The position numbers and the translations under genes were made by a program. From positions 128,884-192,883 of the forward strand of contig CBDAQV010000004.1 in assembly GCA_965199265.1 (NCBI GenBank): a stretch of DNA of 64,000 nt, in the 5' to 3' direction. The notes under the pieces are model-generated. The model ran no database searches and was not told the DNA's origin. It saw nothing but the letters and a program-made list of their open reading frames with translations. This document shows positions 1 through 64,000 of this stretch, one piece after another (the first letter of the stretch is position 1; the number at the start of each line of letters is the position of its first letter). Source of the stretch: Alphaproteobacteria bacterium. GTDB taxonomy: Bacteria > Pseudomonadota > Alphaproteobacteria > CALMVH01.

Positions 1-12
1 GCAAACGCGGCC

Positions 13-294
13 ATGTTCGTCTGTCTCATGAGCAACAAGCCGCGCGGGGTGCCGTACACCGGCGTGACCTCCGATCTGGTCCGGAGCCTTTACGAACACA
101 AGAATGGAATCACGGGCGGGTTTACATCCCGGTATGGCCTGCACCGGCTGGTCTACTTTGAACAGATCGATGAACCCATTGTGGCGATTGCGCGGGAAAA
201 AAGTGTCAAGCGCTGGGGTCGCGAATGGAAGTTCGGATTGGTTGAGGCAACCAATCCTCATTGGGTGGACTTGTACCCGTCTTTGCTTGGCTAG
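13..294 (+). CDS. GIY-YIG nuclease family protein (UPF0213-like small endonuclease)
   Basis: 93-aa ORF. Motif PYTGVTSDLVRSLYEHKNGITGGFTSRYGL matches the GIY-YIG / YIG...EH signature of small stand-alone GIY-YIG proteins. The start may lie at or just before the window edge. Confidence 0.65.
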   Translation: MFVCLMSNKPRGVPYTGVTSDLVRSLYEHKNGITGGFTSRYGLHRLVYFEQIDEPIVAIAREKSVKRWGREWKFGLVEATNPHWVDLYPSLLG

Positions 295-306
295 TCCCTT
301 TCGTTC

Positions 307-512
307 GTCATCCCGGACGCGGGCGCAGCCCGTGAGCCGGGATTTGTTTGGGATCAGGTTTGAGGCAGATCCCGGCTCTGCGCTTCGCTCCGGCCGGGAT
401 GACGGCGAAAAAAAGTAATATGTCATCCCGGACGCGGGCGCAGCCCGTAAGCCGGGATCTGCTCTATCCTGAGCGGGATTCCGGGCCGGCGCTTCGCTTC
501 GCCCCGGATGAC
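307..512. repeat. two tandem copies (307-403, 423-512) of a ~90-100 bp MITE-like palindromic repeat with terminal inverted repeats GTCATCCCGG...CCGGGATGAC
   Basis: The repeats are visible directly in the sequence. An inverted third copy occurs at 24788-24873. It sits intergenic between the GIY-YIG gene and the 3' end of the beta-oxidation operon. Confidence 0.6.
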
Positions 513-542
513 CACCATGGAAAGTGTCACTTTCCATGGTGG

Positions 543-2864
543 TCAATTCCTCAGCGGCTTGCCGGTGTCCAGCATGTGCTCGATCCGGTTCAGCGTGCCG
601 TCGTTGCGGACCAGCTTCAGGAACTCGCGGCGTTCCAGCGCGGTCAGGTCGTCCTCGCTCAAGATCCGGGTGATGTCGGTGTCGCCGCCGCTGATGACCG
701 TCGCGACCGCGCCCGCGACCACCGCGTCGTAGGCGGTGGCGAGGCCTTGGCCGCGGAAGTTCTGCACCGCCATGTCCAGCGCCAGCTTGGCGGTGGGGCC
801 CGGCAGGCGGATTTCCGGCGGCTCGGGCGGGCGGTAATCCTTCGCCAGTTCCAGCGCCTTCGCCTTCGCGTCGGCCAGCAGGCGGTCCTTGTTCATGGTG
901 ATGCCGTCAGACTCGCGCAGGTACAGCAACTCCTTCGCCTCGAACGCCGATTTCGACACCTTGGCGGTGCTGATGGTTTCGAAGGCCTGCGCCAGGCCCG
1001 GCATCGGGCCGCCGGAACGCTTCTTGTTGGCGGTGTGACGGACGACCATCTCCTTCGAGCCGCCCCAGCCGGGCAGCAGGCCGACGCCGACCTCGACCAG
1101 GCCCATGTAGATTTCGGCGTGCGCCTGGACGTGCGCCGAGTGCAGCAGGATCTCGCACCCGCCGCCCAGCGCCATGCCCGACGGGGCGCAGACGACCGGG
1201 AACGGCGCGTATTTCAGCGCCTTGTAGGTGGCCTGCCCGATGGCGACGGTTTCCTCGATCGCGGGGTAAAGCCCGACGTTCAGCGCGAATAGCGCGAGCC
1301 CCAGATTGGCGCCGACCGAGAAGTTCTCTCCCTCGTTGTGCACCACCAGCGCCTTCCACCGAGCTTTCCCGTCGCCGATCAGCGCGACCGCCTTGCCGAT
1401 CAGATCCATGATCAGCCCGTCCATCGAGTTCATTTTCGAGGTGAACTCAAGGCAGACGACGCCGTCGCCGATGTCCCACAGCGCGGCGGACGGGTTCTTC
1501 AGCAGCGGCTTGCCGGCGCGCTTGACGTCGGACAGCAGCAGCACGCCTTCGGCCCGCTTCAGGTCGGCGTACTCGCCGCCCGTCGTCAGGTACTGAAGCT
1601 TGCCTCCTTCGGTGCGGTAGAACGGCCGGCCCTCCGCGGTTTCGAGCAGCGTAGGCACCGGTAGGCCTTCCGCCTTCAGCCGCTCGGCGAACGCGCCCGA
1701 GCCCAGCTGGTCGATCAGCTCGAACGGGCCGTACTTCCAATTGTAGCCAAGGCGCATCGCCTCGTCGATCTCGGCGACGCTGTCCGCGATCTGCGGCACC
1801 AAGCTAGCGGCATAGCCCAGCGTGTCGCGCAGCACGCCCCAAGCGTACTTGTTGCCGGGCGCGGTGCCGCCGACCAGCGCTTTCAGCCCGCCGCGATACG
1901 CATCCTTGTCGGGCTTGCGCTCGGCGCGGTACTCGCCTGTCTTCAGGTCGATGGCTTCCTTGCGCTTGTCGCCGCCGTCGCGCACCAAACGGTAGAACCC
2001 GCCCTTGCCCTTGCGCCCCGTCAGTCCTTCCTCGATCATCTTCGTGATCAGCGGGATGTCGCGATGAACGGTGCGGTAAGCATCCTGCGGCGGCAGCGTC
2101 ATGAGCAGGCTTCGGGCAAGATGCGGCATGAGGTCGATGCCGACCAGGTCGACCAGGCCGAAAATGCCGCTCTTGGGCACGCCCATCGGCTTCGAGGCGA
2201 TCGCGTCGGCTTCCTCCACGTCCAGGCCAAGGTCGATCGCATGATTGATGCCCGCCTGGATCCACAGCGTGCCGATGCGGTTGGCGATGAAGCCCGGCGT
2301 GTCCCTCGCGCGCACCACGCCCTTGCCGAGGCGCAGATCGCAGAAGGCGGCTATCTCCGCCACAGCCTCCGCGCGCGTGTCCGGCCCCCCCACCAGTTCC
2401 AGCAGGCGCATGTAGCGCGGCGGGTTGAAGAAATGGGTGATCAGGAAGTCGCGGCGGAACGCGTCGGACTGGCCCTGGACGAGGTACTGTAGCGGGATGG
2501 TCGAGGTGTTCGACGACACGAACGAGCCCGGCTTGCGAACCGCGTCGACTTTCGCGTAGAGCGCGGACTTGATCTTGGGGTTCTCGATCACCGCCTCGAT
2601 GATCCAGTCGACGCCCGCCAGCTTCGCCAGGTCGTCCTCCAAATTGCCCGGGGTCACCAGCTTGACGGCGGACCGGCTCATGAACGGCGCGGGATCGGCC
2701 TTGAGCATCTTATCGATCGCGCCCTTGGCGATCTGCGACCTGTCAAGCGCGCCTTCGGGCACGATGTCCAACAGCAGGACAGGAACGCCGGCATTGGCGA
2801 TATGCGCGGCAATCGCCGCGCCCATCACCCCCGCGCCGAGGACGGCAACCTGCGCGATCGCCAT
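543..2864 (-). CDS. fused 3-hydroxyacyl-CoA dehydrogenase (N-terminal, NAD-binding) / enoyl-CoA hydratase (C-terminal crotonase fold), FadN/FadB-type
   Basis: The ORF-track protein is N-terminally over-extended. The true start MAIAQVAVLGAGVMGAAIAAHIANAG (Rossmann GxGxxG) sits at the ATG at 2864. The C-terminal half has a crotonase-fold motif (GGGCEILLHSAHV...GLLPGWGGS). Its start overlaps the thiolase stop (TAATG), implying translational coupling. Confidence 0.85.
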   Translation of the reverse strand: MAIAQVAVLGAGVMGAAIAAHIANAGVPVLLLDIVPEGALDRSQIAKGAIDKMLKADPAPFMSRSAVKLVTPGNLEDDLAKLAGVDWIIEAVIENPKIKSALYAKVDAVRKPGSFVSSNTSTIPLQYLVQGQSDAFRRDFLITHFFNPPRYMRLLELVGGPDTRAEAVAEIAAFCDLRLGKGVVRARDTPGFIANRIGTLWIQAGINHAIDLGLDVEEADAIASKPMGVPKSGIFGLVDLVGIDLMPHLARSLLMTLPPQDAYRTVHRDIPLITKMIEEGLTGRKGKGGFYRLVRDGGDKRKEAIDLKTGEYRAERKPDKDAYRGGLKALVGGTAPGNKYAWGVLRDTLGYAASLVPQIADSVAEIDEAMRLGYNWKYGPFELIDQLGSGAFAERLKAEGLPVPTLLETAEGRPFYRTEGGKLQYLTTGGEYADLKRAEGVLLLSDVKRAGKPLLKNPSAALWDIGDGVVCLEFTSKMNSMDGLIMDLIGKAVALIGDGKARWKALVVHNEGENFSVGANLGLALFALNVGLYPAIEETVAIGQATYKALKYAPFPVVCAPSGMALGGGCEILLHSAHVQAHAEIYMGLVEVGVGLLPGWGGSKEMVVRHTANKKRSGGPMPGLAQAFETISTAKVSKSAFEAKELLYLRESDGITMNKDRLLADAKAKALELAKDYRPPEPPEIRLPGPTAKLALDMAVQNFRGQGLATAYDAVVAGAVATVISGGDTDITRILSEDDLTALERREFLKLVRNDGTLNRIEHMLDTGKPLRN

Positions 2865-4003
2865 TATACCGCCTCCAGCACGGTGGCGATGCCCATGCCG
2901 CCGCCGATGCACATCGTGCCCAGCGCCAGCGCCTTGCCCTCGCGCTGCAGGACCGCCGCGGCGTGGCCCACGACGCGCGCGCCGCTGGCGCCCAGCGGGT
3001 GGCCCAGCGCGATGGCGCCGCCGTCGCGGTTCAGCTTGTCCAGGGGTATGTTCAGGTCGCGGATTACCGCCAGCGATTGCGCGGCGAAGGCCTCGTTCAG
3101 CTCGAAAACGTCGATGTCCTCGATGGTGACGCCGGCCCGCTTGAGCGCCTTGTGGACGGCGGGCACCGGCCCGATGCCCATGACATCCGGGGCGCAGCCG
3201 GCGACGGCGACGGACCTGATCCGCGCCATGATCGTCAGGCCGCGGCTCCTGGCATAATCCTCCGACGTGATCAGTGTCGCCGAGGCGCCGTCGGTCAGCG
3301 GCGAGGAATTGCCGGCGGTCACGGTTCCGCCCTCCTGTTTGAACGCCAACTTCAGCTCGCCCAGCTTCTCGATGGTGGTGTCGGGGCGGGGGCAGCCGTC
3401 CCGGTCTACCGTCCCGTCCGAAGTCTGGATCGGCACGATCTCCGCCGCATACCTTCCCTCCATCCACGCCTGCGCCGCCTTGCGGTGCGAGGCGAGCGCG
3501 AACTCGTCCTGCTCGCGCCGCCCGATGCCGTACTTGGCGGCAAGGTTCTCCGCCGTGTCCCCCATCGAGATGAAAGCCTGGATAGCCGGGTCCATCAATT
3601 TCGGGTTCGGCATGGGGTTGAAGCCGCCCATCGGCACGCGGGTCATGGATTCGACTCCGGCGGCGATGAACGCTTCGCCCGCGCCCAGCGCGATCGCGCC
3701 GGCGGCCATGTGGATCGCCTGCATCGACGAGCCGCAGAAGCGGTTGACGGTGGTACCTGCGGTTCCTAGCGGCAGCTTCGACAGCAGGCCGATCAGGCGG
3801 CCGACGTTGAAGCCCTGCTCGCCTTCGGGAAAGGCGCAGCCGACGATCAGATCTTCCAAATCCTGCGTTTCCAGCCCGGTTTCCACGACCAGCGCAGAGA
3901 CGACGGCGGCGGCCAGATCGTCCGGACGGACCCGGGCCAGCGCGCCCTTGTTGGCGAAATGGAACGGCGAGCGCTTGTAGCCCGCGACGACGGCGTTACT
4001 CAT
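2864..4003 (-). CDS. acetyl-CoA C-acyltransferase (3-ketoacyl-CoA thiolase)
   Basis: Thiolase motifs NRFCGSSMQAIHMAAGAI and a C-terminal GLATMCIGGGMG are present. The real start is MSNAVVAGYKRSPF at the ATG at 4003; the ORF-track start at 4045 is an over-extension. The 5' end overlaps the MerR gene stop by 8 nt. Confidence 0.85.
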   Translation of the reverse strand: MSNAVVAGYKRSPFHFANKGALARVRPDDLAAAVVSALVVETGLETQDLEDLIVGCAFPEGEQGFNVGRLIGLLSKLPLGTAGTTVNRFCGSSMQAIHMAAGAIALGAGEAFIAAGVESMTRVPMGGFNPMPNPKLMDPAIQAFISMGDTAENLAAKYGIGRREQDEFALASHRKAAQAWMEGRYAAEIVPIQTSDGTVDRDGCPRPDTTIEKLGELKLAFKQEGGTVTAGNSSPLTDGASATLITSEDYARSRGLTIMARIRSVAVAGCAPDVMGIGPVPAVHKALKRAGVTIEDIDVFELNEAFAAQSLAVIRDLNIPLDKLNRDGGAIALGHPLGASGARVVGHAAAVLQREGKALALGTMCIGGGMGIATVLEAV

Positions 4004-4430
4004 GGCAATCCTCTCCCCGATCTTCTCTTTGCGAAATAAGTTCAAGATGGGCGACGATTTCGCCCTCGACCCGTTCCAGCTCCTCCAGCGTCTGCTTCAC
4101 GTCCTCGAACTGGGTACGCAGCGCCGCGATCCGGGAGCGCGCGTGATCCAGAAGGTACTGCATCTGCTCGTGCTGGCACGAGTCAACGTTGTAAAGGCTG
4201 AGAAACTGCTTGATCTCGGAGACGGAAAAGCCCAGGCGCTTGCCGCGGCAGATCAGCTTCAGCCGCGCGCGGTCGGCCCTGGTGAACAGGCGAGCCTGCC
4301 CCTCGCGCAGCGGCGCCAGAAGCCCCTCGCCCTCGTAGAAGCGGATGGAGCGCAGGGTCAGGCCGAATTCATCCGCCAGCTGGCCGATGGTGTAGGTCCT
4401 GTCCTGTCCTGCCCGCCCAGCCGCTGACAT
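3996..4430 (-). CDS. MerR family transcriptional regulator (LiuR-like, first gene of thiolase/dehydrogenase operon)
   Basis: It has an N-terminal MerR HTH (YTIGQLADEFGLTLRSIRFYEGEGLL) and a C-terminal coiled-coil. It is co-directional and overlapping with the thiolase gene. Confidence 0.75.
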   Translation of the reverse strand: MSAAGRAGQDRTYTIGQLADEFGLTLRSIRFYEGEGLLAPLREGQARLFTRADRARLKLICRGKRLGFSVSEIKQFLSLYNVDSCQHEQMQYLLDHARSRIAALRTQFEDVKQTLEELERVEGEIVAHLELISQREDRGEDCHE

Positions 4431-4460
4431 GAAGCCGCCTTGTTTCCAATTTGCGAATTA

Positions 4461-4477
4461 GGCCTTACGTAAAGGTA
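4461..4477. promoter_or_regulatory. candidate MerR-type operator: near-palindrome CCTTACGTAAAGG with ACGT core, ~30 bp upstream of the MerR gene start
   Basis: The palindrome is seen in the sequence. Its position suits autoregulation of the operon. The assignment is tentative. Confidence 0.2.
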
Positions 4478-4684
4478 AGCCCATCGGCGGATGTTGGCAA
4501 GTACCGTAGGAATGCGCACGACAATTGCTCGAAGCGCCATCCCTATCGTCGCTCCGGCCGGAACGACGAATCCATACCTTTGATGCGCCGTCATCCAAGC
4601 ACGGACTCCGTGCTCCGCACGCAATAAATAGTCTGCGTATCAGTTGCTTGGCAGAGTGAAACGTTCAGAGGAAAATGCGAGGTG

Positions 4685-6007
4685 TCATTCCATGGTTTCC
4701 AGGGCGTTCAGGCGCAGGCGCAGCTCGGTTAGCTCGTCGGCCTCGAATCTGCCTTCGCATCCGGCGACGATGCGCCGGCCGCGGATCGTCAGCAGCCGCC
4801 GCATGTCGGGATCGGGCAAGGTGGCGGCGATGTCGCCCAGCGCGCGCAGCATGCGCAGGTTCACCGCCATGTCCGATTTCGAGTACAGCCTGATCTGCTC
4901 GAATGCGGAATCGAGAAGCCGGTCGAAGCCCAGCCAGGGAATGCTGACGCGAACGACACCCGGCGGATCGTAGATCAGCGCGTTCACCGGTTCGCGCGCC
5001 GCGTACCGGATCAGGATGCGGCTCAGCTGGTCGATGCACGAGATCGCCGTGCTGGGATCGTTGACCGCGGGCGAGATTGCCTTGAGCGCGATATCGACGA
5101 TCTGCAGGATGCCGTACTCGATGTCCTGCTGCAGCGTGCGTGTCGGTCCCAATTCGAAGAATGTCTGCAGCGTGCTGTTTTCCTGTGGCGTCAGGCGATC
5201 GCCCGGGGAGACGAGCGCGATCGGCACGCTGGCTGGCGCGAAATGGCCGACGCGGCGCAGGACACGGATCTTCACGCCCTTCGCCCTGGCAAAGCTCACC
5301 AGCCGCGGCGTGTCGATGAAGCGGACATAGCCCGACCGGCCGGCCAGGATAGCGCCGGCGCGCGGGTCGGGCTCGTTGACCGCGTTCAGGTCCGCAAGGT
5401 CCAGCCGCCCGGGCCGCCGTTGCGCGGGCATGGTCTCGTCGATGATCGCCTCGGTCTCCTCCGCGATGCGGTCGACGATGTGGTTGACGCTGATTGCCTC
5501 GGAAATGTGATGGATGAAGAACAGAAGCCACGCGACGCACAGCACCGACAGCACCATGCCGCCCAGAACGGTCAGCACGGGTTCGCTGGGGCTGGGCACC
5601 GAGTGCGCGAAGGGCAGCGCGGCAAGACAGTACAGGAACGTGCCGAGGAAGATGCCGAGCGTCTGCTGCGTCACGCGGTCCTGCGAAAAGCTGACGATGA
5701 TCCTGGGCGAGAACTGCATGGAGGCGAGGGTCAGCGTCATCAGCAGGATCGCGAACACGATGGACACCACGGTCATCACCGCCGCGGCGATGGTGGACAG
5801 GATGTTTTGCGCCACCTGAGGCTCGCCGCTGGACGGGAACATCGCGTGCGGGACGAACGCGTCGGCCAAGGGAAAAAACTGCTCTAGGTGCGGCAGCAGG
5901 TTGCCGAACGAGCCGAGGATCAGCGCGATGATCAGCGGCCGCACGAGGAAGCCGCCGCGCAGGCTGTATTTGATATAGTGCGCGATCTGCGGCAGGTGAT
6001 TTTTCAT
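4685..6007 (-). CDS. DUF2254 domain-containing membrane protein
   Basis: 440-aa ORF with N-terminal TM segments followed by a soluble domain, the typical DUF2254 architecture. The alternative-frame ORF 4665..6053 is a GC-rich artifact. Confidence 0.6.
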   Translation of the reverse strand: MKNHLPQIAHYIKYSLRGGFLVRPLIIALILGSFGNLLPHLEQFFPLADAFVPHAMFPSSGEPQVAQNILSTIAAAVMTVVSIVFAILLMTLTLASMQFSPRIIVSFSQDRVTQQTLGIFLGTFLYCLAALPFAHSVPSPSEPVLTVLGGMVLSVLCVAWLLFFIHHISEAISVNHIVDRIAEETEAIIDETMPAQRRPGRLDLADLNAVNEPDPRAGAILAGRSGYVRFIDTPRLVSFARAKGVKIRVLRRVGHFAPASVPIALVSPGDRLTPQENSTLQTFFELGPTRTLQQDIEYGILQIVDIALKAISPAVNDPSTAISCIDQLSRILIRYAAREPVNALIYDPPGVVRVSIPWLGFDRLLDSAFEQIRLYSKSDMAVNLRMLRALGDIAATLPDPDMRRLLTIRGRRIVAGCEGRFEADELTELRLRLNALETME

Positions 6008-6146
6008 GGCGGCGCTTTACGCCGAGAAGACCGATTTTCCGCCGGAAAGACAACAGGAATCGTCGGCGCGCGCAGCAGCGGAATACATATGGAAATTTTA
6101 CTCGCTATGATCGATAGGTAGCCGCTATTCAGGATTTGGAGCCCGT

Positions 6147-8033
6147 ATGTCGCTGCTCGACAAGGTGATGGGACCGGCGCTTGCCAGCCGGGACGAGCAC
6201 AAACAGAAAGTGGGGCCGGTCGCGGGCATTCCGATGCTTGGCCTCGACGCGCTTTCATCCGCCGCGTACGGACCGGAAGCGGCTCTGACGATCATGCTGC
6301 CGCTCGGCGTCGCCGGGATCTCGTGGATCGGCCCGCTGACCGGGATCATACTGGCGCTGTTCGCCATCCTGTACTTCTCGTACCGGCAAACCATTTCCGC
6401 CTACCCGAACGGCGGCGGCTCGTACACGGTCGCGCGCGAGAACCTCGGGACCCGGGTCGGGCTGTTCGCCGCCGCCTCGCTGATGGTGGATTATATCCTG
6501 AACGTCGCGGTCGGCATCGCGGCGGGCGTCGGCGCGCTGATCTCGGCGGTCCCGGCGCTGCAGCCTTACATCCTGCCGCTCTGCCTCGGCATCCTGGTCC
6601 TGATCGCCCTGGTGAACCTGCGCGGCATCCGCGAGTCCGGGACGTCGTTCCTGATCCCCACCTACCTGTTCGTCGCGACGCTGGGAACCGTGCTGGTCTG
6701 GGGCCTCTACAAGGCGGCGGCGGCGCATGGCCACCCGCAGGCGATCGAGATGCCGCCTGTCATGCCGAAGGCGACTGAGGCTGTGACGCTGTGGCTGCTG
6801 CTGCGCGCCTTCGCCAACGGCTGTACCGCCATGACGGGTGTCGAGGCGATCTCCAACGGGATAACCGCGTTCAGGGACTCAGCGGTCAACAACGCGAAGC
6901 GCACCCTGACGGCGGTTGTCGTCATCCTGGCGGTGCTTCTGGCCGGCATCGCCTATCTCTGCCACGCCTACGGAATCGGCGCGACCGACCCCGACGGCAG
7001 CGGCTACCAGAGCATCCTGTCGCAGCTGACCGCCGCAGTCGACGGGCGGGGTATTTTCTATTATGTCACGATGGGCAGCGTCATCGCCGTGGTCTGCCTG
7101 TCGGCCAACACCAGCTTTGCCGACTTTCCACGCCTGTGCCGCTTGCTGGCGCTCGATAATTTCCTGCCCTACCCGTTCGCGATCCGCGGCCGACGCCTTG
7201 TCTACACGCAGGGCGTGGTCATCCTGACCGTCATGTCCGCCGCGCTGCTGATCGCGTTCGGCGGCATCACCGACCGGCTCATTCCACTGTTCGCCATCGG
7301 CGCCTTCGGTGCCTTCACCCTGTCGCAGGCCGGAATGGTGATGCACTGGCGCAAACAGATGGCGCGCGAGGGAAGCCATGCCGGCGGCCACGCCTTGATG
7401 ATCGTCAACGCGGTCGGCGCCGTTTCGACCTTCGCGGTGCTGATCGTGGTGCTGGCGACCAAGTTCGCCGAGGGTGCCTGGATCGTCCTGCTGCTCGTAC
7501 CCGCGATGGTGGCGCTGTTCAGCGGCGTGAAGAAGCATTATGCGAACGTGGCGCGTCAGATCGCCTCCACTCGCCCGCTTGACGCGGCCGACATGCAGCC
7601 GCCGATCACCGTCGTCGTCATGCGGCAATGGAGCCTCATCAGCGAACAGGCCTTGCAGTTCGCTCTGCGCCTGCAGGGAGAAACGGTTGTCGTTCACATC
7701 AACTCTGGCGACGACGAGGGAGAAAACCTGAGGCGCAACTGGGCTACCTACGTGGAAGCGCCGCTGCACGCGGCCGGCAAGGCGCAGCCTCGGCTGATGA
7801 CTGTTCCCTCCCCCTACCGCCGGTTCTTCCACCCGCTGTTCGACACGTTGAAGCAGATCCAGGCGGAAAACCCCGGCCGCGTGCTGGCCGTGGTCGTTCC
7901 AGAACTGGTCGGGTCGCGCTGGTACGACTATTTCCTGCACAACCAGCGCACGACCGCGCTCAAAGCGTCGCTGCTGATTCACGGCGGTCCGAACGTCGCC
8001 GTGATCAACGTACCCTGGTACCTGGCAAGATAG
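6147..8033 (+). CDS. APC superfamily permease with ~200-aa C-terminal cytoplasmic extension (KimA-like architecture; substrate unknown)
   Basis: There are 12 predicted TM helices, an N-terminal GLDALSSAAYGPEA motif typical of the APC family, and a long hydrophilic C-terminus. Confidence 0.7.
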   Translation: MSLLDKVMGPALASRDEHKQKVGPVAGIPMLGLDALSSAAYGPEAALTIMLPLGVAGISWIGPLTGIILALFAILYFSYRQTISAYPNGGGSYTVARENLGTRVGLFAAASLMVDYILNVAVGIAAGVGALISAVPALQPYILPLCLGILVLIALVNLRGIRESGTSFLIPTYLFVATLGTVLVWGLYKAAAAHGHPQAIEMPPVMPKATEAVTLWLLLRAFANGCTAMTGVEAISNGITAFRDSAVNNAKRTLTAVVVILAVLLAGIAYLCHAYGIGATDPDGSGYQSILSQLTAAVDGRGIFYYVTMGSVIAVVCLSANTSFADFPRLCRLLALDNFLPYPFAIRGRRLVYTQGVVILTVMSAALLIAFGGITDRLIPLFAIGAFGAFTLSQAGMVMHWRKQMAREGSHAGGHALMIVNAVGAVSTFAVLIVVLATKFAEGAWIVLLLVPAMVALFSGVKKHYANVARQIASTRPLDAADMQPPITVVVMRQWSLISEQALQFALRLQGETVVVHINSGDDEGENLRRNWATYVEAPLHAAGKAQPRLMTVPSPYRRFFHPLFDTLKQIQAENPGRVLAVVVPELVGSRWYDYFLHNQRTTALKASLLIHGGPNVAVINVPWYLAR

Positions 8034-8047
8034 CGCGTCGGCGATAG

Positions 8048-8665
8048 TTACTGGTTCGTCCGGACATACCCCAGGAGGGAGAACCGGTCGATGATCTCCA
8101 TCGCGCGGTATTCGCTTTCGTGATCGGCCGAACAGTTCAGTTCAAAGCAGGGCTGGGCGGGGCGGACCACGCGCGCCGACGCCAGCCACGTGTCCCAGTT
8201 CGCCAGCTTGTGCCTGTCGCGCGCGGCGCGGCGGTTGATCAGCCGCCGCTTCATGACCTCGTCCGTCGCGTGCACCCAGACGTAGTGGATGCGGACTGTC
8301 TTCGCCGACACCGTTTCGCAGCTGTGCTTGACGTGCATGCGCCACTCGGCATCGGTGAACTCGCGCATGAAGGGCGCGGTCGCGACGGTGGAGTTGCCCA
8401 ATGAGATATTCTCGAATACCGAGTTCATCAGGCATTCGTACTCCAGCGGCCGAACCTCGTTCGTGTAGTAGTCCGAGTCCCGTTCGTCCCGGCCCTCCGG
8501 ACCGCCCCTTGCCAGCAGCAGCATGTCGATCATGCGCCCGGTCAGGGTGTCCTTGTCGAAGTAGCCGAACTGCGTCTTGCGGCACAGCTCGTAGGCGACC
8601 GTCGTCTTGCCGCATCCGGCGAGGCCGCCAACGAGAACGAGGTGAACGATGCTGGAGGTGGTCAT
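8048..8665 (-). CDS. P-loop NTPase, AAA_33/zeta-toxin/polynucleotide-kinase-like kinase
   Basis: It has a Walker A motif LVGGLAGCGKTT. The likely start is the internal Met (MTTSSIVHLV), giving an ATGA overlap with the upstream kinase stop at 8662-8665. The region has lower GC (~56%). Confidence 0.55.
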   Translation of the reverse strand: MTTSSIVHLVLVGGLAGCGKTTVAYELCRKTQFGYFDKDTLTGRMIDMLLLARGGPEGRDERDSDYYTNEVRPLEYECLMNSVFENISLGNSTVATAPFMREFTDAEWRMHVKHSCETVSAKTVRIHYVWVHATDEVMKRRLINRRAARDRHKLANWDTWLASARVVRPAQPCFELNCSADHESEYRAMEIIDRFSLLGYVRTNQ

Positions 8666-9318
8666 TCGAGAAAGCTGCGTAGTGTATCGCAAGATTGTCG
8701 CCTTTCGGCAACGGCTACGCCATTTGAAAGAACTGTCGCTATGGACCGGGCAAGCTGCGACACGGTTTTCGAGCCGCTGTCTGTCACGAGGTCGAAATCC
8801 AGCAATCCCCTCCTATCCCTTTCGTCGCGCAATGTTTGCTGCTCCTGGTCGAAGGCCGCCAGCCTGGCCTCCACCTCGCCAAGCTGACCCGCATGCCGGT
8901 TTTCAAGCCGCACCCCTGCCGCCGCTCTCGAACACAGGAGCAGTATGCTCAGAGCGGGACGCAGAAGAGGATGCTGCCTTAGAGCAAGCAGGTTCTGGTA
9001 TTTGCCGACGTGGATTATAGGAATTTTCGCTGTCGAAAGGGTGCGATCCAGTTCCTCGACCGCCACGCCGTAGTAACGACCGTAGCGATCATGCCATTGC
9101 GCGAAACGGTTTTGCTGCGCCATCCGTTCGAACTGCGATACCGAAATATCGATGTAAGCCGCGCCGGGCTGTCCACCGCTTCCTGCCCGGTGCTTGCGAA
9201 AATGCACAAATTTAGGGTCGATGCCATGCAGTGCCTCGGTAAGGCTGTCTTTTCCAGATGCCGGCGGGCCGCTTAGAAGTATCGCCTCGTATAGATAGGG
9301 GTTTTCCGGGGAGGTCAT
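8662..9318 (-). CDS. guanylate-kinase-fold / PhnN-like P-loop kinase
   Basis: It has a Walker A motif LLSGPPASGKDSL and a GK-like R...AYIDISVSQFERM / YGRYYG region. It is translationally coupled (ATGA) to the downstream kinase. Confidence 0.6.
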   Translation of the reverse strand: MTSPENPYLYEAILLSGPPASGKDSLTEALHGIDPKFVHFRKHRAGSGGQPGAAYIDISVSQFERMAQQNRFAQWHDRYGRYYGVAVEELDRTLSTAKIPIIHVGKYQNLLALRQHPLLRPALSILLLCSRAAAGVRLENRHAGQLGEVEARLAAFDQEQQTLRDERDRRGLLDFDLVTDSGSKTVSQLARSIATVLSNGVAVAERRQSCDTLRSFLE

Positions 9319-9389
9319 GAAAGGTTTATAACAGATCGGCCCCGTAAAAGCAGGCGTTCATTCTCTACAGGTCCGTTGCGTTTGAGCCG

Positions 9390-10106
9390 TCAGCCGTTGC
9401 GCAGGTCCGGCGCTGTGTTTGGGCGGGGAAGGGTGCGCAAGCTTGAGTTTCCAACCTCTGCTAGGCTGGCCGCAATGGGCTGGCTCGACTGAAGGACGGG
9501 AGCCAAGGCGGCTGTCGTGTCCTTGGGCAGCATGCCGGCATACTCCATCAGCACGCCCAAGCCCTCGACCGTCTTGTGCGCAATCCGGATCTGGTCGGCT
9601 GCGCCGAGCGCCTTGCGGTTACCGAATTGCGCATAATCTTCGCCGCCCAGCGTCTTCATCAAGCGCGCCGCCACGTTCGAGAGTACGCCCTCGTCGCGCA
9701 AGGAGAAATTCTTTTCAAAGGGATCGAAACCGCCTCCGACAAGTTCTTCCAGTTCGGGCTGCGAGCGAAACAAATTAACGTGGCCGTTCCTGTAAACCGA
9801 TATGTGAGCCGATGCGGCGGCCTTCTTCTCCGGGTTGATGAAAGCCAGGTCGACCGTTCCGCCGCTCGGGGTATCCATGTAGTACTCCAGCCTCGAAACC
9901 TTGGCGGCCGGAGTCCTCGTGAGCAGATCGATACCGTCCCGCAGCTCGCGGAAGAACGGAGTGGACCGTATTCCAGCCTCGTGAGCCGCTTTGCGAGCGG
10001 CTGCCGCCGCTGCGTCCTCCGCGGAGGTGATCCCTTTGCGTTCGGTCGCGATCCCGTAATGAATTTCGTCCATGAGGCGCCCCTTTGTTTCGGCAGGAAT
10101 AACCAA
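9390..10106 (-). CDS. hypothetical protein (first gene of 3-gene lower-GC cassette; two H-x-[ST]-x motifs AHISV and AHKTV spaced ~78 aa, weakly reminiscent of 2H phosphoesterases)
   Basis: The 238-aa ORF shows good coding-frame persistence and is co-directional with the two kinase genes. I recognise no confident family. Confidence 0.45.
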   Translation of the reverse strand: MVIPAETKGRLMDEIHYGIATERKGITSAEDAAAAAARKAAHEAGIRSTPFFRELRDGIDLLTRTPAAKVSRLEYYMDTPSGGTVDLAFINPEKKAAASAHISVYRNGHVNLFRSQPELEELVGGGFDPFEKNFSLRDEGVLSNVAARLMKTLGGEDYAQFGNRKALGAADQIRIAHKTVEGLGVLMEYAGMLPKDTTAALAPVLQSSQPIAASLAEVGNSSLRTLPRPNTAPDLRNG

Positions 10107-10154
10107 AATGATTTATTAAATCAAGGTTAAACGCAGCGAAACCCCAAGCCCTCT

Positions 10155-12006
10155 TCACACCGCCAGCCCCTTCACGGCAAGGTCGCTCAACCGCCGGGCA
10201 AAGGCAGGGGCGTCCAGGACGGCTTCGCCTTCAGCGATGCGCGCTTGGTCCAGCAGCAGCCACGCCATCTCCTTGACCTCCTCGGGCGCGGCGGTCGCTT
10301 TCTCCGCCAGCCGCGCGATCAGGCGGTGTTTCGGGTTCACCTCCAGCACGCGCTTGACCAACGCGTCGAACTGCTTGTGCGCCTTCAGCAGGCGTTCGAG
10401 GTGCAGGTCGACGTCGCCCTCCCCCGAGACCAGGCAGACCGCGCTGTCCGTCAGGCGATGCGAGGCCTTCACGTCCTTGACATGCGCCGCCAGCGTTTCC
10501 TTCAGCAGGGCGAGCAGCGCTTCCATGCCCTCGGATGGTTTTGCCTCGGGCTCGGCCACGTCGTCGGCGGCCTTGATCTTGTCCAGGTCGTCGCCGCCGC
10601 GCGTCACCGAACGGAACTCCTTCTCCTTGTACGTGCCGACGGTCGAGGGCCAGAACTCGTCCACCGGGTCGGTCAGCAGCAGCACCTCGACGCCGCGCGC
10701 GCGGAAGCCCTCCAGCTGCGGGCTCTGCAGCAGCTTCTCGGCGTTGTCGCCGGCGATGGTGTAGATGGCGTCCTGGCCGTCCTTCATCCGCGACTCGTAG
10801 GCGGCAAGGCTGGTGTAGCCCTCCACCGCGGTCGAGCGGAAACGCACCAGCTTCAGCAACTCCTCCCGGCTTTCCACGTCCTCGTACAGGCCTTCCTTCA
10901 GCACCGCGCCAAAATTCTCCCAGAACTTGGCGTAGTCCTCCTCGTCGGCGGCGCGCTTGTTCAGTTCGGACAGGATGCGCTTGGTCACGCCTTGGCGGAT
11001 CTTAGTGATGATCGGGCTGGCCTGCAGCATCTCGCGGCTGATGTTCAGCGGCAGGTCCTCGCTGTCGATCACGCCGCGCATGAAGCGCAGCCACGCGGGG
11101 ATCAGCCCTTGCGCCGCCTCGGCGATAAAGACGCGGCGCACGTACAGCTTCACCTCGTGGTTGCGCTGCGGGTCGAACAGGTTGAATGGCTTGCTGTCGG
11201 GCACGAACAGCAGCGCCGAGTACTCGATCGTGCCCTCGGCGCGCCAGTGCAGCGTCGCCCACGGCGCGTCGTACGCCTTGGAGGTGTGCTGGTAGAATTC
11301 TTTATATTGCGCCTCGTCGATCTCGCTGCGCTGCCGCATCCACAGCGCGGAGGCGGCGTTCAGCTTTTCCTCCTCGCCTTCCAGCTCGATGGGGATGGCG
11401 ATGTGGTCGGAATACTTGCGCACGATCTGCTTCAGCCGCCCGGTCTCGAGGTAGTCGTCCTCCCCCTCGCGCAGGTGCAGGGTCAGCGACACGCCGCGCT
11501 CCGGCTTTTCCGCCGGGGCTACGGTGAACTCGCCACGTCCGTCCGACGACCACAGCCACGCCTCGCCGCTGCCCGCCTTGCGGCTGAGCACGGACACATG
11601 GTCGGCGACCATGTACGCGGGAGTAGAAGCCGACGCCGAACTGCCCGATCAGCGCCGAGTCCTTCTTGTCCTGAAGCGCCTGGGCAAAGGCGGCGGTGCC
11701 CGAGCGGGCGATGGTGCCGAGGTTGTCGATCAGCTCCTGCCGGTCCATGCCGATGCCATTATCGGCGATCGTCAGCGTCCGCGCGGCCTTGTCCACGGTG
11801 ATGCGGATCTTGAAATCGGTCCCGCCTTCGGCCAGCTGCCCTTGCGTCTGCGCCAGGTAGCGCAGCTTGTCGCACGCATCCGACGCGTTCGAGATCAACT
11901 CGCGCAGGAAGATCTCCTTCTCGCTGTACAGCGAGTGCGCGACGATATCGAGCAGGCGGCTGACTTCGGCCTGGAAGGAAAGTTTCTCTTCGGTTTCGAC
12001 GGTCAT
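10155..12006 (-). pseudogene. htpG: molecular chaperone HtpG (Hsp90), interrupted by +1 frameshift in a GGG/CCC run near 11619-11621 (likely sequencing error or pseudogene)
   Basis: The N-terminal ORF (11302..12006) carries the GHKL ATPase motifs ([30 protein letters not shown]). It then changes frame exactly at GVGFYS|AFMVADHV and continues in ORF 10155..11612. Deleting one C restores ...[16 protein letters not shown]. Confidence 0.85.
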
Positions 12007-12149
12007 TTTTGGTTTCCAGTCATGAGAACGTATAGCCGCATAGATGAGAGTACATCCGTCCTAACGCAAGATGGTCTGCGGGATGATTAGGTGTAGACGA
12101 TCGTTTGAGACTGCAAATTGGCTCTGTCATTCCGGCCGAAAGGCCGGAT

Positions 12150-12217
12150 CCATCCTTGGACAGTAGCGGCTGCACGTTCGTTCAGAGAAGGATACCGTGC
12201 CTTCGCACGGTATGACG
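12150..12217 (+). repeat. ~68-bp direct repeat, copy 1 (partner at 13061-13128), flanking a lower-GC two-ORF cassette
   Basis: CCATCCTTGGACAGTAGCGGCTGCACGTTCGTTCAGAGAAGGATACCGTGCCTTCGCACGGTATGACG versus CCATTCCTGGACAGTCGCGGCTACATGTTCTTTCAGAGATTAATACTGTGTCTTCGCACGGTATGACG. Copy 1 contains the hairpin CCGTGC-CTTC-GCACGG. Confidence 0.6.
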
Positions 12218-12286
12218 TCCCTGTATGAGTTCTCAAACGGTCACTAAATGATTGTACGTGAGGCACGAACAATATATTAAAGAAAA

Positions 12287-12493
12287 ATGAATTCCAAACG
12301 TATAGAAACGATCGACCAGTTGCATGCGCATGTCTCGGAACGGCTGAAGCCGTTTTCAGCGCCGGAGAAGACGGTAACCAGGCTTGTGGGACATCTTAGC
12401 TTCCTGCTCGACAAGGATGGACATTTTGATGCGGACTCCTCCTTGTTCGATTTCCGGGCAAGGTACGCGACAGCGCCCGCCGCATCGGCGTGA
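12287..12493 (+). CDS. hypothetical protein (68 aa; may be 5' part of a single gene with 12490..12999)
   Basis: It lies in the lower-GC region between the direct repeats. Its stop overlaps the GTG start of the next ORF (GTGA). Confidence 0.3.
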   Translation: MNSKRIETIDQLHAHVSERLKPFSAPEKTVTRLVGHLSFLLDKDGHFDADSSLFDFRARYATAPAASA

Positions 12494-12999
12494 CGCAGGA
12501 AGCCTTCGCCGCCGCCGCTCTGAAGCAGCCTCCACTGTTCTGTCAATCTCCGGAAACGTTGGAGCGGCATTATGGGCTTGCTGAGTCCTTGCATGAGAAG
12601 GGTCATGTGCCGGTCGGACGCGATCTGGCGAACTGGATATGCCTTGCCAGTCCGGTGACCTTGTGTTTAGCCGATGATAATTTCCTGCTGCGCATGGAAT
12701 GGGTGCGGCTGGGGCGCGAGCCCGGCCGTAAAAACATTCTTACTGTTCCTCGGCACAAAGTGGAGCGCGAGGTCATGGCGTTGCTGGGTCACTCCGACCC
12801 TAAGCAATCCGTCGCGAGTCAACTGCCGGCGAGTGCTTCGCCGCAAGAGCGTGAGCGCCACGAGCGGCTTTGCGAACTGATGAAAACCGGCTTGCTCAAG
12901 GGAGCAAAATTCGATGCGGCAACTCCGGTTCTTTCGTTGAAAAAAGCATTGGGAGCAAGTCCGCCAGCTCATGTAACAGGCCGGCGCGTCTCGATTTAA
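12490..12999 (+). CDS. hypothetical protein (169 aa), lower GC
   Basis: The ORF shows coding-like codon usage. It is followed by a strong inverted repeat TTAACGGCGCGC-N-GCGCGGCGTTAA at 12998-13022. Confidence 0.4.
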   Translation: MTQEAFAAAALKQPPLFCQSPETLERHYGLAESLHEKGHVPVGRDLANWICLASPVTLCLADDNFLLRMEWVRLGREPGRKNILTVPRHKVEREVMALLGHSDPKQSVASQLPASASPQERERHERLCELMKTGLLKGAKFDAATPVLSLKKALGASPPAHVTGRRVSI

Positions 13000-13060
13000 C
13001 GGCGCGCCTAGCGCGGCGTTAATCCATCCCGCTGCCGAACGGCGCCGCAAAGTTCGTGAT

Positions 13061-13128
13061 CCATTCCTGGACAGTCGCGGCTACATGTTCTTTCAGAGAT
13101 TAATACTGTGTCTTCGCACGGTATGACG
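13061..13128 (+). repeat. ~68-bp direct repeat, copy 2
   Basis: See copy 1. It lies ~160 bp upstream of the Suv3-like helicase start. Confidence 0.6.
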
Positions 13129-13287
13129 GCACGATGGATAGGGACGAGTTCCCGAGCCATCGCGCTTCTCGTCCAGGCTACGACGATCAAGGTCACCGTC
13201 AGGCAAGGGTGCCGGACATTGCAATCGCGCCGCCGCCGGTAGATATAAAGGCGGACGCATCTGATCTGTCGCGCGTGGGGAGGGAAG

Positions 13288-15699
13288 ATGGACACGGTAT
13301 CTCGATCCCTGTCGCACCCCCGCGTCCTCGCGATCCTCGGCCCCACCAACACCGGCAAGACCCATTTCGCCATCGAGCGCATGCTGGGGCATCATTCCGG
13401 CATGATAGGCCTGCCGCTCCGCCTGCTGGCGCGCGAGGTGTACGACCGCGTCGTTTCCCTGAAGGGCGAGCGGATCGTGGCGCTGATCACCGGCGAGGAG
13501 AAGATCGTGCCGCGCCAAGCCCGGTATTTCGTCTGCACGGTGGAAGCGATGTCCTCCGACCGTCCGGTCGACTGCCTCGTGGTCGACGAGATCCAGCTCG
13601 CCAGCCATCCGGAGCGCGGTCACGTCTTCACCGACCGGCTGCTGCACGCGCGCGGGATGGAGGAGACGATCTTCTGCGGCGCGGAAACAATGAAGCCGGT
13701 CATCACCGCGTTGGTGCCGGGGGTCGAGATCCTCACCCGCCCGCGCCTGTCGCAGCTGACCTACAGCGGCTACAAGAAGCCGGCGCGTTTGCCGCCCCGC
13801 TCGGCCATCGTCGCGTTCTCCGCCACCGAAGTGTACCGGATCGCCGAGTTCATCCGTCAGCATCGCGGCGGGACGGCGGTAGTGCTGGGCGCGCTGTCCC
13901 CGCGCACGCGCAACGCCCAGGTCGAGCTGTTCGAGAAGGGCGAGGTCGACTACCTCGTCGCCACCGACGCCATCGGCATGGGCCTCAACCTCGACATCGC
14001 GCACGTCGCCTTCGCCCGCGATTCCAAGTTCGACGGACGGAACGGACGCCGCCTGTGGCCGGAGGAAGTGGCGCAGATCGCCGGCCGCGCCGGGCGGCAC
14101 ATGCGCGACGGCACCTTTGGCACCACCTTCGAACTCAAGGGTTTTGCAGGCGAACTGGTCGAGGCGATCGAGGAGCACCGCTTCGATCCGATCGCGAAGC
14201 TGTACTGGCGCAACACCCACCTCGATTTCTCCAGTCCGCGCGCGCTGCTGTCCAGCCTCGACCGCCGCCCCGACCTGCGGCTGTTCGCGCAGAGGCACGA
14301 CGCCGACGACCACCGCGCGCTCAAAGCGCTGACCCAGCGGCTGGAGGGCGAAAAGCGAACGCTCGGCCGCGAACGCACCCGGCTGCTGTGGGAAATCTGC
14401 CAGATCCCCGACTTCCGCAAGATCATGTCGGACGACCACGTGCGGTTGCTGGGCGAAATCTTCGATCATATGAGCGCCAAACCGGGCAGGTTGCCCGCCG
14501 ACTGGGTCCGGCGCGAGATCGAGGGCCTCGACAACCCGGTGGGAACGATCGAGATGCTGACTGCGGGCCTCGCCGCGATCCGCACCTGGACCTATGTCAC
14601 CGCCAAGACAGGCTGGGTGCAAGGCGCGGAGGAACTGCACGCGGCGGCGCGGGTGGCGGAGAACCGGATCTCCGACGCGCTGCACGCCGCGCTCAGCGAA
14701 CGCTTTGTCGACCGGCGCAGCGCCAGCCTGGCGCGCGCGACCGGAACCAAGGAACTGCTGGCCGGCGTGCGCCCCAATGGCGAGGTGGTGGTGGAGGGGC
14801 ATGTGATGGGAGAGTTGAAGGGCTTCTGCTTCGCGATCGACGAGACGGTCGCCAGCGCCGACCGCGAGCTGGTGCTGAAAACGGCAAATCGTGCGCTGCA
14901 AGCCGAGATCAGGGAGCGCGTCGCCGGTTTCGCCGCGCTGCCCGACAGCGTCTTCTCGCTTGAACTGGACGGAGGTGTGGCCTGGCAGGGCGCACGCATC
15001 GCGCGGCTGGGCCCGGGGCCAAGGCTGCTGGAGCCGGAGGTGGTGCTGGAAAAAAGCGAACTGCTCGAGCCGGCGCAGCAGGGGCAGGTGGAGCATCGCC
15101 TGTCCGCGTGGCTGCGCACCGAACTGCGCCGCCGCCTGCAAACGCTGTTCGGGCTGACGAAGGCGCGCGAGGACGCCAGCCTCGATCCCGAACTGCGCGG
15201 CATTGCCTTCGTTTTGCTGGAAGCGACGGGCTCTGTCCCGAATACCTATCCCGACCTGACCGCATCACAGGTCAAATGGCTGCAAAGCCGGGGCGTGACC
15301 ATCGGAACGCGCTATCTGTACATGAAAGGATTGCTGAAAACGGAGGTCACAGGCCTGCTGGCGCTGCTATGGAACGTGCAGCGCGGCACCAAACTGGCGC
15401 CGCCCAAGCCCAACCGCGTGTCCTTGCCCGTGCTGGAGGAAACCGCATCGTTCTACGGCGCCTTGGGATACCCGGTGATGGGTACGCGCGCGGTGCGTAT
15501 CGACCGCCTGGACGAGCTGGCGGCCGCTCTGGCGAGCGGCATGGAGATCAAGCCCAAGCAGCTGACCCGGCGCCTGACCTGCACCCCTCGCGAAGCCCAG
15601 CTGGTCATCGACGCGCTGGTGCGCAGGCCCGCCAAGGCCAGACCCGACCACCGCTTCCGCCAGCTGCCATTCGCCGGGCTGCAAGAGGCGATGGAGTAA
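13288..15699 (+). CDS. Suv3-like ATP-dependent RNA helicase (superfamily 2)
   Basis: It has a Walker A motif ILGPTNTGKTH, DEIQ (motif II), SAT, and LVATDAIGMGLNLDI...QIAGRAGR motifs. The 803-aa size and long C-terminal extension are typical of alphaproteobacterial Suv3 homologs. Confidence 0.8.
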   Translation: MDTVSRSLSHPRVLAILGPTNTGKTHFAIERMLGHHSGMIGLPLRLLAREVYDRVVSLKGERIVALITGEEKIVPRQARYFVCTVEAMSSDRPVDCLVVDEIQLASHPERGHVFTDRLLHARGMEETIFCGAETMKPVITALVPGVEILTRPRLSQLTYSGYKKPARLPPRSAIVAFSATEVYRIAEFIRQHRGGTAVVLGALSPRTRNAQVELFEKGEVDYLVATDAIGMGLNLDIAHVAFARDSKFDGRNGRRLWPEEVAQIAGRAGRHMRDGTFGTTFELKGFAGELVEAIEEHRFDPIAKLYWRNTHLDFSSPRALLSSLDRRPDLRLFAQRHDADDHRALKALTQRLEGEKRTLGRERTRLLWEICQIPDFRKIMSDDHVRLLGEIFDHMSAKPGRLPADWVRREIEGLDNPVGTIEMLTAGLAAIRTWTYVTAKTGWVQGAEELHAAARVAENRISDALHAALSERFVDRRSASLARATGTKELLAGVRPNGEVVVEGHVMGELKGFCFAIDETVASADRELVLKTANRALQAEIRERVAGFAALPDSVFSLELDGGVAWQGARIARLGPGPRLLEPEVVLEKSELLEPAQQGQVEHRLSAWLRTELRRRLQTLFGLTKAREDASLDPELRGIAFVLLEATGSVPNTYPDLTASQVKWLQSRGVTIGTRYLYMKGLLKTEVTGLLALLWNVQRGTKLAPPKPNRVSLPVLEETASFYGALGYPVMGTRAVRIDRLDELAAALASGMEIKPKQLTRRLTCTPREAQLVIDALVRRPAKARPDHRFRQLPFAGLQEAME

Positions 15700-16085
15700 G
15701 CATGCTCGAACCCCGAACGTGTCAATGCGGTTCCGGCGCGTGCGGCTTGGAGTCGCTGCGCCGTTCTGCCTGAGCCAGAAGCGAGACATCCGCGCCGGGC
15801 CCGGCGCGCGGGATGACGCGGTAACCTTCTGCCGCAGGCACGGCATTGCAGGTGGCGGGGGTGTACAGCGTTGCAAAAGTCTGGCCGGGCCGGCGCGCGG
15901 TATGGGTAGGTTCGGACATGGTATTTTCCTCGAAGCGGGAGAGATGATGTAAAATCTTTCATGCCGCCGCTTGTTGCGGTGATCGAGGCCTGGGCGGGTA
16001 AAGAAAAGGCTGAACGACACCTTAACCGAACTTACGGCAAGCTTGCGTGTTCTTATTCTTTGTTCCATTTCAATCGGAGGTTTGC

Positions 16086-16289
16086 ATGGCGTTCGCCGAG
16101 AGACTCGAGTCTTTGGACAGGAAGAAGCACGACCTTGAGCAGGCCCTGCACGAACTGGAAAAGCAGCCTCAGCCCGACGAGATCGCGATCACCCGTTTGA
16201 AACGGGAAAAGCTGGCCCTGAAGGACGAGGTTACCGCGCTGCTTGGCGAGCAACAGGCCGCAGGCGGCGCTCTGCAGGCGGCGGAGTAA
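16086..16289 (+). CDS. DUF465 (YdcH-like) small coiled-coil protein
   Basis: MAFAERLESLDRKKHDLEQALHELEKQP...ITRLKREKLALKDEV matches the DUF465 pattern. The start is at the internal ATG at 16086. Confidence 0.6.
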   Translation: MAFAERLESLDRKKHDLEQALHELEKQPQPDEIAITRLKREKLALKDEVTALLGEQQAAGGALQAAE

Positions 16290-16379
16290 CCCTCTACGGG
16301 CGATGGTTACCCGCTCGAAAGCGGGGGGTTCATCCTTCGCCGTCATGGACCCTTGATCAAGTCCGGAGTTACAGGACAG

Positions 16380-16964
16380 TCACCGCTCGTACTCAGGCTC
16401 CGGCTCGGACGGCTCCAAATACTCGCTGTGCGACAGGCCTTCGGTGGGGATATCGAGCTTCTTCAGCAACGCGTCGAGTTCGCCCTGGGTACAGAAGCCC
16501 AGCGCGACCGGGCTGCGAGGCTTGATGGTCGCCGCGTTCTCGTGCGTGCGGTTCTTGACGGCCGTGATCGTGGGCTTGGTCGTGCCGATCAGCTTGGCAA
16601 TCTGCACGTCGCTGAGGTCAGGCACGTTCTTCAGCAGCCAGGCTATGGCATCGGGCTTGTCGCCGCGCTTGGAAACAGGGGTGTATCGCGGCCCCTTGGT
16701 GCGGCTCGCGGGCGCGGGCAGGGTGCTTTCCAGCGCTATCAGGTTTGCGCCCGGTTCGTTCTCGCAGCGGGCAATCTCCTCGCGGGTCAGCAGGCCCTGC
16801 AGCACGGGGTCGGTGCCGACCATGCCGATCGCAACCTCGCCGTCGGCGATCGCCTGGACTTCCAGCTCGTGCAGGCTGCAGAATCGGGCGATCTGCCCAA
16901 AGGTCAGGGTCGTATTGTCGAGCAGCCAGACGGCCGTCGCCTTGGGCATAAGGGGCTGTGCCAT
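16380..16964 (-). CDS. DUF1013 family protein (alphaproteobacterial conserved, TrcR-like)
   Basis: MAQPLMPKATAVWLLDNTTLTFGQIARFCSLHELEV is the characteristic DUF1013 N-terminus. The start is at the ATG at 16964. Confidence 0.7.
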   Translation of the reverse strand: MAQPLMPKATAVWLLDNTTLTFGQIARFCSLHELEVQAIADGEVAIGMVGTDPVLQGLLTREEIARCENEPGANLIALESTLPAPASRTKGPRYTPVSKRGDKPDAIAWLLKNVPDLSDVQIAKLIGTTKPTITAVKNRTHENAATIKPRSPVALGFCTQGELDALLKKLDIPTEGLSHSEYLEPSEPEPEYER

Positions 16965-17093
16965 GTAAACTCCGGAATCGGGAGCGGCCGCGAGGGCATA
17001 AGCGGCGCTTCCCATGCTGAAATCGAGCCGCAGGCTAAACGGTTTCACCCTCAAATCAAGTCATTACTACGGCCTGATGGGGGAGGATCGCTT

Positions 17094-18680
17094 TCACTCA
17101 TGCCGGTTGCGGCAATCGGGAAGCGGCGCGCCTTGCAGCAAGGCAAAAGAATGATTCGGACCTAGGGCGAGGCCGATCACCGGGCTGCCTGCCTCACAGG
17201 GAAGCGCCAGCAAAACCGCAAAACCCGTCTTTGCCTTGGTCGCGAACCGCTGGTGCAGTTCGCCACTGCCGTAGGAGGTGGACGTGGCGTCGAGGACATG
17301 TCCGTCCTGGAACAGCGCCACGGACATCACGCCCCTGTCCGCCCGGGTGTCGACGGCCCAGCCGGTTACCTTCAGCATGCCGTTGATCTGCCCGGCCGCT
17401 TCCACCGCGCCGGCAAGGCTGGCGGACGAGGTCAGACCCGCCTTCCTTGCCGCGGCTTCGAGTTGCGGCTGCGTCGCGACAGGACCGGCGCTGGCGATCG
17501 CCACGGCGATCTTGCGCGCGTTCTCCTGCCGGACAGCCGCAACGTGAAGTTTCCACCCCGCCGGCGCGGCCACTCCGACGAGGATCAGCAGGTAGGCACA
17601 TACCGCCGCCCGAAGCGGCAAAGCCTTGACCCGCTTCAAGGACGACTTGAGATAGCGGTACAGCCGGACATCCAGCCGCCCGACCGGGAGCGAAAGCAGG
17701 ATAGCCAGGCTTACCCCCAGCACCCACAAGACGGCGAAAACGGGACTGCGGACGTGCTGGTAGAGCGAGCGGATGATCGGCACGTGAAGCAGGTACAAGG
17801 CATAGCTGTAATCACCGAAACGCGCGGCCGACCTGCCAATCCGGTTGTTGCCGAACTCGGGCCTTGCCTGCGCGACGCCGACCGCGCCGGCGACCACCAG
17901 CGTCGCGCCTGCCCCGAACAGCCACCGGCCGCCTTCATTGTCCAGGGGGTAGAGTCCGTACAGCGGCCACGCCGCCGCTCCCGTCACCATCAGCAGCAAC
18001 GGCGGAAGCCGCAGGCGAAGCAGGGCGGGTATGAGCAGCCCGCCGGCCATCCCGACATTCTCGCACACCGTCAGGATGCGCTGGACGGGGTAGACAAGGC
18101 CGCCGGGGTCTGGGCGCAGGAGGCTGGAGCCCGCCAGCATCGCCAGCCATGCGAGTGCGATCCATGACAGGCGGCGCGCAAGGCCGCACAGGGAAATAAC
18201 GAACAGCGAAGTGTAGAAGACCACCTCGAACACGAGGGTCCACTCGACCTTGAGAGGGTAGCGCGCCTCCGCGCCGACGGGGGCCAGGGTCAATGCCGCG
18301 AAGTTGACGTAGATCTGCTGATCGAGGGCCAGGTTCAGCAGCCAGAACAGCGCGACCACGCCGAGGAAGCCCGGATATATGCGGAGCACGCGATGTGCAA
18401 GAAACGTGAACGGCTCCTGCACACTCAGCGCAGTGGCCATCAGGTAGCCGGAGATGGAAAAGAACAGTGAAACTCCGAACATGCCGAAACGGCCGTCGAA
18501 CCACGAAATGAAACTGCCGTTTTCCAGGATCAGCACGCCGTAGATCGATGCGTGGTATAGCACCACCATGATAGCCGCCAGCGCCCGCAGCCACTGGATC
18601 TGCAGGTTTCGCGGTTGGACACCCAGGCGCGAATGTGGAACCGCTGCGGACACATCGACGGTTTCCGGCGTTGCGATCAT
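17094..18680 (-). CDS. acyltransferase 3 (OafA/YrhL/ExoZ-like) family membrane O-acyltransferase with ~150-aa C-terminal extracytoplasmic domain, paralog 1 of 4
   Basis: It has the AT3 N-terminal motif NLQIQWLRA...YHA...FGVSLFFSISGYLMA and multiple TM helices. The C-terminal domain carries GWAVD, ALFQDG and a terminal Cys. The ATGA overlap with paralog 2 indicates coupling. Confidence 0.8.
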   Translation of the reverse strand: MIATPETVDVSAAVPHSRLGVQPRNLQIQWLRALAAIMVVLYHASIYGVLILENGSFISWFDGRFGMFGVSLFFSISGYLMATALSVQEPFTFLAHRVLRIYPGFLGVVALFWLLNLALDQQIYVNFAALTLAPVGAEARYPLKVEWTLVFEVVFYTSLFVISLCGLARRLSWIALAWLAMLAGSSLLRPDPGGLVYPVQRILTVCENVGMAGGLLIPALLRLRLPPLLLMVTGAAAWPLYGLYPLDNEGGRWLFGAGATLVVAGAVGVAQARPEFGNNRIGRSAARFGDYSYALYLLHVPIIRSLYQHVRSPVFAVLWVLGVSLAILLSLPVGRLDVRLYRYLKSSLKRVKALPLRAAVCAYLLILVGVAAPAGWKLHVAAVRQENARKIAVAIASAGPVATQPQLEAAARKAGLTSSASLAGAVEAAGQINGMLKVTGWAVDTRADRGVMSVALFQDGHVLDATSTSYGSGELHQRFATKAKTGFAVLLALPCEAGSPVIGLALGPNHSFALLQGAPLPDCRNRHE

Positions 18681-20242
18681 GGGCAGGCCACCGGTGCGTT
18701 ATGGTCGGAAAGCACGGCGTACCTCCGGTCAGCGGTCAGGGCGACGGCGACCAGGGCGCGCCCCGGCCGGCACGCCGCCGGCAATGTGAGCGCGAAGCCG
18801 CTGTCCAGCCGCGCCCGATGCTGCCGGCGAATATCGAAGCGCGGTACGGTCATGATCGTGCTGCCCAGTAAAGCCCCGTCCTGGAACAGCGCCACGAAGA
18901 CACGGCTCGCATGCTTGCCGCCGTCGATCGCCCAGCCCGACGCCCCAAGGCCCGAGGAGGTCCAGGCGACCGTGTCGAGGCTGCCATCAAGTTCCGGCGC
19001 GGGTCGCAAGCCTGCTCGGGCTGCCACCTCGTCGGCCTGCCATGGGGTTGCGATGCGGCCGTTGCCTGCAAGGCTTCTGGCCAGGTTGGCGGCGATAACG
19101 GTGTTCTCGCGGTCCAGAACGTCGTTGCGGTACTGGAAAAGAACAAGGCTCACGAAAGCGGCAACGTACAGTGTCACGCCGCCGCGGAGCACAAGGGGAG
19201 AGATCCTGCGGAGCAAGGTCTTGACCTGGCGGTAGGAGGCAAGGTCCAAGGTGCCGAGCAGGGCGCCCGTGGCCAGCGCGCAGGCGATGGCAGCGGGTAC
19301 CAGAACCCAGGCCGGTAACTCCGGAAGCTGCGTGTAGACCAGCCTGATCACCGGAACATGGCAAAGGTAGAGCGCGTAGCTGTAATCGCCGCAGCGCGCG
19401 AAGCACCGGCCGACCGCACCGCTGCCAAACTCGGGCCGCAGCGCCGACAGCCGTATCGCAGCGGCGACGATCATAGCGCCCCCGATCCCCGCAAGCCATT
19501 GGTAAAAAGCAGAGTCCGGAGTTGCCGCGGCCCAGGCCCACACGCCCAGCCCTGCAAGCGCGAGCGGCAGGGGGCGGCAAGCGCTTCTCGCAACGGCCGG
19601 AACCAGCAGCCCGCCCGCCATGGCGACGTTGTCGGAAACGGTCAGCTTGCCGATCAGGAAGCCGGGGTGGACAAGCCGGATCAGGTCGCAGGCGGCAAGC
19701 ACCATCAGCCATAGCGCGGCGATACGGCCGATCGACGGCGCCCATTTCAGCAAGCCGGCCGCGAAGACCGAAACGTAGAAGGTGACTTCGCATACCAGCG
19801 TCCATTCGACGCCGAGCGGGTAGGCCACGTTGCCCATCGGAACGAGGGTCAGCGCCTTGGGGTCGATCGGCAGCCATTGCCCGCACAGCGTCGCCTGAAC
19901 CCAGTAAGCCGCGACCATGAACAGGAAAGGGGGATAGATCCGGGCGATGCGGTGCGACAGGAAGGGAACGGGTTCCTGCACGCGGATTGCCGTCGCCATC
20001 AGGTAGCCGGAGATGGCGAAGAACAGGCACACGCCGAAATGTCCCCAGCTGCGCGGAAAGAGCGCTGTAACTGCTTCGCGGTGAAGGATGAGGCCTTGGT
20101 ACATTCCGGCGTGGTGCAGTAGCACCATCAGCGCCGCCGCCGCGCGCAGCCACTGGATCGGCAGGTTGCGCTGCCCGCCCGAACGGGAATGCGGGACCAC
20201 GTCGCAGACCGCCGCCCCGCTAAATGCCCGGGGTCCGCTCAC
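18677..20242 (-). CDS. acyltransferase 3 family protein, paralog 2 of 4
   Basis: It has the same architecture as paralog 1. The start is probably the GTG at 20242, which overlaps the paralog 3 stop (GTGA). The ORF-track start at 20335 would overlap the upstream gene by 97 nt. Confidence 0.7.
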   Translation of the reverse strand: MSGPRAFSGAAVCDVVPHSRSGGQRNLPIQWLRAAAALMVLLHHAGMYQGLILHREAVTALFPRSWGHFGVCLFFAISGYLMATAIRVQEPVPFLSHRIARIYPPFLFMVAAYWVQATLCGQWLPIDPKALTLVPMGNVAYPLGVEWTLVCEVTFYVSVFAAGLLKWAPSIGRIAALWLMVLAACDLIRLVHPGFLIGKLTVSDNVAMAGGLLVPAVARSACRPLPLALAGLGVWAWAAATPDSAFYQWLAGIGGAMIVAAAIRLSALRPEFGSGAVGRCFARCGDYSYALYLCHVPVIRLVYTQLPELPAWVLVPAAIACALATGALLGTLDLASYRQVKTLLRRISPLVLRGGVTLYVAAFVSLVLFQYRNDVLDRENTVIAANLARSLAGNGRIATPWQADEVAARAGLRPAPELDGSLDTVAWTSSGLGASGWAIDGGKHASRVFVALFQDGALLGSTIMTVPRFDIRRQHRARLDSGFALTLPAACRPGRALVAVALTADRRYAVLSDHNAPVACP

Positions 20243-21834
20243 CGGCACGCTGGCGGCGACCGAGGGCCGGGCAGGAGTGCGTACCGCTTGTCGGCGGTCA
20301 CGGCGAAAACGTCCACGTGGATGCCCGGAAGGCACGCGGCCTTGCCGGTGAACGCAAACCCGCCGTATCGGGCGGAATGATAGGCGCGCCGCACATCCGG
20401 CCGGCTTTCACCTGTGACAACCGCGGTCAGGAAGCGCCCTCCCTGATAGGCGACCACGGCAAAGGGCGAGGGGTGCCTGCGATCGTAATCGACGGACCAG
20501 CCGCTGAGCGTCAGAGTGGGGCCGTCCCACCGTTCCTGCTCGACATTGCCGAGCAACGTTTGCGAGCGGACGAAGCCGGCCTTTTCCAGAGCTGAAACCG
20601 AATCCGTCGCCGGGGGGCTTGCGTCGCGGATCAGGGCAACAGCCGCGTTCGTTTGCCGGGCGCGCACGGCGGCATCGAGCGGCAGCAGGCTTGCCGAAAC
20701 GGAAACGGACAGGAAAATGCAAAGGTACAGGAGGACGAACGCCCGCACGGCCCAGATGTTCGTGTTCGTGATCAGGTGCTTCGAGCGCCGGTACAGGGAC
20801 ACTTCCGCCTGTCCAGCCAATGCTGCAACCAGAAGGCTGGCGACGACCCCCAACGGCCACAGCACGGCCGGCGGCGCAAGGCCAGACAGGGTGTAGACGG
20901 CCAGGATAACCGGAACGTGCACGAGGTAGAGCGCATAGCTGTAATCGGCGGCCTTCGCGCAACCGCGGCCAAGGCGTGTATCGCCGAACTCTGGCCGGCG
21001 CGCCGATTGCGCGACGGCTCCCGCAAGGATCAGAGCCGATCCCGACCCCAGTAGCCAGCGCATGCCGTCAATCGTATGTACCCGGAGCAGACCCACGAGG
21101 CATAGGAAGAACCCGGCGGCGGCCAGGGGAAGCGCCGGCGGCTTGCGCTCGATCAGCGAAGGTATCAGCATTCCCGCGGCAAGCGGCATCGCCGCAGGAT
21201 GCCGCAGGATCCATCCCAGGTAGATCCGGGCGGTTTCGCCATCTGGATGAAGGCAAGTCTGGCGGGCAAGGATCACAAGCCAGAGCCCTGCGATCCACGG
21301 CAGCCACCCTGAAAGCCGCAGCAAGCCCGCGAAGAAGAGGCTCACATAGAACGTGACCTCGAACATCAACGACCATTCGACGCCCAGCGGACCCCCTGTC
21401 TGACCGACCGGGGTCAGGAGGAAACTGCGCAGCTGGGGAATATCCACCGCTCCGGCAGGCCAGCTGATCGCGTAGCAAAGCGCATACACCAGCCACAGCA
21501 GCGGGTAGATCCGGACAATGCGATGCGCCAGGAACGGGACAGGCGCCTGTACCCGGATCGCCGTTGCCATCAGGTACCCGGAGACGGCGAAGAACAGGCA
21601 TACCCCGAACATGCCCGCGCTGTCGCCGAACAGTTTCAGGAACGCTCTGTCGTGCAGGCGGTCACCGGCGAAGTACGAAGCGTGATACAGCAGGACGCAC
21701 AGCGCGGCCGTGGCGCGCAGCCACTGGATCTGGAGGTTCTTGGGCGTGCCGCCCCGCTCCGCCCGGCGCTCCGGGTGCGGGACCGCGCTTTCCACAGGGT
21801 TTTCGGCATCGACGGCGAAGGGGATGGCGCTCAC
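20239..21834 (-). CDS. acyltransferase 3 family protein, paralog 3 of 4
   Basis: KNLQIQWLRATAAL...FGVCLFFAVSGYLMATAIRVQ is followed by a C-terminal domain with GWSVD...AYQGG...terminal PPACR. Confidence 0.8.
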   Translation of the reverse strand: MSAIPFAVDAENPVESAVPHPERRAERGGTPKNLQIQWLRATAALCVLLYHASYFAGDRLHDRAFLKLFGDSAGMFGVCLFFAVSGYLMATAIRVQAPVPFLAHRIVRIYPLLWLVYALCYAISWPAGAVDIPQLRSFLLTPVGQTGGPLGVEWSLMFEVTFYVSLFFAGLLRLSGWLPWIAGLWLVILARQTCLHPDGETARIYLGWILRHPAAMPLAAGMLIPSLIERKPPALPLAAAGFFLCLVGLLRVHTIDGMRWLLGSGSALILAGAVAQSARRPEFGDTRLGRGCAKAADYSYALYLVHVPVILAVYTLSGLAPPAVLWPLGVVASLLVAALAGQAEVSLYRRSKHLITNTNIWAVRAFVLLYLCIFLSVSVSASLLPLDAAVRARQTNAAVALIRDASPPATDSVSALEKAGFVRSQTLLGNVEQERWDGPTLTLSGWSVDYDRRHPSPFAVVAYQGGRFLTAVVTGESRPDVRRAYHSARYGGFAFTGKAACLPGIHVDVFAVTADKRYALLPGPRSPPACR

Positions 21835-21890
21835 CCGGCGGCAGGTAGCACGGCTTTCCTCCGGCGATCAATACGCGCCACCCTCGTTGC

Positions 21891-23483
21891 TCAACAAGGC
21901 GGGGGCAAGCGGCTGGGCAGCACGGAAAACCGCTTGGTCGCCGTGAAGGCGAGCGCGATGACCGGTGCGCCCGCGCTGCAGGAAACAGGCTGCTGGATCA
22001 GGTAACCGGGCCGGCCCGCATGGTGGTAGACGCGTTGCACGTCGCGCCGTGGCAGGTCGGCCAGCCCGCTGCCGATCAGGCGCCCCCCCTGGAAAAGGGC
22101 GATCGCGAGCGCTTCATGCTGTTTGCCGGTATCGGCCGCCCAGCCGCGAACGGTCAGCTCGCCGCCGTTCCGTTCGGCAAGCTCCACATTGCCCAGGATC
22201 GCGTCGGAGCGGGCAAGACCGGCCTCCGTCGCCGCTTCGGCGGCATCCTGCGGGCCAAGGACCGCGTTTCTGCCAGCCAGGAACTGCAGGAAGGGATGGG
22301 CCTCGTCCAGGCGGCGTTGGGCCGCATGCCGGGCGTAGCTGGCCTGAAAGGCGGCAAGGGCGAACACAAGGAGGTAGGCCAGCGTCACGTTTCGAACGAA
22401 CGGAAGCGACGCCCGGGTCAGCGCGGCTTTCAGGCGTTTGTACACCGTCATGTCGGCCTTGCCGACCACGGCGCCTGCAAGCAGCGCCGCCGCGATCGCC
22501 AGGAACCACAGCTTCCGTGGCGGGTAGCGTCCCGCCAGCCTGTAAACGGCCAGGATGACAGGCACGTGACACAAGTAGAGCGCATAGCTGTAGTCCCCGC
22601 CGCGGGCGAAGGCCCGGCCGAGCGCGTTGTCGCCGAGGGAAGGCCGCTTTGCCGACAGGCCGACCACCCCGGCGAGGATCAGTGTGGCGCCTATGCCGTA
22701 GAGCCAACGGCTGTGATCGAGGTTCTGCTGCTGCCAGAGTTGCAAGCAGCAGCTTGCCGCCCCCGCGGTGATCCACAGCGCCGGCGAAACGTGCCGGCGC
22801 AGAAGGGTGGGGATCATCAGCCCGCCGGCCAGCGGCACACAGGCGGAGCTGAAAAGGATCTCTCCTATCAGGTAACCGGGACGGGCGTCGTCCGGATGAA
22901 CCCCGCTGGCGATCGCAAGCACGGCCAGCCAGCCGAGCGCGATCCACGGCAAGCGCAAGACCCACCCCATGGCCCCGATCGCAAAGATCGCGACGTAGAA
23001 ACTCACCTCGAAAACCAGGGTCCATTCCACTTGCAGCGGAAAGACCACGGCGCCCGCAGGCACCAGCAACAGCGCGTCGAAATCGACTGAAAACGGCGTG
23101 CCGGCCAGCAATCGTACGGCATAGACGCCGGCGTAAACGGCAAGGAATACCGGGTAGATGCGAACGATCCGGTGCGACAGGAAGGTGGCCGGCGCCTGTA
23201 CCCGGATCGCGGTCGCCATAAGGTAGCCCGAGATCGCAAAGAACAGCGATACGCCGAACAGGCCGCATCGCCCGTCGAAAAGCGTTGCGAAACCGCCAAA
23301 GCGCAGCAGGCTGCCCGCATAGGCCGACGCATGGTAAACCACGACCGTGAAGGCCGCGACGGCACGTAGCCACTGGATCTGCAGGTTCCGCGGCGTGTCG
23401 CCGCGCCCGGCATGTCGCGGCGGGTGCGGGACGGCAGTCTCCACCGCCTGGGTTGTACCCGGCTGGCTATCGATGATGTGCAC
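21891..23483 (-). CDS. acyltransferase 3 family protein, paralog 4 of 4 (first gene of array)
   Basis: RNLQIQWLRAVAAF...FGVSLFFAISGYLMATAIRVQ is followed by a C-terminal domain with GWAAD...ALFQGG...PPPC. Confidence 0.8.
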   Translation of the reverse strand: MHIIDSQPGTTQAVETAVPHPPRHAGRGDTPRNLQIQWLRAVAAFTVVVYHASAYAGSLLRFGGFATLFDGRCGLFGVSLFFAISGYLMATAIRVQAPATFLSHRIVRIYPVFLAVYAGVYAVRLLAGTPFSVDFDALLLVPAGAVVFPLQVEWTLVFEVSFYVAIFAIGAMGWVLRLPWIALGWLAVLAIASGVHPDDARPGYLIGEILFSSACVPLAGGLMIPTLLRRHVSPALWITAGAASCCLQLWQQQNLDHSRWLYGIGATLILAGVVGLSAKRPSLGDNALGRAFARGGDYSYALYLCHVPVILAVYRLAGRYPPRKLWFLAIAAALLAGAVVGKADMTVYKRLKAALTRASLPFVRNVTLAYLLVFALAAFQASYARHAAQRRLDEAHPFLQFLAGRNAVLGPQDAAEAATEAGLARSDAILGNVELAERNGGELTVRGWAADTGKQHEALAIALFQGGRLIGSGLADLPRRDVQRVYHHAGRPGYLIQQPVSCSAGAPVIALAFTATKRFSVLPSRLPPPC

Positions 23484-23645
23484 CGTCCGGCAGGTAGCAC
23501 GCGGCCCCGCAAGCGATCAACAAGCTGGCCCCGCTACGACCGTCCTTCCGGCCGCAAGGCCGCAATCTATGCTGGCGTTGAAGCGACACCATAGGCAAGG
23601 AACCGAAAAAACCGATTGTGGCACTGCCGCGTCAAGGGCTTGCAG

Positions 23646-24233
23646 TCAAGCGTGCCCGGCTTCCTGCGACAGCATCAGCGGGTTGATCCCCAGCCGCTCC
23701 AGCGCGCGTTCCCATTTGTCGTCCAGGGTCGTGTCGAACAGGATGGCCTTCTCCGCCGGAGCGGACAGCCAGCCGTTCGAGCGGATCTCGTCGTCCAGCT
23801 GCCCCGGGCCCCAGCCGGCGTAGCCCAGCGCGAACAGGCTCTGGCTGGGGCCGTGCCCCTCGGCGATGGCGCGCAGGATGTCCAGCGTGCCGGTCACGCC
23901 GATGCCGCCCGACACCAGCATGGTGTCCGAGCGCAGGAAGTCCGTGGAATGCAGCACGAAACCGCGCCCGGACTCGACCGGCCCGCCGAAATGCACCTGC
24001 CGGTCGGCGACGATGTCGCCCGAGGCGATGCCGAGCTGGTTCAGCAGGTCGCTGAAGGTGATGCTGGCGAAGGCGCGGTTGACCACCAGCCCCATCGCCC
24101 CGTCCGCGTTGTGCGAGCAGACGTAAAGCACCGTGCGCTGGAAGCGCGGGTCAAGCATGGTCGGCATCGCGATCAGCATCTGCCCGCCAAGATACCCGTT
24201 CTGTTCGTCCGTCTCGCCCTGTAGCAATGTCAT
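23646..24233 (-). CDS. YqgE/AlgH family protein (UPF0301)
   Basis: LIAMPTMLDPRFQRTVLYVCSHNADGAMGLVVN is the typical YqgE/AlgH signature. Confidence 0.8.
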   Translation of the reverse strand: MTLLQGETDEQNGYLGGQMLIAMPTMLDPRFQRTVLYVCSHNADGAMGLVVNRAFASITFSDLLNQLGIASGDIVADRQVHFGGPVESGRGFVLHSTDFLRSDTMLVSGGIGVTGTLDILRAIAEGHGPSQSLFALGYAGWGPGQLDDEIRSNGWLSAPAEKAILFDTTLDDKWERALERLGINPLMLSQEAGHA

Positions 24234-24306
24234 GATCCGCCTTGTGACCAGACCAATCTAGTGCGCCGGCTCCGGCGTCGCAATCGGTGCGGCGGGAAAA
24301 GGATAG

Positions 24307-24780
24307 CGCGAAACTGATTGCAAGGATGTCCTGATAGGCTGCCGGCCGAAAATTGCCACCCTGCCGGTCGCGGCCAAGCGCGCCAGCAGTGGCAAGACGA
24401 AGATCATCCAGACTCACAACCCGCACTACAATACCGGCGCGTATGACGCGATCAACCGCAGCGAGTTCGAATTAACCGTTAAGCAGTCGCACGAGGCGAC
24501 TAACGGCTCGAACGTCATCAGGAGCAAACTGCCGCCGCATGACATCACGCGCGAAAAGCTGGCCCGCCACGCCCCGACGAGCGTCACCGCGCCCTACACC
24601 TACGCCATCCTGGTGTGGAGCATGATCCTGCAGGCGGTGGTCTGGCGCGACCCGCCGGGGTCACGCACGCTGCTGGGCGCGGCCCTGATCGTCGGCGGCG
24701 CGTTGTACGTCTTCTTTACCGAGCGCCGCCGCAAGCAGGCGTTGGCGGACGCGATGGCGGCAGAGGCGGTGGCGGAGTAG
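24307..24780 (+). pseudogene. 3' remnant of a DMT/EamA-family transporter gene (only the last TM helix and cytoplasmic tail preserved; no start codon)
   Basis: The frame is open from the stop at 24304 to the TAG at 24778-24780. Its C-terminus ...YTYAILVWSMILQAVVWRDPPGSRTLLGAALIVGGALYVFFTERRRKQ resembles the final TM helix of EamA transporters. The upstream part is hydrophilic and contains no ATG. A MITE-like repeat follows immediately. Confidence 0.35.
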
Positions 24781-24787
24781 TCTGGTC

Positions 24788-24873
24788 GTCATCCCGGCCG
24801 TAGCGAAGCGCAGAGCCGGGATCTCCCGGCCAGGCGCACGCGGAACGAGATCCCGGATCAAGTCCGGGATGAC
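24788..24873. repeat. MITE-like palindromic repeat, third copy (inverted orientation relative to 307-512)
   Basis: GTCATCCCGGCCGTAGCGAAGCGCAGAGCCGGGATC is the reverse complement of the 370-403 segment. It carries the TIR GTCATCCCGG...CCGGGATGAC. Confidence 0.55.
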
Positions 24874-24893
24874 ATCCTGGTTTCCGTTCGGTC

Positions 24894-25340
24894 CTACGCA
24901 TTCCGCAGCCGCGCGATCGCGGCGCGGGCCAGTTCGTCGCAACGTTCGTTTTCGGGGTGGCCGGCGTGGCCCTTGACCCATAGCCACTCGACGAGGTGGG
25001 GCGCGGCGGCGGCGTCGAGGCGCTGCCACAAATCCTGGTTCTTGACCGGCGCCTTCGCCGCGGTCTTCCAGCCGCGCGCCTTCCAGCCCTCGATCCACTC
25101 GGACACGCCCTGCTGGACATATTTGCTGTCGGTGGTCAGGCGCACGCGGCAGGGTTTCCTCAGCGCTTCCAGCCCGGCGATCGCCGCCATCAGCTCCATG
25201 CGGTTGTTGGTGGTCTGGCTGTCGCCGCCGCTCAGTTCCTTTTCGCTGTCGCCGAAGCGCAGGATCGCGCCCCAGCCGCCCGGCCCCGGGTTGCCGCTGC
25301 ACGCGCCGTCCGTCCAGATCTCGACCGGTGGAAGCGTCAC
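24894..25340 (-). CDS. rnhA: ribonuclease HI
   Basis: [29 protein letters not shown] and ...[18 protein letters not shown] are canonical RNase H motifs. The GTG start overlaps the thrB stop (GTGA). Confidence 0.9.
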
Positions 25341-26301
25341 GCGAACAGGCCATATTCGGCGGGGGATTTCACCCCCTGGTGGAACTTCAGCCGCGACCAG
25401 TACTCCAACGGATCGTGCGGCTTCACGACCGCGCCCGCGGCGGGGTTCAGCCAGTCGAACAAGCGGGTCACGACGATCCGGACGGCCGCGCCGCGCGCCA
25501 GGACCGGCAGGGCGTCGCGTTCCTCCCCGCTAAGCGGGCGGCCCGTCTCGTACCCCGCCACCAGAGCGCGCGCCTTGGTCGAGTTGAACTGCCGGTCGGG
25601 CTCGAAGCACCACGCGTTGATCGCCAGCGCGACGTCGTAGGCAAGCAGGTCGGTGCAGGCGAAGTAGAAGTCGATGATGCCGCTGAACCCGTTGCCCTGG
25701 AAGAAGACATTGTCGGGGAATGGATCGGCGTGAATGACGCCGCGCGGCAGCGTCTCCGGCCAGTTGCCGGCCAGGAAGCCCAGCTCGGCGTCGAGGGCGG
25801 CCGCAAGGCCCGGGGCAACTTCGTCGGCGCGGGCGGATGTCGCCGCCGCCAGGCGGCGCCAGGCGGCGAAGGACAAACTGTTCTCTCTCGAAAGCCCGCT
25901 ATCCGCCGCCGCGTGGTGGAACCGCGCCAGCGCCCCGCCGAACGAGACGCAGTGCGCGCGGGCCGGGCGGCGCACCGAGACGCCGTTGAGAAAGGTCAGC
26001 AGCGTCGCCTCGCGTCCTGCTACCCGGCGCAGCGCGCGGCCGTCGCGCCCTGGAACGGGCAGAGGGCATTCGACTCCCTTGCCCGCCACATGCCGCATCA
26101 GGTCGAGGAAGAAGGGCAGGTCGCGGTCGGCGACGTTGCGCTCGAACAGGGTCAGGATGAACGGTCCCGCCTCTGTCATCAGCAGGAAATTGGAGTTGGA
26201 AACCCCTCGACGATGCCCTTGCACGACAGGAGGTCGCCGACGTCGTACTGCGCGACAAAACCCGACAGGTCATCGTCGGAAAGATCGGTATAAACGGCCA
26301 T
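25337..26301 (-). pseudogene. thrB: homoserine kinase type II (ThrB2, phosphotransferase family), interrupted by a 1-nt deletion in a C4/G4 run at ~26204-26207 (likely sequencing error)
   Basis: The ORF 25337..26224 starts at ...GVSNSNFLL. The authentic N-terminus [33 protein letters not shown] is encoded upstream in another frame from the ATG at 26301. Inserting one G restores the reading frame. Confidence 0.8.
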
Positions 26302-26362
26302 GCCGCTTGTTTAGGGCGGCATGGAATGCGAGGCGAGAGGAAAATCGAGACGGGTACGGCGC

Positions 26363-26794
26363 TTACGTGTTGCATCCATGCGGCTGGGCGCGAATGCTGG
26401 CGCGGTTCAGTATGGCTTCCAGCGCCTTGGGCGCGGCGACAGCGATCGCGTTCGGGTTCAACTCGTCTCCCGCTCCGGCTATCGCTTCCACGAGGTCTCG
26501 CGTTGCCTTGGGGAATTTTCTGACCGCCGCCGGCCTGAAATCCTTTTTCAGCAAGGGAACGACGTCGCTTAGCCGCTGCTCCAGAATTTCTCCAATCACG
26601 CCGGACATTTGAATTTTTGGATTCTGGGCCAGCACCTCGTCACGCGTACAAGCCGCGAGGTAACCGACATAGAATTGATCTGGATTTTCGCCTGTAAAAA
26701 GCTTTATGAATCGGAGCGAGGCCGGTGGCAGGTTCGTGGTTTTACCCCTCAGAATGGGCGCGACGTCCTTCAGGCTTGCAGTAATTTCGTCCAA
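26363..26794 (-). CDS. hypothetical protein (143 aa), moderately lower GC
   Basis: The ORF shows coding-like periodicity. It is divergent from the gcv operon. No family was recognised. Confidence 0.4.
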   Translation of the reverse strand: MDEITASLKDVAPILRGKTTNLPPASLRFIKLFTGENPDQFYVGYLAACTRDEVLAQNPKIQMSGVIGEILEQRLSDVVPLLKKDFRPAAVRKFPKATRDLVEAIAGAGDELNPNAIAVAAPKALEAILNRASIRAQPHGCNT

Positions 26795-26932
26795 TGCTCT
26801 CTCCGTCGGTTCAGAGCCGGATCGTTACCAAAATGTTAAACCGATTGCAATTGGTTCTTTGCAGGCCTTGGAGGCGGAAGAAAGAAAACACGATCTGGTC
26901 TAACCTCCTCGCCGGCGCTAGTTACTAGCGTC

Positions 26933-28048
26933 ATGGACGCGCACCTTCTCCGCACGACGCCCCTGAACGCCCTGCACCGCGAGCTGGGCGCGACGATGGT
27001 CGGGTTCGGCGGCTACGACCTGCCGGTGCATTACCAGGCGGGGATCCTGAAGGAACACGCCCATGTGCGCCGTGCCGCGGGGCTGTTCGACGTGTCGCAC
27101 ATGGGCCAGATACACCTGCGCGGCGAAGCCGTCGCGCAGGGGCTGGAAACGCTGGTGCCCGCCGATGTCGCAGGGCTGAGGGACGGGCAATCGCGTTACG
27201 CCGTGTTCACTACCGAGACCGGCGGCATCATCGACGACCTGATCGTGACGCGCGGCGCGCACGAACTGCTGATGCTGGTCGTCAATGCCGGGGGCAAGGA
27301 GGCCGATCTCGCCCACCTCACGGCCCACCTGACTTCGGGTGTTGACATCGAGTACCTCGACCGTGCCCTGCTGGCGCTCCAGGGGCCGCAAGCCGTTGCC
27401 GTTCTGGCGAACGAAGTGCCGGAAACGTCGTCGATGCCGTTCATGACCGCGCTTGAAGCGCCCCTGTTCGGCGTCGCCGCCGATATCACCCGCAGCGGCT
27501 ACACGGGCGAGGACGGGTTCGAGATCTCGGTCGCCGCCGAGGACGCCGAGCACGTCGCGCGCGCGCTTCTGAAAAACCCCGCCGTGCTGCCCGTAGGCCT
27601 CGGCGCGCGCGACTCGCTGCGGCTCGAGGCGGGGCTTTGCCTGTATGGCCACGATATCCACCTTGCGACCACCCCGGTCGAGGCGGCCCTCGGCTGGAGC
27701 ATCGGCAAGCGCCGCCGGACGGAAGGCGGCTTTAAGGGCGCCGAGACGATCCTCGGCCAACTGGTGCGCGGCGCGGACCGCACCCGAGTCGGGATCCTGC
27801 CTGCCGACCGCGCCCCGGCGCGGGAGGGAACCGAAATCCTGGACGAGGCGGGCGAGGTCGTCGGCGCCGTGACCAGCGGCGGCTTCTCGCCCACGCTCGA
27901 ACGGCCTGTCGCGATGGGCTACGTTCCCGCCGAGCTGGCCGTTCCCGGTACGAAGCTCGGCCTGTCCGTGCGCGGCCGCATCCTGCCCGCCGAGGTGACG
28001 CCGTTGCCGTTCGTTCCCCACCGTTACCACCGCTTGCCAAAGGCATGA
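26933..28048 (+). CDS. gcvT: glycine cleavage system T protein (aminomethyltransferase)
   Basis: Conserved GcvT motifs are present (LFDVSHMGQI, GYTGEDGFEISV, ARDSLRLEAGLCLYGHD). It is the first gene of a coupled gcvT-H-PA-PB operon. Confidence 0.9.
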   Translation: MDAHLLRTTPLNALHRELGATMVGFGGYDLPVHYQAGILKEHAHVRRAAGLFDVSHMGQIHLRGEAVAQGLETLVPADVAGLRDGQSRYAVFTTETGGIIDDLIVTRGAHELLMLVVNAGGKEADLAHLTAHLTSGVDIEYLDRALLALQGPQAVAVLANEVPETSSMPFMTALEAPLFGVAADITRSGYTGEDGFEISVAAEDAEHVARALLKNPAVLPVGLGARDSLRLEAGLCLYGHDIHLATTPVEAALGWSIGKRRRTEGGFKGAETILGQLVRGADRTRVGILPADRAPAREGTEILDEAGEVVGAVTSGGFSPTLERPVAMGYVPAELAVPGTKLGLSVRGRILPAEVTPLPFVPHRYHRLPKA

Positions 28049-28428
28049 TCATGACCGCAAGACACTTCACCCGCGAACACGAATGGATCGAATTGGACGG
28101 CGACATCGGCACCGTCGGCATCACCGAATACGCGCAGAAGAAGCTGGGCGACGTGGTGTTCGTCGAACTGCCGCAGATCGGGCGCGAGCTGGTCAGGGGG
28201 CGCGATGCCGGCGTCGTCGAATCGGTCAAGGCGGCGAGCGAGGTGTTCTCGCCGGTGGACGGCGTGGTGACAGAGGTGAACGAGGCGCTGGATGACACCC
28301 CGGCTCTGGTCAACAGCGAGCCGGAAAGCACCGGCTGGTTCTTTCGCCTGCGCGTTTCCGACGCCGAGCAGGTGATGGCCCTGATGGACGAGACCGCCTA
28401 CAAGGCGTTCGTCGCGGGCGCTTCATGA
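28045..28428 (+). CDS. gcvH: glycine cleavage system H protein (lipoyl carrier)
   Basis: [35 protein letters not shown]...ESVKAASEV contains the lipoyl-lysine motif. There is an ATGA overlap with gcvT. Confidence 0.9.
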
Positions 28429-29777
28429 GGTACCTGCCGCACACCGGTTCGGACCGCGCCGCCATGCTGCGCGCCATCGGCGCGGCGTCCATCGACGAGC
28501 TGTTCCGCGACGTGCCCGAGGCCGCGCGCATCGCCGGGATCGAGGGCCTGCCGGACCATGCGGGCGAGGCGCAGGTCGAGCGCGCCATGGCGCGGCTGGC
28601 GGCGCGCAACGTATCGGCGGGTTCGGTGCCGTTCTTCCTCGGCGCGGGCGCGTACAAGCATCATGTCCCGGCCTCCGTAGACTACCTGATCCAGCGCGGC
28701 GAGTTCCTGACCAGCTATACGCCCTACCAGCCCGAAGTGGCGCAGGGCACGCTGCAGTACCTGTTCGAGTTCCAGACCCAGGTGGCGCTGCTGACCGGCA
28801 TGGAGGTTGCCAACGCCTCGATGTACGACGGCTCGACCGCCTGCGCGGAGGCGGTGGCAATGGCCAACCGGGTGACGAAACGCACCAAGGCCGTGCTGGC
28901 CGGCAACCTGCACCCGCATTACCGCGAGGTGGTTGAGACGCAAGCGCGCTGGACGGGATACGGGGTACAGGCCATCGAACCTGCCCTTCCAGATGCGCAG
29001 CCGATCAATCCTGCGGCCGGCATGGATGCCGACACCTCCTGCCTCGTCGTCCAGTACCCCGGCGTGCTCGGCGATATTCCGGATCTGGCGGCGCTGGCCG
29101 ACGCGGCGCACGCCAAGGGCGCATTGCTTATCGTGGTGGTGACGGAGATCGTCTCCCTCGGCCTGCTGCCGCCGCCCGGCGAGCTTGGCGCGGACATCGT
29201 GGTGGCGGAGGGGCAGAGCCTCGGCAATGGGCTTAACTTCGGTGGCCCTTACATCGGCCTGTTCGCGACGCGCGAGAAGTTCCTGCGCCAGATGCCGGGG
29301 CGTCTGTGCGGGCAGACGGCGGACGCCGACGGCCGGCGTGGTTTCGTTCTGACCCTGTCGACGCGCGAGCAGCACATCCGGCGCGAAAAGGCGACCAGCA
29401 ATATCTGCACCAATTCCGGCCTGTGCGCCTTGGCCTTCACCATTCATTTGTCCCTGCTGGGCGAGGACGGGCTGACCACGCTGGCGCTGCTGAACCATGA
29501 GTCGGCTTGCCTGACGGCGGAGCGGCTGAGCCAGATCCGACGGGTGGAGGTTCTGAACCGGAGCTTCTTCAACGAGTTCACCGTGCGGCTGCCAGGACCT
29601 GCGGCGGCGGTCGTGGACGCGCTGGCGAGGCAGGGCGTGCTGGCGGGCGTACCGCTGTCGCGCCTTTATCCTGACGATCCCGAGTGCGCCGACCTGCTGC
29701 TCGTCGCGTCGACCGAGGCGGTAACCGAAACCGACCGCGAAACCTGCGCGGCGAAGCTCGAAGAGGTGCTGGCATGA
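28425..29777 (+). CDS. gcvPA: glycine dehydrogenase (decarboxylating) subunit 1
   Basis: [23 protein letters not shown]...ASMYDGSTA is the canonical GcvPA region. It overlaps gcvH by 4 nt. Confidence 0.9.
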
Positions 29778-31285
29778 GCGAAGACATCGTCCTACGCCAC
29801 AAGGCGCTGCAGCTCGAGGAACTCCTGATTTTCGAGCAGGGCGCGGAGGGGCGCTCTGGCGTGGACCTGCCCGCACCCAAGGACATCAAGCCGCGCCTCG
29901 GCTCCGTACGCCCGCGCGGACGCATCGGCCTGCCCGGCCTGTCCGAGCCGCAGGTGGTGCGGCACTACACCCGCCTCAGCCAGAAGAACTACGGCATCGA
30001 TTCCGGGCTGTTCCCGCTCGGCAGCTGCACGATGAAGCACAACCCGCGCCTGAACGAGAAGCTGGCGCGCCTGCCGGGCTTCGGCGACGTCCACCCGCTG
30101 CAGCCCGAATCCACCGTGCAGGGCGCGCTGGAGGTGATGCACATCCTGGCGCACTGGCTGAAGACGCTGACCGGCATGGCGGCGGTGGCTCTGCCGCCCG
30201 CCGCCGGCGCGCATGGCGAGGCGTGCGGCATGATGGCGATCCGCGCCGCGCTGGAGGCACGCGGCGAAAGCGTCGAGAGGCGCGGCCGCGTGCTGGTGCC
30301 GGAATCGGCGCACGGCACCAACCCGGCGACCGCGGCGGCGCTGGGCTACAGCGTCGAGTCCGTGCCGGGCGATGCGCGCGGGCGCATGGATCTGGCGGCG
30401 TTCAAGGCGCGGCTGGGACCGGACGTGGCGGCGATCATGCTGACCAACCCCAACACCTGTGGCCTGTTCGAGAACGACGTGGTCGAGATCGCGCGTCTGG
30501 TCCACGAGGCGGGCGGCTATTTCTACGGCGACGGCGCGAACTTTAACGCCATCGTCGGCCGTGCGCGCCCCGCCGACCTCGGCATCGATGCGATGCACAT
30601 CAACCTGCACAAGACGTTCTCGACCCCGCACGGCGGCGGCGGCCCGGGCAGCGGGCCGGTGGTGTTTTCCGAAGCGCTGGCTCCGTTCGTGCCAGTGCCC
30701 TACGTGGTGCTGGAGGAGGGCCGCTTCCGTCTGGTCGAGGGCGGCGAGGGCCAGTCGTTCGGGCGCGTCAAGGCGTTCCACGGCCAGATGGGCATGTTCG
30801 TCCGCGCGCTGGCCTACATGCTGAGCCACGGCGCCGACGGCCTGCGCCAGGCGTCCAGCGACGCGGTGCTGAACGCCAACTACATCATGGAGAGCCTTTC
30901 GGATGTCATGACGCCCGCCTATCCCGGCCCCTGCATGCACGAGGCTCTGTTCGACGACCGCTTCCTGAAGGACACCGGGATCACCACGCTCGACTTCGCC
31001 AAGGCGATGCTGGACGAGGGCTACCACCCGATGACCGTCTATTTCCCGCTGGTCGCGCACGGCGCGATGCTGGTCGAGCCGACGGAGTCCGAATCGAAGG
31101 AGTCGCTCGACCACTTCATCGCCACGCTGCGCCGGCTGGCCGAGCGGGCGAAGGCGGGAGACTCCGCGCACTTCACCGAGGCCCCCCGTTACACCCCGCG
31201 CCGCCGCCTCGACGAAACCAGCGCCGCGCGGTCGCCTGTGCTGAGGTGGAAACTGCCTGAAAACCAGGCGGAAGCTGCTGAATAG
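29774..31285 (+). CDS. gcvPB: glycine dehydrogenase (decarboxylating) subunit 2
   Basis: The start MSEDIV is at 29774 (ATGA overlap with gcvPA). It carries PLP-lysine motif [18 protein letters not shown]. Confidence 0.9.
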
Positions 31286-31378
31286 GGCAGGAAGTGCGGG
31301 CGTTAAGTGTATATTTTCGAGTGACACTCTCCGACAGTTTTGCTAAAATTGAGGACAGTTGAACAGAAGAGGTTGCTT

Positions 31379-31735
31379 ATGGAAGACAAGCCCGTTCGCA
31401 CTGAGATGATCGTCAAACTGTCCCCTGACATGAACGATATGTTCGAGAGGGCGTCCGATCGAGCGGGTGCTCCCGATACTCGGGATTTCATGGTACTGAT
31501 CCTGCAGGCTGGTCTGGACGCGGTAAACGATGTCGTGAGCGGAAGACCGGCAACCAAACTCAAGCTCCCCGACAACTTCATTCCCCAGTCGTGGATGGGA
31601 TCGGAGTTCAAGGACGAGAAACGCTTTGCCGAAATGATGGAAAGCAAGACCGGTGTCCGGATTGCCACCGACTCCCTGCACGAAACGCTCGCCCGGCCCG
31701 TAACCTCCGGCATGGACGGCGCGCAGCCGGCCTGA
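31379..31735 (+). CDS. hypothetical protein with predicted ribbon-helix-helix-like N-terminus (possible regulator of the downstream R-M gene)
   Basis: A GAGG RBS precedes the ATG at 31379. The segment TEMIVKLSPDMNDMFERASDRAGAPDTRDFMVLILQAGLDAV suggests a beta-strand plus two helices. GC is lower (~55%). It lies 48 nt upstream of the MmeI-like gene. Confidence 0.4.
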   Translation: MEDKPVRTEMIVKLSPDMNDMFERASDRAGAPDTRDFMVLILQAGLDAVNDVVSGRPATKLKLPDNFIPQSWMGSEFKDEKRFAEMMESKTGVRIATDSLHETLARPVTSGMDGAQPA

Positions 31736-31783
31736 GACGGGGCGGCTCTGGAAAGCGAAAACGCAAACCGCTACAACCACCGT

Positions 31784-34642
31784 GTGACTCCGGACTATTT
31801 CATCCGCAAGTGGAAAGCCGCGACCCTGTCCGAACGGGCGGGGGCGCATTCGCATTTCCACGATCTGTGCGCGCTGCTTGACGAGGCGACGCCCAGCGAA
31901 AGCGATCCCACGGGGGCGACCTATGCCTTTGAGAAAGGCGTGACCAAGACCACCGGCGGCGATGGCTGGGCCGACGTGTGGAAGCGCGGCTGCTTCGCGT
32001 GGGAATACAAGGGCAAGGGCAAGGACCTGCAGGCAGCCTACGCGCAATTGCAGCGCTACGCCGTCGCGCTGGAGAATCCGCCTTTGCTGATCGTCTCGGA
32101 CATCGACAGTATCGAGATTCACACCAACTGGACCAACACGGTCCGCCAGATACACCGCATCACCCTGGACGATCTGGCGGACGCGAAGGAGCGCCAGAAA
32201 CTGAAATGGGCGTTCAGCGATCCCGACCGGCTGAAGCCGGGCGAAACGCGGCAGGGCCTGACGGAGAAAGCGGCGGAGCAGTTCGCCAGCCTCGCGCAGC
32301 GCCTCAGGGCGCGCGGCTACGAGGCCCCGCGCGTCGCGCACTTCGTCAACCGGCTGGTGTTCTGCATGTTCGCGGAGGATGTCGGCCTGCTGCCGGACAA
32401 GCTGTTCATCAAGCTGATGCAGGCAGGCGCAAAGAACCCTGCGGCGTTCGAGCAACTGGCGCGCGGCCTGTTCGGCGCGATGCGCGGCGGCGGCTTCCTC
32501 GGCCTCGACCCGGTGCCATGGTTCAACGGCGGGCTGTTCGACGACGACGACGCGTTGCCGCTCGACCGGCACGACCTGGAACAGACGCTGGCGGCGGCGC
32601 GGCTCGATTGGGCCGAAATCGACCCTTCCATCCTCGGTACCCTGTTCGAGCGCGGGCTGGACCCCGACAAGCGCAGCCAGCTCGGCGCGCACTACACCGA
32701 CCGCGACAAGATCATGCTGATCGTGGAGCCGGTGATCGTCCGCCCGCTGGCGCGCGAGTGGGAAGACGCCAGGGCCGAGGCGCAAGCCTTGCTGGACCGG
32801 GCCGAGGCGGCGAAATCGCCCGCCGCGCGCACCAAAGCGCGCAAGGAGGCGGAGGCCGTCTGCATCCGCTACCTCGAACGGCTGAAGAATTTCCGCGTCC
32901 TCGACCCCGCCTGCGGCTCGGGCAATTTCCTGTACCTGGCGCTGCTGGCGCTGAAAGACATCGAGCACCGCGCCAATCTGGAATCCGAGGCCATGGGCTT
33001 GCCCCGCCGCCTTATCATCGGTGTCGGACCCGAAAACCTGCTGGGGATCGAGATCAACCCCTACGCCGCCGAACTGGCGCGCGTGTCGGTGTGGATCGGC
33101 GAAATCCAGTGGATGCTGCGCCACAATTACGGCACCTCGCGCGACCCGATCCTGCGCTCCCTCAACACCATCGAATGCCGCGACGCCCTGCTGAACCCGG
33201 ACGGCACGGAAGCACAGTGGCCGAGGGCGGACGTGATCGTGGGAAATCCGCCGTTCCTGGGTGGGAAGCGCATGCGTTCATCGCTTGGGGATGGCTATTG
33301 CGCCACGCTCTTCAGCATATATGCGAAGCGAGTTCCCGCCGAGGCAGACCTTGTCTGTTACTGGTTTGCCAAGTCGCGCGAAGCGCAACAAAACGGATTG
33401 CTGAAGCGCGCCGGACTGGTCGCCACGAACAGCATTCGCGGCGGTGCGAACCGTGACTGTCTTGAGCGCATCGTTGCAGCCGGGAGCATTTCCGCCGCAT
33501 GGAGCGATGAGCCGTGGGTTCTGAACGGCGCTGCCGTGCGCGTGTCCCTCGTCTGCTTTGATCCGAAGCCTGGCGAAAGCGCCATGCTGAATGGCAAGCC
33601 TGTTACCGTGATTCGCAGCGATCTGACTGCCAACGCCTCCGACCTTACGACTGCGCGACAACTCGCCTCCAACCGGAGTGTCGCTTTCATGGGCGATACC
33701 AAAGGGGGAGCATTCGACATTCCCGGCGAGCTTGCTCGTGAATGGCTGCAATTGCCCGCGAATCCGAACGGCAGGCCGAACAGTGATGTGATAAAGCCAT
33801 GGGCAAATGGCATGACTGTTACCCGGCGTCCTGCGGATATGTGGGTTGTTGATTTCGGCTGGACCATGAGCGAGGCAGAAGCCTCATTTTATTCGGCTCC
33901 ATTTGCCTATGTGGCAGATTGCGTTAAGCCGGAACGTCTGAAAAATAACCGGGAAGCGTACGCAAAGTTCTGGTGGCGGCATGTTGAACCGCGACCAGGA
34001 ATGCTTGCTAAGTTTCAAATTGTAAAACGTTTCATAGTGACAACTCGTGTAGCGAAGCACCGGACGTTCGTTTGGATGAGCTTACCGACACTTCCCGATA
34101 GCGCAGTAATTGCTATAGCCCGCGACGACGATACGAGTTTCGGCATCCTGCACAGCCGGTTTCATGAATTGTGGTCATTGGGCCTGTGCACATGGCTTGG
34201 CGTTGGGAACGATCCGCGCTACACGCCCCGAACGACGTTCGAGACATTCCCCTTCCCGCCGGGGCTGGAGCCGCACGTGCCTGCCGCCCTCTATGCCGAC
34301 GACCCGAGGGCGCAGGCGATTGCCGAGGCCGCGCGCACATTGGTCGAGGCGCGGGACCGTTGGCTGAACCCGCCCGAACTGATCGACATCGTGCCGGAAG
34401 TCGTGCCCGGCTACCCCGACCGCATCGTGCCCCGCGACGCGCGCGCCGCCGCGATCCTAAAAACCCGCACCCTCACCAACCTCTACAACACGCGCGGCAA
34501 ACCCGAAGGCGCATGGCTGGACCACCTGCACCACGACCTCGACTCAGCCGTAGCCGCCGCCTACGGCTGGCCCGCCGACCTGCCCGACGAGGACGTGCTG
34601 GCGCGGTTATTGGAGATGAATTTGGGAAAGCACATCTCCTGA
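31784..34642 (+). CDS. MmeI-family Type IIL restriction-modification enzyme (single polypeptide: N-terminal D-X9-E-X-K endonuclease, gamma-class N6-adenine methyltransferase with NPPF motif, C-terminal TRD)
   Basis: It aligns with MmeI blocks I recall: GWADVWKRGCFAWEYKGKGKDL (D-X9-EYK), VNRLVFCMFAEDVGLL, QLGAHYTDRDKI, VLDPACGSGNFLYLAL (motif I) and VIVGNPPFLGG (motif IV). GC drops from ~64% to ~52% over the TRD portion (33250-34200). Confidence 0.8.
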   Translation: MTPDYFIRKWKAATLSERAGAHSHFHDLCALLDEATPSESDPTGATYAFEKGVTKTTGGDGWADVWKRGCFAWEYKGKGKDLQAAYAQLQRYAVALENPPLLIVSDIDSIEIHTNWTNTVRQIHRITLDDLADAKERQKLKWAFSDPDRLKPGETRQGLTEKAAEQFASLAQRLRARGYEAPRVAHFVNRLVFCMFAEDVGLLPDKLFIKLMQAGAKNPAAFEQLARGLFGAMRGGGFLGLDPVPWFNGGLFDDDDALPLDRHDLEQTLAAARLDWAEIDPSILGTLFERGLDPDKRSQLGAHYTDRDKIMLIVEPVIVRPLAREWEDARAEAQALLDRAEAAKSPAARTKARKEAEAVCIRYLERLKNFRVLDPACGSGNFLYLALLALKDIEHRANLESEAMGLPRRLIIGVGPENLLGIEINPYAAELARVSVWIGEIQWMLRHNYGTSRDPILRSLNTIECRDALLNPDGTEAQWPRADVIVGNPPFLGGKRMRSSLGDGYCATLFSIYAKRVPAEADLVCYWFAKSREAQQNGLLKRAGLVATNSIRGGANRDCLERIVAAGSISAAWSDEPWVLNGAAVRVSLVCFDPKPGESAMLNGKPVTVIRSDLTANASDLTTARQLASNRSVAFMGDTKGGAFDIPGELAREWLQLPANPNGRPNSDVIKPWANGMTVTRRPADMWVVDFGWTMSEAEASFYSAPFAYVADCVKPERLKNNREAYAKFWWRHVEPRPGMLAKFQIVKRFIVTTRVAKHRTFVWMSLPTLPDSAVIAIARDDDTSFGILHSRFHELWSLGLCTWLGVGNDPRYTPRTTFETFPFPPGLEPHVPAALYADDPRAQAIAEAARTLVEARDRWLNPPELIDIVPEVVPGYPDRIVPRDARAAAILKTRTLTNLYNTRGKPEGAWLDHLHHDLDSAVAAAYGWPADLPDEDVLARLLEMNLGKHIS

Positions 34643-35403
34643 TGCCCGGATCATTGGGCATTCTTGAAGACGCGCTAGGAAGCGTAGGCTGGTTTATACC
34701 TCCATACGTTTCAAACGGTTTCCTACATCAAGCTGCGGGAGTTATCATACAAGAGTCTGGTACGTTTACCCAGACCAATTTGGAGCGCATCCTTCGTATA
34801 ATTTACGATCCACGCCGTCTGGCGGCGATGGTGACGATTAGATATCCCATTACACCAGTCATCCAAGATTATAAGATTATAATAGGCGAGTCTATTAAGG
34901 CACATTTTCTTGGACTCGATCATATTGCCGCAGCAGGCCTCATGCCTGTAATTGAGGGTGTTGGTCGGCAGCTCGCAATTGAAAGGACTATACCAAACGT
35001 GTCTCGCAAAACTTCTCCGGGAAAAATTATAACTCTTTTATGTGAGGACATTACAAAAGAGGCTTCATCTAAAAATATAGGAGATGTGAAAGAAATAGAG
35101 TCGATGATGAGTGCGTTCTCAGCTTTTTCAAAACAGTACATGTACGAGGAATCCGAAAATTACAAGCTGCCTGATCGTACAAACAGACATGGAATAGTCC
35201 ATGGGCGCTATAAAGATAAGGACTATGGATCTCCAATAAACTTCTACAAGTCTATAAACGCAGTAGATATGCTGACATACATGGCTTCTTTCCGAGGGCG
35301 GATGTTTTGCTTTGCGCCAGACTCTACCCCAGAGTCAGACTCTCTTGCAGAGTACTATCTTATTCTAAATAAAATTGCGGCGCTGCGGCCTGATACAATG
35401 TAA
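34642..35403 (+). CDS. hypothetical protein, low GC (~45%), translationally coupled to the MmeI-family gene; contains R-x4-H-G motif (NRHGIVHGRY) compatible with a HEPN-like RNase
   Basis: The ATG at 34642 overlaps the upstream TGA (TGATG). The 253-aa ORF has strongly AT-biased codon usage unlike the host. A terminator-like hairpin follows. Confidence 0.5.
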   Translation: MPGSLGILEDALGSVGWFIPPYVSNGFLHQAAGVIIQESGTFTQTNLERILRIIYDPRRLAAMVTIRYPITPVIQDYKIIIGESIKAHFLGLDHIAAAGLMPVIEGVGRQLAIERTIPNVSRKTSPGKIITLLCEDITKEASSKNIGDVKEIESMMSAFSAFSKQYMYEESENYKLPDRTNRHGIVHGRYKDKDYGSPINFYKSINAVDMLTYMASFRGRMFCFAPDSTPESDSLAEYYLILNKIAALRPDTM

Positions 35404-35428
35404 GGCTTTGTCCTTGCCCGATCCCGGC

Positions 35429-35455
35429 TCGCGAGCTGCGCTCGCGTTTGGGGTG
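35429..35455 (+). terminator. candidate rho-independent terminator (CGCGAGC-TGC-GCTCGCG followed by TTTGGGG)
   Basis: A 7-bp perfect stem with a 3-nt loop and a T-rich tail lies immediately after the low-GC gene stop. Confidence 0.35.
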
Positions 35456-35481
35456 ACGAAGTAACTTTAAGGTGCGCCCCC

Positions 35482-35643
35482 TTACCCCGTCATCAGCTCG
35501 TTATGCAGGAACACCCCGACCGAGCCGTCGCTGAACTGCACCTTGACGCGGCCGTCGTCGTAGACCTCGACCACCTGGGCCTGTTCCTGCGCGCCGGTGG
35601 CGGGGTTGTTGGCGTGGACGGTTTCGCCGGGGAAATCTGACAT
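35482..35643 (-). CDS. small hypothetical protein (53 aa; MSDFPGETVHANNPATGAQEQAQVVEVYDDGRVKVQFSDGSVGVFLHNELMTG)
   Basis: This short ORF is not in the ORF track (<60 aa). It shows host-like GC3 bias, but I recognise no family. Confidence 0.3.
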   Translation of the reverse strand: MSDFPGETVHANNPATGAQEQAQVVEVYDDGRVKVQFSDGSVGVFLHNELMTG

Positions 35644-35761
35644 GGATTGTGCCTTTCACAGGGTGTGTGGACTCAAACACCTAACTCAGGTGCATGGGCT
35701 CGTTTTCGTTGTTTTCGCCGTGTCTGGCGCGGTCGGGCGCTGCCCGCGCCCACGCCCGCGC

Positions 35762-36667
35762 CTACTCCGCCGCGGCCTCGACCTTGCCCGGGTCGCCCTT
35801 GACCAGCGCCTCGTAGTCGGCGCGCAGGGTGCGGGTGACGGGGCCGACGGTGTAGCGCAAATCCTCGCCGATCTGGCCGATCGCGGTCACCTCGGCGGCG
35901 CTGCCGGTCAGGAAGCACTCGTCGGCGGTCTTCAACTCGTCCGGCCCGATGTGGCGCTCGACCACCTCGATGCCGCGGCCGCGCGCCAGCTCGATGATCT
36001 TCTGCCGCGTCAGCCCGTTCAGGAAGCAGTCGGGGGTGGGCGTGTGCAGCGTGCCGTCCCTGACCATGAAGAAGTTCGCGCCCGTCGCCTCCGCCACGAA
36101 GCCGCGGTAGTCCAGCATCAGCGCGTCCTGCGCGCCCGCAGCCTCCGCCGCGCCCTTGGACATGGTGCAGATCATGTACAGCCCCGCCGCCTTGGCCTCG
36201 GTCGGCGCGCACTCCGGAGCGGGGCGGCGCCAGGGCGCGTGGATCATGCGGATCCCCTTCTCGCGCAGCTCGGCCGAGTAGTAGCTCGGCCACTCCCACG
36301 CGCCGATGGCGACGTGGATGCTTGTGTGCTGCGGCGATACGCCCAGCGCCTCGGCCCCGCGCCACGCCACCGGGCGGACATAAGCGTTGACCAGCTTGTT
36401 CGCGGCGACCACCGCCAGGCACGCCGCGTCCAGCTCGTCGTCGCCGTAGGGCAGGTCGAAGCCCATGATCGCCGCCGAGCGGCGCAGGCGCTGAGTGTGC
36501 TCGCGCAGCTTGAAGATACGGCCGTTATAGGTGCGCTGGCCCTCGAACACGCTTGACCCGTAGTGCAGCCCGTGCGTCAGGACGTGCACTTTCGCCTCCC
36601 GCCACGGCACCATCTTGCCGTCCAGCCAGATCGTGCCGTCGCGGTCTTCCAGCGGTGTCCAGTCCAT
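35762..36667 (-). CDS. ilvE: branched-chain-amino-acid aminotransferase
   Basis: MDWTPLEDRDGTIWLDGKMVPWREAKVHVLTHGLHYGSSVFEG...ECFLTGSAAEV are class IV aminotransferase motifs. The start is at the internal ATG at 36667. Confidence 0.85.
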   Translation of the reverse strand: MDWTPLEDRDGTIWLDGKMVPWREAKVHVLTHGLHYGSSVFEGQRTYNGRIFKLREHTQRLRRSAAIMGFDLPYGDDELDAACLAVVAANKLVNAYVRPVAWRGAEALGVSPQHTSIHVAIGAWEWPSYYSAELREKGIRMIHAPWRRPAPECAPTEAKAAGLYMICTMSKGAAEAAGAQDALMLDYRGFVAEATGANFFMVRDGTLHTPTPDCFLNGLTRQKIIELARGRGIEVVERHIGPDELKTADECFLTGSAAEVTAIGQIGEDLRYTVGPVTRTLRADYEALVKGDPGKVEAAAE

Positions 36668-36735
36668 GCGAGCGTTCTCCCTTTCCGTCCGTGCGTCGCT
36701 GATAGTATGAAGAAGCATGCACCTCGTCAAAGCTC

Positions 36736-37422
36736 ATGACTGACGAACCGCCAAACATCCTGGTGGTGGACGACGACGACCGGCTGCGCGACCTGCTGCG
36801 CCGCTACCTGACGGGACAGGGCCATGTGGTGATAACGGCCAGGGATGCCGCCGACGCCGCCGCCAAGCTGGCGCATGTCGAGGTCGACCTCATCGTGCTC
36901 GACGTCATGATGCCAGGCATGAACGGGCTGGAGTTCACCGCGCAGCTGCGCGCCACCAGCCAGGTGCCGATCCTGCTGCTGACCGCGCGCGGGCAGGCGG
37001 ACGACCGCATCGCCGGGCTGGAAGCGGGCGCGGACGACTACCTTGCCAAACCCTTCGAGCCGCGTGAGCTGCTGCTGCGCATCGCCGCCGTCCTGCGCCG
37101 CGCGCCCGCCGCCACGCCCCGGTCCTCGATCGTCCGCCTGGGCCGCTGGATACTGGATCCCGAGCGCGGCGAGCTGCGCGGCGAGACTGGAGCAGGGCAG
37201 AAACTGACGGATGTCGAGGCCAGCCTGCTGGCGGTGCTCGCCGCGGCGCCGGGACAGATCTTCAGCCGCGACGACCTGTCCGCGCGCAGCCGGATCGCCG
37301 TCGCGCCGCGCAGCGTCGACGTGCAGGTGGTGCGCCTGCGCCGCAAGATCGAGGACGACCCGCGCCAGCCCCGCTACCTGCAGACGGTGCGCGGCGAGGG
37401 CTATGTGTTGAGGCCCGATTGA
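36736..37422 (+). CDS. chvI: OmpR-family response regulator ChvI
   Basis: It has a receiver domain (ILVVDDDDRLRDLLRRYL...LDVMMPGMNGLEF) and a winged-helix C-terminus (IEDDPRQPRYLQTVRGEGYVL) highly similar to ChvI. Confidence 0.85.
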   Translation: MTDEPPNILVVDDDDRLRDLLRRYLTGQGHVVITARDAADAAAKLAHVEVDLIVLDVMMPGMNGLEFTAQLRATSQVPILLLTARGQADDRIAGLEAGADDYLAKPFEPRELLLRIAAVLRRAPAATPRSSIVRLGRWILDPERGELRGETGAGQKLTDVEASLLAVLAAAPGQIFSRDDLSARSRIAVAPRSVDVQVVRLRRKIEDDPRQPRYLQTVRGEGYVLRPD

Positions 37423-38756
37423 GGGGCCCGGCGCTCCGGAGCGGCGTCAAGGTCAAGCGCCTGCTGCCGCGCACCCTGTTCGGCCGCTCGCTGCTGATCA
37501 TCCTGCTGCCCGTGCTGCTGGTGCAGATGATCACGACCTACTTCTTCTTCGACCGGCACTGGAGCGTGGTGACAAGGCGCCTGTCCTCCGCCGTCGCGGG
37601 CGAGATGGCGACGGTGGCGGAGGAAATCGAGCATATCCCGAGCGTCGCCACGCGCGAGGAAGTGCTGAACCGCCAGTCGCAAACGCTGGACATGCAGCTG
37701 ACCTACGCTCCCGGCGCCAGGCTGCCCGTGCCCGAGCAGCCGGAGTCGAACCGGCAACTGGTGCAGACGCTCGAAAACGCGATGATCGAGCTGGTGCATC
37801 GCCCGTTCGTCGTCCTTGTGTACGAACAGGGCGACTGGATCGGCATCCAGGTGCAGCTGGATCACGGCATTTTGAAAGCGATCGTCCCCGAGCGCCGGCT
37901 GTTTGCGCGGGCCACGTATATTTTTCTTCTCTGGATGTTGGGCTCCTCGATCGTGCTGAGCGGCATCGCGCTTCTGTTCATGCGCAACCAGATCCGGCCT
38001 ATCCGCCGCCTTGCCTTGGCGGCGGAAGGTTTCGGCAAGGGCCGCGACGTGCCGCGCTTCAAGCCCGAAGGCGCGTCCGAGGTGCGGCAGGCAGCCGCCG
38101 CGTTCCTGGAAATGCGCGACCGGATCCGTCGCCAGATGACGCAGCGCACGGCGATGCTGGCCGGCGTCAGCCACGATCTGCGCACGCCGATCACGCGAAT
38201 GAAACTGCAACTGGCGTTGATGGGCGACACGCCCGACAACGACGCGTTGCGCGGCGACCTGGCCGAGATGGAGGCGATGGTTGAGGGCTACCTCGCCTTC
38301 GCGCGCGGCGAGGAGGAGGAGAGCGCGACCACGACGGACATCGCCGCGCTGGTCGAGGAGGTCGCGACGGGCGTCAAGCGCAGTGAGGGCTCGATCGCGG
38401 TCCGGATCGAGGCGCGGCCGATGCTGGTCGCGCGGCGCATGGCGCTCAAGCGCTGCCTTGCCAACCTGCTGGAAAATGCCCGGCGCTACGCCACGCATAC
38501 CGAGGTGACCGTTCGGCTGGACGAGTCCGGCATCGAGATCGTAGTCGACGATGACGGGCCCGGCATACCCGAGATCCACCGCGGCGACGTCTTCCGCCCA
38601 TTCTACCGGCTCGAGGAGTCACGCAACCAGAACACGGGCGGCAGCGGCCTCGGCCTGCCCATTGCGCGCGACATCGCCCGCAGCCATGGCGGCGACGTGC
38701 TGCTAAGCCAGAACTCCAAAGGGGGGCTGCGGGTCACCGTCAGGCTACCCGCGTGA
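37419..38756 (+). CDS. sensor histidine kinase, ChvG/ExoS-like (short form)
   Basis: It has two TM segments, HAMP, an H-box (LAGVSHDLRTPITRM), and N/G1/G2 boxes (NLLENARRY, DDDGPGIP, GGSGLGLPIA). It overlaps chvI by 4 nt. Confidence 0.8.
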   Translation: MRGPALRSGVKVKRLLPRTLFGRSLLIILLPVLLVQMITTYFFFDRHWSVVTRRLSSAVAGEMATVAEEIEHIPSVATREEVLNRQSQTLDMQLTYAPGARLPVPEQPESNRQLVQTLENAMIELVHRPFVVLVYEQGDWIGIQVQLDHGILKAIVPERRLFARATYIFLLWMLGSSIVLSGIALLFMRNQIRPIRRLALAAEGFGKGRDVPRFKPEGASEVRQAAAAFLEMRDRIRRQMTQRTAMLAGVSHDLRTPITRMKLQLALMGDTPDNDALRGDLAEMEAMVEGYLAFARGEEEESATTTDIAALVEEVATGVKRSEGSIAVRIEARPMLVARRMALKRCLANLLENARRYATHTEVTVRLDESGIEIVVDDDGPGIPEIHRGDVFRPFYRLEESRNQNTGGSGLGLPIARDIARSHGGDVLLSQNSKGGLRVTVRLPA

Positions 38757-39598
38757 GCGAAGGCGACGCCGTCGCGGCAAGCGGCACGCCGAGGACTCGG
38801 GCAAGCCTTGGTAAGGATTTGCAGGCGATCGGGGTCCAGGCCGGCACCGTCCTCATGGTGCATTGCTCGCTCAGCGCCATGGGCTGGGTCAGCGGCGGCG
38901 CCGTGACGGTACTCGAGGCGCTGCTCGACGTGCTTGGCCCAGAGGGCACGCTGGTCATGCCGGCGCACTCCAATCAGCTGACCGATCCCGCCAACTGGGT
39001 AGATCCGCCGGCGCCCGTCGAGTGGCACCCGGCGATCCGCGATACGTTGCCCGCCTACGACCTCCTGCGCACGCCCACGCGCGGCATGGGATGCGTGGCC
39101 GAGCTTTTCCGCACCTGGCCGGGAGCCCGGCGCAGCGCGCATCCGGCTTACTCGGTCGCTGCGCTGGGTCGGGCGGCTGAGCAGATCACCGCGCTGCATC
39201 CTTTGGATTGTCCTATGGGTGAAGCGTCGCCCTTGCGCACGCTGTACGATTTAGCCGCGCAGATCCTGCTGATCGGCGTAGGCTACGACACATGCACGAT
39301 CCTGCATCTGGCCGAGCACCGCGCCTTGCCCGAGATGCCGGTTGCCCCAGAGGGCGCTCCCATGCTGAAGGACGGCCTGCGACACTGGATCACCTACCGC
39401 ATGCCCGAGCACGATTCCGACCGTTTTCCAGCACTGTGCGCCGTTCTGGACAGCGCACCCGGCACACGCCTGGCGAAGGTTGGGAATGCAGCTGCCCGGC
39501 TTCTGAGCGCTCGCGAGGCGGTTGAGCGGGCCGTGGAGGGCTTGAAGTCCGGTCAGGGAAAGAGTAGCTTCCCGCTTAACGAGAAAGAAAGCTCATGA
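38753..39598 (+). CDS. aminoglycoside N(3)-acetyltransferase family protein (AAC(3)-II/IV-like, Antibiotic_NAT fold)
   Basis: LQAIGVQAGTVLMVHCSLSAMGWVSGGAVTVLEALLDVLGPEGTLVMP and RRSAHPAYSVAALG align to conserved blocks of AAC(3)-IIa as I recall them. It overlaps the chvG-like gene stop by 4 nt. Confidence 0.7.
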   Translation: MSEGDAVAASGTPRTRASLGKDLQAIGVQAGTVLMVHCSLSAMGWVSGGAVTVLEALLDVLGPEGTLVMPAHSNQLTDPANWVDPPAPVEWHPAIRDTLPAYDLLRTPTRGMGCVAELFRTWPGARRSAHPAYSVAALGRAAEQITALHPLDCPMGEASPLRTLYDLAAQILLIGVGYDTCTILHLAEHRALPEMPVAPEGAPMLKDGLRHWITYRMPEHDSDRFPALCAVLDSAPGTRLAKVGNAAARLLSAREAVERAVEGLKSGQGKSSFPLNEKESS

Positions 39599-39854
39599 AC
39601 GAAAAGAACGAAGCCGACGGCAATCAGATGCCGTGTTCACCGAACCGTACGACAGCGCGTGTTCCCGGCGATGGGGCGTCCCAAGGCGACCGGCTGACCG
39701 CCGACCAGCTGGACGTCGTTGCGAAGCTGTTGTCCACCGTCAGCCCTGCCGGGCGCCTGCCGCCCAAGCCAGCGCCGCGCCCTTTCCCCTGCGGCTGATC
39801 GAGCGAACCGGCCGACAGGCGTAACGCAGGTCTCAGGGAGTCCTCAATCTTCCC

Positions 39855-40427
39855 TTACGCCGTGCGCCGGCTCATCGTTTTCGCCCAGCCTTCGGCCTTC
39901 TTCAGCAAGCGGTCCAGCTCGGCCATGGTCTTGCCGCCTTCTTCGCTGTCGTCGTCCATCCAGACCTTCAGCAAGCGGGTGTAGAGCTGTGTGAGGCCGA
40001 GCACCCGCAGCGGCGCTCGCCAACCCGTCGCGGGGATTCGCGCGGCTTCTAGCATCCACGCCATTGCCGGCGGCACCAACATGCTCAGCAGCACGGCGCT
40101 GCCGGGATCGCGCGGCAAATCTTTTGCTATGGCGCGCAGGCCCGGCTTGTAGGGGGTGAGCGCGTCGAGGCGTTTCATGAGCACCTCGAACAGCCGTTCG
40201 CGCGGAGTTTCGTCCGCCGAAGGCGGTGCTCCGGCCAGAACGGCGCGGTTCACCTTGTCCGACAGGCGGCACAGGATGGCGTGCTTGTACGGTGCCGCGG
40301 CATAGAGTTCGGACAGGGGCATCCCGGCGCGGGCGGCGATTTCGTGCATTGTCAGCTTTAACCACCCCGTTTCCGCCGCAAGCCCCAGCGCGGCGTCGAC
40401 GATACGATCAGCGTTTTCAGTGTTCAT
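39855..40427 (-). CDS. TetR/AcrR family transcriptional regulator
   Basis: It has an N-terminal HTH (IVDAALGLAAETGWLKLTMHEIAARAGMPLSELY). The start is at the internal ATG (MNTENADRIV). Confidence 0.7.
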   Translation of the reverse strand: MNTENADRIVDAALGLAAETGWLKLTMHEIAARAGMPLSELYAAAPYKHAILCRLSDKVNRAVLAGAPPSADETPRERLFEVLMKRLDALTPYKPGLRAIAKDLPRDPGSAVLLSMLVPPAMAWMLEAARIPATGWRAPLRVLGLTQLYTRLLKVWMDDDSEEGGKTMAELDRLLKKAEGWAKTMSRRTA

Positions 40428-40803
40428 GCAAGCTCCGGTAGGAAAACCAGGCCAGCGCAAGCCAGCCTGCAATAAAACAAACACCGCCGACAGGGGTTAC
40501 GGCGCCCAGCCATTCCAGCCCGGTCGCTGCCAGCAGGTAGAGGCTGCCGGAAAACAGCACGATCCCGGCCGAGAAGCACCAGCTCGACAGGCGCGGCCCG
40601 CCCAGCGCCGACACCGTCAGCAGGCCGAGGGCGTGGGCGATCTGGTACTCGGCCGCCGTTTTCAGCCAACCTATGCGCTCGGCGTCAGCGACCCTGTCCA
40701 GCCCGTGCGCGGCGAACGCGCCGCCCATGACGGCCAACGCCCCGTTCAGGGCGGCGAACACGACGAAGTACGATCCGGCTCCGACCATGCTGACGCTCGG
40801 CAT
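40417..40803 (-). CDS. DUF423 domain-containing small membrane protein
   Basis: 128 aa with 4 predicted TM helices. It is the C-terminal part of the over-extended ORF 40417..41586 and starts at MPSVSMVGAG. Confidence 0.6.
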   Translation of the reverse strand: MPSVSMVGAGSYFVVFAALNGALAVMGGAFAAHGLDRVADAERIGWLKTAAEYQIAHALGLLTVSALGGPRLSSWCFSAGIVLFSGSLYLLAATGLEWLGAVTPVGGVCFIAGWLALAWFSYRSLHEH

Positions 40804-40842
40804 GCTTCTCCTTATCCCTTCCCGTCTCGGGGCGGAAGGGTT

Positions 40843-41583
40843 ATGAACCACGCCATGTCGCAGGAGATTGAACTGTCCGTGGTCGTTCCCGTCAAGAACG
40901 AGTCCGGAAACATCGAGCCGCTGGTCCGTGAGATCGTCACGGCGCTCGACGGGATCGCGCCGTATGAAATCCTCTACGTCGATGATGGCAGCACGGACGA
41001 CGGGCCGGCGATTCTCGCCCGGCTGCAGCAAACCCTGCCGCAGCTGCGAATTGTGCGCCACGCCGCTTCGTGCGGGCAAAGCGCGGCGGTGCGCACGGGA
41101 GTGCTGCACGCGCGCGGTCGTCTGGTTGCAACGCTGGACGGCGATGGGCAGAACGACCCCGCCGACCTGCCCAGGCTGCTGGCGCGGATGCGTGCGGAGC
41201 CGGTTCTGGAAATGGTCGCCGGGCAGCGCGTGCGCCGCCAGGATTCGCTTGGCAAGCGCCTGTCGTCGAAAATCGCCAACCGCGTGCGCCGCGCCGTGCT
41301 GAACGACGATACGCCCGACACGGGCTGCGGCACCAAGATGTTCAGCCGCGACGCGTTCCTGCGCCTGCCGTATTTCGATCACATGCACCGCTTCCTGCCG
41401 GCGCTGATGAAGCGCGAGGGCCTGGCCGTCGGGCGCGAGGCGGTGAACCATCGCCCGCGCCTGACCGGCCGTTCGAAATACGGCATCAACAACCGCCTGT
41501 GGGTCGGGATCGTCGACCTCGCCGGCGTGTGGTGGCTGACCCGGCGCATGCGCCGTCCGGCCGTCCTGCCGGCGGGCGGCTGA
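40843..41583 (+). CDS. family 2 glycosyltransferase (polyprenol-phosphate hexose/DPM1/ArnC-like)
   Basis: LSVVVPVKNESGNIEPLV, YEILYVDDGSTDDG and ATLDGDGQNDP are the GT2 DxD region. The start is at the ATG at 40843. Confidence 0.8.
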   Translation: MNHAMSQEIELSVVVPVKNESGNIEPLVREIVTALDGIAPYEILYVDDGSTDDGPAILARLQQTLPQLRIVRHAASCGQSAAVRTGVLHARGRLVATLDGDGQNDPADLPRLLARMRAEPVLEMVAGQRVRRQDSLGKRLSSKIANRVRRAVLNDDTPDTGCGTKMFSRDAFLRLPYFDHMHRFLPALMKREGLAVGREAVNHRPRLTGRSKYGINNRLWVGIVDLAGVWWLTRRMRRPAVLPAGG

Positions 41584-41584
41584 C

Positions 41585-42028
41585 ATGGCCGATCAGGTCA
41601 TGGGCTGGCTCGGCCAGCCGTGGAAGGTGTTCAGCGTCGCCGCGCAGGTGATGTTCTTCATGCGTTTCTTCGTCCAGTGGCTGCACAGCGAACGCCAGGG
41701 CCGCACCGTGGTGCCGGACGCGTTCTGGACTTTCTCGATCGGCGGCGGCGGCATGCTGCTCGTCTACTGCCTGCACCAGAAGGAATGGGTGCTGGCGCTG
41801 GGCCAGCTTGGCGGCCTGATGATCTACCTGCGCAATTTCTGGATGATCCGGCGCAACCGCGCCCGCGGCGCGGGCTATGCCGCGACCGCCGAAGCGCGGG
41901 CGCTGGTCGACGACCTGAAGGCGCAGATAGGCAAGCTATCAGATATAAACGACCGGCCCGTGCTGGTGGACGAAACCCTCGACCGGCTGAAAACTCTGCT
42001 CCAGCCCGCCGAAACGGAGACAGTGTGA
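41585..42028 (+). CDS. lipid-A-disaccharide synthase N-terminal (LAB_N) domain membrane protein
   Basis: WKVFSVAAQVMFFMRFFVQWLHSERQGRTVVPDAFWTFSIGGGGMLLVYCL is the typical LAB_N pattern. It is adjacent and coupled to the GT2 gene, a common pairing. Confidence 0.65.
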   Translation: MADQVMGWLGQPWKVFSVAAQVMFFMRFFVQWLHSERQGRTVVPDAFWTFSIGGGGMLLVYCLHQKEWVLALGQLGGLMIYLRNFWMIRRNRARGAGYAATAEARALVDDLKAQIGKLSDINDRPVLVDETLDRLKTLLQPAETETV

Positions 42029-42993
42029 TGGAATACGACGTCCTCGGCATCGGCAACGCGATCGTCGACGTGCTCGCCCTTGCGGAGGAGGCGTTCATCG
42101 CCGCCGAGGTGCTGACCAAGGGAACGATGCAGCTGATCGACACCGCGCGCGCCGAGCAGCTTTACGCGCGCATGAACCCCGGGGTAGAAGTTTCCGGCGG
42201 CTCGGCAGCCAACACCATGGTGGGCGTGGCGTCGCTTGGCGGCAAGGCGGCGTTCGTCGGCAAGGTGGCGGACGACCCGCTGGGCGATATCTTCCGGCAC
42301 GACATGAACGCGTCCGGCGTCCATTTCGCGACCGCCCCCGCGTTGGGCGAGCTGCCGACCGGGCGCTGCCTGATCCTGGTGACGCCGGACGCCGAGCGGA
42401 CGATGAACACGTACCTCGGCGCGGCCGGGCTGCTGACGCAATCCGATATCGATCCGGTTCTGGTCCGCGCGGCGAAGGTCACCTACCTCGAAGGTTACCG
42501 CTTCGACCTGCCCGAGACCAAGGCGGCGTTTTTCCGCGCGGCGAACCTTGCGCGCGAGGCGGGCCGAAAGGTCGGGCTCAGCCTGTCCGACCGCTTCTGC
42601 GTCGAAGGCCACCGCGCGGAGTTCCTCGACTTGATCGAAACCCACGTCGACATCCTGTTCGCCAACGAACCCGAGATTAACGCGCTTTACGAAACCGATT
42701 TCGGCCACGCCCGCGAGACCGTGCGCGAGAAGGTGACGGTCGCCTGCTTGACGCGCGGCGCGGCGGGATCGGTGATCATTTCCGGCGCGGACACGATCGA
42801 AGTGGCGGCCGGGCGGGCGGACCGCGTGGTGGACACGACCGGCGCGGGCGACCTCTACGCCGCCGGTTTCCTGTACGGCTTCACCCGCGACCTGCCGCTG
42901 GCGGAATGCGGCCGCATCGCCGCGATCGCCGCAGCCGAGATCGTCAGCCATGTCGGGCCAAGGCCGGAGGTGGTGCTAGCGGATTTGATCTGA
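42028..42993 (+). CDS. PfkB-family carbohydrate/adenosine kinase
   Basis: MEYDVLGIGNAIVDV (N-terminal GG motif) and DTTGAGDLYAAGFLYG (C-terminal anion hole/DTxGAGD) are present. The TGATG overlap with the upstream gene indicates coupling. Confidence 0.75.
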   Translation: MEYDVLGIGNAIVDVLALAEEAFIAAEVLTKGTMQLIDTARAEQLYARMNPGVEVSGGSAANTMVGVASLGGKAAFVGKVADDPLGDIFRHDMNASGVHFATAPALGELPTGRCLILVTPDAERTMNTYLGAAGLLTQSDIDPVLVRAAKVTYLEGYRFDLPETKAAFFRAANLAREAGRKVGLSLSDRFCVEGHRAEFLDLIETHVDILFANEPEINALYETDFGHARETVREKVTVACLTRGAAGSVIISGADTIEVAAGRADRVVDTTGAGDLYAAGFLYGFTRDLPLAECGRIAAIAAAEIVSHVGPRPEVVLADLI

Positions 42994-43120
42994 TGCGACG
43001 CAAGCGCATTATCCTCGGTAATATTGGAAACAGCGGTTGCTTCTTGTAAACCCTAATCAAAGGGATGAACGGAAGATTCGAGATTCATATCGAAGATGAC
43101 CGCCGTCGAGAGGGAATGAA

Positions 43121-43388
43121 ATGCAGTTTCCGGAACGCACACTCGAGGTTGATCTCAGTACCCGGCCGTCAGGCGGGGCTTTGCGGGCATCGCACGTCGC
43201 GGTTGATTTTCTTAGCGCAGTATCGGTGTTTGGCACCATCGGTGTAGGTGCCGCGACGGTTTACGACGCTGTCGCCAATCGGACTCGCTCGAAAAATTTG
43301 TCGGCGGCGTTTTCATGGCAAGCGGCATTGCCGGAGCGGTCGGCTACATCAAGTACGCGCGCAATCCGCTGGACAGCCCGCGGGTCTA
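43121..43388 (+). pseudogene. small two-TM glycine-zipper membrane protein interrupted by a 1-nt deletion in an A5 run (~43299-43303)
   Basis: Frame 1 encodes ...VDFLSAVSVFGTIGVGAATVYDAVANRTRSK. Frame -1 continues FVGGVFMASGIAGAVGYIKYARNPLDSPRV*. Adding one A joins them into an 89-aa protein. Confidence 0.3.
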
Positions 43389-43451
43389 AATTCGTGCATC
43401 GGAGAGCGTAAGTAGACGAGTCCCTGGAGCAGGCTGAAACGCGCGCGTAGA

Positions 43452-44168
43452 CTACAGGGTATTATGTAGTTTGGTGCGACTGCGTGGGTTCTGCGCTGCC
43501 AGTGCCTGGTCCAGGTCGTATTCCAGCATGAAGCGGCGGATGCTGTCCGGGCCTTTCACCTTGACCGCCTGCCACCCGGCGTTTTTCGCCCCGTCCAGCG
43601 CGTAATCGGCGTCATCGAGCAGGATCAGGTTCTTCGGCGGGTCGCGGTCATAATCCTCGCGAACAACTCGGCCCGCCACCTCGCGGGCGCGCATGTAGAA
43701 ACCGGGCTGAGGCTTGTAGAAGCCGAGGTCGGACGAGCAGGCGATGCCGTCGAACATCCGGCCCAAATCGCCGCCGCCCGGGCTCAGGAGGAAGTCCTTG
43801 CGCCGTCCGGTATTGTTCGTGCACAGGATCGTCGGGATGTCGCGCCGGCGCGCCCAGTCGGACAGTTCCTCGACAATGGGGGTGTTGCGAACAAATCCGG
43901 CGCGCAGCATGAAGTCGGCGACCTCGGCTGCCGGAATGGCCGGGTGCGGGCCCATCAGCCGGGCGATCTCGCCCTCATAATCGCCGCCGGTCAGAAGCTT
44001 CTCCTTGACCGCCCAGTCGCTGTCGGTGCGCATCACCCGTTCCAGGTCGAGCCCGCGCGCTTTCATGGCTTGCGCCAGCGGCGCGGCGGCGACGGGGTCG
44101 TGATCGACCAGGACGCCGTCGCAATCGATCATCAGGGCGTCGCAGTGACGGTAATGAGCAGCTCTCAT
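43452..44168 (-). CDS. HAD-superfamily hydrolase
   Basis: Motif I DALMIDCDGVLVD and a downstream LCTNN / DD motif are present. Confidence 0.7.
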   Translation of the reverse strand: MRAAHYRHCDALMIDCDGVLVDHDPVAAAPLAQAMKARGLDLERVMRTDSDWAVKEKLLTGGDYEGEIARLMGPHPAIPAAEVADFMLRAGFVRNTPIVEELSDWARRRDIPTILCTNNTGRRKDFLLSPGGGDLGRMFDGIACSSDLGFYKPQPGFYMRAREVAGRVVREDYDRDPPKNLILLDDADYALDGAKNAGWQAVKVKGPDSIRRFMLEYDLDQALAAQNPRSRTKLHNTL

Positions 44169-44320
44169 GCGCCAGACTTTCGCGGCAGAATGCCTTCCAA
44201 TCCATTAACGGCATGAAATTGTGCTCACGTTGTGGCGCAGGCAGCACGATTTACTTGCCGCATTCTCAATATGGATATGGATCCCGGATCAATCCGGAAC
44301 GAATGAGGATTCTTCCCTCC

Positions 44321-46888
<2,568 letters not shown>

Positions 46889-47005
46889 TCACCGGGAACG
46901 GGCAGGTTCCAACCTAGGATCATTGCCCGGAACGCCGATCAACAGCAAAAAAGTTCTTGTTATGTTCTTTATTCTACAGTATGATTTTAGTGCTCTGGAG
47001 GTAGA

Positions 47006-47854
47006 ATGTTCGAAGTTCAAAAAGCTATGCTGACGATCAACGGCCGAGGCCTGCTGTTTGCAGGCAAGCACGTCCTTGCGCCCCTAGGTTCCGCAACGCG
47101 ACGCTTTAACTTGGAATACGATCTTGAACCGGTTCTAGCTCAGCTCACTGCAGGCTATATGCGACCTGTCAATACCCGTACGGTGTCGCTGCTTTACTCC
47201 GCGCTAGCAGCTTGGAACAGGGGTGATTTTGGGCGTGCTGCTTACGACTTGATTCTGACAAGTCTTCCCGATCCGAAGGACAACACTAATTTTTACGAGC
47301 GCATCGAGGCCGTAGACAAGGCTATCGCGACAGGTCGCCGTCCAAAGGACGTTCTGAAAACGTTTGGCGTGAACCCTGCGTGGATGGACGAAGCCCGCGT
47401 TCCGGCCGGTCAGACCGATGCAGGCGAATGGGTTAGCGGCGATAACGATACAGGAGATGTCACAAATATTGCCGCTCACAGCGGAGATCCGTCCATCAGG
47501 TGGAATGCAAAGGTGAAAGCTCTGCCTCAATCGTCGCTCGATGCTTTGAGAACGGCCATGCGCCTCGAAGATTTGCCTGCAAATCAGTTCGATGATATGG
47601 CATGGATAATGGCCCAGGAGTCCCAGGGCGTCGTTGGTGTTCCGAACAATCGCGGTGGAAGTGCTAGTGGTCTTTTCCAGTTGCAGCCATCAAACTATCA
47701 TTTTTATCCAAACGGAGCGAAATCGATCGGAAATGCCGTTGAGGAGGCACAAGGAGGAATTCGCTATATGCTATGGAAGTACGGTAATGCCGCCAGAGCA
47801 AAAGCCGCATGGGTTAAAAATTATAATGTAAACCCTAACAATCCTTTTTGGTAA
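47006..47854 (+). CDS. hypothetical protein with C-terminal lytic-transglycosylase (SLT/lysozyme-like) motif; low GC (~47%); candidate peptidoglycan-targeting effector
   Basis: A GGAGG RBS precedes the start. AQESQGVVGVPNNRGGSASGLFQLQPSNY fits the SLT catalytic E-S...GLMQ pattern. GC is far below the host value. Confidence 0.5.
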   Translation: MFEVQKAMLTINGRGLLFAGKHVLAPLGSATRRFNLEYDLEPVLAQLTAGYMRPVNTRTVSLLYSALAAWNRGDFGRAAYDLILTSLPDPKDNTNFYERIEAVDKAIATGRRPKDVLKTFGVNPAWMDEARVPAGQTDAGEWVSGDNDTGDVTNIAAHSGDPSIRWNAKVKALPQSSLDALRTAMRLEDLPANQFDDMAWIMAQESQGVVGVPNNRGGSASGLFQLQPSNYHFYPNGAKSIGNAVEEAQGGIRYMLWKYGNAARAKAAWVKNYNVNPNNPFW

Positions 47855-47856
47855 AA

Positions 47857-48429
47857 ATGAAGTACATTCTCGTAGTGATGAGCCTATTCTTTCTCACCAC
47901 GGCAATTACGCATGCCGAAGAAACTCGTGATCTTTTTAAATACTATAATGTTAAGGAAATTTTTCGTGGTGGAAAACATGCTGTTGTGCTTCGAACAAAA
48001 CAAGATCATTTGATGCGCACGGCCCTGAGGGGGGGGTACGAGCTCCATAGAGTAGAATTCGCTGGCCACTACATTGTTCTCACGATTGGATGTGGTGCTG
48101 CCTGTTTCGGCGGCGCGGTGGTCGATGCCATCACCGGAAACGTGACGTGGTTCCCTTTCTTGGAAATGTCAGTGACCGATTATTTCGAGCCGGTTTCGTA
48201 CTGCCGCAACAGTCGCCTGATCCGCTTCGTGGGTGAAACCGCGCGCGACCCGCGCAACGCCGCTTATTTTTATGAATTGCGCAACGACCAGTTTCGTCTT
48301 GTGAAAACCGTCCTCCTGCCGCCCCCCAGGGACGGACTCATCGGCGATCCTCCCAAATGGCAGGACATGTACAGCAGCAATCCCGCCTATTGCACTCCCG
48401 TCAGCGAAACGCCGCGGAACTACCTGTGA
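47857..48429 (+). CDS. hypothetical periplasmic protein with signal peptide (MKYILVVMSLFFLTTAITHA); candidate cognate immunity protein; low GC
   Basis: It lies immediately downstream of, and co-directional with, the transglycosylase-like gene. It has the same low GC and a cleavable signal peptide. Confidence 0.5.
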   Translation: MKYILVVMSLFFLTTAITHAEETRDLFKYYNVKEIFRGGKHAVVLRTKQDHLMRTALRGGYELHRVEFAGHYIVLTIGCGAACFGGAVVDAITGNVTWFPFLEMSVTDYFEPVSYCRNSRLIRFVGETARDPRNAAYFYELRNDQFRLVKTVLLPPPRDGLIGDPPKWQDMYSSNPAYCTPVSETPRNYL

Positions 48430-48460
48430 AAGGCAAGTCGGATCTTGTGCGCTGAACGAA

Positions 48461-49285
48461 CTATTTATCTGCTCCACCTTCCGCCTGCCGCACCATGCGC
48501 AAGTGCGGGCGCTTGACTCCGATCAGCGGCGCGAGGGCGAAGCGGCCGAGCGCCGAGATCGAGGTGCCGCGCTTGAACGCGGCCTGGACCAGCTGGTTGA
48601 ATGCATCAGTCTCGAGCTGGACCAGCAGGATCTGCGACGGGCTGCCGTTCAGCTGCTTGCCGTCGGGCTTCTCGAAGAACACGTCGAACGCGCTCCACAT
48701 GTAGACGTGGATCTCCTCCGCCTCGCGCGTGCGCAGCGAGGGCGACAGCAGCCGGTCGGCCCGGCTGGCGACGTAGCCGCCCATCACGTCGCTGTCTTTG
48801 AGCAGGTAAAGATAATCGTACGCCGAGCGTGGGCCGAGGTCGATGGACTGGCGGGCATGCAGCAGAGTGCGCGGCTGCTCGAACGCCGGGTCGAACGCCG
48901 TATGGAGCATCATCGCCGCGGCGATGCGGCGCGCGGCGTGGTTGTAGCAGCTGCCTGGCTCGTAGGCGCGGAAGATCGACAGGGCCTGGTCCTCGGCTTC
49001 CTGGACCGGGCGGCGGCTTTCCAGCGTCGCCTGCACCGGATCGGTCATGCCGGCCCGAAGGCGCCACTCGGCGGGGGAGAACTGGACCGACTCCGGCAGC
49101 ACTGGCATGGCCTCGACGTCGACTTTCTCCGGCGGCATGAACTCGCCGCCTCCGCTTATGATTTCCAGCGCGCGCAGCACCGCCTCGACGGCCAGCGCCT
49201 GCACCGTGGACTCGCGCAGGCGGGCGAGGGTGCTAATCCGTTCGAGCTCCTGCGACGAAAGGGCGATGGCGAAGCGTTTGGGCAT
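48461..49285 (-). CDS. hypothetical protein (274 aa), host-like GC
   Basis: This long ORF runs in the same orientation as recF and gyrB. No family was recognised. Confidence 0.45.
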   Translation of the reverse strand: MPKRFAIALSSQELERISTLARLRESTVQALAVEAVLRALEIISGGGEFMPPEKVDVEAMPVLPESVQFSPAEWRLRAGMTDPVQATLESRRPVQEAEDQALSIFRAYEPGSCYNHAARRIAAAMMLHTAFDPAFEQPRTLLHARQSIDLGPRSAYDYLYLLKDSDVMGGYVASRADRLLSPSLRTREAEEIHVYMWSAFDVFFEKPDGKQLNGSPSQILLVQLETDAFNQLVQAAFKRGTSISALGRFALAPLIGVKRPHLRMVRQAEGGADK

Positions 49286-49314
49286 GGCGGGGTTCTACAA
49301 TGCGGAAAATGGTT

Positions 49315-50442
49315 TTACGAGGGCGAATTGATCGGCGCCGCCACCCTGCCGCCTTCCACGTGCAGGAAAGTCGCCTGCCCGCGCAGGTCCTCGAAAGCGC
49401 CCGGCTCGGTCCCGCTCATCCACGCCTGCAGACCAAGGCCGGTAACGCGCGCGAACAGCGCCGTCCTACGCGCGGCATCGAGATGGGCGGTGATCTCGTC
49501 CAGCAGCAGGATCGGCGCGCCGCCGCCGCCGCCGCCGATCATGAGCCCGGCATTGGCAAGGATCAGCGCGATCAGCAGCGCTTTCTGCTCGCCGGTCGAG
49601 CACAGGGCGGCGGGCATGTCCTTGGCCGTATACCGCACGGCAAGGTCGCTGCGGTGCACCCCGATGGTGCAGCGGCCCGCGGCGGCATCGGCGCGCCGAT
49701 GTTCGGCCAGGATGTTGCGCAGCCAATCCTCGGTCTGCAGCGCGCTGTGTCCGGTCAGCCAGTCTTCGACTTCCCCACGCACGGCGACGCCCGGCTGGGG
49801 AAACACGCCGTCGGCTTCTTCTGCCTGGCAGGCACGATCAAGGCGTTGCGCGATGGCGAGGCGGCTGGCGGCGACCGCGACGCCCGTTTCGGCCAGTACG
49901 GTCTCGATCCCCTCCAGCCACGCAGGATGCCGGTCCTGCTCCAGCAGCTTCTGGCGTTCGCGCAAGGCCTGCTCGTAGCGGTTGACGCGGGTGGCGTGCG
50001 CCGGGTCGTAGCCGTAGATGACGCGGTCAAGGAAGCGTCGCCGGGCCGAGGAAGGCTCGGCGAACAGACGGTCCATGGCAGGGGTCAGCCACAGGACGGG
50101 CGCGACCTCCGCCAGTGCGCCCTGCGCGCGGTTGGCGCCGTCGATGCGCACGACGCGCCGCTCGGACGCGTCTTCCTGCCCGGTGCCGACTTCGCGGGTT
50201 CCGGCTTGTCCTGTGATTGCTCCAGCCACCGCCCAGGATTGAGCCTGCCCCGCTTGCGTCAGTTCGGAGAGTTTCGCGTTCCGCAAGCCCCGCCCGGGGG
50301 CGAGCAGGCTGATCGCTTCCAGCAGGTTGGTCTTGCCGGCGCCGTTCGGGCCGGTCAGCACGATCGGCGCCGGACCGGCTTCAAGCCGCAGGTGACCGTA
50401 GTTGCGGAAGGCGGTCAGCGTCAGGCGGGCGAGATGGGTCAT
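49315..50442 (-). CDS. recF: DNA replication and repair protein RecF
   Basis: Walker A motif LTGPNGAGKTNLLEAI and a C-terminal SGGQ-like / LLLDE region are present. Confidence 0.9.
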   Translation of the reverse strand: MTHLARLTLTAFRNYGHLRLEAGPAPIVLTGPNGAGKTNLLEAISLLAPGRGLRNAKLSELTQAGQAQSWAVAGAITGQAGTREVGTGQEDASERRVVRIDGANRAQGALAEVAPVLWLTPAMDRLFAEPSSARRRFLDRVIYGYDPAHATRVNRYEQALRERQKLLEQDRHPAWLEGIETVLAETGVAVAASRLAIAQRLDRACQAEEADGVFPQPGVAVRGEVEDWLTGHSALQTEDWLRNILAEHRRADAAAGRCTIGVHRSDLAVRYTAKDMPAALCSTGEQKALLIALILANAGLMIGGGGGGAPILLLDEITAHLDAARRTALFARVTGLGLQAWMSGTEPGAFEDLRGQATFLHVEGGRVAAPINSPS

Positions 50443-50831
50443 GTTATCCCCTGCCCGATATAACTGGCACCCTCCGCGACGGCGGAGGACACATCGTGCA
50501 TCGCTTGTTGCAGCAGAAGAGAGCGGAGAATGGATTTCCTGCCTGCGCAGGGGGCGACAAGAAGAAACGTATGCGGTTCACCCTCCACGTCTCCACCAAC
50601 GCCTAAACGCAACGATCGACCAAACGCCCTCGCACAGGCCGAACGGCCACGCGCCCTGAAGGAAACCGTATGCGGAGCCTAGAACGCATGATCCAGCGAA
50701 GGCCAGCACGTACCAGCGGTTGCGTTCCTCCAGAGCATAGGTGATCAGCATGGCGATGACCGCGAACAGGCCGAACAGCGTCAGGGGATCGATGATGGAA
50801 TTCTACCGGCGATGGTGCGAAGGTCGCGTCC

Positions 50832-51950
50832 TCACACCCGCATCGGCATGATGACGTAGAGCGCGCTGGGGTCGCCCGTATCGCGGATGATGGTGGGACT
50901 GGCGGGATCGGCGATGGTCAGCTGGCAGCCGGTGCCCTCGATCTGGCTGGCGATGTCCAGCAGGTAGCGCGAGTTGAAGCCGATCTCCATCGCGGTGGAG
51001 GTGTAACTGACTTCCAGCTCCTCCGTCGCGCTGCCGCTTTCGGGGCTGGACGCCGACACCGTCAGCGCGCCCTTGTCGATCGACAGCTTCACCGCGCGCG
51101 ACTTCTCGGTCGAGATGGTGGCGACGCGGTCGACGGCGCTGGCGAACAGCCTCGGATCGACTTCCAGGACCTTGTCGTTGCCGCTCGGGATCACGCGCTC
51201 GTAGTCGGGGAAGGTGCCATCGATCAGCTTCGAGGTCAGGACGATGTCGTTGAAGGCGAAGCGCAGCTTGGTGTCCGATACCGCGATCTTGATCGGCGTC
51301 GTCGCCTCCTCGATCAGCTTGCGTATCTCGCCTACGGTCTTGCGCGGGATGATGATGCCGGGCAGGCCCTTGGCGCCGCCGGGCAGCGGCGTTTCCACCC
51401 TCGCCAGGCGGTGGCCGTCGGTCGCGACGGCGCGCAGCACGTCGACGTTGTCCGTCTTGGCGGCGTGCAGGTATATGCCATTGAGGTAGTAGCGCGTTTC
51501 CTCCATCGATATGGCGAAGCGCGCGCGGTCGATCAACTGCTTCAGCTCGGCGGAGCCCAGCTCGAAATCGTGCCGCATCGAGGCGGCCGCCATCTGCGGG
51601 AAATCCTCCGTCGGCAGGCAGCCCAGCTTGAAGTTCGAGCGCCCGGCGCGCACGGCCAGCTGCGTCCCCTCCGCGTTCAGTTCCAGCTCGACCTTGCCGG
51701 TCTCGGGCAGCTTGCGCGCGATGTCGTAGAGCGTGTGCGCCGGGGTCGTCGTCGCGCCGGGGCTGGTCACCTCGGCGGCGGTCGATTCGACGATCTCCAG
51801 ATCCATGTCGGTCGCCGTCAGCGACAGCTTGCCCGATTCGGCCTTCAGCAGGACATTGGACAGGATGGGGATCGTGTTGCGCCGTTCGACGACGCTTTGC
51901 ACGTGGGCGAGCGATTTCAGGAGCGCCGCGCGTTCGATCGACAGTTTCAT
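50832..51950 (-). CDS. dnaN: DNA polymerase III beta sliding clamp
   Basis: MKLSIERAALLKSLAHVQSVVERRNTIPILSNVLL is the canonical DnaN N-terminus. The 372-aa product has three domains. Confidence 0.95.
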   Translation of the reverse strand: MKLSIERAALLKSLAHVQSVVERRNTIPILSNVLLKAESGKLSLTATDMDLEIVESTAAEVTSPGATTTPAHTLYDIARKLPETGKVELELNAEGTQLAVRAGRSNFKLGCLPTEDFPQMAAASMRHDFELGSAELKQLIDRARFAISMEETRYYLNGIYLHAAKTDNVDVLRAVATDGHRLARVETPLPGGAKGLPGIIIPRKTVGEIRKLIEEATTPIKIAVSDTKLRFAFNDIVLTSKLIDGTFPDYERVIPSGNDKVLEVDPRLFASAVDRVATISTEKSRAVKLSIDKGALTVSASSPESGSATEELEVSYTSTAMEIGFNSRYLLDIASQIEGTGCQLTIADPASPTIIRDTGDPSALYVIMPMRV

Positions 51951-52131
51951 GGCGCCGAGTTTATTGCCTCCGCCGCCAGTTGCAAGGCCTATCGCTGACG
52001 GGATGCCTGCCGAGCAGTGTCCTGACCGCGTATGCGGCCGGTCGCGCCGAGCTTTGGCCCAGGCGATAGCGATAGGGCTGGTTCGTCCTGGGCGGATCCG
52101 ACACGCCGATGGCCGTCAGCGTCGCCCGGGC

Positions 52132-55100
52132 TCAGCTATGCCAAGCGGCGAGCACGGCCGCGTTGAGAGTCGCGTCACCCGGCATGGCAGCGCCCGTTGC
52201 CTGCGGATTGAAGCCGGGATGCGCGGCGGAAAAGCCTGCCATTGCGTTCACCAGCGTGTTCACCGCTGAATCAAGCTTCAGCCCGCTGCCGTCCACGATC
52301 TTCAATACCTGAGAGTAAGCATTGCCGTACCAGTTCTGGATCGTGACCTGGTCCCTGGTGCCCAGTACGTCGATCACCAGATTGTTGCCGACCTTTGCCA
52401 GCCATAGCCCGGTATCCGCAATGCCCGACGCGAAGTCCACCTGCCCAGCCGCCGCGTTCGCCGGAGCCACGCCGTTCACGATCGTGACCGCACCGTCGCC
52501 CCGGCCAAAGTCGTAGGTGTCCGACCCGCCGTTGCCTGTCAGAACGCTCGTTCCGCCCGCTTGTGCGTGTCCGCGTAATGTGTCGTCGTACTGTGTTCCC
52601 GTGACGCTGGTGTAACCGCCCAGGACCTGGCCGGAGACCGAGCTGGTTCCGGCGGAAAGGTCTACGGAGGCTCCTGCCGTCTGGCTGCTTTCGTCGAGGG
52701 TAAAGCTTACCGTCTGGACGTTTCCGGTGACCAGCGAAGCCTTGTTGACGCCGCTGAGCACCACGGTCTGGCCATTGTCGGATTTGATTGTCGTGCCGTC
52801 GATATTGAAGTTGCCGATCAGCGCCGTGGTCGGGGTGGCGCCGTAGGGAAGGATTTGCGCGCTTGCGATGGTCAGCCCGTTCATGAACCATATGACCGCT
52901 GGCGAGTCCGGGTTCGGCGTGTTCGCGGCCAGCAGGATATCGGCGTCTCCATCACCGTTGAAATCGCCGACCCCCGCGATGTGGTACCCCGGCAGTACCT
53001 GCGCGCCGTAGGCGCCGCCCAGCGCCGCTGCGCCGATCACCGTGCCGGTGCCGCTCATCTCCCACAATACCGGGGTGGCGGACCCGTTGTCCCACAGGAT
53101 GTCGCTGATGCCGTCGCCATTGAAGTCGCCGATCCACGCCTTGGTGGACGTCGCTCCGTAGGGCAGCACGGACGCGCCTGCCACGGCAAGGCCGTTCATG
53201 TACCAGATCACGGCGGGCGAGTTCGGGTTCGGGACGTTCGCCGCCCATAGGATGTCGCTTTTTCCATCGCCGTTGAAGTCACCGACGCCTGCGATGTGAT
53301 ACCCGGGCAGGACCGGCATCCCCGGCCCGCCGCCGATCCAACCGGCGGCGATGACCTGGTTGTTTTTCATCTCCCACAGGAACGGGGCCGCGCCGCCCTC
53401 GTCCCACAGAATGTCCGTGGTGCCGTCGCCGTCGAAGTCGCCGGCCCATACCTTGCTGCTGGCGCTTCCGTAGGGCAGGACCTCGCCTGAAACCAGCGTG
53501 CCGTTTCCAATGTTCCAGATCACGTCCGGCGCGAAAGGACTGGCATTGTTGGCGGTCAGCAACAGGTCGCTGGTTCCGTCTCCATTAAAATCGCCCACCG
53601 CGGCGACGTGGTAGCCGGGCAGAACGTCCGACCCGAAACTTCCGCCCAGCGCCGCCGCGCCCTTGACCGCCGCGCCGTTCAGTTCCCAGGTCACGGGCGT
53701 GAGCGAGCCGTAGTTCCACACAAGGTCGCTGATGTCGTAGTTCGAGGTCGCGTAGGACGTCGCGCCCATCAGCTGTACGGCGTCGCCGCTGCTTCCCGCG
53801 TGGAAATTGGTTATCGTATTGGTCAGGCCGGCCACCGTGAAACGGAATTGGTTCTGCCCGGCCGACCCGGTCAGGGTGCCCGATGCGCCGGGCAGGACCA
53901 GGTGAATGGGCACGACCACGTGAACGGGCACGCCGGTCGGCGCAGGCGCGGGAGCGCTGGAGCCTGTGCTTCCCGAAGTCGTTCCCTGGGAAGGGGGCGT
54001 GGCGGCCGGCGCATTGGGCAGGACTTCGATGATGACCGGATCAGCCGACAAGCCGACCGAAACCGTGGCGGCATCGGTCAGCGACTGGATGGCAGACGTC
54101 CCTTGCATCGGATCGTAGACATTGATGTTCTGGAAAGCGGAGCCGAAAGTAACGGTTACATTCGAAGTCGGCGGCGTTGTGTCCGCGGTGCCGTTGGAAA
54201 CGGCCGCATTGTCATTCCAGATGACGATATCGAAAGCCCCGTTCGATTTCTCCAGCAGCGTCGAAGTGGCGGTGCTTGGCAGGCCGGCCAGGCTGTAGTC
54301 CAGCGTCCCCGGGTTCGTCACAGTGCCGCTGTCGGCCAGGATGGCGAACAGGTCGTGCAAGTCGTTCGCGGCCGCCTTGGGCGTTCCGTCGGCGTTGAAC
54401 AGGCCGAAATTGCTCTCCTGATCGGCAGGCGAGTCCTCGTCATCCATCAGTTCATAAAGGAAAGTTTTGGCAGCCCCGTCCTTGTAGCCGTCCAGAACGG
54501 CATTGAGATCGATGATGCCCTGGGTTTTCGGGTCTGTTACGCCCCAAGTCGAACTGCCGTAACCCGAGCTCGAAATGCCCGTCTCGGTGATATAGACAGG
54601 CTTTCCGGGAGCGCTGGCCTTGGCCGCGGCGATGCCGGACAGCATGTTGTTCTGCAACTGCTGGCCGACCCCGGCGTAAACGTGCCAGTTAGAAGCGTCT
54701 ACGTACTGGCCGACACTGGCCCCGGAACTGGCGTTGGCGGTAGATGCCGCCACGATTTTCACCCCGGCCAGACTGGGATCGGCTTCGACCGCGCTTTGCA
54801 GATTTTGATCGTCGAGGGCGCCCCAGGCAATGTTTCCGGTCGAAGACTCTCCGTTCAGCGTCAGCTTGTTGACATTGTATTCGTTCTCGCCTTCGATGCT
54901 TTCTATACTGCCCGGCGCGGCAGCTTCGAGAGTATTGTCGACCTGCAGATCCTTGGCGGCGTCGACCGTCGGACCATTCTGGAGCAGATCGAACTTAACG
55001 CCGGTTTGAGCGAGTGCGACGTATTCTGAAAGAGCCCAGCTGAAAGGGTCGCCATCGCGTATGTTCTTCACGCCGAGGTAGGCGACTGCGTTTTCGACGT

Positions 55101-55251
55101 TCTGGGCGCTTGAGTAGCCCGTTGTGTTGGACCATGTCAGATGGGCGTTTACCCCAACGGAATTGATAAAGCTGTTTACGCTTGCAGCCTGTACGGGCCC
55201 GGGTGAAGGTGCGCCTGTGGCCAACGCATCGTTTTGAATGCTAGCGACCAT
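52132..55251 (-). CDS. large secreted multidomain protein: N-terminal clan GH-A glycoside-hydrolase-like domain, >=4 FG-GAP/VCBS-type repeats (GDFNGDG[TKI]SD), RTX-like Ca-binding motif and T1SS-substrate-type C-terminal domain
   Basis: KPVYITETGISS is a clan GH-A nucleophile motif. GDFNGDGTSDLLL / GDFDGDGTTDILW / GDFNGDGKSDILW / GDFNGDGISDILW / GDFNGDGDADILL are the repeats. GNGGSDTYDFGRGDG is followed by ...QVTIQNWYGNAYSQVLKIV, the haemolysin-type Ca-binding related domain. The gene has an AT-rich upstream region. Confidence 0.8.
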   Translation of the reverse strand: MVASIQNDALATGAPSPGPVQAASVNSFINSVGVNAHLTWSNTTGYSSAQNVENAVAYLGVKNIRDGDPFSWALSEYVALAQTGVKFDLLQNGPTVDAAKDLQVDNTLEAAAPGSIESIEGENEYNVNKLTLNGESSTGNIAWGALDDQNLQSAVEADPSLAGVKIVAASTANASSGASVGQYVDASNWHVYAGVGQQLQNNMLSGIAAAKASAPGKPVYITETGISSSGYGSSTWGVTDPKTQGIIDLNAVLDGYKDGAAKTFLYELMDDEDSPADQESNFGLFNADGTPKAAANDLHDLFAILADSGTVTNPGTLDYSLAGLPSTATSTLLEKSNGAFDIVIWNDNAAVSNGTADTTPPTSNVTVTFGSAFQNINVYDPMQGTSAIQSLTDAATVSVGLSADPVIIEVLPNAPAATPPSQGTTSGSTGSSAPAPAPTGVPVHVVVPIHLVLPGASGTLTGSAGQNQFRFTVAGLTNTITNFHAGSSGDAVQLMGATSYATSNYDISDLVWNYGSLTPVTWELNGAAVKGAAALGGSFGSDVLPGYHVAAVGDFNGDGTSDLLLTANNASPFAPDVIWNIGNGTLVSGEVLPYGSASSKVWAGDFDGDGTTDILWDEGGAAPFLWEMKNNQVIAAGWIGGGPGMPVLPGYHIAGVGDFNGDGKSDILWAANVPNPNSPAVIWYMNGLAVAGASVLPYGATSTKAWIGDFNGDGISDILWDNGSATPVLWEMSGTGTVIGAAALGGAYGAQVLPGYHIAGVGDFNGDGDADILLAANTPNPDSPAVIWFMNGLTIASAQILPYGATPTTALIGNFNIDGTTIKSDNGQTVVLSGVNKASLVTGNVQTVSFTLDESSQTAGASVDLSAGTSSVSGQVLGGYTSVTGTQYDDTLRGHAQAGGTSVLTGNGGSDTYDFGRGDGAVTIVNGVAPANAAAGQVDFASGIADTGLWLAKVGNNLVIDVLGTRDQVTIQNWYGNAYSQVLKIVDGSGLKLDSAVNTLVNAMAGFSAAHPGFNPQATGAAMPGDATLNAAVLAAWHS

Positions 55252-55680
55252 ATCAGTTTCCTCGATCAGCCATCACTTACAATCTAACAAAAATTTTCCA
55301 GAATATCCATAAAAAACAATTCGCTAAAGTTCATATTATTTTTGGTTAATTATTAACCTAGTCCGTTGATACGGCGGTTCCTGTTCCAGGGGATCGCGGT
55401 ATCGCGTCCGCGATGCACTGGGGAACGCCCGGTTGCAAGGCAAGCGCAAGCGCCGGGATCAACGACAGCCGCACGGTCAAGGCGACGGCTACTGTGCCTT
55501 GCCGAACGGGAAACAGCCGATGCCCGCGCAATCCTCATGACGGGCAACCATTTGCCTTGAGTAGCAGGCACGCCTCGGGCTACAGCTACGTCTCACCCCG
55601 GCAGAGGACCGCCTATCTTGTGGATGAGACACCGCTACCTGCATAGGCTGTATGCGAACAGCCTTTTCAGGAAGACCGTC

Positions 55681-56379
55681 ATGAACCTGTCCACCGGCAT
55701 GGAGTTGTCCATGCTGGGAGGTCATAAGGAGCGCGAAGTGGTCGAGCGCCTGCGCAGGGCGCGGCGCACGCGCGAAAGCCTGCTGAGCGGCAACGAGGCG
55801 TTCATGGTGTACTCCATGGCGCGCGCCCAGAGTGCGCTGGCGGGGGAAATGGCGGAGGTCGGCGTGTACCAGGGGTGCTCGGCCCGGCTGATCAGCGAGG
55901 CGAGCGGCGGCCGGTCCCTGCATCTGTTCGACACGTTCAACGGCTTGCCCGATCCCGACAGCGAGGAGCAAGGGCATCTTCGCTGCAACCAGTACCGTTC
56001 CTCGCTGGATTCGGTACGCGAGTATCTTGCGGACCGCCCGGACATCACGCTGCACCCGGGTTTCTTCCCCGCGACCGCCACCGGCATGGAGGACCGTCGC
56101 TTCTGTTTCGTCCACCTCGACGTCGACCTGAAGTCCAGCACGCGCGCCTGCCTCGACTTTTTTTATCCAAGGCTGGTTCCCGGCGGCATGATCATGACGC
56201 ACGACTACTCCTACCTCGACGGCGTGCGCGAGGCGTTCGGGGAGTTCACCGCCGGCTTGCCGGGCGGCAGGGGCCAGCTGATCGAACTGCCGACCTCGCA
56301 GGCGATCCTGGTTCGGGGCGTGGAAGTGGAGAGTTCTTCCCCTCTGGCGTCGCGCGAAGCGGTCAGGGAACCAGCCTAG
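55681..56379 (+). CDS. TylF/MycF-family class I SAM-dependent O-methyltransferase
   Basis: GEMAEVGVYQGCSARLI...HLFDTFNGLP...MIMTHDY is the macrocin-O-methyltransferase family pattern. The start is uncertain (TTG 55618, ATG 55624 or ATG 55681). Confidence 0.6.
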   Translation: MNLSTGMELSMLGGHKEREVVERLRRARRTRESLLSGNEAFMVYSMARAQSALAGEMAEVGVYQGCSARLISEASGGRSLHLFDTFNGLPDPDSEEQGHLRCNQYRSSLDSVREYLADRPDITLHPGFFPATATGMEDRRFCFVHLDVDLKSSTRACLDFFYPRLVPGGMIMTHDYSYLDGVREAFGEFTAGLPGGRGQLIELPTSQAILVRGVEVESSSPLASREAVREPA

Positions 56380-56387
56380 ACTGCTTT

Positions 56388-57572
56388 CTAGGCCCGGGGC
56401 CTTGCGCCGGGCTTGTCGCCGCCGCGTTGCTCCTGCTGGACCAGATCTGCAATGGGCGATCTGTGGCAACCGGGAACCACCGCGCCCACCGCGTCCAGCA
56501 TGCGGGTCACCCGCGGATACGAAATACGGAAATACGCGTCATTGGCCACCGCCTGGAGCGCCGAAGGCTCTGGTGCAATGGCTTTCGCGTGCAACGACTT
56601 TAGAACGTCGCGTTTCCGCGAAGGGTCGCTCAGAGCTTCCTGCACCATCGCACGCTCCCAGGCGACAAGCAAAGCGCCGTGCTGCTGCGACCCCGGAGGT
56701 GCATGGCGTAACAGCGTTTCCGATGCGGCGGCGCGTGCGGGATTAGACATGTCCAAGGCGGCGTCGGTCAGGCCCGCAAGGCCGCGATCGACGAGCCTTG
56801 CCGTATGAGGCCCCTCGTAAGCGGCGAGCACATCGATGGCGTGTCGAACGGCTGCGCCGGGTGCAAGTTCGACGGGCGCCAGGAAAGCGTCCGCCGCCAC
56901 GCTGCCGATCTGCCGGCGAAGAGCGTCAGGCCGACCGTTCACAAGAGTGCCCAGGATCGCCATCGACGCCGCCAGCCTGGCCGGCGCGTCGATCTGATCC
57001 GCAGAGTGCTCGAGCGAATGCAAGGCCGACCGGCTTGCGAGCGTGGCACTTATGCCGAACTCGGCTGCCCGTCGGCTGTGCAGCCGCGCCTTTGCGCTGC
57101 TGCGCTCCGCTTTCAACAAGGCCATCTCGGTCACCTCGCCCGAAGAGCGACCGGCTGCCTCGAGATGCGCTTGCACCTGCCCGGCGCTTACATGCTCGGC
57201 CGATATCTGCGCTTCGCGCAGGGCATGCCAGTCCAGGGCAATGCCCACGCGAGCCGTAAGGACTCCGGCGGCGGTCAGCCCGGCATCGGGCGACTTAACG
57301 ATCTGTTCCTCGGCGCCAACGGCTCGGACAGCGATCGTCAGGGCGCGGGACTCCGTTTCGGGCGCATAACAGTACTCGTTCATCGCCGCGACGACCCGGC
57401 GTAATGAATGAAGGCGGGTGCCTGCGCCATAGGCCGTGTCCGCGAGCCGCATCTCTGCAACGAGCTGTTCCGCTTCATCCACGCGATCGGCTTGCGCGAC
57501 GACATCTTCGCGCAGCATGCCTTGGCAAATCCTACCAAGCCGTTCCGCCAGTTTTTCATCCATTTCAGACAT
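56388..57572 (-). CDS. hypothetical Ala-rich protein (394 aa)
   Basis: The start is at MSEMDEKLAERLGRICQ (ATG 57572). The longer ORF-track extension overlaps the GAF gene and is an artifact. No family was recognised. Confidence 0.4.
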   Translation of the reverse strand: MSEMDEKLAERLGRICQGMLREDVVAQADRVDEAEQLVAEMRLADTAYGAGTRLHSLRRVVAAMNEYCYAPETESRALTIAVRAVGAEEQIVKSPDAGLTAAGVLTARVGIALDWHALREAQISAEHVSAGQVQAHLEAAGRSSGEVTEMALLKAERSSAKARLHSRRAAEFGISATLASRSALHSLEHSADQIDAPARLAASMAILGTLVNGRPDALRRQIGSVAADAFLAPVELAPGAAVRHAIDVLAAYEGPHTARLVDRGLAGLTDAALDMSNPARAAASETLLRHAPPGSQQHGALLVAWERAMVQEALSDPSRKRDVLKSLHAKAIAPEPSALQAVANDAYFRISYPRVTRMLDAVGAVVPGCHRSPIADLVQQEQRGGDKPGARPRA

Positions 57573-57637
57573 GAAGCCTCCGACCTTCACCGGAAGTAAG
57601 TGGCAGAAAAAGTCCTGAAAGTAAATACTTCGTAAAC

Positions 57638-58165
57638 TCAGAACCGTGCAGGCTCCAGTTGAGCGGTAATGATTTCGGCTGAAATCGCCGCGAAATCCTT
57701 CAGCATGCGACGCTCGCGGGGGCTGAGCTCGCTGCGCGGCATGTGATCCAGGAGGCAGAACGTACCCAGCTTGTGCCCGGAGGGCCCCAGCAACGGCGCA
57801 CCCGCGTAAAAGCGTATGTGCGGCGCGGCTGTGACCAGCGGATTGTCGGAGAAGCGATCGTCCTCGGTCGCGTTCGGAATGAAAAGGATGTCGTCCTGCA
57901 GCAGCGCATAGGTGCAGAACGAGGTCGAGCGCGGCATCTCGGTGATCGCGGGGCCATGGATGGCCAGCATCACCTGGCGTTTCGCCTCGATCAGCGACAG
58001 CAGGGCCACCGGTACGTTGAACACCGAGCTTGCCAGGTCCGTCAGGATGCGCAGGCTTTTCTGCTCGGGCATATCCAGCACGCGGCAACTGTGCAGCGCG
58101 TTCATACGCTCCGCCTCGTTCTCGGGCAAAGGAAACTTGCGTGTGTCGGCGTCGGTTGAATCCAT
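57638..58165 (-). CDS. GAF domain-containing protein (stand-alone)
   Basis: ERMNALHSCRVLDMPEQKSLRILTDLASSVFNVPVALLSLIEAKRQVMLAIHG...RFYAGAPL is the GAF fold signature. The start is at the internal ATG at 58165. Confidence 0.6.
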   Translation of the reverse strand: MDSTDADTRKFPLPENEAERMNALHSCRVLDMPEQKSLRILTDLASSVFNVPVALLSLIEAKRQVMLAIHGPAITEMPRSTSFCTYALLQDDILFIPNATEDDRFSDNPLVTAAPHIRFYAGAPLLGPSGHKLGTFCLLDHMPRSELSPRERRMLKDFAAISAEIITAQLEPARF

Positions 58166-58447
58166 GGCACAAACTAGGCCTGTGCTAAACAAAAGTACAA
58201 GGGCACGCTGGCCACCGACTACGGCAATGCTGTGGCTGGTGCAAAGTCTGTCGATGACGAATGGAAGCTGCGCAGCGGCAGCAAGACCTCCTTGCGCGCA
58301 TACGCCCCACTCTGGGCGATGTTCCCCTGCCGAAAGCTTCTGCATCAACGCAGCCAACGCGAACTGCATAGCGGCGGGGAAGCAAGGTGTCGCGGATGGT
58401 TGTTCGACGTAAATGCGCTCTCGACGCGCGTCATTGCTTCGAAAGCG

Positions 58448-59209
58448 TCACCTGTCGCGCTTCACCTCGGCTCTGGCCTCGTCGAGGGCAGACACGAACG
58501 CCGGCGTGGCCAGCAGTTCGCGAGCGACCTGTTCGCCCAGGACCTTGCCCTGCTCGACGTCGGTCTCGTAGTGAACGCCAGCGACGACGCGGCTTTGCGC
58601 GATCCGTTCGGCATCCTGCATTATCAATGTCGCCTTGTCAGGGTAGATCTGCTCCAGGATGACGGCCTCACACATCGCGACCGTCGAATGTCCGCTCGGG
58701 TAGCTGAAACCGTCGGCGGTGAAGAGCGGATGAATGAGCTCGGGATGCGCTACGAAGGGGCGCGGGCGTTGCCACCGGTTCTTGGCATAGACGTCAACCG
58801 CCGTTGCCTGATTTTTCAGCAGTTCCAGAAAACGGTAGAAGCCGGGATCGTCAGCCGGGGTAACCCGCGGGTCGACATCCTTCATGATCAATGCCGCTGC
58901 ATTGCCGGCGTCGGCCACGGCCTGATTGCTCCGCTCCGAAGTGCGTGTGGTTTGTGCAGCAATTTCCGTCTGGAGGTCCGCCGCGTCCTGCGAAGTTCCG
59001 GGGGAAGGCGGAGCGGGAAGCTGGCCGACGATCGCCCTTACCTCGGCGGGCGAGAGCCAATTCGGCTGCTCTGCCGTCGAGCCCGGGTTGACCGTGCCGG
59101 AACTGGCCGTCCCGGAAGAAGTCTGGCCCCCGACGACGGGGCTTGCCAGGCTCGCCAGGACGGCAGCAAGGAACAAGACCTGCAATCCGGCACAAGAGGC
59201 TTTTGGCAT
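58448..59209 (-). CDS. class A bacterial acid phosphatase (PAP2 superfamily) with signal peptide
   Basis: KNRWQRPRPF, PSGHST and SRVVAGVHYETD are the three PAP2 motifs (KX6RP, PSGH, SRX5HX3D). Confidence 0.75.
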   Translation of the reverse strand: MPKASCAGLQVLFLAAVLASLASPVVGGQTSSGTASSGTVNPGSTAEQPNWLSPAEVRAIVGQLPAPPSPGTSQDAADLQTEIAAQTTRTSERSNQAVADAGNAAALIMKDVDPRVTPADDPGFYRFLELLKNQATAVDVYAKNRWQRPRPFVAHPELIHPLFTADGFSYPSGHSTVAMCEAVILEQIYPDKATLIMQDAERIAQSRVVAGVHYETDVEQGKVLGEQVARELLATPAFVSALDEARAEVKRDR

Positions 59210-59232
59210 CCTGACGTCACTCTGAACTCAAA

Positions 59233-59274
59233 TCATCCTGCCCTAGCCATCCTGCCCTGGCCATCCTGCCCTGG
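59233..59274. repeat. 3 x 14-bp tandem repeat CATCCTGCCCT(A/G)GC
   Basis: Seen directly in the sequence. It lies between the PAP2 gene start and the tRNA-Gln 3' end. Confidence 0.5.
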
Positions 59275-59345
59275 CTGGACGGGTAAGCGATCGTGTCGCC
59301 AGTCGGGCCTCAGGATCCCAACCTTAAGAGTGCCATCGGGGTATG

Positions 59346-59419
59346 GTGGTTGGGGGACGTGGATTCGAACCACGGTAAACAGAGTCAGAGTCTGTTGTCC
59401 TACCGCTAGACGATCCCCC
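59346..59419 (-). tRNA. tRNA-Gln (anticodon CUG)
   Basis: The 74-nt sequence UGGGGGAUCGUCUAGCGGUAGGAC...CUCUGAC...GGUUCGAAUCCACGUCCCCCAACCA folds as a cloverleaf. It has a 7-bp acceptor stem with U1-A72, a 3-bp D-stem typical of tRNA-Gln, and a T-loop GTTCGAATC. The CCA is encoded. Confidence 0.85.
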
Positions 59420-59513
59420 AACAGTGCCGATGTCAGCGACGGAACGCTCCATAGCACCATAGATGGTCGCCATCAAGGGCTGCCGTTTGCGAAGGCAAAC
59501 AGACCCCGATCAT

Positions 59514-59747
59514 TCAGTGGACGCTGACAGGCTCCAGTTCGTTCTGGCGAACGGCCGCCTGAGCCGTGGCGTGGGTGTCCATCACGGCCAAGGGCGTACC
59601 GTTTGCGGCATGAATCGCGTAATGCGCCTCGCCCTCCAGCACCACGGGCTTGAGGTAAGCCAAATCGTTCACTCCGAAATCGGCCCAGTCGGCCTGCGAC
59701 AGTTGCTTGAGGGCGCTGACGAAAACACTGTTGTTGTTAGCGATCAT
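59514..59747 (-). CDS. DUF1150 family protein
   Basis: MIANNNSVFVSALKQLSQ...LAYLKPVV is the typical DUF1150 pattern. It lies downstream of and overlapping (TAATG) the hsp20 gene, a conserved pairing in alphaproteobacteria. Confidence 0.65.
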   Translation of the reverse strand: MIANNNSVFVSALKQLSQADWADFGVNDLAYLKPVVLEGEAHYAIHAANGTPLAVMDTHATAQAAVRQNELEPVSVH

Positions 59748-60232
59748 TAAAGTCCTCCTTCCGCCGCGATCGGCGGTGCCGTTACTGATTGAACATTCAA
59801 GGTGGTCACATGGTCCGTGCCGCCATGCGTTTTTCTTATCTCGATCCGCCGCACCAAGGTTTCCGGCGATGGGCGCTCCAGCTCGACGTGCAGCAATCCG
59901 TTATCCAGCGAAGCAGCCCCGACCTCGATTCCATCGGCGAGCAGGAAGGCCTTCTGGAACTGCCGCGCGGCAATGCCCCGATGAAGGAACTTTCGGTCCC
60001 GGTCGTCGCCCTGCCGGCCACGAATGACCAGCTGGTTGCCTTCGACCTCGATCCGCAAATCCTCGGCCGCGAACCCCGCAACGGCCAAGGTGATGCGAAG
60101 CGCCTGGCCTAGCTGCTCGATATTGTACGGAGGATATCCGTCGCCGCCCGACTTTGCCATCCGGTCGAGCGTGCACTGCATCTGCTCGAAGCCGAGCAGG
60201 AACGGGCTGTTCAACGTCAACCGTGCAGTCAT
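59747..60232 (-). CDS. Hsp20/alpha-crystallin family small heat-shock protein
   Basis: It has an alpha-crystallin domain (GYPPYNIEQLGQALRITLAVAGFAAEDLRIEVEGNQLVIRG...AFLLADGIEVGAASLDNGLLHVEL). The start is at the ATG at 60232. Confidence 0.85.
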   Translation of the reverse strand: MTARLTLNSPFLLGFEQMQCTLDRMAKSGGDGYPPYNIEQLGQALRITLAVAGFAAEDLRIEVEGNQLVIRGRQGDDRDRKFLHRGIAARQFQKAFLLADGIEVGAASLDNGLLHVELERPSPETLVRRIEIRKTHGGTDHVTTLNVQSVTAPPIAAEGGL

Positions 60233-60327
60233 GGCGGCAACTCCTCCCATCGAGCGAGCTATGCAAGTTCCAGGCCCGAAATCCGGCGCCTGCGAGTAAT
60301 TTCACCTTCAAAGTGTTATTTGGCGAG

Positions 60328-60347
60328 GCCCTTGAGAATCTTCAAGG
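60328..60347 (-). promoter_or_regulatory. inverted repeat CCCTTGA-N6-TCAAGGG overlapping a sigma-32-like -35 element (CTTGAAG) ~95 nt upstream of hsp20
   Basis: Seen in the sequence. The spacing to a weak -10-like CCAAATAA is 17 nt. The 5' UTR ends in GGGAGGAG SD, preceded by CTCGCTCG, which could pair with it in a ROSE-like manner. The assignment is tentative. Confidence 0.2.
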
Positions 60348-60390
60348 GTTCGCAACCAAAACTTGTAAGCTGCCGTTAGGAATTCCAGCT

Positions 60391-60699
60391 ATGGCCAACT
60401 ATAACCGCTCGTCGCTGATCTTGTCGGTGAACCGAGCCCTATGGGGCAAAGTCACGGCAAATCTGCGTCAGGTCACGGCTACCGTCGCGCACGGCGCGCT
60501 TTATGTACAGGCGGTATTCGATGCCGAGCCGTCTAAAGCCGACACGCGGATCGTCGATGAGGTGGGCGCGAAGGCGGTATCGGATTTTCCGGAACTGAAA
60601 TTGATCGTGGAAGCGCTCGGAAAAGCCTCGGCGGAACCGCTGGAGGTCGGCCAAGGGTGGAGTCAGGTGTTCCGGCGCCAGGAAGATCGGTTATCCTGA
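60391..60699 (+). CDS. hypothetical protein (102 aa)
   Basis: This ORF runs from the ATG at 60391 with moderate GC. No family was recognised. It is convergent with parD and terminates at the palindrome CCTGAACC/GGTTCAGG. Confidence 0.35.
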   Translation: MANYNRSSLILSVNRALWGKVTANLRQVTATVAHGALYVQAVFDAEPSKADTRIVDEVGAKAVSDFPELKLIVEALGKASAEPLEVGQGWSQVFRRQEDRLS

Positions 60700-60727
60700 A
60701 CCAGGTTCAGGATGACGAAATTACAAG

Positions 60728-60967
60728 CTATACCCGCTTTCGGAACTCTTCGCCGGTCCGGCGCAGCCAATCCCTGGCCGAGGCGCTCTCCTCCGAGCCG
60801 TCATCGATCATGTGTTTCAGCGCATGCAAGGCCGCGTTGCGCTGCTCGTCCGCCAAAAGCGTGCTGCGCAACGCCTCGACCACGATCTCCTCCGCACTGC
60901 CGTAGCGGCCGCTTGCCAGCTTGCGGGCGATCAGCGTTTCCAGTTCGGGGGGCAGGCTCAATTCCAT
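60728..60967 (-). CDS. parD: type II toxin-antitoxin system ParD-family antitoxin (ribbon-helix-helix), apparently orphan
   Basis: MELSLPPELETLIARKLASGRYGSAEEIVVEALRS matches the ParD/COG3609 N-terminal signature. No ParE-like ORF is found downstream. Confidence 0.6.
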   Translation of the reverse strand: MELSLPPELETLIARKLASGRYGSAEEIVVEALRSTLLADEQRNAALHALKHMIDDGSEESASARDWLRRTGEEFRKRV

Positions 60968-61041
60968 TCCGGTCTCCAGCGTGAAGCCCGGTATAGGACG
61001 AGGGTCGTTTAAATCGCGTTATCGCCGCGTGAATTCGACGG

Positions 61042-62839
61042 TCAGACCCGGCGCGCGAACAGTCTTTCGATGTCGACGAGGTCGAGAGCGATGTAGGTCG
61101 GTCGGCCATGGTTGCACTGCCCCGAGCCGGGCGTTCCCTCCATCTGGCGCAGCAGCCCGTTCATCTCGTCGATGCTGAGCCGCCGCCCGGCGCGCACCGA
61201 GCCATGGCAGGCAAGGGTCGCCAGCACGGAGTCCAGCCGTTCGCGCAGCATTTCGGGGGTGCCGCATTCGCAGGCCTGGTCGGCAAGGTCGCGCACCAGC
61301 GCCATCACGTCTGCCCCTGCCAGCGGCGCGGGAATGCCGCGCACCGCGACCGCGCCGGGTCCGAAGCGCTCGATGTCGAGGCCGAGCTTGAGCAGTTCTT
61401 CCTCCAGCGGCAGCAGCGCGTCGGCACTGCGCGCGTCGAGCGGGACTATTTCAGGGATCAGCATGCCCTGCATGGGAACGCCCCCGGCGGCATAGCCCGC
61501 TTTCATCCGCTCGTAGACCAGGCGTTCATGCGCGGCATGCTGGTCGATCAGCACGATTCCCTCCTCGGTCTGCGCGACAATATAGGTCTCGTGCAACTGC
61601 GCCCGCGCGGCACCCAAGGGGAATCGGGCTGGCAGAGACGGTTCGGACTCCGGCTCCGTCGCCGCGCTCGCGGCAGGTTCCATCGTCTCGCGGAAACTCG
61701 TTTGCCCTTCGGCGAAGTAAGTGGCCGGGTTAGGCCGCCACGACGGCAGGCGCGACGGCGATCCCAGCGGCTGGCCCGTCCGGAAAGCGGCGAGGGTGCG
61801 CTCGCCAAGGCTGGACGAGCTGCGGGTCGATGTCTCGTTCAGCGCCGCTCTCAACGCGCCTACGATCAGGCCGCGCACGCCGCCGGCATCGCGGAAGCGC
61901 ACTTCGGCCTTGGCGGGGTGGACGTTCACGTCGACGAGGTCGGGCGGCAGCTCGAGGAACAGTGCCAGCATCGGATGCCGCCCGTGCATCAGCAGGTCGC
62001 CATACCCGGCGCGCACCGCGCCCAGCAGCAGCCGGTCGCGCACGGGCCGCCCGTTGACGTACAGCCATTGCCACGCCGCCGTCGGCCGGTGCAGCGTCGG
62101 CAGCCCGGCATAACCATCGAGGCCGGTCTCGCCGCGCCGCGCGTCCACCTTCACGGCGTTGTCGAGAAAATCGCTGCCGTAGATAGCGGCGATGCGCGGC
62201 AGCCGCGCGTCTAGAAGGTCGCCCGCTTCGGCGGCCAGCGTCATCGCCGGCCTGCCGTCGTCGACCAGGGCGAAGGCAATGCGCGGATGCGCCGCGGCCA
62301 GCCGCTCCACGGCCTCGCGCACATGACCGGCCTCCGTGCGCGGCTGCTTCAGGAATTTCAAGCGCGCCGGCGTCGCCTGGAACAGCTCGCGCACCTCGAC
62401 GCGCGTGCCTTGGCGCAGCGCCGCCGGTTTTTGCGGCAGCTTGCGCCCGGCGTTCACCTCGAGCAGCCACGAATCCGCCGCGCCGGACAGCCGGCTTTCG
62501 ATGGTAAGCCGCGCGACCGAGCCGATCGAAGGCAACGCTTCCCCCCCGGAAGCCGAAGGTCAGGATGGTTTCCAGATCGCCGTCCGGCAGCTTGGACGTG
62601 GCGTGGCGCTCGACGGCAAGGTCTAGGTCCTCCGGACCCATGCCGCGCCCGTTATCGGTTACCGAGATCAGTCGCTGGCCGCCATCCTCGATCGCGATCT
62701 CGATCCGGCTTGCGCCCGCGTCGATTGCGTTCTCCACAAGTTCCTTGACCGCAGCAGCGGGGCGTTCGATCACCTCGCCGGCGGCGATGCGGTTGACCAA
62801 CGTTTCCGGCAGGCGGCGGATGGCGTGTACGATGGTCAT
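61042..62839 (-). pseudogene. mutL: DNA mismatch repair protein MutL, interrupted by +1 frameshift in a G7/C7 run at ~62541-62547 (sequencing error or genuine inactivation)
   Basis: The N-terminal ORF (to 62839) carries the GHKL motifs ([30 protein letters not shown]) and ends ...TFGFRG. The continuation [17 protein letters not shown]... is in ORF 61042..62535. Removing one G restores [13 protein letters not shown]. Confidence 0.85.
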
Positions 62840-63663
62840 GGCGGTATTGGACCAGCCTCGGCCGGCGCATGCAAGGCTTGGCCGACCTTGAGCGCCTGGA
62901 CGGTTTCGGCAACGTCGTGAACGCGCACGATGTCGGCGCCGCGCTCGGCGGCGAACAGCGCGGCGGCCAGCGACCCGCCCAGCCGTCGTGTCGGCGGCTC
63001 GCCCCCGGACAGGCGCGCGACGAACTGCTTGCGCGACACGCCGACCAGCAGCCCGGTGCCGAGCGCCTTGAACGCCGGCAGGCCGTGCAACAGGGCAAGG
63101 TTGTGCTCCAGGCTCTTGCCAAAGCCGATTCCGGGATCGACGATCAGGCGGCCGCGCGCGATCCCGGCGGCTTCACACGCGTCGATGCGGTGCTGCAGCC
63201 AGTCGCGCACTTCGGCCACGACGTCGACGTAAGTCGGGCTCGCCTGCATCGTCTCCGGCGTGCCCTGCATGTGCATCAGCACGATCCGGGCCCCGCTTGC
63301 CGCCACCGTTCGAAGGCTGCGCTCGTCATGGGTCAAGGCGCTGACGTCGTTGACGATGTCGGCGCCCGCGAACAGGGCTGCCTTCATGGTATCGGCATTG
63401 CGCGTGTCGATCGATAGGATCGCCCCCGCTTCGCGCGCCGGGCGCAGCAGGCCGGAGAGCACGGGCATGACGCGCGCGATTTCCTCCTCCGGCTCGATTG
63501 GCCTCGCGCCCGGCCGGGTCGATTCGCCGCCAATATCCAGGATGTCCGCACCGCCGGCCAGCAGCGTCAGCCCATGTTCGATGGCGGCCTGGGGCGAGGC
63601 GTGCAGGCCGCCGTCGGAAAAGCTGTCCGGCGTGACGTTGACGATCCCCATGACCCTGGTCAT
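62836..63663 (-). CDS. folP: dihydropteroate synthase
   Basis: [26 protein letters not shown] and VDPGIGFGK are canonical DHPS motifs. There is an ATGA overlap with mutL. The start is at the ATG at 63663 (MTRVMG). Confidence 0.85.
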
Positions 63664-64000
63664 TCGAGCGGCTCGGCAAGCTGGTCCGCGGGCAATGCGC
63701 GGATGAGGTCGGTTACGCATTGGCCGCTGACCGGATGCCGCCACCCGGGCGCGACCTCGGCCAGCGGTTTCAGCACGAAAGCGCGATCGGTCGCGCGCGG
63801 GTGCGGCGTCACGGCCCGCGCGTCCGGGGCGCTGATCCGTCCTTCGAAATCGATGAGGTCGAGATCGAGCGTGCGCGGCGCATTGAGCGTTTCGCGGGTA
63901 CGGCCAAACTTTTCTTCGATGCCGTGCAAATGGTCCAGCAGCGCCTCGGGGTCGAGGGTCGTCGCGATTGAAGCGGCGGCGTTTACAAACCAGTCCTGGC
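63660..64000 (-). CDS. folK: 2-amino-4-hydroxy-6-hydroxymethyldihydropteridine pyrophosphokinase (HPPK), 5'-truncated by window end
   Basis: ...LDPEALLDHLHGIEEKFGRTRETLNAPRTLDLDLIDF...PHPRATDRAFVLKPLAEVAP matches the HPPK C-terminal region. The frame stays open to the window edge. Confidence 0.7.
   Translation of the reverse strand, partial: QDWFVNAAASIATTLDPEALLDHLHGIEEKFGRTRETLNAPRTLDLDLIDFEGRISAPDARAVTPHPRATDRAFVLKPLAEVAPGWRHPVSGQCVTDLIRALPADQLAEPLE

Follow-up and report, generated by a model that had tools for sequence, protein, structure and literature searches.

Within the 64,000-nucleotide stretch of alphaproteobacterial DNA analysed here (hereafter, the window), two small P-loop kinases encoded downstream of htpG, g2 and g3, appear from their sequences to be a rare proteobacterial version of a kinase pair of Actinomycetota that is uncharacterised. 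The reading towards which we lean, by a modest degree, is that the locus is composite: a foreign segment of ~1.5 kb carrying g2 and an orphan gene, g1, would have been inserted exactly between htpG and a resident g3, where g2 and g3 would rebuild the conserved two-kinase module, with its gene order reversed and its HTH absent, and act in sequence on a common substrate.

The three genes are encoded on the minus strand, co-directional and directly 3' of htpG, and are read in the order g1, g2 and g3 (Table 1); an amino-acid permease and a DUF2254 gene complete the surroundings of g2, and no tRNA or Rfam element was found near the locus, the sole tRNA of the window being located at 59347-59420. 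This arrangement, the ATGA overlap between the stop of g2 and the start of g3, and the assignment of the last two products to distinct P-loop kinase types had been correctly described in an earlier note on this DNA. The 238-residue g1 of that note, counted from TTG 10106, most likely begins instead at the ATG listed in Table 1, because the latter is preceded by AAAGGGG and coincides with the start of public protein P0001.

Table 1. Features of the htpG-g3 locus (positions are those of the window).
Feature	Position	Strand	Description
htpG	10155..12006	minus	Upstream neighbour; two overlapping ORFs
g1	9390..10073	minus	ORFan, 227 aa, ATG start 10073
g2	8662..9318	minus	GK/PhnN-fold P-loop kinase, 218 aa
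g2/g3 stop/start overlap	8662..8665	minus	ATGA, read straight from the sequence
g3	8048..8665	minus	AAA_33-type P-loop kinase, 205 aa, ATG start 8665
Atypical-composition stretch	8666..10154	minus	1,489 bp; holds g1, g2 and two AT-richer spacers

The two ORFs of htpG (11302-12006 and 10155-11612) overlap through one extra C at 11619-11621, where the sequence reads tac tcc c gcg tac atg; the intact HtpG of a metagenome contig (L003) has ...GFYSAYMVA.... This frameshift means that the assembly may contain indel errors; g1 and g2 look coding and unbroken, because the codon-position periodicity of GC runs on through both. The minus strand shows no terminator-like site from htpG to g3, and its only sigma-70-like site lies at 12280-12251; htpG, g1, g2 and g3 are probably co-transcribed from the htpG promoter.

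The evidence that the two kinases belong together comes from Actinomycetota. Among 78 genome loci, fetched via the AAA_33 side alone, a GK-like gene lies immediately 3' of the AAA_33 kinase in 74; conversely, an AAA_33 gene is found upstream of the GK-like gene in 33 of 39 metagenome loci fetched via the GK-like side alone, using a pattern ([YF]GPP..GK[DS]T) that is unable to match g2-like SGPPASGKDS sequences. In actinomycetes, at least 62 of 75 loci have the genes of the two families joined by a 4-nt stop/start overlap, and the order AAA_33 to GK-like, which is reversed in the window, is invariant in all 74 genome and 33 metagenome cases. Most of the actinomycete AAA_33 partners carry an N-terminal HTH (HTH_31/XRE or GntR), 11 short-form loci being devoid of it. 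With at least 110 loci collected here and ~70 Streptomyces plasmids, the pair is often found on conjugative plasmids or integrative elements, where it diverges from the transfer genes (TraB/FtsK-Spd) and has RepSA in its vicinity; on the small ones it occupies the place of the GntR/XRE regulator. Given that members of the two families nearly always occur together in Actinomycetota, with translational coupling, a functional link between g2 and g3 is very probable. The linkage proposed by the earlier note thus extends to the kinases and not to g1, which is missing from all of the 110-plus other loci that carry the pair; likewise, the kinase pair recurs across genomes and the three-gene arrangement does not. 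That note had been unable to name a described pathway, and literature on AICEs, AAA_33/HTH_31 proteins, guanylate kinases of Streptomyces plasmids and CPT-like operons yielded no description of the pair; nor did PADLOC models or PHROGs give anything significant for the actinomycete proteins or for g1, g2 and g3.

g2, which contains the noted motifs SGPPASGKDSL and YGRYYG, passes the Pfam Guanylate_kin threshold (32 bits, cutoff 25.2, E 1.2e-7). Its scores against the equivalogs for Gmk (TIGR03263, 45.7 bits) and PhnN (TIGR02322, 32.4 bits) fall below the respective cutoffs of 160.45 and 156, and the gene lies outside a gmk-rpoZ-spoT context. A profile built from 71 actinomycete partner kinases matches g2 with 104.7 bits (E 2e-34), compared to 23.5 bits for E. 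coli PhnN and 20.4 bits for E. coli Gmk. At the pairwise level, g2 is 30% identical to the pSV2 'guanylate kinase' over 193 aa, 27% identical to a Thermomonospora curvata ORF and 34% identical to E. coli PhnN over 149 aa. Direct phmmer comparison with the actinomycete partners yields 61-65 bits, with E values of about 1e-12 even at Z=5.8e9; that a word-indexed homologue search returned the query alone reflects a miss of its prefilter, as phmmer finds the partners.

All 17 family-invariant residues are kept in g2 (G17, P18, P19, G22, K23, G46, Y55, R78, Y79, Y83, P100, G105, L127, R137, R141 and R152 among them), and departures from the family are seen at nearly invariant positions (W122A, D86A) and in a 3-residue insertion within the lid. 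Against the PDB, the g2 family matches, along its own full length, guanylate kinases (yeast, mouse and bacterial enzymes best). Alignment to these enzymes retains R38, Y50 and Y78; of the guanine-binding positions of yeast Guk1 (S34, R41, E69, S80 and D100), R41 corresponds to a gap, E69 to Q, S80 to V and D98/D100 to H/G in alignments with 1GKY and 4F4J (HMMER) and with E. coli Gmk (MAFFT). An AlphaFold2 single-sequence model of g2 is of too low confidence to be used (pLDDT 43). On these sequence criteria g2 is best described as a divergent member of the actinomycete partner-kinase family, neither a housekeeping Gmk nor a PhnN, and the housekeeping identity that the earlier note had weighed against its own proposal does not apply.

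g3 passes the gathering score of Pfam AAA_33 (PF13671; 55.1 bits, cutoff 27, E 1.4e-14), with an intact Walker A motif (GGLAGCGKT, within the GGLAGCGKTT noted earlier), a DKD motif and an RRAARD lid, and without an HTH domain. It scores 181.9 bits against the profile of the actinomycete AAA_33 partners, is 41% identical to the pSV2 AAA ATPase and retains the invariants G14, G17, G19, K20, D37, K38, D39, R62, Y67, R72, E75, Y76, R145, R149, D150 and K153. Searched against the PDB, the profile of its family matches shikimate and gluconate kinases over the P-loop and D-x-D region and no PNK at E<=1; no Zeta_toxin (PF06414) match appears among the Pfam hits of g3 at E<=1, and a PHROG PNK match (E 0.036) covers residues 8-40, that is the P-loop, only. 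The polynucleotide kinase or zeta-like identity that had been suggested for g3 is consequently not supported. Homologues with 50-68% identity are found in Rhodospirillales-like metagenome contigs; those of L001, L003 and L004 have ParE-type toxin genes within a few kb.

The composition of the locus separates g3 from the other two genes. The trio had been put at ~56% GC against a background of ~65%; measured over 8048-10106, GC is 60.2% versus a window mean of 64.5%, a level not exceeded in 11% of same-size windows of this 64 kb, and the low-GC deviation is limited to g1 (61.4%, GC3 0.74) and g2 (57.1%, GC3 0.60). GC3 steps from 0.60 to 0.89 at the start of g3, whose composition (63.4% GC) is native-like with respect to its neighbours (GC3 0.87-0.91). 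In L003, moreover, htpG runs into the g3 homologue through a TGATG overlap, with zero spacing, and the atypical 1.49-kb stretch of the window fits exactly from the htpG stop to the g3 start codon. Because the codon usage of g3 is native and its L003 homologue lies directly behind htpG, only g1 and g2 look acquired, and the stretch that holds them is, by its composition, a putative foreign insertion. Neither direct nor inverted repeats flank it, a search for target-site duplications and terminal inverted repeats having returned chance-level matches only. The locus is hence not a single low-GC cassette, nor do its three genes look acquired as one unit; horizontal acquisition, as claimed for the whole trio, is retained for g1 and g2 and dropped for g3, which by comparison with its relatives appears to be a resident gene whose homologue closes another operon and once directly follows htpG.

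Since every family-invariant catalytic residue is kept, g2 and g3 are probably both active, and the pair most likely phosphorylates one small molecule twice (X-OH to X-P to X-PP), a chemistry deduced purely from sequence, as is any idea of the substrate. The AAA_33 kinase, whose D-x-D motif can be aligned with the one in shikimate kinase, is proposed to act first and would phosphorylate a hydroxyl group; the second step is proposed for the GK/PhnN-fold kinase, with its NMP-kinase layout, three lid arginines and phosphate-binding Arg/Tyr residues, and would add another phosphate onto the first.

Tentatively, and with much less confidence than the composite locus itself, this chemistry could be extended to an undescribed two-step pathway that produces a diphosphorylated small-molecule or nucleotide signal governing the transfer or immunity of actinomycete conjugative elements. 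The signal would be sensed by the HTH fused to the first kinase and removed by HAD or Nudix hydrolases of the same gene neighbourhood, and the alphaproteobacterial pair would have been re-assembled independently, a resident g3 having received a foreign g2 upstream of it by insertion.

A related but unlikely alternative is that the pair constitutes a toxin-antitoxin, abortive-infection or conjugation-control module, in which one kinase would phosphorylate a nucleotide or sugar into a toxic or signalling product, in the way of zeta/PezT, the other kinase or g1 would counteract or tune it, and the fused HTH of the actinomycete proteins would autoregulate the operon on the conjugative elements. 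The location of the actinomycete pair beside transfer genes and RepSA, the HTH of its AAA_33 partners and their weak Zeta_toxin matches (20.7-24.2 bits, around the cutoff of 22.3) are consistent with such a role, as are the ParE-type genes in the vicinity of g3 homologues and the presence of a GntR or XRE regulator in all AICEs and, in many, of a Nudix hydrolase (Pif) controlling transfer immunity (PMC2440964). However, PADLOC models match neither family, g3 itself has no Zeta_toxin hit, the window locus lacks an HTH, mobile-element genes and a small TA-like partner among its ORFs, and the two kinases are conserved to the same degree, which is not typical of a toxin and its antitoxin.

Several points stand against the composite locus: its gene order is opposite to that of all actinomycete loci, g2 departs from its family at the nearly invariant positions given above, the assembly may contain indel errors, and the adjacency of g2 and g3 needs either selection for re-association or coincidence. 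In the latter case, an unrelated acquired g2 would have landed upstream of g3 by chance, and the ATGA would reflect an overlap habit of g3. The codon usage of g2 and g3 is so different (GC3 0.60 versus 0.89) that the two did not arrive together; g3 homologues overlap the preceding gene, whichever it is, in three of four related loci (an acyl-CoA synthetase gene, htpG), and since these upstream genes are unrelated the ATGA overlap by itself is weak evidence. Other proteobacterial g3 homologues (L001-L004, Mycetohabitans) are also found solo, without a g2-like neighbour, and g3 therefore has a function without g2. Against coincidence, about 95% of the actinomycete loci have the g2 family as partner of a g3-type kinase, and this family was seen neither elsewhere in the window nor in the other proteobacterial loci. 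As g2 is a member of precisely this partner family, a chance landing beside its cognate family is improbable, and we consider this explanation doubtful.

Inactivation of an antibiotic or xenobiotic, with both kinases phosphorylating a toxic compound in the manner of chloramphenicol phosphotransferase as a mobile resistance trait, is more improbable still. In its favour are the plasmid location of the pair, the Pfam CPT score of the pSV2 partner kinase, which is above threshold (35.4 bits, cutoff 22), and the CPT-family annotation of one plasmid homologue; yet the NCBIfam CPT equivalog score is far under its cutoff (16.8 versus 250), g2 itself matches Guanylate_kin rather than CPT, and the strict two-kinase pairing and fused HTH would be left unexplained.

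g1, for its part, had been proposed to be a 2H-like cyclic phosphodiesterase. An exhaustive phmmer search of 1.84 billion representatives and a word-indexed search both recover only g1 itself, and there is no match in Pfam, NCBIfam, PADLOC, PHROG or the PDB, in agreement with the absence of a recognisable family noted earlier: the Pfam scan at E<=1 lists a single sub-threshold NUDIX hit and no 2H family, phmmer against the PDB at E<=10 lists rusticyanin only (E 1), plasmids give one match at E 0.8 and phages none. In the 227-aa form, the H-x-[ST]-x motifs AHISV and AHKTV are indeed present, at residues 90 and 166, 76 rather than ~78 residues apart; a pair of H-x-[ST] motifs 60-100 residues apart also arises in ~3% of g1 shuffles and in one of the 32 high-GC3 window ORFs. 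The second motif of g1 lies in a predicted helix of an AlphaFold2 single-sequence model whose confidence is too low for it to be usable (pLDDT 42, pTM 0.31). The possibility that g1 corresponds to a free-standing N-terminal HTH region of the actinomycete kinases was rejected (hhalign probability 0.2%), and a 25-aa tblastn match in L119 was discarded as part of a spurious ORF. Nor does g1 resemble the gene (235 aa) located just before the closest relative of g2, in L092. On the searches made, g1 thus appears to be a true ORFan and a lineage-specific passenger. An RNA-end-healing or small nucleotide-modifying pathway, which would combine g1 as 2H cyclic phosphodiesterase, g3 as polynucleotide kinase and g2 as nucleotide kinase and could appeal to the motif pair of g1 and to the polynucleotide kinase domains that Pfam AAA_33 also contains, is extremely unlikely given the missing 2H signal and homologues of g1, the PDB matches of the g3 family to shikimate and gluconate kinases instead of PNK, the lack of a ligase, Hen1 or phosphatase gene near the locus among the window ORFs and the restriction of g1 to this one locus.

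If the pair was indeed re-assembled independently in this alphaproteobacterium, this would directly attest to selection for the partnership of g2 and g3, and the window would show that this partnership can re-form across phyla. Both proteins look like ordinary P-loop kinases, and automatic annotation as 'guanylate kinase' and 'AAA family ATPase' hides a tightly coupled, widespread and uncharacterised kinase pair, and a likely mis-annotation of g2 as Gmk or PhnN is corrected here. Should the pair make a phosphorylated signal or a protective metabolite, it would bring a new component into the control of Streptomyces-type conjugation, which is poorly understood. As regards this genome only, the message is modest: a small putative foreign insertion, contributing an orphan and a second kinase, lies beside a resident kinase, and the region does not look like an RNA-repair system.

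In relation to known systems, Pnkp/Hen1, T4 Pnk and the 2H proteins (LigT/ThpR) share with the locus a broadly AAA_33-type kinase and a protein with two H-x-[ST] motifs, but none of its products matches a PNK, phosphatase, ligase, Hen1 or 2H family. Zeta/PezT with epsilon/PezA are comparable in that a small P-loop kinase is encoded in an overlapping two-gene operon of a mobile element, PezA also having an HTH; in the window pair, g3 shows no Zeta_toxin match and its partner is a second kinase rather than a small antitoxin. Gmk resembles g2 at the level of the Pfam domain, the lid arginines and the phosphate-binding Arg/Tyr, and differs in the missed equivalog cutoff and in the guanine-binding positions, replaced or gapped in g2. 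E. coli PhnN (b4094), a ribose 1,5-bisphosphate phosphokinase, has the same GK fold, a G-P-x-x-S-G-K-D-S-L P-loop with Asp after Lys and the WH..YYGV.VE and RLENR lid motifs, and, as proposed for g2, the group that it phosphorylates is itself a phosphate; on the other hand, g2 is far below the TIGR02322 cutoff, scores four times higher than PhnN on the actinomycete partner-kinase profile and, unlike the E. coli phn operon, has no adjacent C-P lyase genes.

g3 shares with shikimate and gluconate kinases (GntK) a small single domain, an arginine-rich lid, the Walker A motif and the aligned D-x-D (DKD) substrate/Mg motif; the similarity is restricted to the first ~55 residues or so of the N-terminal part (E 7e-4), the NCBIfam models score g3 far under their cutoffs, there is no aromatic-amino-acid or gluconate pathway context, and the g3 family has invariants of its own (R62, Y67, R72-x-x-E75-Y76, W108, R149-D150 and K153). 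The last counterpart is the actinomycete operon, as exemplified by pSV2 (WP_172682193 and WP_011116909) and Thermomonospora curvata (P0009 and the next ORF). The window pair differs from it in having the GK-like gene first, no HTH, the additional orphan g1 and a chromosomal position beside htpG, with no TraB, RepSA or Spd gene near it among the window ORFs; at identities of ~28% for g2 and 41% for g3, it has both protein families, all of their invariant residues and the 4-nt overlap in common with the actinomycete operon.

Downstream of htpG, ORF calling in the window gives three co-directional genes on the minus strand (g1, g2 and g3, in transcription order); the locus combines a resident AAA_33 kinase with a foreign segment, which brought in an orphan gene and the cognate partner kinase. 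For g1, the ATG preceded by a Shine-Dalgarno-like AAAGGGG is more plausibly the start, and an ATGA read from the sequence holds both the stop codon of g2 and the start codon of g3. The feature picked out in an earlier note is thus real and the motifs quoted there are all found, but its reading as one acquired, low-GC cassette of three genes is partly wrong: GC averages 64.5% over the window and 60.2% over the 2,059-bp region, a level that 11% of equally long segments do not exceed, whereas the composition of g3 is native-like. GC3 is 0.74 in g1 and 0.60 in g2; that of g3 (0.89) resembles its neighbors (htpG, 0.89-0.91; permease, 0.87; DUF2254, 0.88; Suv3-like helicase, 0.87). In a sliding frame plot, coding-type periodicity extends throughout g1 and g2 without frame changes, and composition switches abruptly at the g3 start codon.

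A few metagenome contigs encode homologs of g3 with 50-68% identity, and among genomes an uncultured Rhodospirillales MAG gives the closest match. Since the homolog directly follows htpG in contig L003 (overlap TGATG) and, in L001/L008 and L002, shares a stop/start overlap with an acyl-CoA synthetase gene, g3 is a resident gene that habitually overlaps any preceding gene; the L003 arrangement and the native GC3 argue against a single acquisition. The segment carrying g1 and g2 fills precisely the interval from the htpG stop to the g3 ATG; neither repeats at its flanks nor tRNA or mobile-element genes were found around it, and g2 and g3 differ in evolutionary age within this genome. Because the coding strand has no terminator-like site between htpG and g3, their co-transcription is plausible.

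Coordinates of the features discussed, in the window and in retrieved loci
Feature	Sequence	Positions	Strand	Remarks
g1, from TTG	window	9390-10106	-	
g1, from ATG	window	9390-10073	-	227 aa; public protein call
g2	window	8662-9318	-	218 aa
g3	window	8048-8665	-	205 aa, counted from ATG
Segment with g1 and g2	window	8666-10154		1,489 bp
htpG	window	10155-12006	-	reads as two overlapping ORFs
CCC run with extra C	window	11619-11621		tac tcc c gcg tac atg
Second low-GC stretch	window	11750-13250		51-58% GC
169-aa ORF	window	12490-12999	+	GC3 0.61; no Pfam match
MmeI-family type IIG restriction-modification enzyme	window	31784-34642	+	952 aa; MmeI_N, MmeI_hel, MmeI_Mtase, MmeI_TRD
Lowest-GC island	window	33200-33900		~54% GC
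gyrB	window	44321-46843	-	
Lowest-GC island	window	46200-47000		~54% GC
282-aa ORF	window	47006-47854		adjoins gyrB-side island; no Pfam match
GntR-UTRA regulator and AAA_33/Zeta_toxin-like ATP-binding protein	pSV2 (L090)	2308-3773		ATP-binding protein 236 aa
Second HTH_31-AAA_33 protein	T. curvata (L007)	9172-10104		310 aa
AAA_33 paralog and closest g3 homolog	L004	153-833 and 892-1509		paralog 226 aa; homolog 68% identity
ParE-type toxin genes	L001	10943-12436		
ParE-type toxin genes	L003	8528-9060		
ParE-type toxin genes	L004	1568-2065		
g2 relative and neighbors	L092	250-6088		

The extra C is a one-base frameshift in htpG, at a site where the L003 protein is intact (...GFYSAYMVA...); it reflects either an error of the assembly at a homopolymer or a recent pseudogene, and because of it assembly indels are possible. 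A second low-GC stretch lies on the opposite side of htpG, so that atypical DNA is found on both sides of htpG plus g3. Of the window's two lowest-GC islands, one is overlapped by an MmeI-family gene and the other takes in the gyrB 5' end and sequence upstream of it.

Although g2 exceeds the Pfam Guanylate_kin threshold, it falls far below the equivalog cutoffs of both Gmk (45.7 bits versus 160) and PhnN (32.4 versus 156). Its GKDS P-loop, WH..YYGV.VE motif and RLENR lid are shared with PhnN, to which it is 34% identical across 149 aa, and alignments show replacement of several positions that bind guanine in yeast guanylate kinase. Against a profile of 71 actinomycete partner kinases, by contrast, g2 scores 104.7 bits (E. 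coli PhnN, 23.5; Gmk, 20.4). g3 is an AAA_33 kinase (Pfam, 55.1 bits) that reaches 181.9 bits against the corresponding actinomycete profile; in the PDB, its family profile picks out shikimate and gluconate kinases, aligned across Walker A and the D-x-D (DKD) motif; neither polynucleotide kinase nor zeta toxin was matched. Both proteins keep every family-invariant residue, including P-loops, DKD motif and lid arginines, and the window holds no further copy of either family. A word-indexed search with g2 returned only itself, a prefilter miss that is no proof of absence: phmmer gives actinomycete homologs at 61-65 bits (E about 1e-12 for a database as large), and closer relatives may exist beyond the reach of the search patterns used.

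In a tblastn search of plasmids with g2, 63 from Streptomyces proved to carry genes annotated as 'guanylate kinase' at ~30% identity, and several of these genes directly adjoin one for an 'AAA family ATPase'. On pSV2 and an S. virginiae plasmid, a 345-aa AAA ATPase, 41% identical to g3 in its C-terminal half, overlaps by 4 nt the next, 189-aa kinase, which has the GPPASGKD P-loop of g2 (30% identity over 193 aa); the Thermomonospora curvata chromosome carries the same pair. When actinomycete genome loci were collected via the g3-type domain only, a GK-like gene was immediately downstream in 74 of 78, with a 4-nt overlap in at least 62 of 75; when metagenome loci were collected via the GK-like P-loop pattern only, an AAA_33 gene was upstream in 33 of 39, at least three of the six unpaired being cut by contig ends. 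Both families are thus intact, conserved and near-obligate neighbors, usually translationally coupled, in line with the functional link proposed earlier for these two distinct P-loop kinases. As that proposal also held, the pair lies outside any described pathway in PADLOC, NCBIfam and the literature searched; the two-kinase module of actinomycetes is undescribed and widely conserved.

Gmk phosphorylates GMP, and PhnN ribose 1,5-bisphosphate. By analogy with the known chemistry of these families, the shikimate/gluconate-kinase-like AAA_33 enzyme would phosphorylate a hydroxyl group and the GK/PhnN-fold enzyme would then phosphorylate a phosphate, the net conversion being X-OH -> X-P -> X-PP. 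Rival readings would make the pair a toxin or regulatory module of zeta-like kind, or else antibiotic kinases, the latter favored by the pSV2 partner kinase scoring above the CPT Pfam threshold. Chance juxtaposition of g2 and g3 is very unlikely, despite their different ages and an order (g2 then g3) reversed relative to every other paired locus, because the pairing holds in both directions, g2 is specific to the partner family by profile score and the invariants are kept.

As for g1, no homolog was found by word-indexed search or exhaustive phmmer of 1.84 billion representatives, and no match in NCBIfam, PADLOC, PHROGs, PDB, plasmids or phages; Pfam gives only a sub-threshold NUDIX match (E 0.12). 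The gene does not resemble the HTH region of the actinomycete proteins and is missing from every other locus with the pair. The earlier RNA-healing model, in which g1 is a 2H-like esterase, is unsupported in this respect because there is no homolog or family match and the H-x-[ST] motif pair appears in ~3% of shuffles. AlphaFold2 yielded no usable structure of g1 (pLDDT 42) or of g2.

Other proteobacterial g3 homologs (L001-L004, Mycetohabitans megaplasmids) are solo. In L004, a 2.3-kb metagenome contig, an AAA_33 paralog (124 bits against the actinomycete AAA_33 profile) precedes the closest homolog, a tandem of g3-type kinases and not a g2/g3 pair. ParE-type toxin genes, each preceded by a small ORF, are found repeatedly at a distance of a few kb downstream of g3 homologs, and in L001 NUDIX and TraG/T4SS coupling-protein genes come next; there are hints that these loci, too, lie in mobile or plasmid-like regions. 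The best non-actinomycete g2 relative (34% identity; metagenome contig L092, 35% GC) overlaps an unrelated upstream 235-aa gene of unassigned family, whose N-terminus (GFVIVKPEG) recalls, in our impression, nucleoside-diphosphate kinase; a NodU/CmcH-type carbamoyltransferase gene lies upstream and a 925-aa NACHT-like NTPase gene downstream.

In actinomycetes, the N-terminus of the AAA_33 protein is usually an HTH of XRE type (HTH_31) or GntR type, with an HTH-less short form at 11 loci. Conserved neighbors within 4 kb of the pair, counted over 75 loci, are FtsK/SpoIIIE-type TraB (27 loci), HAD hydrolase (26), DUF1932 NAD(P)-dependent oxidoreductase (25), DUF2637 (23) and pSAM2-type RepSA (15). 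The hydrolase and oxidoreductase, which recur in L089, L090, L132 and ~25 of L009-L086, may act in the same small-molecule pathway as the pair; speculatively, the fused HTH and the phosphatase and dehydrogenase neighbors would suit a metabolism of small molecules or signals that is linked to conjugative elements. Regulator-plus-kinase units often also adjoin the pair, such as the overlapping GntR-UTRA and ATP-binding genes of pSV2 and the second HTH_31-AAA_33 protein of T. curvata. On pPaSha3, a 26-kb Pseudonocardia plasmid, the pair operon diverges from a WhiB-DUF2637-transfer gene block, the position of the universal GntR/XRE regulator in reviews of AICEs, where Nudix hydrolases (Pif) control transfer immunity (PMC2440964).

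Follow-up and report, generated by a model that had tools for sequence, protein, structure and literature searches.

Split htpG, thrB and mutL genes

The 64-kb stretch of alphaproteobacterial DNA analyzed here (the window) contains three conserved minus-strand genes, htpG, thrB and mutL, each of which is broken by exactly one single-base lesion with no second lesion in the gene (Table 1). The original prediction had counted four interrupted genes; full-length repair supports these three, whereas the fourth, a small ORF, has no homologues.

Table 1 Coordinates of the split genes, the indel sites and the putative small ORF
Feature	Position	Strand	Description
htpG 3' part	10155..11618	-	Residues 132-616 plus stop codon, in the other frame
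htpG indel site	11619..11621	-	Plus-strand GGG (coding ccc); CC expected; +1 insertion
htpG 5' part	11620..12006	-	Residues 1-131, N-terminal GHKL ATPase region up to GVGFYS
thrB	25337..26301	-	Homoserine kinase of the thrB_alt type; read as two ORFs, 26179..26301 and 25337..26224
thrB indel site	26203..26206	-	Plus-strand CCCC (coding gggg); one base missing
Small ORF (putative)	43121..43411	+	In a 460-bp intergenic gap; A5 run at 43292-43296
mutL	61042..62839	-	Split into 5' ORF 61730..62839 and 3' ORF 61042..62535
mutL indel site	62541..62547	-	Plus-strand C7 (coding G7); G6 expected; +1 insertion

The htpG gene is read as two overlapping ORFs in different frames (11302..12006 and 10155..11612), the first of which continues past GVGFYS as out-of-frame reading as far as 11302. 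At the junction the coding strand is ttc tac tcc cgc gta cat gg, and deletion of one C of the tccc gave an HtpG of 616 residues that aligned with NCBIfam NF003555 in a single stretch (745 bits; cut-off 371), residues 7-609 covering profile positions 1-613 of 614. By tblastn, residues 6-131 of the orthologue from a relative (P0122) aligned to 11994-11620 in frame -2 (87% identity) and residues 132-616 to 11618-10164 in frame -3 (85% identity). The closest relative is in frame at this site (TCC GCC TAC ATG, S-A-Y-M). An extra C/G had been predicted at 11619-11621 at a GVGFYS|AF junction; the position and the insertion stand, but the residues that follow the junction read AY. The 3' fragment was already on record as P0125 (485 residues, 100% identical).

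In thrB the coding strand at the indel reads gag ggg ttt cca. Addition of one base at the plus-strand C4 run gave a ThrB of 321 residues that matched NCBIfam TIGR00938 (thrB_alt) with 382 bits (cut-off 256) over positions 1-307 of 307, again in a single stretch. A base missing from a C4 run had indeed been predicted, although at 26204-26207, one base off. The repair is compatible with loss of either a G from a G5 run (G5 to G4) or the C from a GGC codon (GGC to GG), so that the homopolymer context at this site is uncertain. The stop codon of thrB and the start of rnhA (24894..25340) overlap, and the two genes form a translationally coupled pair.

The true coding portion of the 5' mutL ORF is approximately 62541-62839. 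The codons expected at the indel are CGG GGG GAA, encoding the R-G-E of the invariant GFRGEAL motif, and removal of one base from the run gave a MutL of 598 residues that aligned with NCBIfam NF000953 in a single stretch over positions 2-611 of 611 (836 bits; cut-off 693). The extra G/C predicted in this 7-mer was exactly placed. With the MutL of one relative (L003) as tblastn query, the alignment switched from frame -1 to frame -2 at 62534-62544, and relatives are in frame at the site with CGG GGC GAG or CGC GGC GAG. As recorded, MutL is truncated at residue 99, inside the ATPase domain, and the 3' fragment was already deposited as P0001 (497 residues, 100% identical). All but four of the best 120 MutL matches are of 590-654 residues, and the two N-terminal ATPase domains are missing from the shortest among them, P0001 and P0012. 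Another relative, L004, carries a separate mutL frameshift elsewhere in the gene, gag aaA cgc (AA to AAA).

Chance cannot account for the splits in the three genes, since every junction lies inside an alignment that spans the whole profile in one stretch once the protein is repaired.

The small ORF and the remainder of the window

The fourth interruption had been described as a missing A in a conserved small glycine-zipper membrane protein, the A5 run being placed at 43299-43303, about 7 bases away from where it lies. Addition of one A to this run would give an 89-residue product with two helices. This product had no NCBIfam match and no match among 5.8 billion proteins, and an exhaustive phmmer search of 1.84 billion representatives with the 96-residue ORF as it stands returned one spurious repeat protein as its sole match. 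As two very large protein searches gave no homologues, the description as conserved is unsupported, and the ORF is at most a putative gene. The one point in its favor is the third-position G+C, which is more coding-like in the shifted frame (0.77 versus 0.61).

No other split conserved gene was found in the 64-kb window by GC3 frame plot, stop-to-stop ORFs, tblastn of relatives' ORFs, examination of all inter-ORF gaps or Pfam searches of ten unassigned ORFs, and the expectation of further such errors was thus not borne out within the window. Suspect frame switches at 2800, 37430, 40800-41580 and 49700 were explained by ordinary boundaries between genes or by genes on the opposite strand. The indel count is therefore 3 (4 at most) per 64 kb, or 4.7-6.3 per 100 kb (about 5), with 3 of about 55 genes broken. 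The only structured RNA found in the window that could serve as an indel indicator, a tRNA-Gln, is intact, as are the housekeeping genes gyrB, dnaN, recF and gcvTHP. Neither insertion elements nor multi-lesion pseudogenes were seen in the window.

The indels are of both signs (+1 in htpG, -1 in thrB and +1 in mutL), and the affected runs are of 2 bases (htpG, CC to CCC), 4-5 bases or no run (thrB) and 6 bases (mutL, G6 to G7). The claim that all of the lesions lie at homopolymers is too strong in view of the CC of htpG and of thrB, where the change may be GGC to GG. Longer runs within ORFs are in frame (G8 at 48029, C7 at 2385 and 22083, and T7 at 56158), as are several 6-mer runs, which is not the classic pattern of 454 or nanopore R9 sequencing.

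Beyond the single lesions the three genes show no decay. The displaced 3' parts retain third-position G+C values of 0.84-0.91, and relative-rate tests in which MutL and HtpG were compared with orthologues (two ingroup and two outgroup) gave chi-square values of 0.02-2.1, with no acceleration. Hence, if the genes were really inactivated, this must have happened very recently and to all three together. Long-standing pseudogenes are ruled out by the relative-rate test.

Source record and relatives

The recorded fragments of the window derive from one NCBI/ENA contig of 258,195 bp, which carries no annotation. Its nearest relatives come from ENA metagenome assemblies (ERZ25067468 and ERZ25067493) with record names ("contig_37", "ctg172018_7x_l") that resemble the output of long-read assemblers. 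The nanoMDBG paper (PMC13087279) gives a project accession but does not mention ERZ numbers, and the two assemblies are not tied to any particular paper here. From the missing annotation and the style of these names, the source was probably also indel-prone long-read sequence of low coverage that had no short-read polishing. Sequence from the same species would allow the run lengths to be compared directly, but none turned up in any collection, and no exact match was found for GcvT, GcvH, the antitoxin or the recorded MutL fragment. The best relatives in a scan of species-representative genomes had at most 75% MutL identity. Searches with the repaired MutL and HtpG proteins gave 100% matches only to the fragments of the window itself, followed by relatives at 75-85%.

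Origin of the frameshifts

The frameshifts are most likely an assembly artefact rather than biology. Specifically, those in htpG, thrB and mutL (together with the putative fourth) are probably run-length consensus errors of plus or minus one base. Such errors would stem from an unpolished, probably low-coverage and probably long-read, metagenome-derived assembly, and the three genes would be intact and functional in the organism, the split ORFs having arisen in base calling, consensus building or polishing. This explanation is supported by the single lesion per gene, the full-length repaired products and the lack of other decay, and the two indel signs are as run-length misestimates predict. 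Long-read-only genomes and metagenome-assembled genomes are known to retain gene-splitting homopolymer indels, especially below 40-fold coverage (PMC9262707). Nanopore R10.4 metagenome assemblies of a mock community contain about 4 indels per 100 kb, and more frameshifts were seen in soil data (PMC13087279). The density found here is of the same order as that R10.4 value. The original prediction also preferred sequencing error, and that preference holds without the count of four genes, the restriction to homopolymers and the classic pattern.

Residual indels of long-read-only (nanopore, PacBio) or 454/Ion Torrent assemblies, as detected by IDEEL-type tests, resemble those seen here in being single-base changes of both signs, at base runs or (in thrB) possibly so, each in a conserved gene with no other flaw, and in having a density comparable to the roughly 5 per 100 kb of the window in published nanopore metagenomes. 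A related assembly, L004, has the same kind of defect in mutL at another site. Older chemistries differ in that they fail at long homopolymers, whereas here short runs (2, 4-5 and 6 bases) were hit and the longest runs are fine. The pattern thus looks more like the sparse run-length errors of a low-coverage consensus than the systematic long-homopolymer failure of 454 or nanopore R9.

Several observations fit consensus error less well. The longest runs (G8, two C7 and T7) are in frame, and hence the errors are not clustered where homopolymer error is normally worst. If the source were a high-coverage Illumina assembly, one would not usually expect three such errors within 64 kb. All three indels fall in dispensable or conditionally dispensable genes, mutL among them, a coincidence that suits a mutator. 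Finally, the closest relative genome (L003/L005), the name of which suggests 7x coverage, shows no split in about 20 shared genes, and thus a low-coverage long-read assembly need not yield such errors.

The main value of the finding is as a flag of assembly quality. If the frameshifts are consensus errors, about 5% of the genes in the assembly may be falsely split, which would distort not only gene counts and the calling of pseudogenes but also metabolic reconstruction (in which a threonine auxotrophy would falsely appear) and any inference of a mutator lifestyle. The record needs polishing or frameshift correction before use.

The alternative offered in the original prediction was a genuine mismatch-repair-deficient mutator, in which a real G6 to G7 slip inactivated MutL and later indels include those of thrB and htpG. 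We consider this unlikely. In its favor, the recorded protein is truncated within the ATPase domain, and only this lineage has the G6 tract (relatives have GGC as the second codon), which makes it a plausible slippage hotspot. Moreover, single-base indels in homopolymeric tracts are characteristic of mismatch-repair mutants (PMC8875331), and all three genes can be lost under some conditions. However, the indels do not track run length, since a 2-mer and a 4/5-mer or non-run were hit while the longest runs escaped, and evolution of the MutL and HtpG proteins is not accelerated. Breakage of 3 of about 55 genes would imply hundreds of fresh pseudogenes genome-wide, yet the other genes, including gyrB, dnaN, recF, gcvTHP and the coupled thrB-rnhA pair (apart from the single thrB lesion), are intact. 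The different mutL frameshift of L004 is more simply a property of the data type than evidence of two independent mutators. We therefore rate as improbable a natural, potentially reversible mismatch-repair-null population of an uncultured alphaproteobacterium in which the thrB and htpG frameshifts would be the first collateral damage. Were the mutL lesion true, it would be an environmental mutator caught in a metagenome, a modestly interesting case that brings no new principle.

It is likewise unlikely that the lesions are real but mutually unrelated, either independent recent pseudogenes or minority or strain-specific alleles that entered the consensus from a mixed population. Strain mixtures are common in metagenome bins, and the source is probably such a bin; the authors of the R10.4 study also allowed that true pseudogenes may account for some of the truncated proteins (PMC13087279). 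Against this, three very recent single-lesion inactivations within 64 kb are improbable in a genome of free-living type with high coding density, and neither insertion elements nor multi-lesion pseudogenes were seen in the window. Programmed ribosomal frameshifting or transcriptional slippage, by which full-length proteins would still be made, has the G7 run of mutL as its sole support and is effectively ruled out by the missing site conservation (relatives carry other, in-frame codons where htpG and mutL are split here), there being also no known recoding signal, two sites with very short runs and needed shifts of opposite direction.

Two biological systems bear comparison. The mutL- or mutS-null hypermutators of chronic Pseudomonas aeruginosa infections resemble the sequence as recorded in combining an interrupted mismatch-repair gene, such as mutL, with single-base indels in other genes, but the indels seen here do not scale with run length, no rate acceleration is seen, and the implied pseudogene load is implausible for such a genome. 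Phase-variable contingency loci, as in Neisseria and Campylobacter, share with mutL a coding poly-G tract whose length toggles the reading frame. They differ in that the mutL tract is just 6-7 bases and is not conserved in relatives, that htpG and thrB have no real tract and that the genes involved here encode neither surface nor restriction-system functions.

Single-base lesions in htpG, thrB and mutL

The original prediction was that homopolymer indels interrupt four genes of the window: htpG, thrB, mutL and a small membrane protein ORF. For three of the four this observation was borne out; its biological novelty is low and its main use is as a data-quality flag.

Predicted split genes and the small ORF
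Gene	ORFs or position	Strand	Arrangement
htpG	11302..12006 + 10155..11612	minus	overlapping, different frames
thrB	26179..26301 + 25337..26224	minus	overlapping, different frames
mutL	61730..62839 + 61042..62535	minus	overlapping, different frames
small ORF (proposed 89-aa "glycine-zipper" product)	starts 43121; A5 run 43292-43296		in 460-bp intergenic gap

At the htpG junction the coding-strand sequence is ttc tac tcc cgc gta cat gg, and deletion of one C of the tccc (plus-strand GGG 11619-11621) gives a 616-aa protein that matches NF003555 with 745 bits over profile positions 1-613 of 614. The lesion is CC to CCC; the relatives read TCC GCC TAC ATG in frame. In mutL (ttc c ggggggg aa gcg) deletion of one G (plus-strand C7, 62541-62547) gives 598 aa matching NF000953 (836 bits, profile 2-611/611). 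This is a clear G6 to G7 lesion in a tract specific to the window's lineage, the relatives having CGG GGC GAG or CGC GGC GAG in frame. By tblastn with the closest relative genome (ENA ERZ25067493 ctg172018_7x_l), the break fell at 11618/11620 in htpG (frames -2/-3) and at 62534-62544 in mutL (frames -1/-2). In both genes one extra base lay exactly where it had been predicted.

The thrB junction has the sequence gag ggg ttt cca act cc, and addition of one base at the plus-strand C4 (26203-26206) gives 321 aa matching TIGR00938 throughout (382 bits, profile 1-307/307). The prediction of one missing base stood, with its coordinates one base off. The exact site is ambiguous: gaggggtttcc may stem from a shortened G5 run or from loss of the C in a GGC glycine codon. 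All three repaired proteins matched their NCBIfam profiles in a single stretch, well above the curated cut-offs. The thrB stop codon still overlaps the start of rnhA (RNase H, 24894..25340) at 25337-25340, which suggests translational coupling; because of this overlap, an early thrB frameshift, if real, could also lower rnhA expression.

No second lesion was found in htpG, thrB or mutL, and GC3 of the displaced parts stays at 0.84-0.91. Relative-rate tests of MutL and HtpG against two ingroup and two outgroup orthologues detected no acceleration of either protein (chi-square 0.02-2.1; 24-39 unique changes in the window vs 23-40 in the relatives). If the genes are truly inactivated, this must have happened very recently in each of the three.

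The search for further split genes

The fourth case did not hold up as a conserved protein restored by repair. The 89-aa product had no match in NCBIfam or among 5.8 billion proteins, and the A5 run lies about seven bases from its predicted position. Exhaustive phmmer with the 96-aa ORF as it stands gave one match among 1.84 billion representatives, a 2306-aa repeat protein, and mostly within the part that the original prediction takes to be misframed. The 5' part has a low GC3 (0.58), and only the last 30 codons are more coding-like when shifted (0.77 vs 0.61). This ORF is at most a candidate gene.

As third-position G+C is very high in the genes of the window (64.5% G+C overall), reading frames are easily traced. 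A GC3 frame plot, all coding-like stop-to-stop ORFs, each gap separating main coding ORFs and Pfam searches of ten unassigned ORFs disclosed no further split conserved gene in the window. Other apparent frame switches were rejected as ordinary gene boundaries, such as thiolase/3-hydroxyacyl-CoA dehydrogenase, response regulator/histidine kinase and a glycosyltransferase with a DUF423-like gene on the opposite strand. Around htpG and around mutL, the closest relative shares its gene order with the window; approximately 20 common genes matched as single tblastn segments, and htpG and mutL alone were split. Hence, the single-base lesions of the window number three for certain and four at most (4.7-6.3 per 100 kb), with about 3 of 55 genes affected.

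Origin of the lesions

The most economical account, and a likely one, is that the htpG, thrB and mutL splits are sparse run-length errors of plus or minus one base in an unpolished consensus. This was the reading originally preferred, and of all the readings it has the best support, from the single lesions, the full-length repairs and the lesion density among others. Gene calls from nanopore consensus sequences are split by residual homopolymer indels, and short-read polishing is needed for bins below about 40-fold coverage (PMC9262707). For nanopore R10.4 metagenome assemblies the indel rate is about 4 per 100 kb in a mock community, and frameshifts are more numerous in soil data (PMC13087279); the lesion density of the window is of the same order of magnitude.

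A genuine mutL-null mutator is unlikely. Slippage in the mutL G6 tract is plausible, and homopolymer indels do build up in mismatch-repair mutants (PMC8875331). However, the lesions do not track run length: longer runs within ORFs (G8 at 48029-48036, C7 at 2385 and 22083, T7 at 56158 and several 6-mers) are all in frame. Acceleration is absent, a related assembly has a different mutL break, and a mutator would imply an implausible number of fresh pseudogenes across the genome, given that other genes are intact. Unrelated true pseudogenes, or minority alleles taken up by a mixed-population consensus, are just as improbable, and programmed recoding is practically ruled out, as the sites are not conserved.

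Related records and other loci

The mutL and htpG 3' fragments are already recorded at 100% identity from an unannotated 258,195-bp NCBI/ENA contig, each as sole cluster member. No same-species sequence was found in the collections searched (exact proteins, species-representative genomes and protein databases). The nearest relatives (68-85% amino acid identity) are the ENA metagenome assemblies contig_37 (ERZ25067468) and ctg172018_7x_l, names that we take to be in the style of long-read metagenome assemblers, with "7x" presumably denoting coverage. In the latter genome, also listed as CBDAQZ010000004.1, htpG and mutL lie on the same 1.04-Mb contig and there are no splits among the approximately 20 common orthologues, although its name suggests only 7x coverage. 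In contig_37 (MutL 68-69% identical) mutL carries a separate frameshift elsewhere in the gene (9900-9915; gag aaA cgc vs the expected gag aac gcc, AA to AAA), and its 528-aa gene call (P0012) lacks the N-terminal ATPase domain. All but four of the 120 best MutL matches are 590-654 aa long; the two shortest are the fragments of the window and of contig_37, both without N-terminal ATPase domains.

Four tandem paralogues at 17097-23516 (minus strand) encode acyltransferase-3 (PF01757-type) membrane proteins of about 520-540 aa with a common C-terminal extension, sharing 37-56% identity with a tandem pair in the closest relative (1-2848). An intact 968-aa MmeI-family restriction/methyltransferase fusion (31736-34639, plus strand; MmeI_N, helicase-spacer, Mtase and TRD domains) would imply that adenines in this genome are methylated at a specific motif. 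Behind it lies a lower-G+C stretch (34642-35400) with a 253-aa low-G+C ORFan, and the two may form a small defence island. The segment 52135-57640, an insertion relative to the closest relative that separates dnaN from a GAF-like gene (57641-58447), encodes a 1046-aa protein combining FG-GAP repeats with a haemolysin-type calcium-binding-related domain, a putative methyltransferase and a 416-aa ORFan. Two low-GC3 ORFans (46991-48426, plus strand) separate gyrB from the next conserved gene: one of 287 aa that matches a phage tail lysozyme domain weakly, below threshold, and one of 196 aa that contains the in-frame G8, the longest run in the window.

What the first reader, a model, noticed from the sequence alone, without database searches (positions are those of the whole stretch)
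17094..23483. Tandem array of four divergent acyltransferase-3 paralogs sharing an uncharacterised Cys-containing C-terminal domain
Four consecutive genes on the minus strand each encode a ~530-aa AT3 (OafA/ExoZ-like) membrane O-acyltransferase. Paralogs 3-2-1 are linked by ATGA/GTGA start-stop overlaps; paralog 4 sits 56 nt upstream. The copies are old duplications (perhaps 40-50% identity by eye), not a recent amplification. Each ends in a ~130-150-aa non-membrane domain with shared motifs: GW(A/S)xD, ALFQ(D/G)G, R.DV...Y, a conserved internal Cys and a Cys at or near the C-terminus. This is not the SGNH domain fused to OafA-type enzymes, and I cannot assign it. Four co-transcribed acyltransferases suggest combinatorial O-acylation of a surface polysaccharide (EPS/LPS/peptidoglycan). 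The periplasmic-looking C-terminal domain may be a substrate-recognition module.
Basis: seen in the sequence. Interest (0 to 1): 0.6.

Follow-up and report, generated by a model that had tools for sequence, protein, structure and literature searches.

The report
Four acyltransferases with Ig-like tails
Four old tandem copies of a membrane sugar-acylating enzyme each carry, instead of the usual SGNH partner domain, one outward-facing copy of a widespread but unnamed Ig-like module otherwise found in cell-wall hydrolases. This enzyme layout is not covered in the three papers on these enzymes that I checked.

Summary
Four consecutive minus-strand genes (17094-23483) encode 521-531-aa AT3 (PF01757) acyltransferases that are 39-47% identical. 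They are joined by ATGA and GTGA overlaps plus one 56-nt gap. All four keep the AT3 catalytic motifs (R-X10-H, FFxISG, RxxR).

The C-terminal domain is real. It follows an 11th transmembrane helix and a long stalk helix, and AlphaFold2 models it confidently (pLDDT 93) as two short helices plus a beta-sandwich. It is not SGNH and matches no Pfam model.

The module is not unique to these genes. A profile of it finds about 9,000 protein clusters, mostly long proteins with 4-15 tandem copies. These copies are fused to peptidoglycan hydrolases (SpoIID, GH25, CHAP, amidase, M23, VanY). Some of them also match Pfam Big_7.

A Cys covariation pattern points to a disulfide and therefore a periplasmic location.

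Related uncultured alphaproteobacteria carry 2 or 3 copies at the same housekeeping locus (AlgH-like / TrcR). A Rhodanobacter homologue lies inside an O-antigen cluster.

Most likely these are periplasm-facing glycan O-acyltransferases in which a glycan-binding Ig-like module selects the acceptor. The substrate is unknown. I rate this a new variant of a known kind, of moderate interest.

The parts
21891..23483 (-). P4: AT3 acyltransferase, 530 aa. AT3 core is aa 35-337, TMH11 plus stalk helix aa 360-405, Ig-like module aa 426-530.
   Evidence: ORF. PF01757 E = 1.5e-23. Motifs R40-X10-H51, FFAISG at 81 and RIVR at 105. Full-length AlphaFold2 model with pLDDT 92.7 and pTM 0.91.
20239..21834 (-). 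P3: AT3 acyltransferase, 531 aa, GTG start, 56 nt downstream of the P4 stop.
   Evidence: (E = 2.9e-25).
18677..20242 (-). P2: AT3 acyltransferase, 521 aa. Its GTG start overlaps the P3 stop (GTGA).
   Evidence: The shorter start is supported by the paralogue alignment.
17094..18680 (-). P1: AT3 acyltransferase, 528 aa. Its ATG start overlaps the P2 stop (ATGA). It is the orthologue of the last gene in the 2-copy arrays of related genomes.
   Evidence: The tree groups it with P0005, P0008 and P0011.
21894..22208 (-). P4 C-terminal Ig-like beta-sandwich module (core, 105 aa).
   Evidence: AlphaFold2 pLDDT 92.9 for aa 385-530. Local HMM match E = 1.8e-28. hhalign to repeat units from hydrolase-type proteins gives 99.3% probability.
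20242..20565 (-). P3 C-terminal Ig-like module.
   Evidence: E = 8e-26.
18680..19000 (-). P2 C-terminal Ig-like module.
   Evidence: E = 2.7e-28.
17097..17426 (-). P1 C-terminal Ig-like module. The otherwise nearly invariant Arg of the RPDV motif is lost here (GSGELHQRF).
   Evidence: E = 5.6e-23.
22269..22406 (-). P4 TMH11 plus the continuous stalk helix (aa 360-405) that carries the module out of the membrane.
   Evidence: DSSP on the full-length model shows helix 360-405, with hydrophobic core at 366-382.
23493..23520 (-). Promoter-like element TTGATCGC-N11-CGTGCTACC upstream of P4. It ends about 10 nt before the GTG start.
   Evidence: Similar TTGAT...GTTAGC elements lie upstream of the first AT3 gene in L009 and L010. 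The E. coli-type consensus scan did not flag it.
21844..21871 (-). Second copy of the same promoter-like element, inside the 56-nt P4/P3 gap.
   Evidence: Gap-free alignment of the two upstream regions. TTGATCGC and CGTGCTACCTGCCG are identical and in register with the start codons.
23646..24233 (-). Upstream flank: AlgH-like (DUF179) gene, a synteny anchor.
   Evidence: PF02622 E = 3e-50. The same gene precedes the AT3 arrays in L009, L010 and L011.
16380..17054 (-). Downstream flank: TrcR (DUF1013) gene, a synteny anchor.
   Evidence: PF06242 E = 5e-56. The same gene follows the array in L009.

Best explanation
Each of the four genes encodes an inner-membrane, acyl-CoA-dependent O-acyltransferase of the AT3 family.

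Shown or predicted directly from sequence:
- A complete AT3 core with all known essential motifs.
- An extra 11th transmembrane helix that continues as a long stalk helix.
- A C-terminal Ig-like beta-sandwich with two short helices packed on it.
- This domain is homologous to a widespread repeat module of cell-wall hydrolases.

Inferred:
- The module lies in the periplasm and is held by a disulfide.
- It binds the acceptor glycan and positions it over the periplasmic mouth of the AT3 pore.
- There the conserved TMH1 histidine site transfers the acyl group directly, as proposed for AT3-only enzymes such as Oac, because no SGNH domain is present.
- The four copies differ in their modules and periplasmic loops, so they probably act on different sugars, positions or polymers of the cell envelope.

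P3-P2-P1 are translationally coupled. P4 and P3 each appear to have their own copy of a promoter-like element.

The array is a lineage-specific expansion (2, 3 or 4 copies) at a fixed housekeeping locus. It is not part of a polysaccharide gene cluster.
For: - AT3 identity: PF01757 matched over profile positions 3-323 of 326 in all four copies.
- Motifs: R-X10-H, FFxISG and RxxR are present in all four. The motif definitions and their essentiality come from PMC7448272 and PMC9833829.
- Full-length model: pLDDT 92.7, pTM 0.91, with 10 helices, then helix 360-405, then the sandwich.
- Topology: K+R count is 16 per 102 residues on the inside against 8 per 93 on the outside, with the N-terminus inside. 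This matches the OafB-type layout of 11 TMH with the C-terminus outside.
- Disulfide: in 71 full-length homologues one Cys is invariant. Its partner is either a C-terminal Cys (47 sequences) or a Cys in the 'FxCG' strand (22 sequences). Two sequences have both and none has neither.
- Module homology: 9,255 cluster representatives at E <= 1e-3 and 2,963 at E <= 1e-10. hhalign to repeat units gives 99.3% probability, E = 2e-20.
- Module partners: SpoIID in 4 proteins, GH25 in 2, and VanY, M23, Amidase_2, Glucosaminidase and LGFP in 1 each, plus CHAP.
- The unclassified C-terminal domain of the EfAmi1 endolysin is a homologue (E = 4e-7). Its authors proposed it as a new carbohydrate-binding module (PMC10167349).
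- The Rhodanobacter homologue with the same architecture lies between wzm/wzt and RgpF glycosyltransferases in an O-antigen cluster.
- Synteny with 2 and 3 copies in related genomes.
Against: - No experiment bears on any member of this subfamily.
- No ligand-binding site was identified.
- Foldseek found only generic Ig-like matches with TM-score below 0.46.
- Among the window genes I scanned there are no glycan biosynthesis genes, so the acceptor cannot be named.
- P1 and its orthologue P0008 have lost the nearly invariant Arg of the module, so the module may not bind the same way, or at all, in every copy.
- The disulfide and the topology are inferred from sequence patterns.
Confidence: 0.6

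Rival explanations
1. The acceptor is peptidoglycan. The arrays would then be a PatA/PatB-independent and OatA-independent peptidoglycan O-acylation system in a Gram-negative lineage, with the Ig-like module docking on glycan strands.
For: - In 60 multi-repeat proteins, the module's partner domains are overwhelmingly peptidoglycan-active: SpoIID, GH25, VanY, M23, Amidase_2, Glucosaminidase and CHAP.
- The EfAmi1 endolysin C-terminal domain is a homologue.
- The locus is a conserved housekeeping neighbourhood rather than a strain-specific polysaccharide island.
Against: - The only homologue with an informative neighbourhood (Rhodanobacter) sits in an O-antigen cluster.
- Four diverged copies are hard to reconcile with the uniform glycan backbone of peptidoglycan.
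- The hydrolase-linked repeats look mostly Gram-positive by sequence style (taxonomy not checked), and their ligand could be a wall polysaccharide rather than peptidoglycan itself.
Confidence: 0.2
2. The C-terminal module is not a glycan binder. It would be a structural or protein-docking domain, for example a lid over the pore, an oligomerisation domain, or a platform that recruits a separately encoded SGNH-type transferase.
For: - Ig-like folds often mediate protein-protein contacts.
- Foldseek hits are generic Ig or nanobody-like.
- The pTM of 0.91 suggests a fixed position relative to the AT3 core.
- AT3-only WecH can hand acetyl groups to soluble PatB (review PMC9558356), so separate partners are possible.
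Against: - No SGNH/GDSL gene lies among the window genes examined.
- The module's recurrence as long tandem arrays on secreted wall hydrolases fits a polymer-binding role better than a specific protein partner.
Confidence: 0.15
3. The array is partly redundant or decaying. Only some copies would be active enzymes, and the others would be drifting duplicates.
For: P1 has lost the module's conserved RPDV Arg. Copy number varies between 2, 3 and 4 among relatives.
Against: - All four ORFs are intact and keep every essential AT3 motif.
- All four retain both Cys.
- The copies are about 40% identical yet still full-length, which implies long purifying selection.
- P1 has conserved orthologues in several genomes.
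Confidence: 0.1

Closest known systems
OafA / OafB / OatA (AT3-SGNH fused O-acetyltransferases)
   Same: Both have a 10-TMH AT3 core with R-X10-H, FFxISG and RxxR, an 11th TMH that places a C-terminal soluble domain outside the cytoplasm, and Cys residues consistent with disulfides in that domain. Like oafA and oafB, the genes lie away from any polysaccharide cluster.
   Different: The C-terminal domain is a ~105-aa Ig-like beta-sandwich, not a ~200-aa SGNH alpha/beta domain. No SGNH-family Pfam model is matched at E <= 1. A second catalytic step carried out by SGNH is therefore not available in cis.
AT3-only acyltransferases (Oac, ExoZ, WbaK, Lag-1, GumF/GumG)
   Same: They lack SGNH, so the AT3 domain itself presumably performs the transfer. 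JGI names many relatives 'ExoZ'. From my own knowledge, not tested here: GumF and GumG are adjacent AT3 paralogues that acetylate different mannoses of xanthan, which is a precedent for position-specific tandem paralogues.
   Different: Those proteins stop after TMH10. The proteins here add TMH11, a stalk helix and the Ig-like module.
C-terminal domain of the Enterococcus faecium prophage endolysin EfAmi1 (sequence of PDB entry 8C4D; domain not resolved), together with the tandem repeat modules of SpoIID-, GH25-, CHAP-, M23- and amidase-containing proteins
   Same: Homologous module with shared GW.D, RPDV and GF motifs. Actinobacterial-type repeats also carry two Cys. The EfAmi1 authors proposed a carbohydrate or cell-wall-binding role.
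   Different: Here the module is a single copy, attached to a membrane acyltransferase in Proteobacteria, and preceded by two helices. No member of either group has an experimental structure or a demonstrated ligand.
Pfam Big_7 (PF17957, bacterial Ig domain)
   Same: In 8 of 60 multi-repeat relatives the same repeats pass Big_7 (best E = 2.8e-19). The fold is a beta-sandwich.
   Different: None of the 51 AT3-fused modules matches Big_7 even at E <= 10. The link is only transitive.

Membership tests
Acyltransferase-3 (AT3, PF01757) | Match to the Pfam model above the gathering score | tested here: met
   83.8-89.9 bits against a cut-off of 31, covering profile positions 3-323 of 326, for all four proteins.
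Acyltransferase-3 (AT3, PF01757) | R/K-X10-H motif in TMH1 (catalytic His) | tested here: met
   R32/H43 in P1, R33/H44 in P2, R40/H51 in P3 and P4. Motif definition. H51 is invariant in 71 homologues.
Acyltransferase-3 (AT3, PF01757) | FFxISG motif and the RxxR motif at TMH3 | tested here: met
   FFSISG, FFAISG, FFAVSG and FFAISG; RVLR, RIAR, RIVR and RIVR.
Acyltransferase-3 (AT3, PF01757) | 10-TMH core fold | tested here: met
   The AlphaFold2 model has 10 helices with hydrophobic cores between aa 34 and 357. This is a prediction, not an experiment.
Acyltransferase-3 (AT3, PF01757) | Acyl-CoA-dependent O-acylation of an extracytoplasmic glycan | not testable with these tools
   Needs biochemistry or genetics.
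AT3-SGNH fused acyltransferases (OafA/OafB/OatA type) | C-terminal SGNH/GDSL domain with a Ser-(Asp)-His triad | tested here: not met
   No SGNH or GDSL family is matched at E <= 1. The tail is a ~105-aa beta-sandwich.
AT3-SGNH fused acyltransferases (OafA/OafB/OatA type) | 11th TMH that places the C-terminal domain outside the cytoplasm | tested here: met
   Helix 360-405 with hydrophobic core 366-382. Positive-inside bias of 16 to 8. Cys covariation.
AT3-only acyltransferases (Oac/ExoZ type) | Protein ends after TMH10 with no extra domain | tested here: not met
   About 170 further residues follow, comprising TMH11, the stalk and the module.
OpgC/MdoC (NCBIfam NF003014) | Score above the equivalog cut-off | tested here: not met
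   12-13.4 bits against a cut-off of 338.
Pfam Big_7 (PF17957) | Direct match of the C-terminal module to the model | tested here: not met
   0 of 51 AT3-fused modules match at E <= 10. Homologous repeats in other proteins do match (8 of 60), so the link is at superfamily level only.
Unnamed 'GW.D / RPDV / GF' repeat module of cell-wall hydrolases (includes the EfAmi1 C-terminal domain) | Significant profile-profile and profile-sequence similarity across the whole unit | tested here: met
   hhalign gives 99.3% probability, E = 2e-20, over 99 columns. hmmsearch hits reach 1e-73. EfAmi1 scores E = 0.0024 with the AT3-tail profile and 4e-7 with the repeat profile.
Unnamed 'GW.D / RPDV / GF' repeat module of cell-wall hydrolases (includes the EfAmi1 C-terminal domain) | Binding to a cell-envelope glycan | not testable with these tools
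   No ligand has been shown for any member. The EfAmi1 paper only infers it.

The most novel reading that the evidence does not exclude
AT3 plus Ig-like module may be a third, so far undescribed bacterial AT3 architecture. In it a non-catalytic glycan-binding domain replaces SGNH and dictates acceptor choice. The 2-4-copy arrays at the AlgH/TrcR locus of this uncultured alphaproteobacterial lineage would then form a previously unknown housekeeping system that places several distinct O-acyl marks on a core envelope polymer, possibly peptidoglycan, independently of PatA/PatB and OatA.
Probability: 0.2. Interest if true: 0.7.

Novelty: new variant of a known kind. Interest (0 to 1): 0.45.

Why it matters
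The AT3 field has an open question, stated in the 2022 review (PMC9558356): how do AT3 proteins without an SGNH domain complete the transfer and choose their acceptor? A natural family in which SGNH is replaced by a small binding-type domain gives a direct handle on that question. Four diverged copies side by side also make module swaps and truncations easy to design.

Separately, the tail turns out to be one copy of a very abundant module (about 9,000 protein clusters). The module is typical of peptidoglycan hydrolases and of one described endolysin, yet it has no Pfam model of its own, no solved structure and no known ligand. Defining it would improve the annotation of many wall-active enzymes, including candidate enzybiotics.

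If the acceptor proved to be peptidoglycan, this would be a new O-acylation route in Gram-negative bacteria.

Tried and rejected
- A word-indexed homology search with the four tails alone found nothing. The 8,000-candidate limit was probably filled with low-information matches. The full-length query worked.
- The genome-contig scan with the four-paralogue alignment chose AT3-generic peptide patterns.
- Exact look-ups of P4 and P1 (P0001, P0004) found no contig on record, so the window's own assembly and organism name could not be retrieved. A GcvT search placed the genome only as an uncultured alphaproteobacterium, with about 60-63% identity to Rhodospirillales genera.
- Foldseek against PDB and BFVD with the tail model gave only generic Ig or nanobody-like hits, with TM-score at most 0.46. 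The full-length model gave nothing significant.
- SGNH, OpgC/MdoC and direct Big_7 membership were tested and rejected.
- Recent amplification or gene conversion is rejected, because no long identical DNA stretches exist among the copies.
- The E. coli-type promoter scan found no promoter, and the terminator count equals the shuffled expectation. The promoter-like element therefore rests only on its duplication and on similar elements in two related loci.
- Rfam found only one tRNA in the window.
Full report
**1. Observation**

The region 17094-23483 holds four consecutive minus-strand ORFs:
- P1, 17094-18680, 528 aa.
- P2, 18677-20242, 521 aa from the GTG at 20242.
- P3, 20239-21834, 531 aa.
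- P4, 21891-23483, 530 aa.

The sequence shows ...CCATGATCG... at the P2/P1 junction (ATGA) and ...CCGGTGAGC... at the P3/P2 junction (GTGA). A 56-nt gap separates the P4 stop from the P3 start.

All four match Pfam Acyl_transf_3 across essentially the whole model, with E about 1e-24. They are 39-42% identical to P1 and 41-46% identical to P4. At DNA level only blocks of 60-80% identity remain, with no long identical stretches.

The last ~105-146 residues align among the four at about 30% identity. GW..D, Q.G and two Cys are invariant. No Pfam or NCBIfam model matches this part.

**2. The enzymes are intact**

The features that define functional AT3 proteins are the R/K-X10-H motif of TMH1, FFxISG, and RxxR at TMH3. 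They were defined and shown to be essential in PMC7448272 and PMC9833829. All are present in all four copies. His51, F81, F82, S85, G86, R105 and R108 (P4 numbering) are invariant across 71 full-length homologues.

A W-x4-E pair (W154/E159 in P4) has the same spacing as OafB W138/E143, which the eLife paper lists among important extracytoplasmic residues. I did not align the two proteins, so this correspondence is inference.

**3. Architecture and topology**

A full-length AlphaFold2 model of P4 was built on 71 homologues. It is confident throughout (pLDDT 92.7, pTM 0.91).
- Ten helices with hydrophobic cores lie between aa 34 and 357.
- One continuous helix spans aa 360-405. Its core at 366-382 is membrane-like, so this is TMH11 plus a stalk.
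- A short helix (411-420) and a seven-strand sandwich with one inserted helix follow.

With the N-terminus inside, K+R residues are twice as frequent in the predicted cytoplasmic segments (16 per 102) as in the periplasmic ones (8 per 93).

A Cys pattern gives independent support for an extracytoplasmic location. In all 71 homologues one Cys is invariant. It is accompanied by a Cys at the C-terminus in 47 sequences, by a Cys in the 'FxCG' strand in 22, by both in 2, and by neither in none. Alternative partners of this kind are what a conserved disulfide would produce. I could not measure distances because model coordinates are not exposed.

**4. What the C-terminal domain is**

The isolated domain (P4 aa 385-530) models at pLDDT 92.9 as two helices plus a beta-sandwich. 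Foldseek against PDB and BFVD gives only generic Ig-like, nanobody or CBM-like sandwiches with TM-score at most 0.46.

Sequence profiles are far more informative. An exhaustive HMM search with the 111-position core profile finds 9,255 cluster representatives at E <= 1e-3 and 2,963 at E <= 1e-10. The best hits are 450-2,500-aa proteins with 4-15 tandem copies of the unit. Their repeat units share the same GW.D, RPDV and GF motifs. In actinobacterial-type proteins the units also carry two Cys.

Profile-profile comparison of the AT3 tails with 35 such repeat units gives 99.3% probability and E = 2e-20 over 99 columns.

Among 60 of these multi-repeat proteins the accompanying catalytic domains are:
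- SpoIID (4 proteins) and GH25 (2 proteins).
- VanY, Peptidase_M23, Amidase_2, Glucosaminidase and LGFP (1 each).
- CHAP, seen in a further protein.
- In 8 proteins the repeats themselves pass Pfam Big_7.

The only PDB-listed sequence with the module is the Enterococcus faecium prophage endolysin EfAmi1 (8C4D). It scores E = 0.0024 with the AT3-tail profile and 4e-7 with the repeat profile. Its C-terminal domain was lost from the crystals. [quoted passage not shown]

So the tail is not an orphan. It is a single copy of a very common Ig-like module of wall-active enzymes that still lacks its own family model, a structure and a ligand.

**5. Distribution and evolution of the AT3 fusion**

About 70 clusters of 490-575-aa proteins share the full architecture. 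Named examples come from Rhodanobacter, Pseudoxanthomonas spadix and Methylorubrum/Methylobacterium. Sources annotate them only as 'acyltransferase family protein', 'OafA/YrhL' or 'ExoZ'.

The closest relatives are in unnamed metagenome assemblies whose GcvT is 70-74% identical to the window's. Named Rhodospirillales genera are at about 60-63%.

In those assemblies the genes lie at the same locus as in the window: gcvTHP - APH-type kinase - RNase H - ... - AlgH-like - [AT3 array] - TrcR - Suv3-like helicase. One has 2 copies and another has 3.

A neighbour-joining tree gives this picture:
- P1 groups with the last gene of the 2-copy arrays.
- P3 and P4 form their own clade, and P2 stands alone.
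- The 3-copy array is an independent expansion.

Copy number at this locus is therefore evolving through lineage-specific duplication.

**6. Clues to the substrate**

Among the window genes I scanned there are no glycan biosynthesis genes. The identified neighbours include HtpG, a FadB-like dehydrogenase, gcvTHP, gyrB, an MmeI-type restriction enzyme and an FG-GAP protein.

The Rhodanobacter homologue lies between wzm/wzt (with Wzt_C) and two RgpF glycosyltransferases, next to the rml genes. This is a classical ABC-transporter-type O-antigen cluster. A small unannotated ORF in that cluster also carries the module.

The Methylorubrum-type homologue has an uninformative neighbourhood.

The two lines of evidence point in different directions. 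The module's usual partners suggest peptidoglycan or wall polymers, while the one informative neighbourhood suggests O-antigen. I therefore commit only to 'an extracytoplasmic envelope glycan'.

**7. Mechanism proposed**

The AT3 pore presents the acyl-CoA thioester at the periplasmic face, following the model of PMC9833829. The Ig-like module sits on the stalk above the pore and captures the acceptor glycan. The TMH1 His site then transfers the acyl group directly, since no SGNH domain is present in cis.

The divergent modules and loops of the four copies would give different site or polymer specificity. P1 and its orthologue P0008 have lost the module's nearly invariant Arg, which suggests a changed or reduced binding mode in that copy.

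Architecture, motifs and homology are shown. Location, disulfide, binding and specificity are inferred.

**8. Expression**

The overlaps couple P3, P2 and P1.

The 56-nt P4/P3 gap contains a gap-free copy of the element that precedes P4. TTGATCGC and CGTGCTACCTGCCG are identical in both places and at identical distances from the start codons. Comparable TTGAT...GTTAGC elements precede the first AT3 gene in the 2- and 3-copy loci.

From my own knowledge, this resembles alphaproteobacterial housekeeping promoters. It would put the transcription start at or within a few bases of the GTG, which would give leaderless mRNAs. The E. coli-type scan does not flag it, so this is a lead only.

**9. Comparison with what is known**

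The three papers I checked describe AT3-only, AT3-SGNH, NRF-AT3 (eukaryotes) and AT3-racemase (VanT) layouts. None of the passages retrieved from them mentions an AT3 fused to an Ig-like or binding-type module.

The proteins here pass every testable AT3 criterion. They fail the defining SGNH criterion of the OafA/OatA group. They are not AT3-only either.

**10. Verdict**

The function remains inferred. I rate this a new variant of a known kind, of moderate interest. The more general by-product is the recognition of an abundant, unmodelled wall-enzyme module.

Noticed in passing
window 23493-23520 and 21844-21871 (minus strand): The promoter-like element TTGATCGC-N11-CGTGCTACCTGCCG is duplicated in register upstream of both P4 and P3. 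It ends 8 nt before each GTG start, which hints at two transcription units and possibly leaderless mRNAs.
   Followed up: partly
window 17097-17426 (P1 module); also P0008 in L009 11557-13116: In P1 and its orthologue P0008 the nearly invariant Arg of the module's RPDV motif is replaced (GSGELHQRF and SPGDIRQRF). Other orthologues (P0005, P0011) keep it.
   Followed up: partly
window 31784-34642 (+): A 952-aa MmeI-family type IIL restriction-modification enzyme (MmeI_N, MmeI_hel, MmeI_Mtase). It borders a low-GC stretch (34-36 kb, GC 0.57 against about 0.65 elsewhere) and may be an acquired island.
   Followed up: no
window 46001-48000: A second low-GC stretch (GC 0.566) lies just upstream of gyrB (44321-46843, minus strand). 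Its content was not examined.
   Followed up: no
L012 12800-13468 (minus strand), Rhodanobacter O-antigen cluster: A small ORF with no Pfam hit (called gene of 196 aa) carries one copy of the same Ig-like module (E = 3.5e-7). It lies next to the AT3-module gene and the RgpF glycosyltransferases.
   Followed up: no
L010 6766-11626 and L011 1139-5999: A three-copy AT3-module array (546, 533 and 541 aa, with overlapping stops and starts) sits directly after the AlgH-like gene. In the tree these three copies group together, apart from the window's copies, so this is an independent expansion at the same locus.
   Followed up: partly
window 52132-55251 (minus strand): A 1,039-aa protein with FG-GAP repeats, probably a large secreted or surface protein. 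No link to the AT3 array is evident.
   Followed up: no
window 20243-20335 (minus strand): The mechanical ORF for P2 extends 31 codons upstream to another GTG and would overlap P3 by 97 nt. The extension has no counterpart in the paralogues and is probably not translated.
   Followed up: yes
proteins P0112-P0261: The GW.D / RPDV / GF module occurs in up to 15 tandem copies in proteins of up to about 2,500 aa. It has no Pfam model of its own: only 8 of 60 sampled proteins pass Big_7, and no structure has been solved. It is a candidate new domain family.
   Followed up: partly

Follow-up and report, generated by a model that had tools for sequence, protein, structure and literature searches.

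In the T6SS pair Tse3/Tsi3 (Tge1/Tgi1) and in Tae17 of A. baumannii, which combines an amidase with a lytic transglycosylase (LT) domain, a signal-less glycan cutter is encoded upstream of an exported protein, and T6SS LT effectors are toxic only if they are sent to the periplasm (PMC11796386). The gene pair described here, P1 and P2, shows the same arrangement, and a member of the family to which we assign P2 (P2fam) stands next to an effector with a Tae3-like amidase and an LT domain in a T6SS cluster. However, the Tge/Tgi and T6SS families have no sequence relation to P1 or P2, no T6SS gene was found near the pair or near any P1-type LT, and P2fam exceeds every single effector family by far in size and occurs mostly independently of it. 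A second precedent is phage T4, in which one element provides both the virion lysozyme gp5 and Spackle, a small Sec-exported neutraliser that inhibits gp5 in the periplasm (PMC7677548). The nearest LT relative of P1 forms part of a phage portal protein, and elsewhere the gene of a tail-associated lysin precedes another P2fam gene. In contrast to gp5, which is of the T4-lysozyme type, P1 is a predicted SLT-type LT encoded in a chromosome without a surrounding prophage; no sequence similarity between Spackle and P2 was detected, and P2 has no curated phage or Pfam match.

Lysozyme domains also occur fused to portal, tail and capsid proteins, and remnants of such fusions have been acquired by host genomes (PMC5512222). 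An LT domain at the C-terminus of a portal protein in one of the phages described below resembles these polyvalent, MuF- and portal-fused effectors, but P1 itself has no portal or MuF part, and polyvalent proteins have not been described with an exported partner. Pesticin with its immunity protein Pim, like other lysozyme-like bacteriocins, offers a further likeness, namely a signal-less, modular protein with a C-terminal lysozyme-fold killing domain that is matched by periplasmic immunity, and a small mobilisable plasmid carries one P2fam pair and no other cargo. P1 differs in that neither a receptor nor a translocation domain can be recognised and in that its sequence is unlike those of this system, and most P1-type LTs are too short for such a layout. 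Ivy, MliC/PliC, PliI and PliG are, like P2fam proteins, small, exported and encoded by scattered solitary genes, and they are known to guard peptidoglycan against lysozyme-fold enzymes; Ivy has been reported to inhibit LTs. Their profiles gave no match in Pfam searches (P2 at E≤1 and 61 family members at E≤1e-3), and P2fam differs from them by recurring beside its putative target.

The P1-P2 Pair Is an Insertion on the gyrB Side of ORF3

The pair lies on the plus strand, opposite to gyrB, recF and dnaN, in the 64,000-nt stretch of DNA that was analysed (the window), and it is a true insertion. In the relative L014, recF, ORF3 and gyrB are contiguous and a 169-bp spacer forms the empty site, while the pair is missing from the corresponding site in both L014 and a second relative, L003. 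Homology of the window to the relative ends after GGTTTTTCAAAGGAAATACG (~46880) and restarts at the ORF3 stop codon (48461). Alignment with the empty site and with L003 thereby delimits a low-GC island of ~1.58 kb (46881-48460) between the upstream region of gyrB and the ORF3 stop codon. On the left, the native gyrB gene (44321-46783, minus strand) starts at the ATG at 46783 and not at 46843, and its upstream region is conserved to ~46880. On the right, outside the island, lies ORF3 (48461-49285, minus strand; 274 aa, 67.5% GC, GC3 0.88), a native lineage-specific gene that is 74-79% identical in L014 and L003, where it is also found between recF and gyrB; the native recF follows at 49315-50442 on the minus strand. 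The initial annotation had placed the pair between recF and gyrB on the opposite strand, which is accurate for the strand and for the gyrB side, but ORF3 separates recF from the pair.

Base composition also sets the pair apart. The island has 51.5% GC (P1, 51.7%; P2, 52.4%) as compared to 64.5% for the window, and the pair region is the lowest-GC 1.5-kb stretch in the window. Third-position GC is 0.51 and 0.60 in the two genes, against 0.83-0.92 in gyrB, recF, dnaN and ORF3. The foreign character first read from composition is thus borne out, but the figure of ~47% GC given with it was too low, since 46900-48430 measures 51.3%. The island is not flanked by direct or inverted repeats, and neither a tRNA nor an integrase or IS adjoins it. 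The island consists of two genes only, without a holin or spanin. Upstream of P1 it contains a sigma-70-like promoter candidate (TTGTTA-17-TATGAT, 46957-46985, plus strand), a pattern match from a consensus scan, and a GGAGG at 46996-47000, 5 nt before the P1 ATG. Among the genes scanned, which cover 31.8-59.2 kb of the window, there was no phage gene near the pair and no T6SS gene, PAAR, VgrG, Hcp or adaptor, in agreement with the earlier remark that no secretion system lies nearby. The ORF3-gyrB spacer, close to the replication genes, is itself a hotspot, and the foreign cargo in it differs between three relatives.

P1 Has a Putative SLT-Type Lytic Transglycosylase Domain and No Signal Peptide

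P1 (47006-47854, plus strand) is a 282-aa protein composed of an orphan N-terminal region (residues 1 to ~116), a linker (~117-162) with the motif R-V-P-A-G...G-E-W, and a C-terminal domain (residues ~163-282; 47492-47851). From its sequence, this stretch of ~120 residues is read as a divergent SLT-type LT domain, in which a Glu-Ser motif is invariant. The catalytic pattern reported initially is present, in the form AQESQ...GGSASGLFQLQPS...IRY, and the domain carries the motifs IMAQES (E205-S206), GLFQL and EEAQGGIRY. In family-1 LTs, the Glu of the E-S motif is catalytic, and by analogy Glu205 (codon 47618-47620) would be the catalytic acid of P1. This residue is invariant in a 9-sequence alignment and nearly invariant in a 14-sequence alignment, where it is missing only from a decayed copy (L100); E205, S206, G222, L223 and Q225 are conserved in the LT family alignments.

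Taken alone, P1 matches LT models only below their curated thresholds, which counts against our main reading. The match to Phage_lysozyme2 (PF18013) has an E-value of 2e-3 and 18.7 bits, below the cut-off of 28.2; that to NF052397 has an E-value of 6e-6 and 26.6 bits, below the cut-off of 40; and that to phrog_4602, a transglycosylase, has an E-value of 5e-3. The Pfam SLT model (PF01464) is matched by 10 of the 14 LT family members, with a best E-value of 3e-5. Sequence and profile searches of the PDB with P1 and the LT family returned no relative. An AlphaFold2 model of P1 built from the 9-sequence alignment was too poor for use (pLDDT 56), and a Foldseek comparison of this model to the PDB and BFVD gave only non-significant rows (a GH23 chitinase, Slt and tape-measure proteins). 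MIX, FIX and other T6SS marker families were matched by neither P1 nor P2.

Over the whole of P1, identity to P0002, its homologue in L001, is 61%. A signal-peptide-like N-terminus, judged by a hydrophobicity/AXA heuristic, was found in none of the 14 LT-family proteins, P1 included, and P1 has no lipobox; the description of P1 as signal-less therefore holds. Its N-terminal hydrophobic stretch is short and charged, and readings of P1 as a protein with a TonB box or as a SAR-endolysin were considered. Searches of viral contigs, phages and plasmids yielded no relatives of the N-terminal region. Across the family, the N-terminal context varies around a constant LT domain, which may be preceded by an orphan domain, a short His-rich tail or a portal; most P1-type LTs have only a His-rich tail of ~40 aa.

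P2 Is a Predicted Exported Protein of a Large Uncharacterised Family

P2 (47857-48429, plus strand; 190 aa from its ATG) begins 2 nt after the P1 stop codon, and the two genes are probably translationally coupled. Its predicted signal peptide, MKYILVVMSLFFLTTAITHA (47857-47916), has an uncharged h-region (KD 3.1) and a small-x-small site with predicted cleavage between THA and EE. The classical signal peptide initially described for this protein is consistent with the AXA-type site found by the heuristic; there is no lipobox Cys, and no C-terminal hydrophobic stretch was seen by eye in the sequence. The public gene call for P2 is a shortened form of 138 aa without the signal peptide. We adopt the 190-aa reading because the upstream residues are conserved in the L001 homologue, which has its own signal peptide.

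On the evidence of its sequence, P2 is a divergent member of P2fam, a large uncharacterised family. At a threshold of E≤1e-3, an exhaustive HMMER search recovered 2,033 representatives, counted as clusters at 50% identity, of which 467 also passed E≤1e-10, and P2fam has no relatives in Pfam, NCBIfam, PHROG or the PDB. The family core comprises a signal peptide followed by F-A-G-H-Y ... G-C-G-x-x-C ... D-x-x-T-G ... P-F ... S-R-L ... G, and the conserved residues of the family include a His, a C..C pair and a CC pair. P2 keeps F68, A69, G70, H71, Y72, G78, C79, G80, C83, G94, P100, S119, L121 and G126, lacks the CC pair, and has a 40-aa C-terminal extension in common with the L001 homologue. 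It is 37% identical to a phage-borne P2fam member. By the same heuristic, 56 of the 65 single-domain members have signal-peptide-like N-termini. A single member is fused to Imm_superinfect (PF14373), and other fusions join P2fam to PG_binding_1, Sel1 or propeller domains. The AlphaFold2 model of P2, built from two sequences, was too poor for use (pLDDT 52), and Foldseek searches of the PDB and BFVD with it gave only non-significant rows, to propeller-like proteins.

LT and P2fam Genes Form a Recurrent Module

An LT gene together with a gene for an exported protein is a real, recurrent two-gene module. At several loci, a P1-type LT lies directly 5' of a P2fam gene, in the same direction and with a gap of 0-70 nt: in L001, in the metagenome loci L074, L089 and L091, on a megaplasmid of Caballeronia sp. 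NK8, and in a phage contig. The order of a signal-less protein followed by a signal-peptide protein is conserved in L001, L074, L089, L091 and L099, and short (~128 aa) signal-less P1-type LTs are paired with P2fam on Burkholderiaceae megaplasmids. In an all-versus-all comparison of the neighbours of 90 P2fam loci (the metagenome P2fam loci were chosen via one motif in a 15-sequence subset of the alignment and so form a biased sample), the LT was the sole recurrent partner. P2fam genes either follow or face those of signal-less LT or lysozyme-like proteins of at least three unrelated sequence types. In every locus, the GC content of the module is 5-25 points below that of its flanks, and we therefore conclude that it has been acquired horizontally on repeated occasions. 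In three loci (L059, L076 and L100), an intact P2fam gene accompanies a decayed LT. Loss of the toxin with retention of the immunity gene is the usual fate of toxin/immunity pairs.

Roughly 85-90% of the sampled P2fam loci are solitary and lie beside unrelated housekeeping genes. Among the families listed upstream of solitary P2fam genes (25 of 61 in one set and 25 of 34 in the other), none was a peptidoglycan hydrolase and all were housekeeping. Given that its genes are mostly solitary, P2fam may have a general periplasmic role unrelated to LTs.

Three phages carry P2fam genes in different positions. In L107, a terminase-portal phage, the portal protein carries a C-terminally fused LT domain; this domain is the closest distinct LT relative of P1 (60% identity), and the gene right after the portal is the best non-trivial relative of P2. 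Both are part of an HK97-like head module, at the position between its portal and prohead protease genes. In L104, the P2fam gene directly follows the gene for an 803-aa protein that matches the PHROG categories 'endolysin' and 'tail associated lysin'; its lysin domain may resemble lambda lysozyme R, a likeness for which a PDB search gave no confirmation. In the third phage, P2fam is an opposite-strand moron between capsid and connector genes. Such occurrences are rare: no P1 or P2 match was found in 50,697 phage genomes, and among 2.9 million viral contigs six carry P2fam and one carries the LT.

P2fam is also found on a plasmid and in a T6SS cluster. A 6.1-kb mobilisable Enterobacter plasmid has as its only cargo a P2fam gene and the gene for a 723-aa lysozyme-like protein, which is a relative of a Rahnella T6SS effector. 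In the Rahnella T6SS cluster, a canonical one, a P2fam gene occupies the effector-immunity slot after vgrG, beside the gene for a 1162-aa effector with a Tae3-like amidase (PDB 4HZ9, E 1e-21) and an LT domain (PDB 9UDH, E 2e-9). This effector is followed by three exported proteins, any of which could be the match for the LT domain, a point that counts against our main reading; PDB searches identified no Tai3-like amidase immunity protein among the three. All P1-type LT domains found are either free-standing or in a phage, none in a T6SS context, and no T6SS gene lies beside any P1-type LT locus.

Discussion

The island most likely encodes a toxin, or a phage lysin, together with a protective immunity protein. 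More specifically, we consider it somewhat probable that the island is a horizontally acquired cassette in which a signal-less LT is accompanied by a Sec-exported partner that blocks it, as an immunity or exclusion protein. Under this reading, the two-gene cassette would have been acquired horizontally and would be expressed from its own candidate promoter. P1, whose motifs predict a divergent SLT-type LT, would cleave peptidoglycan; it is made without an export signal, so the Sec route should not bring it to the cell wall of its producer. It would instead act on the cell wall from outside the producer's cytoplasm, by way of a particle, an injection device or release. P2 would travel by Sec to the periplasm, where it may bind and block the LT of P1, and probably also related incoming LTs, which would make it an immunity or exclusion protein. 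As to how P1 would be delivered, its nearest relative suggests an origin in phage particles, and T6SS is also among the settings in which the family occurs.

The predicted localisation signals of the two families (56 of 65 P2fam members exported-like and 0 of 14 LTs) fit such a pairing. P2fam genes lie beside varied signal-less LTs, and LTs decay while P2fam stays intact; these observations therefore support an effector-immunity or lysin-immunity logic. The initial annotation had read the pair as an interbacterial effector with its immunity protein of the Tge/Tgi type. The arrangement agrees with a signal-less LT followed by an exported protein, with LT-linked P2fam genes and with one T6SS slot, but the Tge/Tgi assignment is not supported, as Pfam, NCBIfam, PHROG and PDB provide no link of P1 or P2 to a T6SS effector or immunity family. 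A T6SS route for P1 is likewise without support, its closest distinct LT relative (60%) being fused to a phage portal. The alternative offered initially, a phage lysis remnant, retains its phage connection through virion-associated lysins but not the lysis cassette, for there is no endolysin/holin/spanin set. A partner widespread on its own had been named as an argument against the pairing, and P2 indeed has 2,033 clusters against a handful of P1 relatives; because the independent P2fam genes are orphans or stand beside other LT-type enzymes, the immunity reading is broadened rather than refuted.

A wider proposal, which we put forward tentatively and hold to be somewhat less likely than not, is that P2fam constitutes a new, very large family of periplasmic inhibitors directed against lysozyme-fold enzymes that cleave glycan strands. 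These inhibitors would be exchanged among T6SS loci, bacteriocin-like plasmids and phages, with Spackle-like superinfection exclusion against virion-borne LTs in the last, and solitary copies would be orphan immunity or anti-phage genes. The pair in the window would then be one cognate unit, with an LT domain that moves between portals and free-standing genes.

Several other explanations account for parts of these data. The pair could be a phage-derived remnant, in which a virion LT once aided DNA entry and P2fam served as a Spackle-like superinfection blocker, such that P1 is now a hitch-hiker and P2 is the gene under selection, for the protection it gives against phages or lysozyme. The closest distinct relative of both genes, a portal-LT fusion with a downstream P2fam gene, argues for this origin, as do the P2fam gene after a tail-associated lysin in a second phage, the opposite-strand moron at the capsid-connector position in a third, the fusion to Imm_superinfect (PF14373), the persistence of P2fam where the LT decays, and the Spackle precedent (PMC7677548). 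We nevertheless judge it rather unlikely, given that P1 and its 61% identical homologue are both intact at full length with an N-terminal region that is not phage-like, that matches are absent from the 50,697 phage genomes and scarce among viral contigs (6 P2fam and 1 LT in 2.9 million), and that the scanned part of the window has no other phage genes. A different explanation denies inhibition altogether and makes P2fam a general periplasmic protein, either a metal or thiol factor acting through its His and Cys residues or a cell-wall helper, that was co-mobilised with LTs or assists them. The solitary state of most members beside housekeeping genes, the fusions to PG_binding_1, Sel1 and propeller domains, and the conserved H, C..C and CC residues, which could form a metal or redox site, are all compatible with this view. 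It is unlikely, however, because the only recurrent neighbours are signal-less LT or lysozyme-type proteins from several unrelated families, the partner decays while P2fam is kept, and a small mobilisable plasmid has P2fam and a lysozyme-like protein as its entire cargo.

Comparably improbable, in our estimation, is an orphan T6SS cargo pair, in which P1 would be loaded on an Hcp, VgrG or PAAR encoded elsewhere and P2 would be its cognate immunity protein. Effector-immunity pairs are well known to occur as orphans outside T6SS clusters, and this view gains from the Rahnella P2fam gene after vgrG beside an LT-domain effector, from the Enterobacter plasmid relative of that effector, which is also paired with P2fam, and from the ~128-aa P1-type LTs of Burkholderiaceae megaplasmids, whose size would suit Hcp cargo. 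Yet neither the scanned window nor any P1-type LT locus contains a T6SS gene, no MIX, FIX or other T6SS marker family was matched, and a P1-type LT never occurs in a T6SS context. Very unlikely is a pesticin-like bacteriocin, with receptor binding by the P1 N-terminus, TonB-dependent import, killing by the LT and protection by P2. Such a protein would have the N-terminal region, linker, lysozyme-fold C-terminus and exported partner seen here, the Enterobacter small-plasmid pair is colicin-plasmid-like, and the N-terminal KAMLTIN/KTMLTLD segment, a predicted beta-strand, may loosely resemble a TonB box. Against it, most P1-type LTs have only the ~40-aa His-rich tail and no import domain, the P1 N-domain has no detectable relatives, and no lysis or release gene is present. 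Finally, the LT-type motifs of P1 would also be expected of a housekeeping Slt/MltE-type enzyme or of a classical phage lysis cassette (endolysin with spanin/holin), an explanation that we find scarcely credible and have rejected. P1 has neither signal peptide nor lipobox, the composition of the pair is foreign, and both L014 and L003 lack it, which also disposes of the earlier notion of a housekeeping enzyme with a signal peptide conserved at this locus; holin and spanin are missing, P2 has no lipobox and no C-terminal anchor seen by eye, and there is no phage-genome match.

New here are the P2fam membership of P2 and the recurrent LT or lysozyme-like neighbours of this family. If P2fam neutralises LTs, a function would be given to a large unannotated exported family found in soil and host-associated Proteobacteria, in Bacteroidota, and on plasmids and phages, and T6SS warfare, bacteriocin-like plasmids and phage superinfection would be linked through one immunity fold. 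P2fam would then also serve as a genomic marker, the gene upstream of it leading to new signal-less cell-wall toxins and virion lysins, and its members would offer naturally occurring protein inhibitors of LTs, enzymes that attract interest as targets for antibiotic adjuvants. One LT subfamily (P0004-P0009) follows another pattern, being conserved beside an ABC-F gene with no P2fam gene nearby, and this LT fold therefore need not be paired or toxic in every case.

A horizontally acquired gene pair lies beside a native gene in the recF-gyrB interval

The housekeeping genes between 43 and 52 kb of the window all lie on the minus strand: a HAD hydrolase gene (43452–44168), gyrB (44321–46783, whose true ATG gives MADTAAK), ORF3 (48461–49285), recF (49315–50442), and dnaN (50832–51950). 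Two plus-strand genes interrupt this series between gyrB and ORF3. The first encodes P1, a signal-less protein of 282 aa (47006–47854), and the second, beginning 2 nt past the P1 stop, encodes P2, an exported protein of 190 aa counted from its ATG (47857–48429). A candidate sigma-70-like site recognized by sequence pattern (TTGTTA-17-TATGAT, 46957–46985, plus strand) lies upstream, and GGAGG is found 5 nt ahead of the P1 start. The GC content of P1 (51.7%) and P2 (52.4%) is well below that of the window (64.5%), third-position GC is 0.51 and 0.60 compared with 0.83–0.92 for adjoining genes, and no other 1.5-kb stretch of the window is as low in GC. The foreign composition noted in the initial annotation is therefore real, but its figure of ~47% GC was too low; the annotation also placed the pair between recF and gyrB and overlooked ORF3, a native gene between recF and the pair.

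Relatives of the site were found via RecF-based loci, which yielded locus L003, and via an ORF3 homologue, which yielded locus L014. In L014, recF, ORF3, and gyrB are contiguous, with an ORF3-gyrB spacer of 169 bp, while in L003, a close relative whose RecF is 75% identical, two lower-GC transglutaminase-like genes flank ORF3. The window aligns with both up to GGTTTTTCAAAGGAAATACG (~46880), and homology resumes at the ORF3 stop codon; the island therefore spans ~46881–48460 (1.58 kb). By this alignment the P1/P2 pair is an insertion. We detected no repeats flanking the island and no tRNA, integrase, or IS at its site.

ORF3 (48461–49285, minus strand; 274 aa), wedged between recF and gyrB, has 67.5% GC and is 74–79% identical in relatives, and on these measures it is native. 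It has no match in Pfam, NCBIfam, or PHROG, and its only two homologues among 5.8 billion proteins occupy the same position in relatives; judged from this distribution, it is a lineage-specific gene within the replication-gene cluster. The L003 genes on either side of it (11134–12138 and 13092–14129) encode membrane-anchored transglutaminase-like (DUF553) proteins, and neither is present in the L014 interval. As compared across these three genomes, the recF-ORF3-gyrB interval is a hotspot with differing foreign cargo.

P1 carries a divergent lytic transglycosylase domain

The C-terminal ~120 residues of P1 give sub-threshold matches in three independent libraries, namely to the PF18013 phage tail lysozyme (E = 2e-3), the phrog_4602 transglycosylase (E = 5e-3), and NF052397 (E = 6e-6). 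When P1 relatives were scanned singly, 10 of 14 matched Pfam SLT PF01464 (best E = 3e-5), and the motifs IMAQES (E205-S206), GLFQL, and EEAQGGIRY show little or no variation across the family. Because of these library matches, the PF01464 matches of relatives, and the conserved motifs, we accept the P1 C-terminus as a divergent SLT-type lytic transglycosylase (LT) domain, and we infer LT activity for P1 from its sequence. A simple hydrophobicity/AXA heuristic detected no signal-peptide-like N-terminus in any of 14 LT-family proteins.

Full-length relatives of P1 are confined, among 5.8 billion proteins, to P0002 (61% identical) and, in part, P0003; six other matches are short proteins that have the LT domain alone in common. 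No further relative of the N-terminal ~116 residues was found among viral contigs, phages, and plasmids. Ahead of the LT domain, P1 residues 128–142 (47387–47431) carry the motif R-(V/I)-P-A-G-x(4-6)-G-(E/D)-W-(V/T), also present in P0002 and P0003. This linker weakly resembles ARDDHGMWTSEDG (E = 0.11) in the tail of a phage portal-LT fusion (portal residues ~452–465; contig L107, described below), which hints at derivation from a phage structural-protein tail. The short free-standing LTs of the P1 type (L099 5959–6345, L074 257–637, L089 5537–5854, and L100 5932–6207) have in common a His-rich N-terminal tail, H-x-H-x-H-R-(P/Q)-(I/V/F)-K, exemplified by PHAHHHRPFK and HHVHHHRQIK. An LT subfamily (P0004–P0009) that is conserved beside an ABC-F gene, without a P2 relative, likewise has a His/Ala-rich N-terminus. 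The His-rich tail may bind metal or serve as a delivery tag.

P2 belongs to a large family of exported proteins

The main interest of the locus lies less in this orphan pair than in the large unannotated family, here P2fam, that it exposes. A word-indexed search with P2 returned one relative only; an exhaustive HMMER search returned 2,033 cluster representatives at E≤1e-3, of which 467 also pass E≤1e-10. Members are mostly 150–200 aa, 56 of 65 have signal-peptide-like N-termini, and the conserved core reads FAGHY...(W)GCGxxC...DxxTG...PF...(CC)...SRL...G...NE. A minority are domains within larger proteins, with PG_binding_1 in 3 of 61. No Pfam, NCBIfam, or PHROG model or PDB sequence matches the family, and our literature search found no paper describing one like it.

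P2 itself is a divergent member that lacks the CC pair and shares a 40-aa C-terminal extension with its homologue in locus L001. Its N-terminus is heuristically predicted to be a classical signal peptide (MKYILVVMSLFFLTTAITHA, followed by EE). The public gene call, of 138 aa, starts downstream at MRTALRGG and misses this peptide; the L001 homologue retains the upstream residues and carries a signal peptide of its own. Such mis-calls may help explain why the family went unnoticed. L002 holds a decayed P2 copy (577–981) that is almost the same as the L001 copy wherever both are present; it lacks the signal peptide and the C-terminal ~45 residues, and no P1 gene accompanies it. An unrelated ORF (136 aa, low GC) lies on one side of it and a UvrD-like helicase gene on the other. 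On L069, an unrelated contig from a metagenome, gyrB (3–2246) is followed, 13 nt downstream, by a P2fam gene (2233–2940), and the twofold placement next to gyrB is probably a coincidence.

P2fam recurs beside LT and lysozyme-type proteins in phages, plasmids, and a T6SS cluster

In L001, a P1 homologue is followed by a P2 homologue, adjoining an unrelated deaminase gene. Eighty metagenome loci were collected by a P2fam motif and screened with an LT-domain profile. In five of them, P2fam is immediately preceded by a co-directional LT gene; three of these genes are intact (L074, L089, and L091), and two (L059 and L076) show visible decay. On the Caballeronia sp. NK8 megaplasmid a 128-aa LT is followed 3 nt later by P2fam, and on that of Paraburkholderia caribensis MBA4 the LT is reduced to 91 aa, having lost its catalytic segment, with P2fam intact. 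When the surroundings of 90 P2fam genes, out to 2 kb, were compared all against all, LT emerged as the sole recurrent neighbor family; the remaining upstream neighbors, among the families listed, are heterogeneous housekeeping genes. In every locus the module GC is 5–25 points below its flanks.

The closest distinct relative of both genes is on L107, a 34-kb viral contig ordered large terminase, portal-LT fusion, P2fam (P0017), 285-aa ORF, and prohead protease. The 678-aa portal (PF04860 at residues 108–428) ends in a P1-type LT domain (residues 571–672) that is 60% identical to that of P1 (E = 4e-35), and P0017 is the best non-trivial match of P2 (37% identical). The LT-P2fam stretch has 37–41% GC, compared with 66% for the phage. 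Other low-GC morons of this contig are two histidine-phosphatase (His_Phos_1) genes upstream of the terminase (980–2525) and the 285-aa ORF right after P2fam (7097–7954), which has no family match. In a second phage, L104, the gene whose stop codon P2fam overlaps encodes an 803-aa protein with three PHROG matches: phrog_6922 along the entire protein, phrog_90 'endolysin' at residues 502–719 (E = 2e-16), and phrog_1047 'tail associated lysin'. In a third, L106, P2fam is an opposite-strand moron with capsid and connector genes on either side.

The cargo of a 6.1-kb mobilizable Enterobacter plasmid consists of just two genes, one for P2fam and a convergent one for a signal-less 723-aa protein. 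The C-terminal domain of the 723-aa protein shows a weak but collinear alignment to the lysin domain of L104 (E = 0.007). Over its residues 1–537 it has a homologue in Rahnella aquatilis HX2 (E = 2e-42), a 1162-aa protein encoded directly after vgrG in a canonical T6SS cluster. That cluster continues with three small, apparently exported proteins, the third being P2fam, and a PAAR-like gene. The 1162-aa protein contains a Tae3-type amidase domain (PDB 4HZ9, E = 1e-21; identity of 4HZ9 as given in PMC11796386) and an LT domain (PDB 9UDH, E = 2e-9). The 185-aa and 149-aa proteins encoded between it and P2fam (L117 14988–16010) have N-termini that look signal- or lipoprotein-like by eye, and neither matches Tai3 or any PDB chain. 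P2fam also occurs beside IS1008 (IS6-family) transposase genes on Acinetobacter plasmids (L114 742–1242 and L116 3992–4489), of 85–90 kb in A. baumannii and 61 kb in Acinetobacter sp. YH12068_T; the A. baumannii T6SS effector Tae17 has LT activity (PMC11796386). As read from these loci, P2fam is mostly solitary, and its consistent partner, where present, has no signal peptide and carries a domain of the LT or lysozyme type. The partners come from at least three unrelated sequence families and occur in three types of setting, mobile or weapon-related.

A proposed toxin or virion lysin with a periplasmic partner

We somewhat favor a model in which P1 would be a toxin, or a virion lysin, of cytoplasmic origin and P2 its neutralizing partner in the periplasm. 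Besides the recurrent partnership, three observations fit this model: of the two partners, only P2fam has an export signal; P2fam persists where LT decays; and the module has been repeatedly acquired horizontally. Precedents are T6SS Tse3/Tsi3 and Tae17 (PMC11796386), T4 gp5/Spackle (PMC7677548), and portal proteins with a fused lysozyme domain (PMC5512222). By analogy, the pair would work like Tge/Tgi and gp5/Spackle in logic. The Tge/Tgi-like identity proposed in the initial annotation did not hold at the family level, as P1 and P2 fall outside every named effector, immunity, or inhibitor family in Pfam, NCBIfam, PHROG, and PDB.

The L107 portal-LT fusion with P2fam, as closest relative, points to a phage-particle origin, and a purely phage reading, a remnant with an exclusion factor, is a possibility to which we give limited weight. 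The wider context of P2fam would also allow the pair to be T6SS cargo, which we consider unlikely. Neither phage nor T6SS machinery was found in the scanned part of the window (31.8–59.2 kb), in agreement with the earlier remark that no secretion system lies nearby. The main rival to neutralization by P2, which we consider unlikely, gives P2fam a general role in the periplasm rather than that of an inhibitor. Readings of the pair as a housekeeping LT or a classical phage lysis cassette fail on the features tested.

Other features of the window

The scanned part of the window also holds, among others, an MmeI-type restriction-modification enzyme, an aminotransferase, TetR and PfkB proteins, and an FG-GAP/RTX-like protein. 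A second low-GC patch, in two parts, lies at about 33.6–36.1 kb; it includes the 3' part of the MmeI-type type IIL enzyme gene (31784–34642, plus strand) and, just downstream, a low-GC ORF of about 250 aa (MPGSLGILEDALGSV...; 34650–35403, plus strand). Directly upstream of dnaN lies the gene for a 1039-aa protein (52132–55251, minus strand) that combines FG-GAP repeats with a haemolysin-type calcium-binding-related domain and is possibly a secreted adhesin or toxin of the T1SS type.
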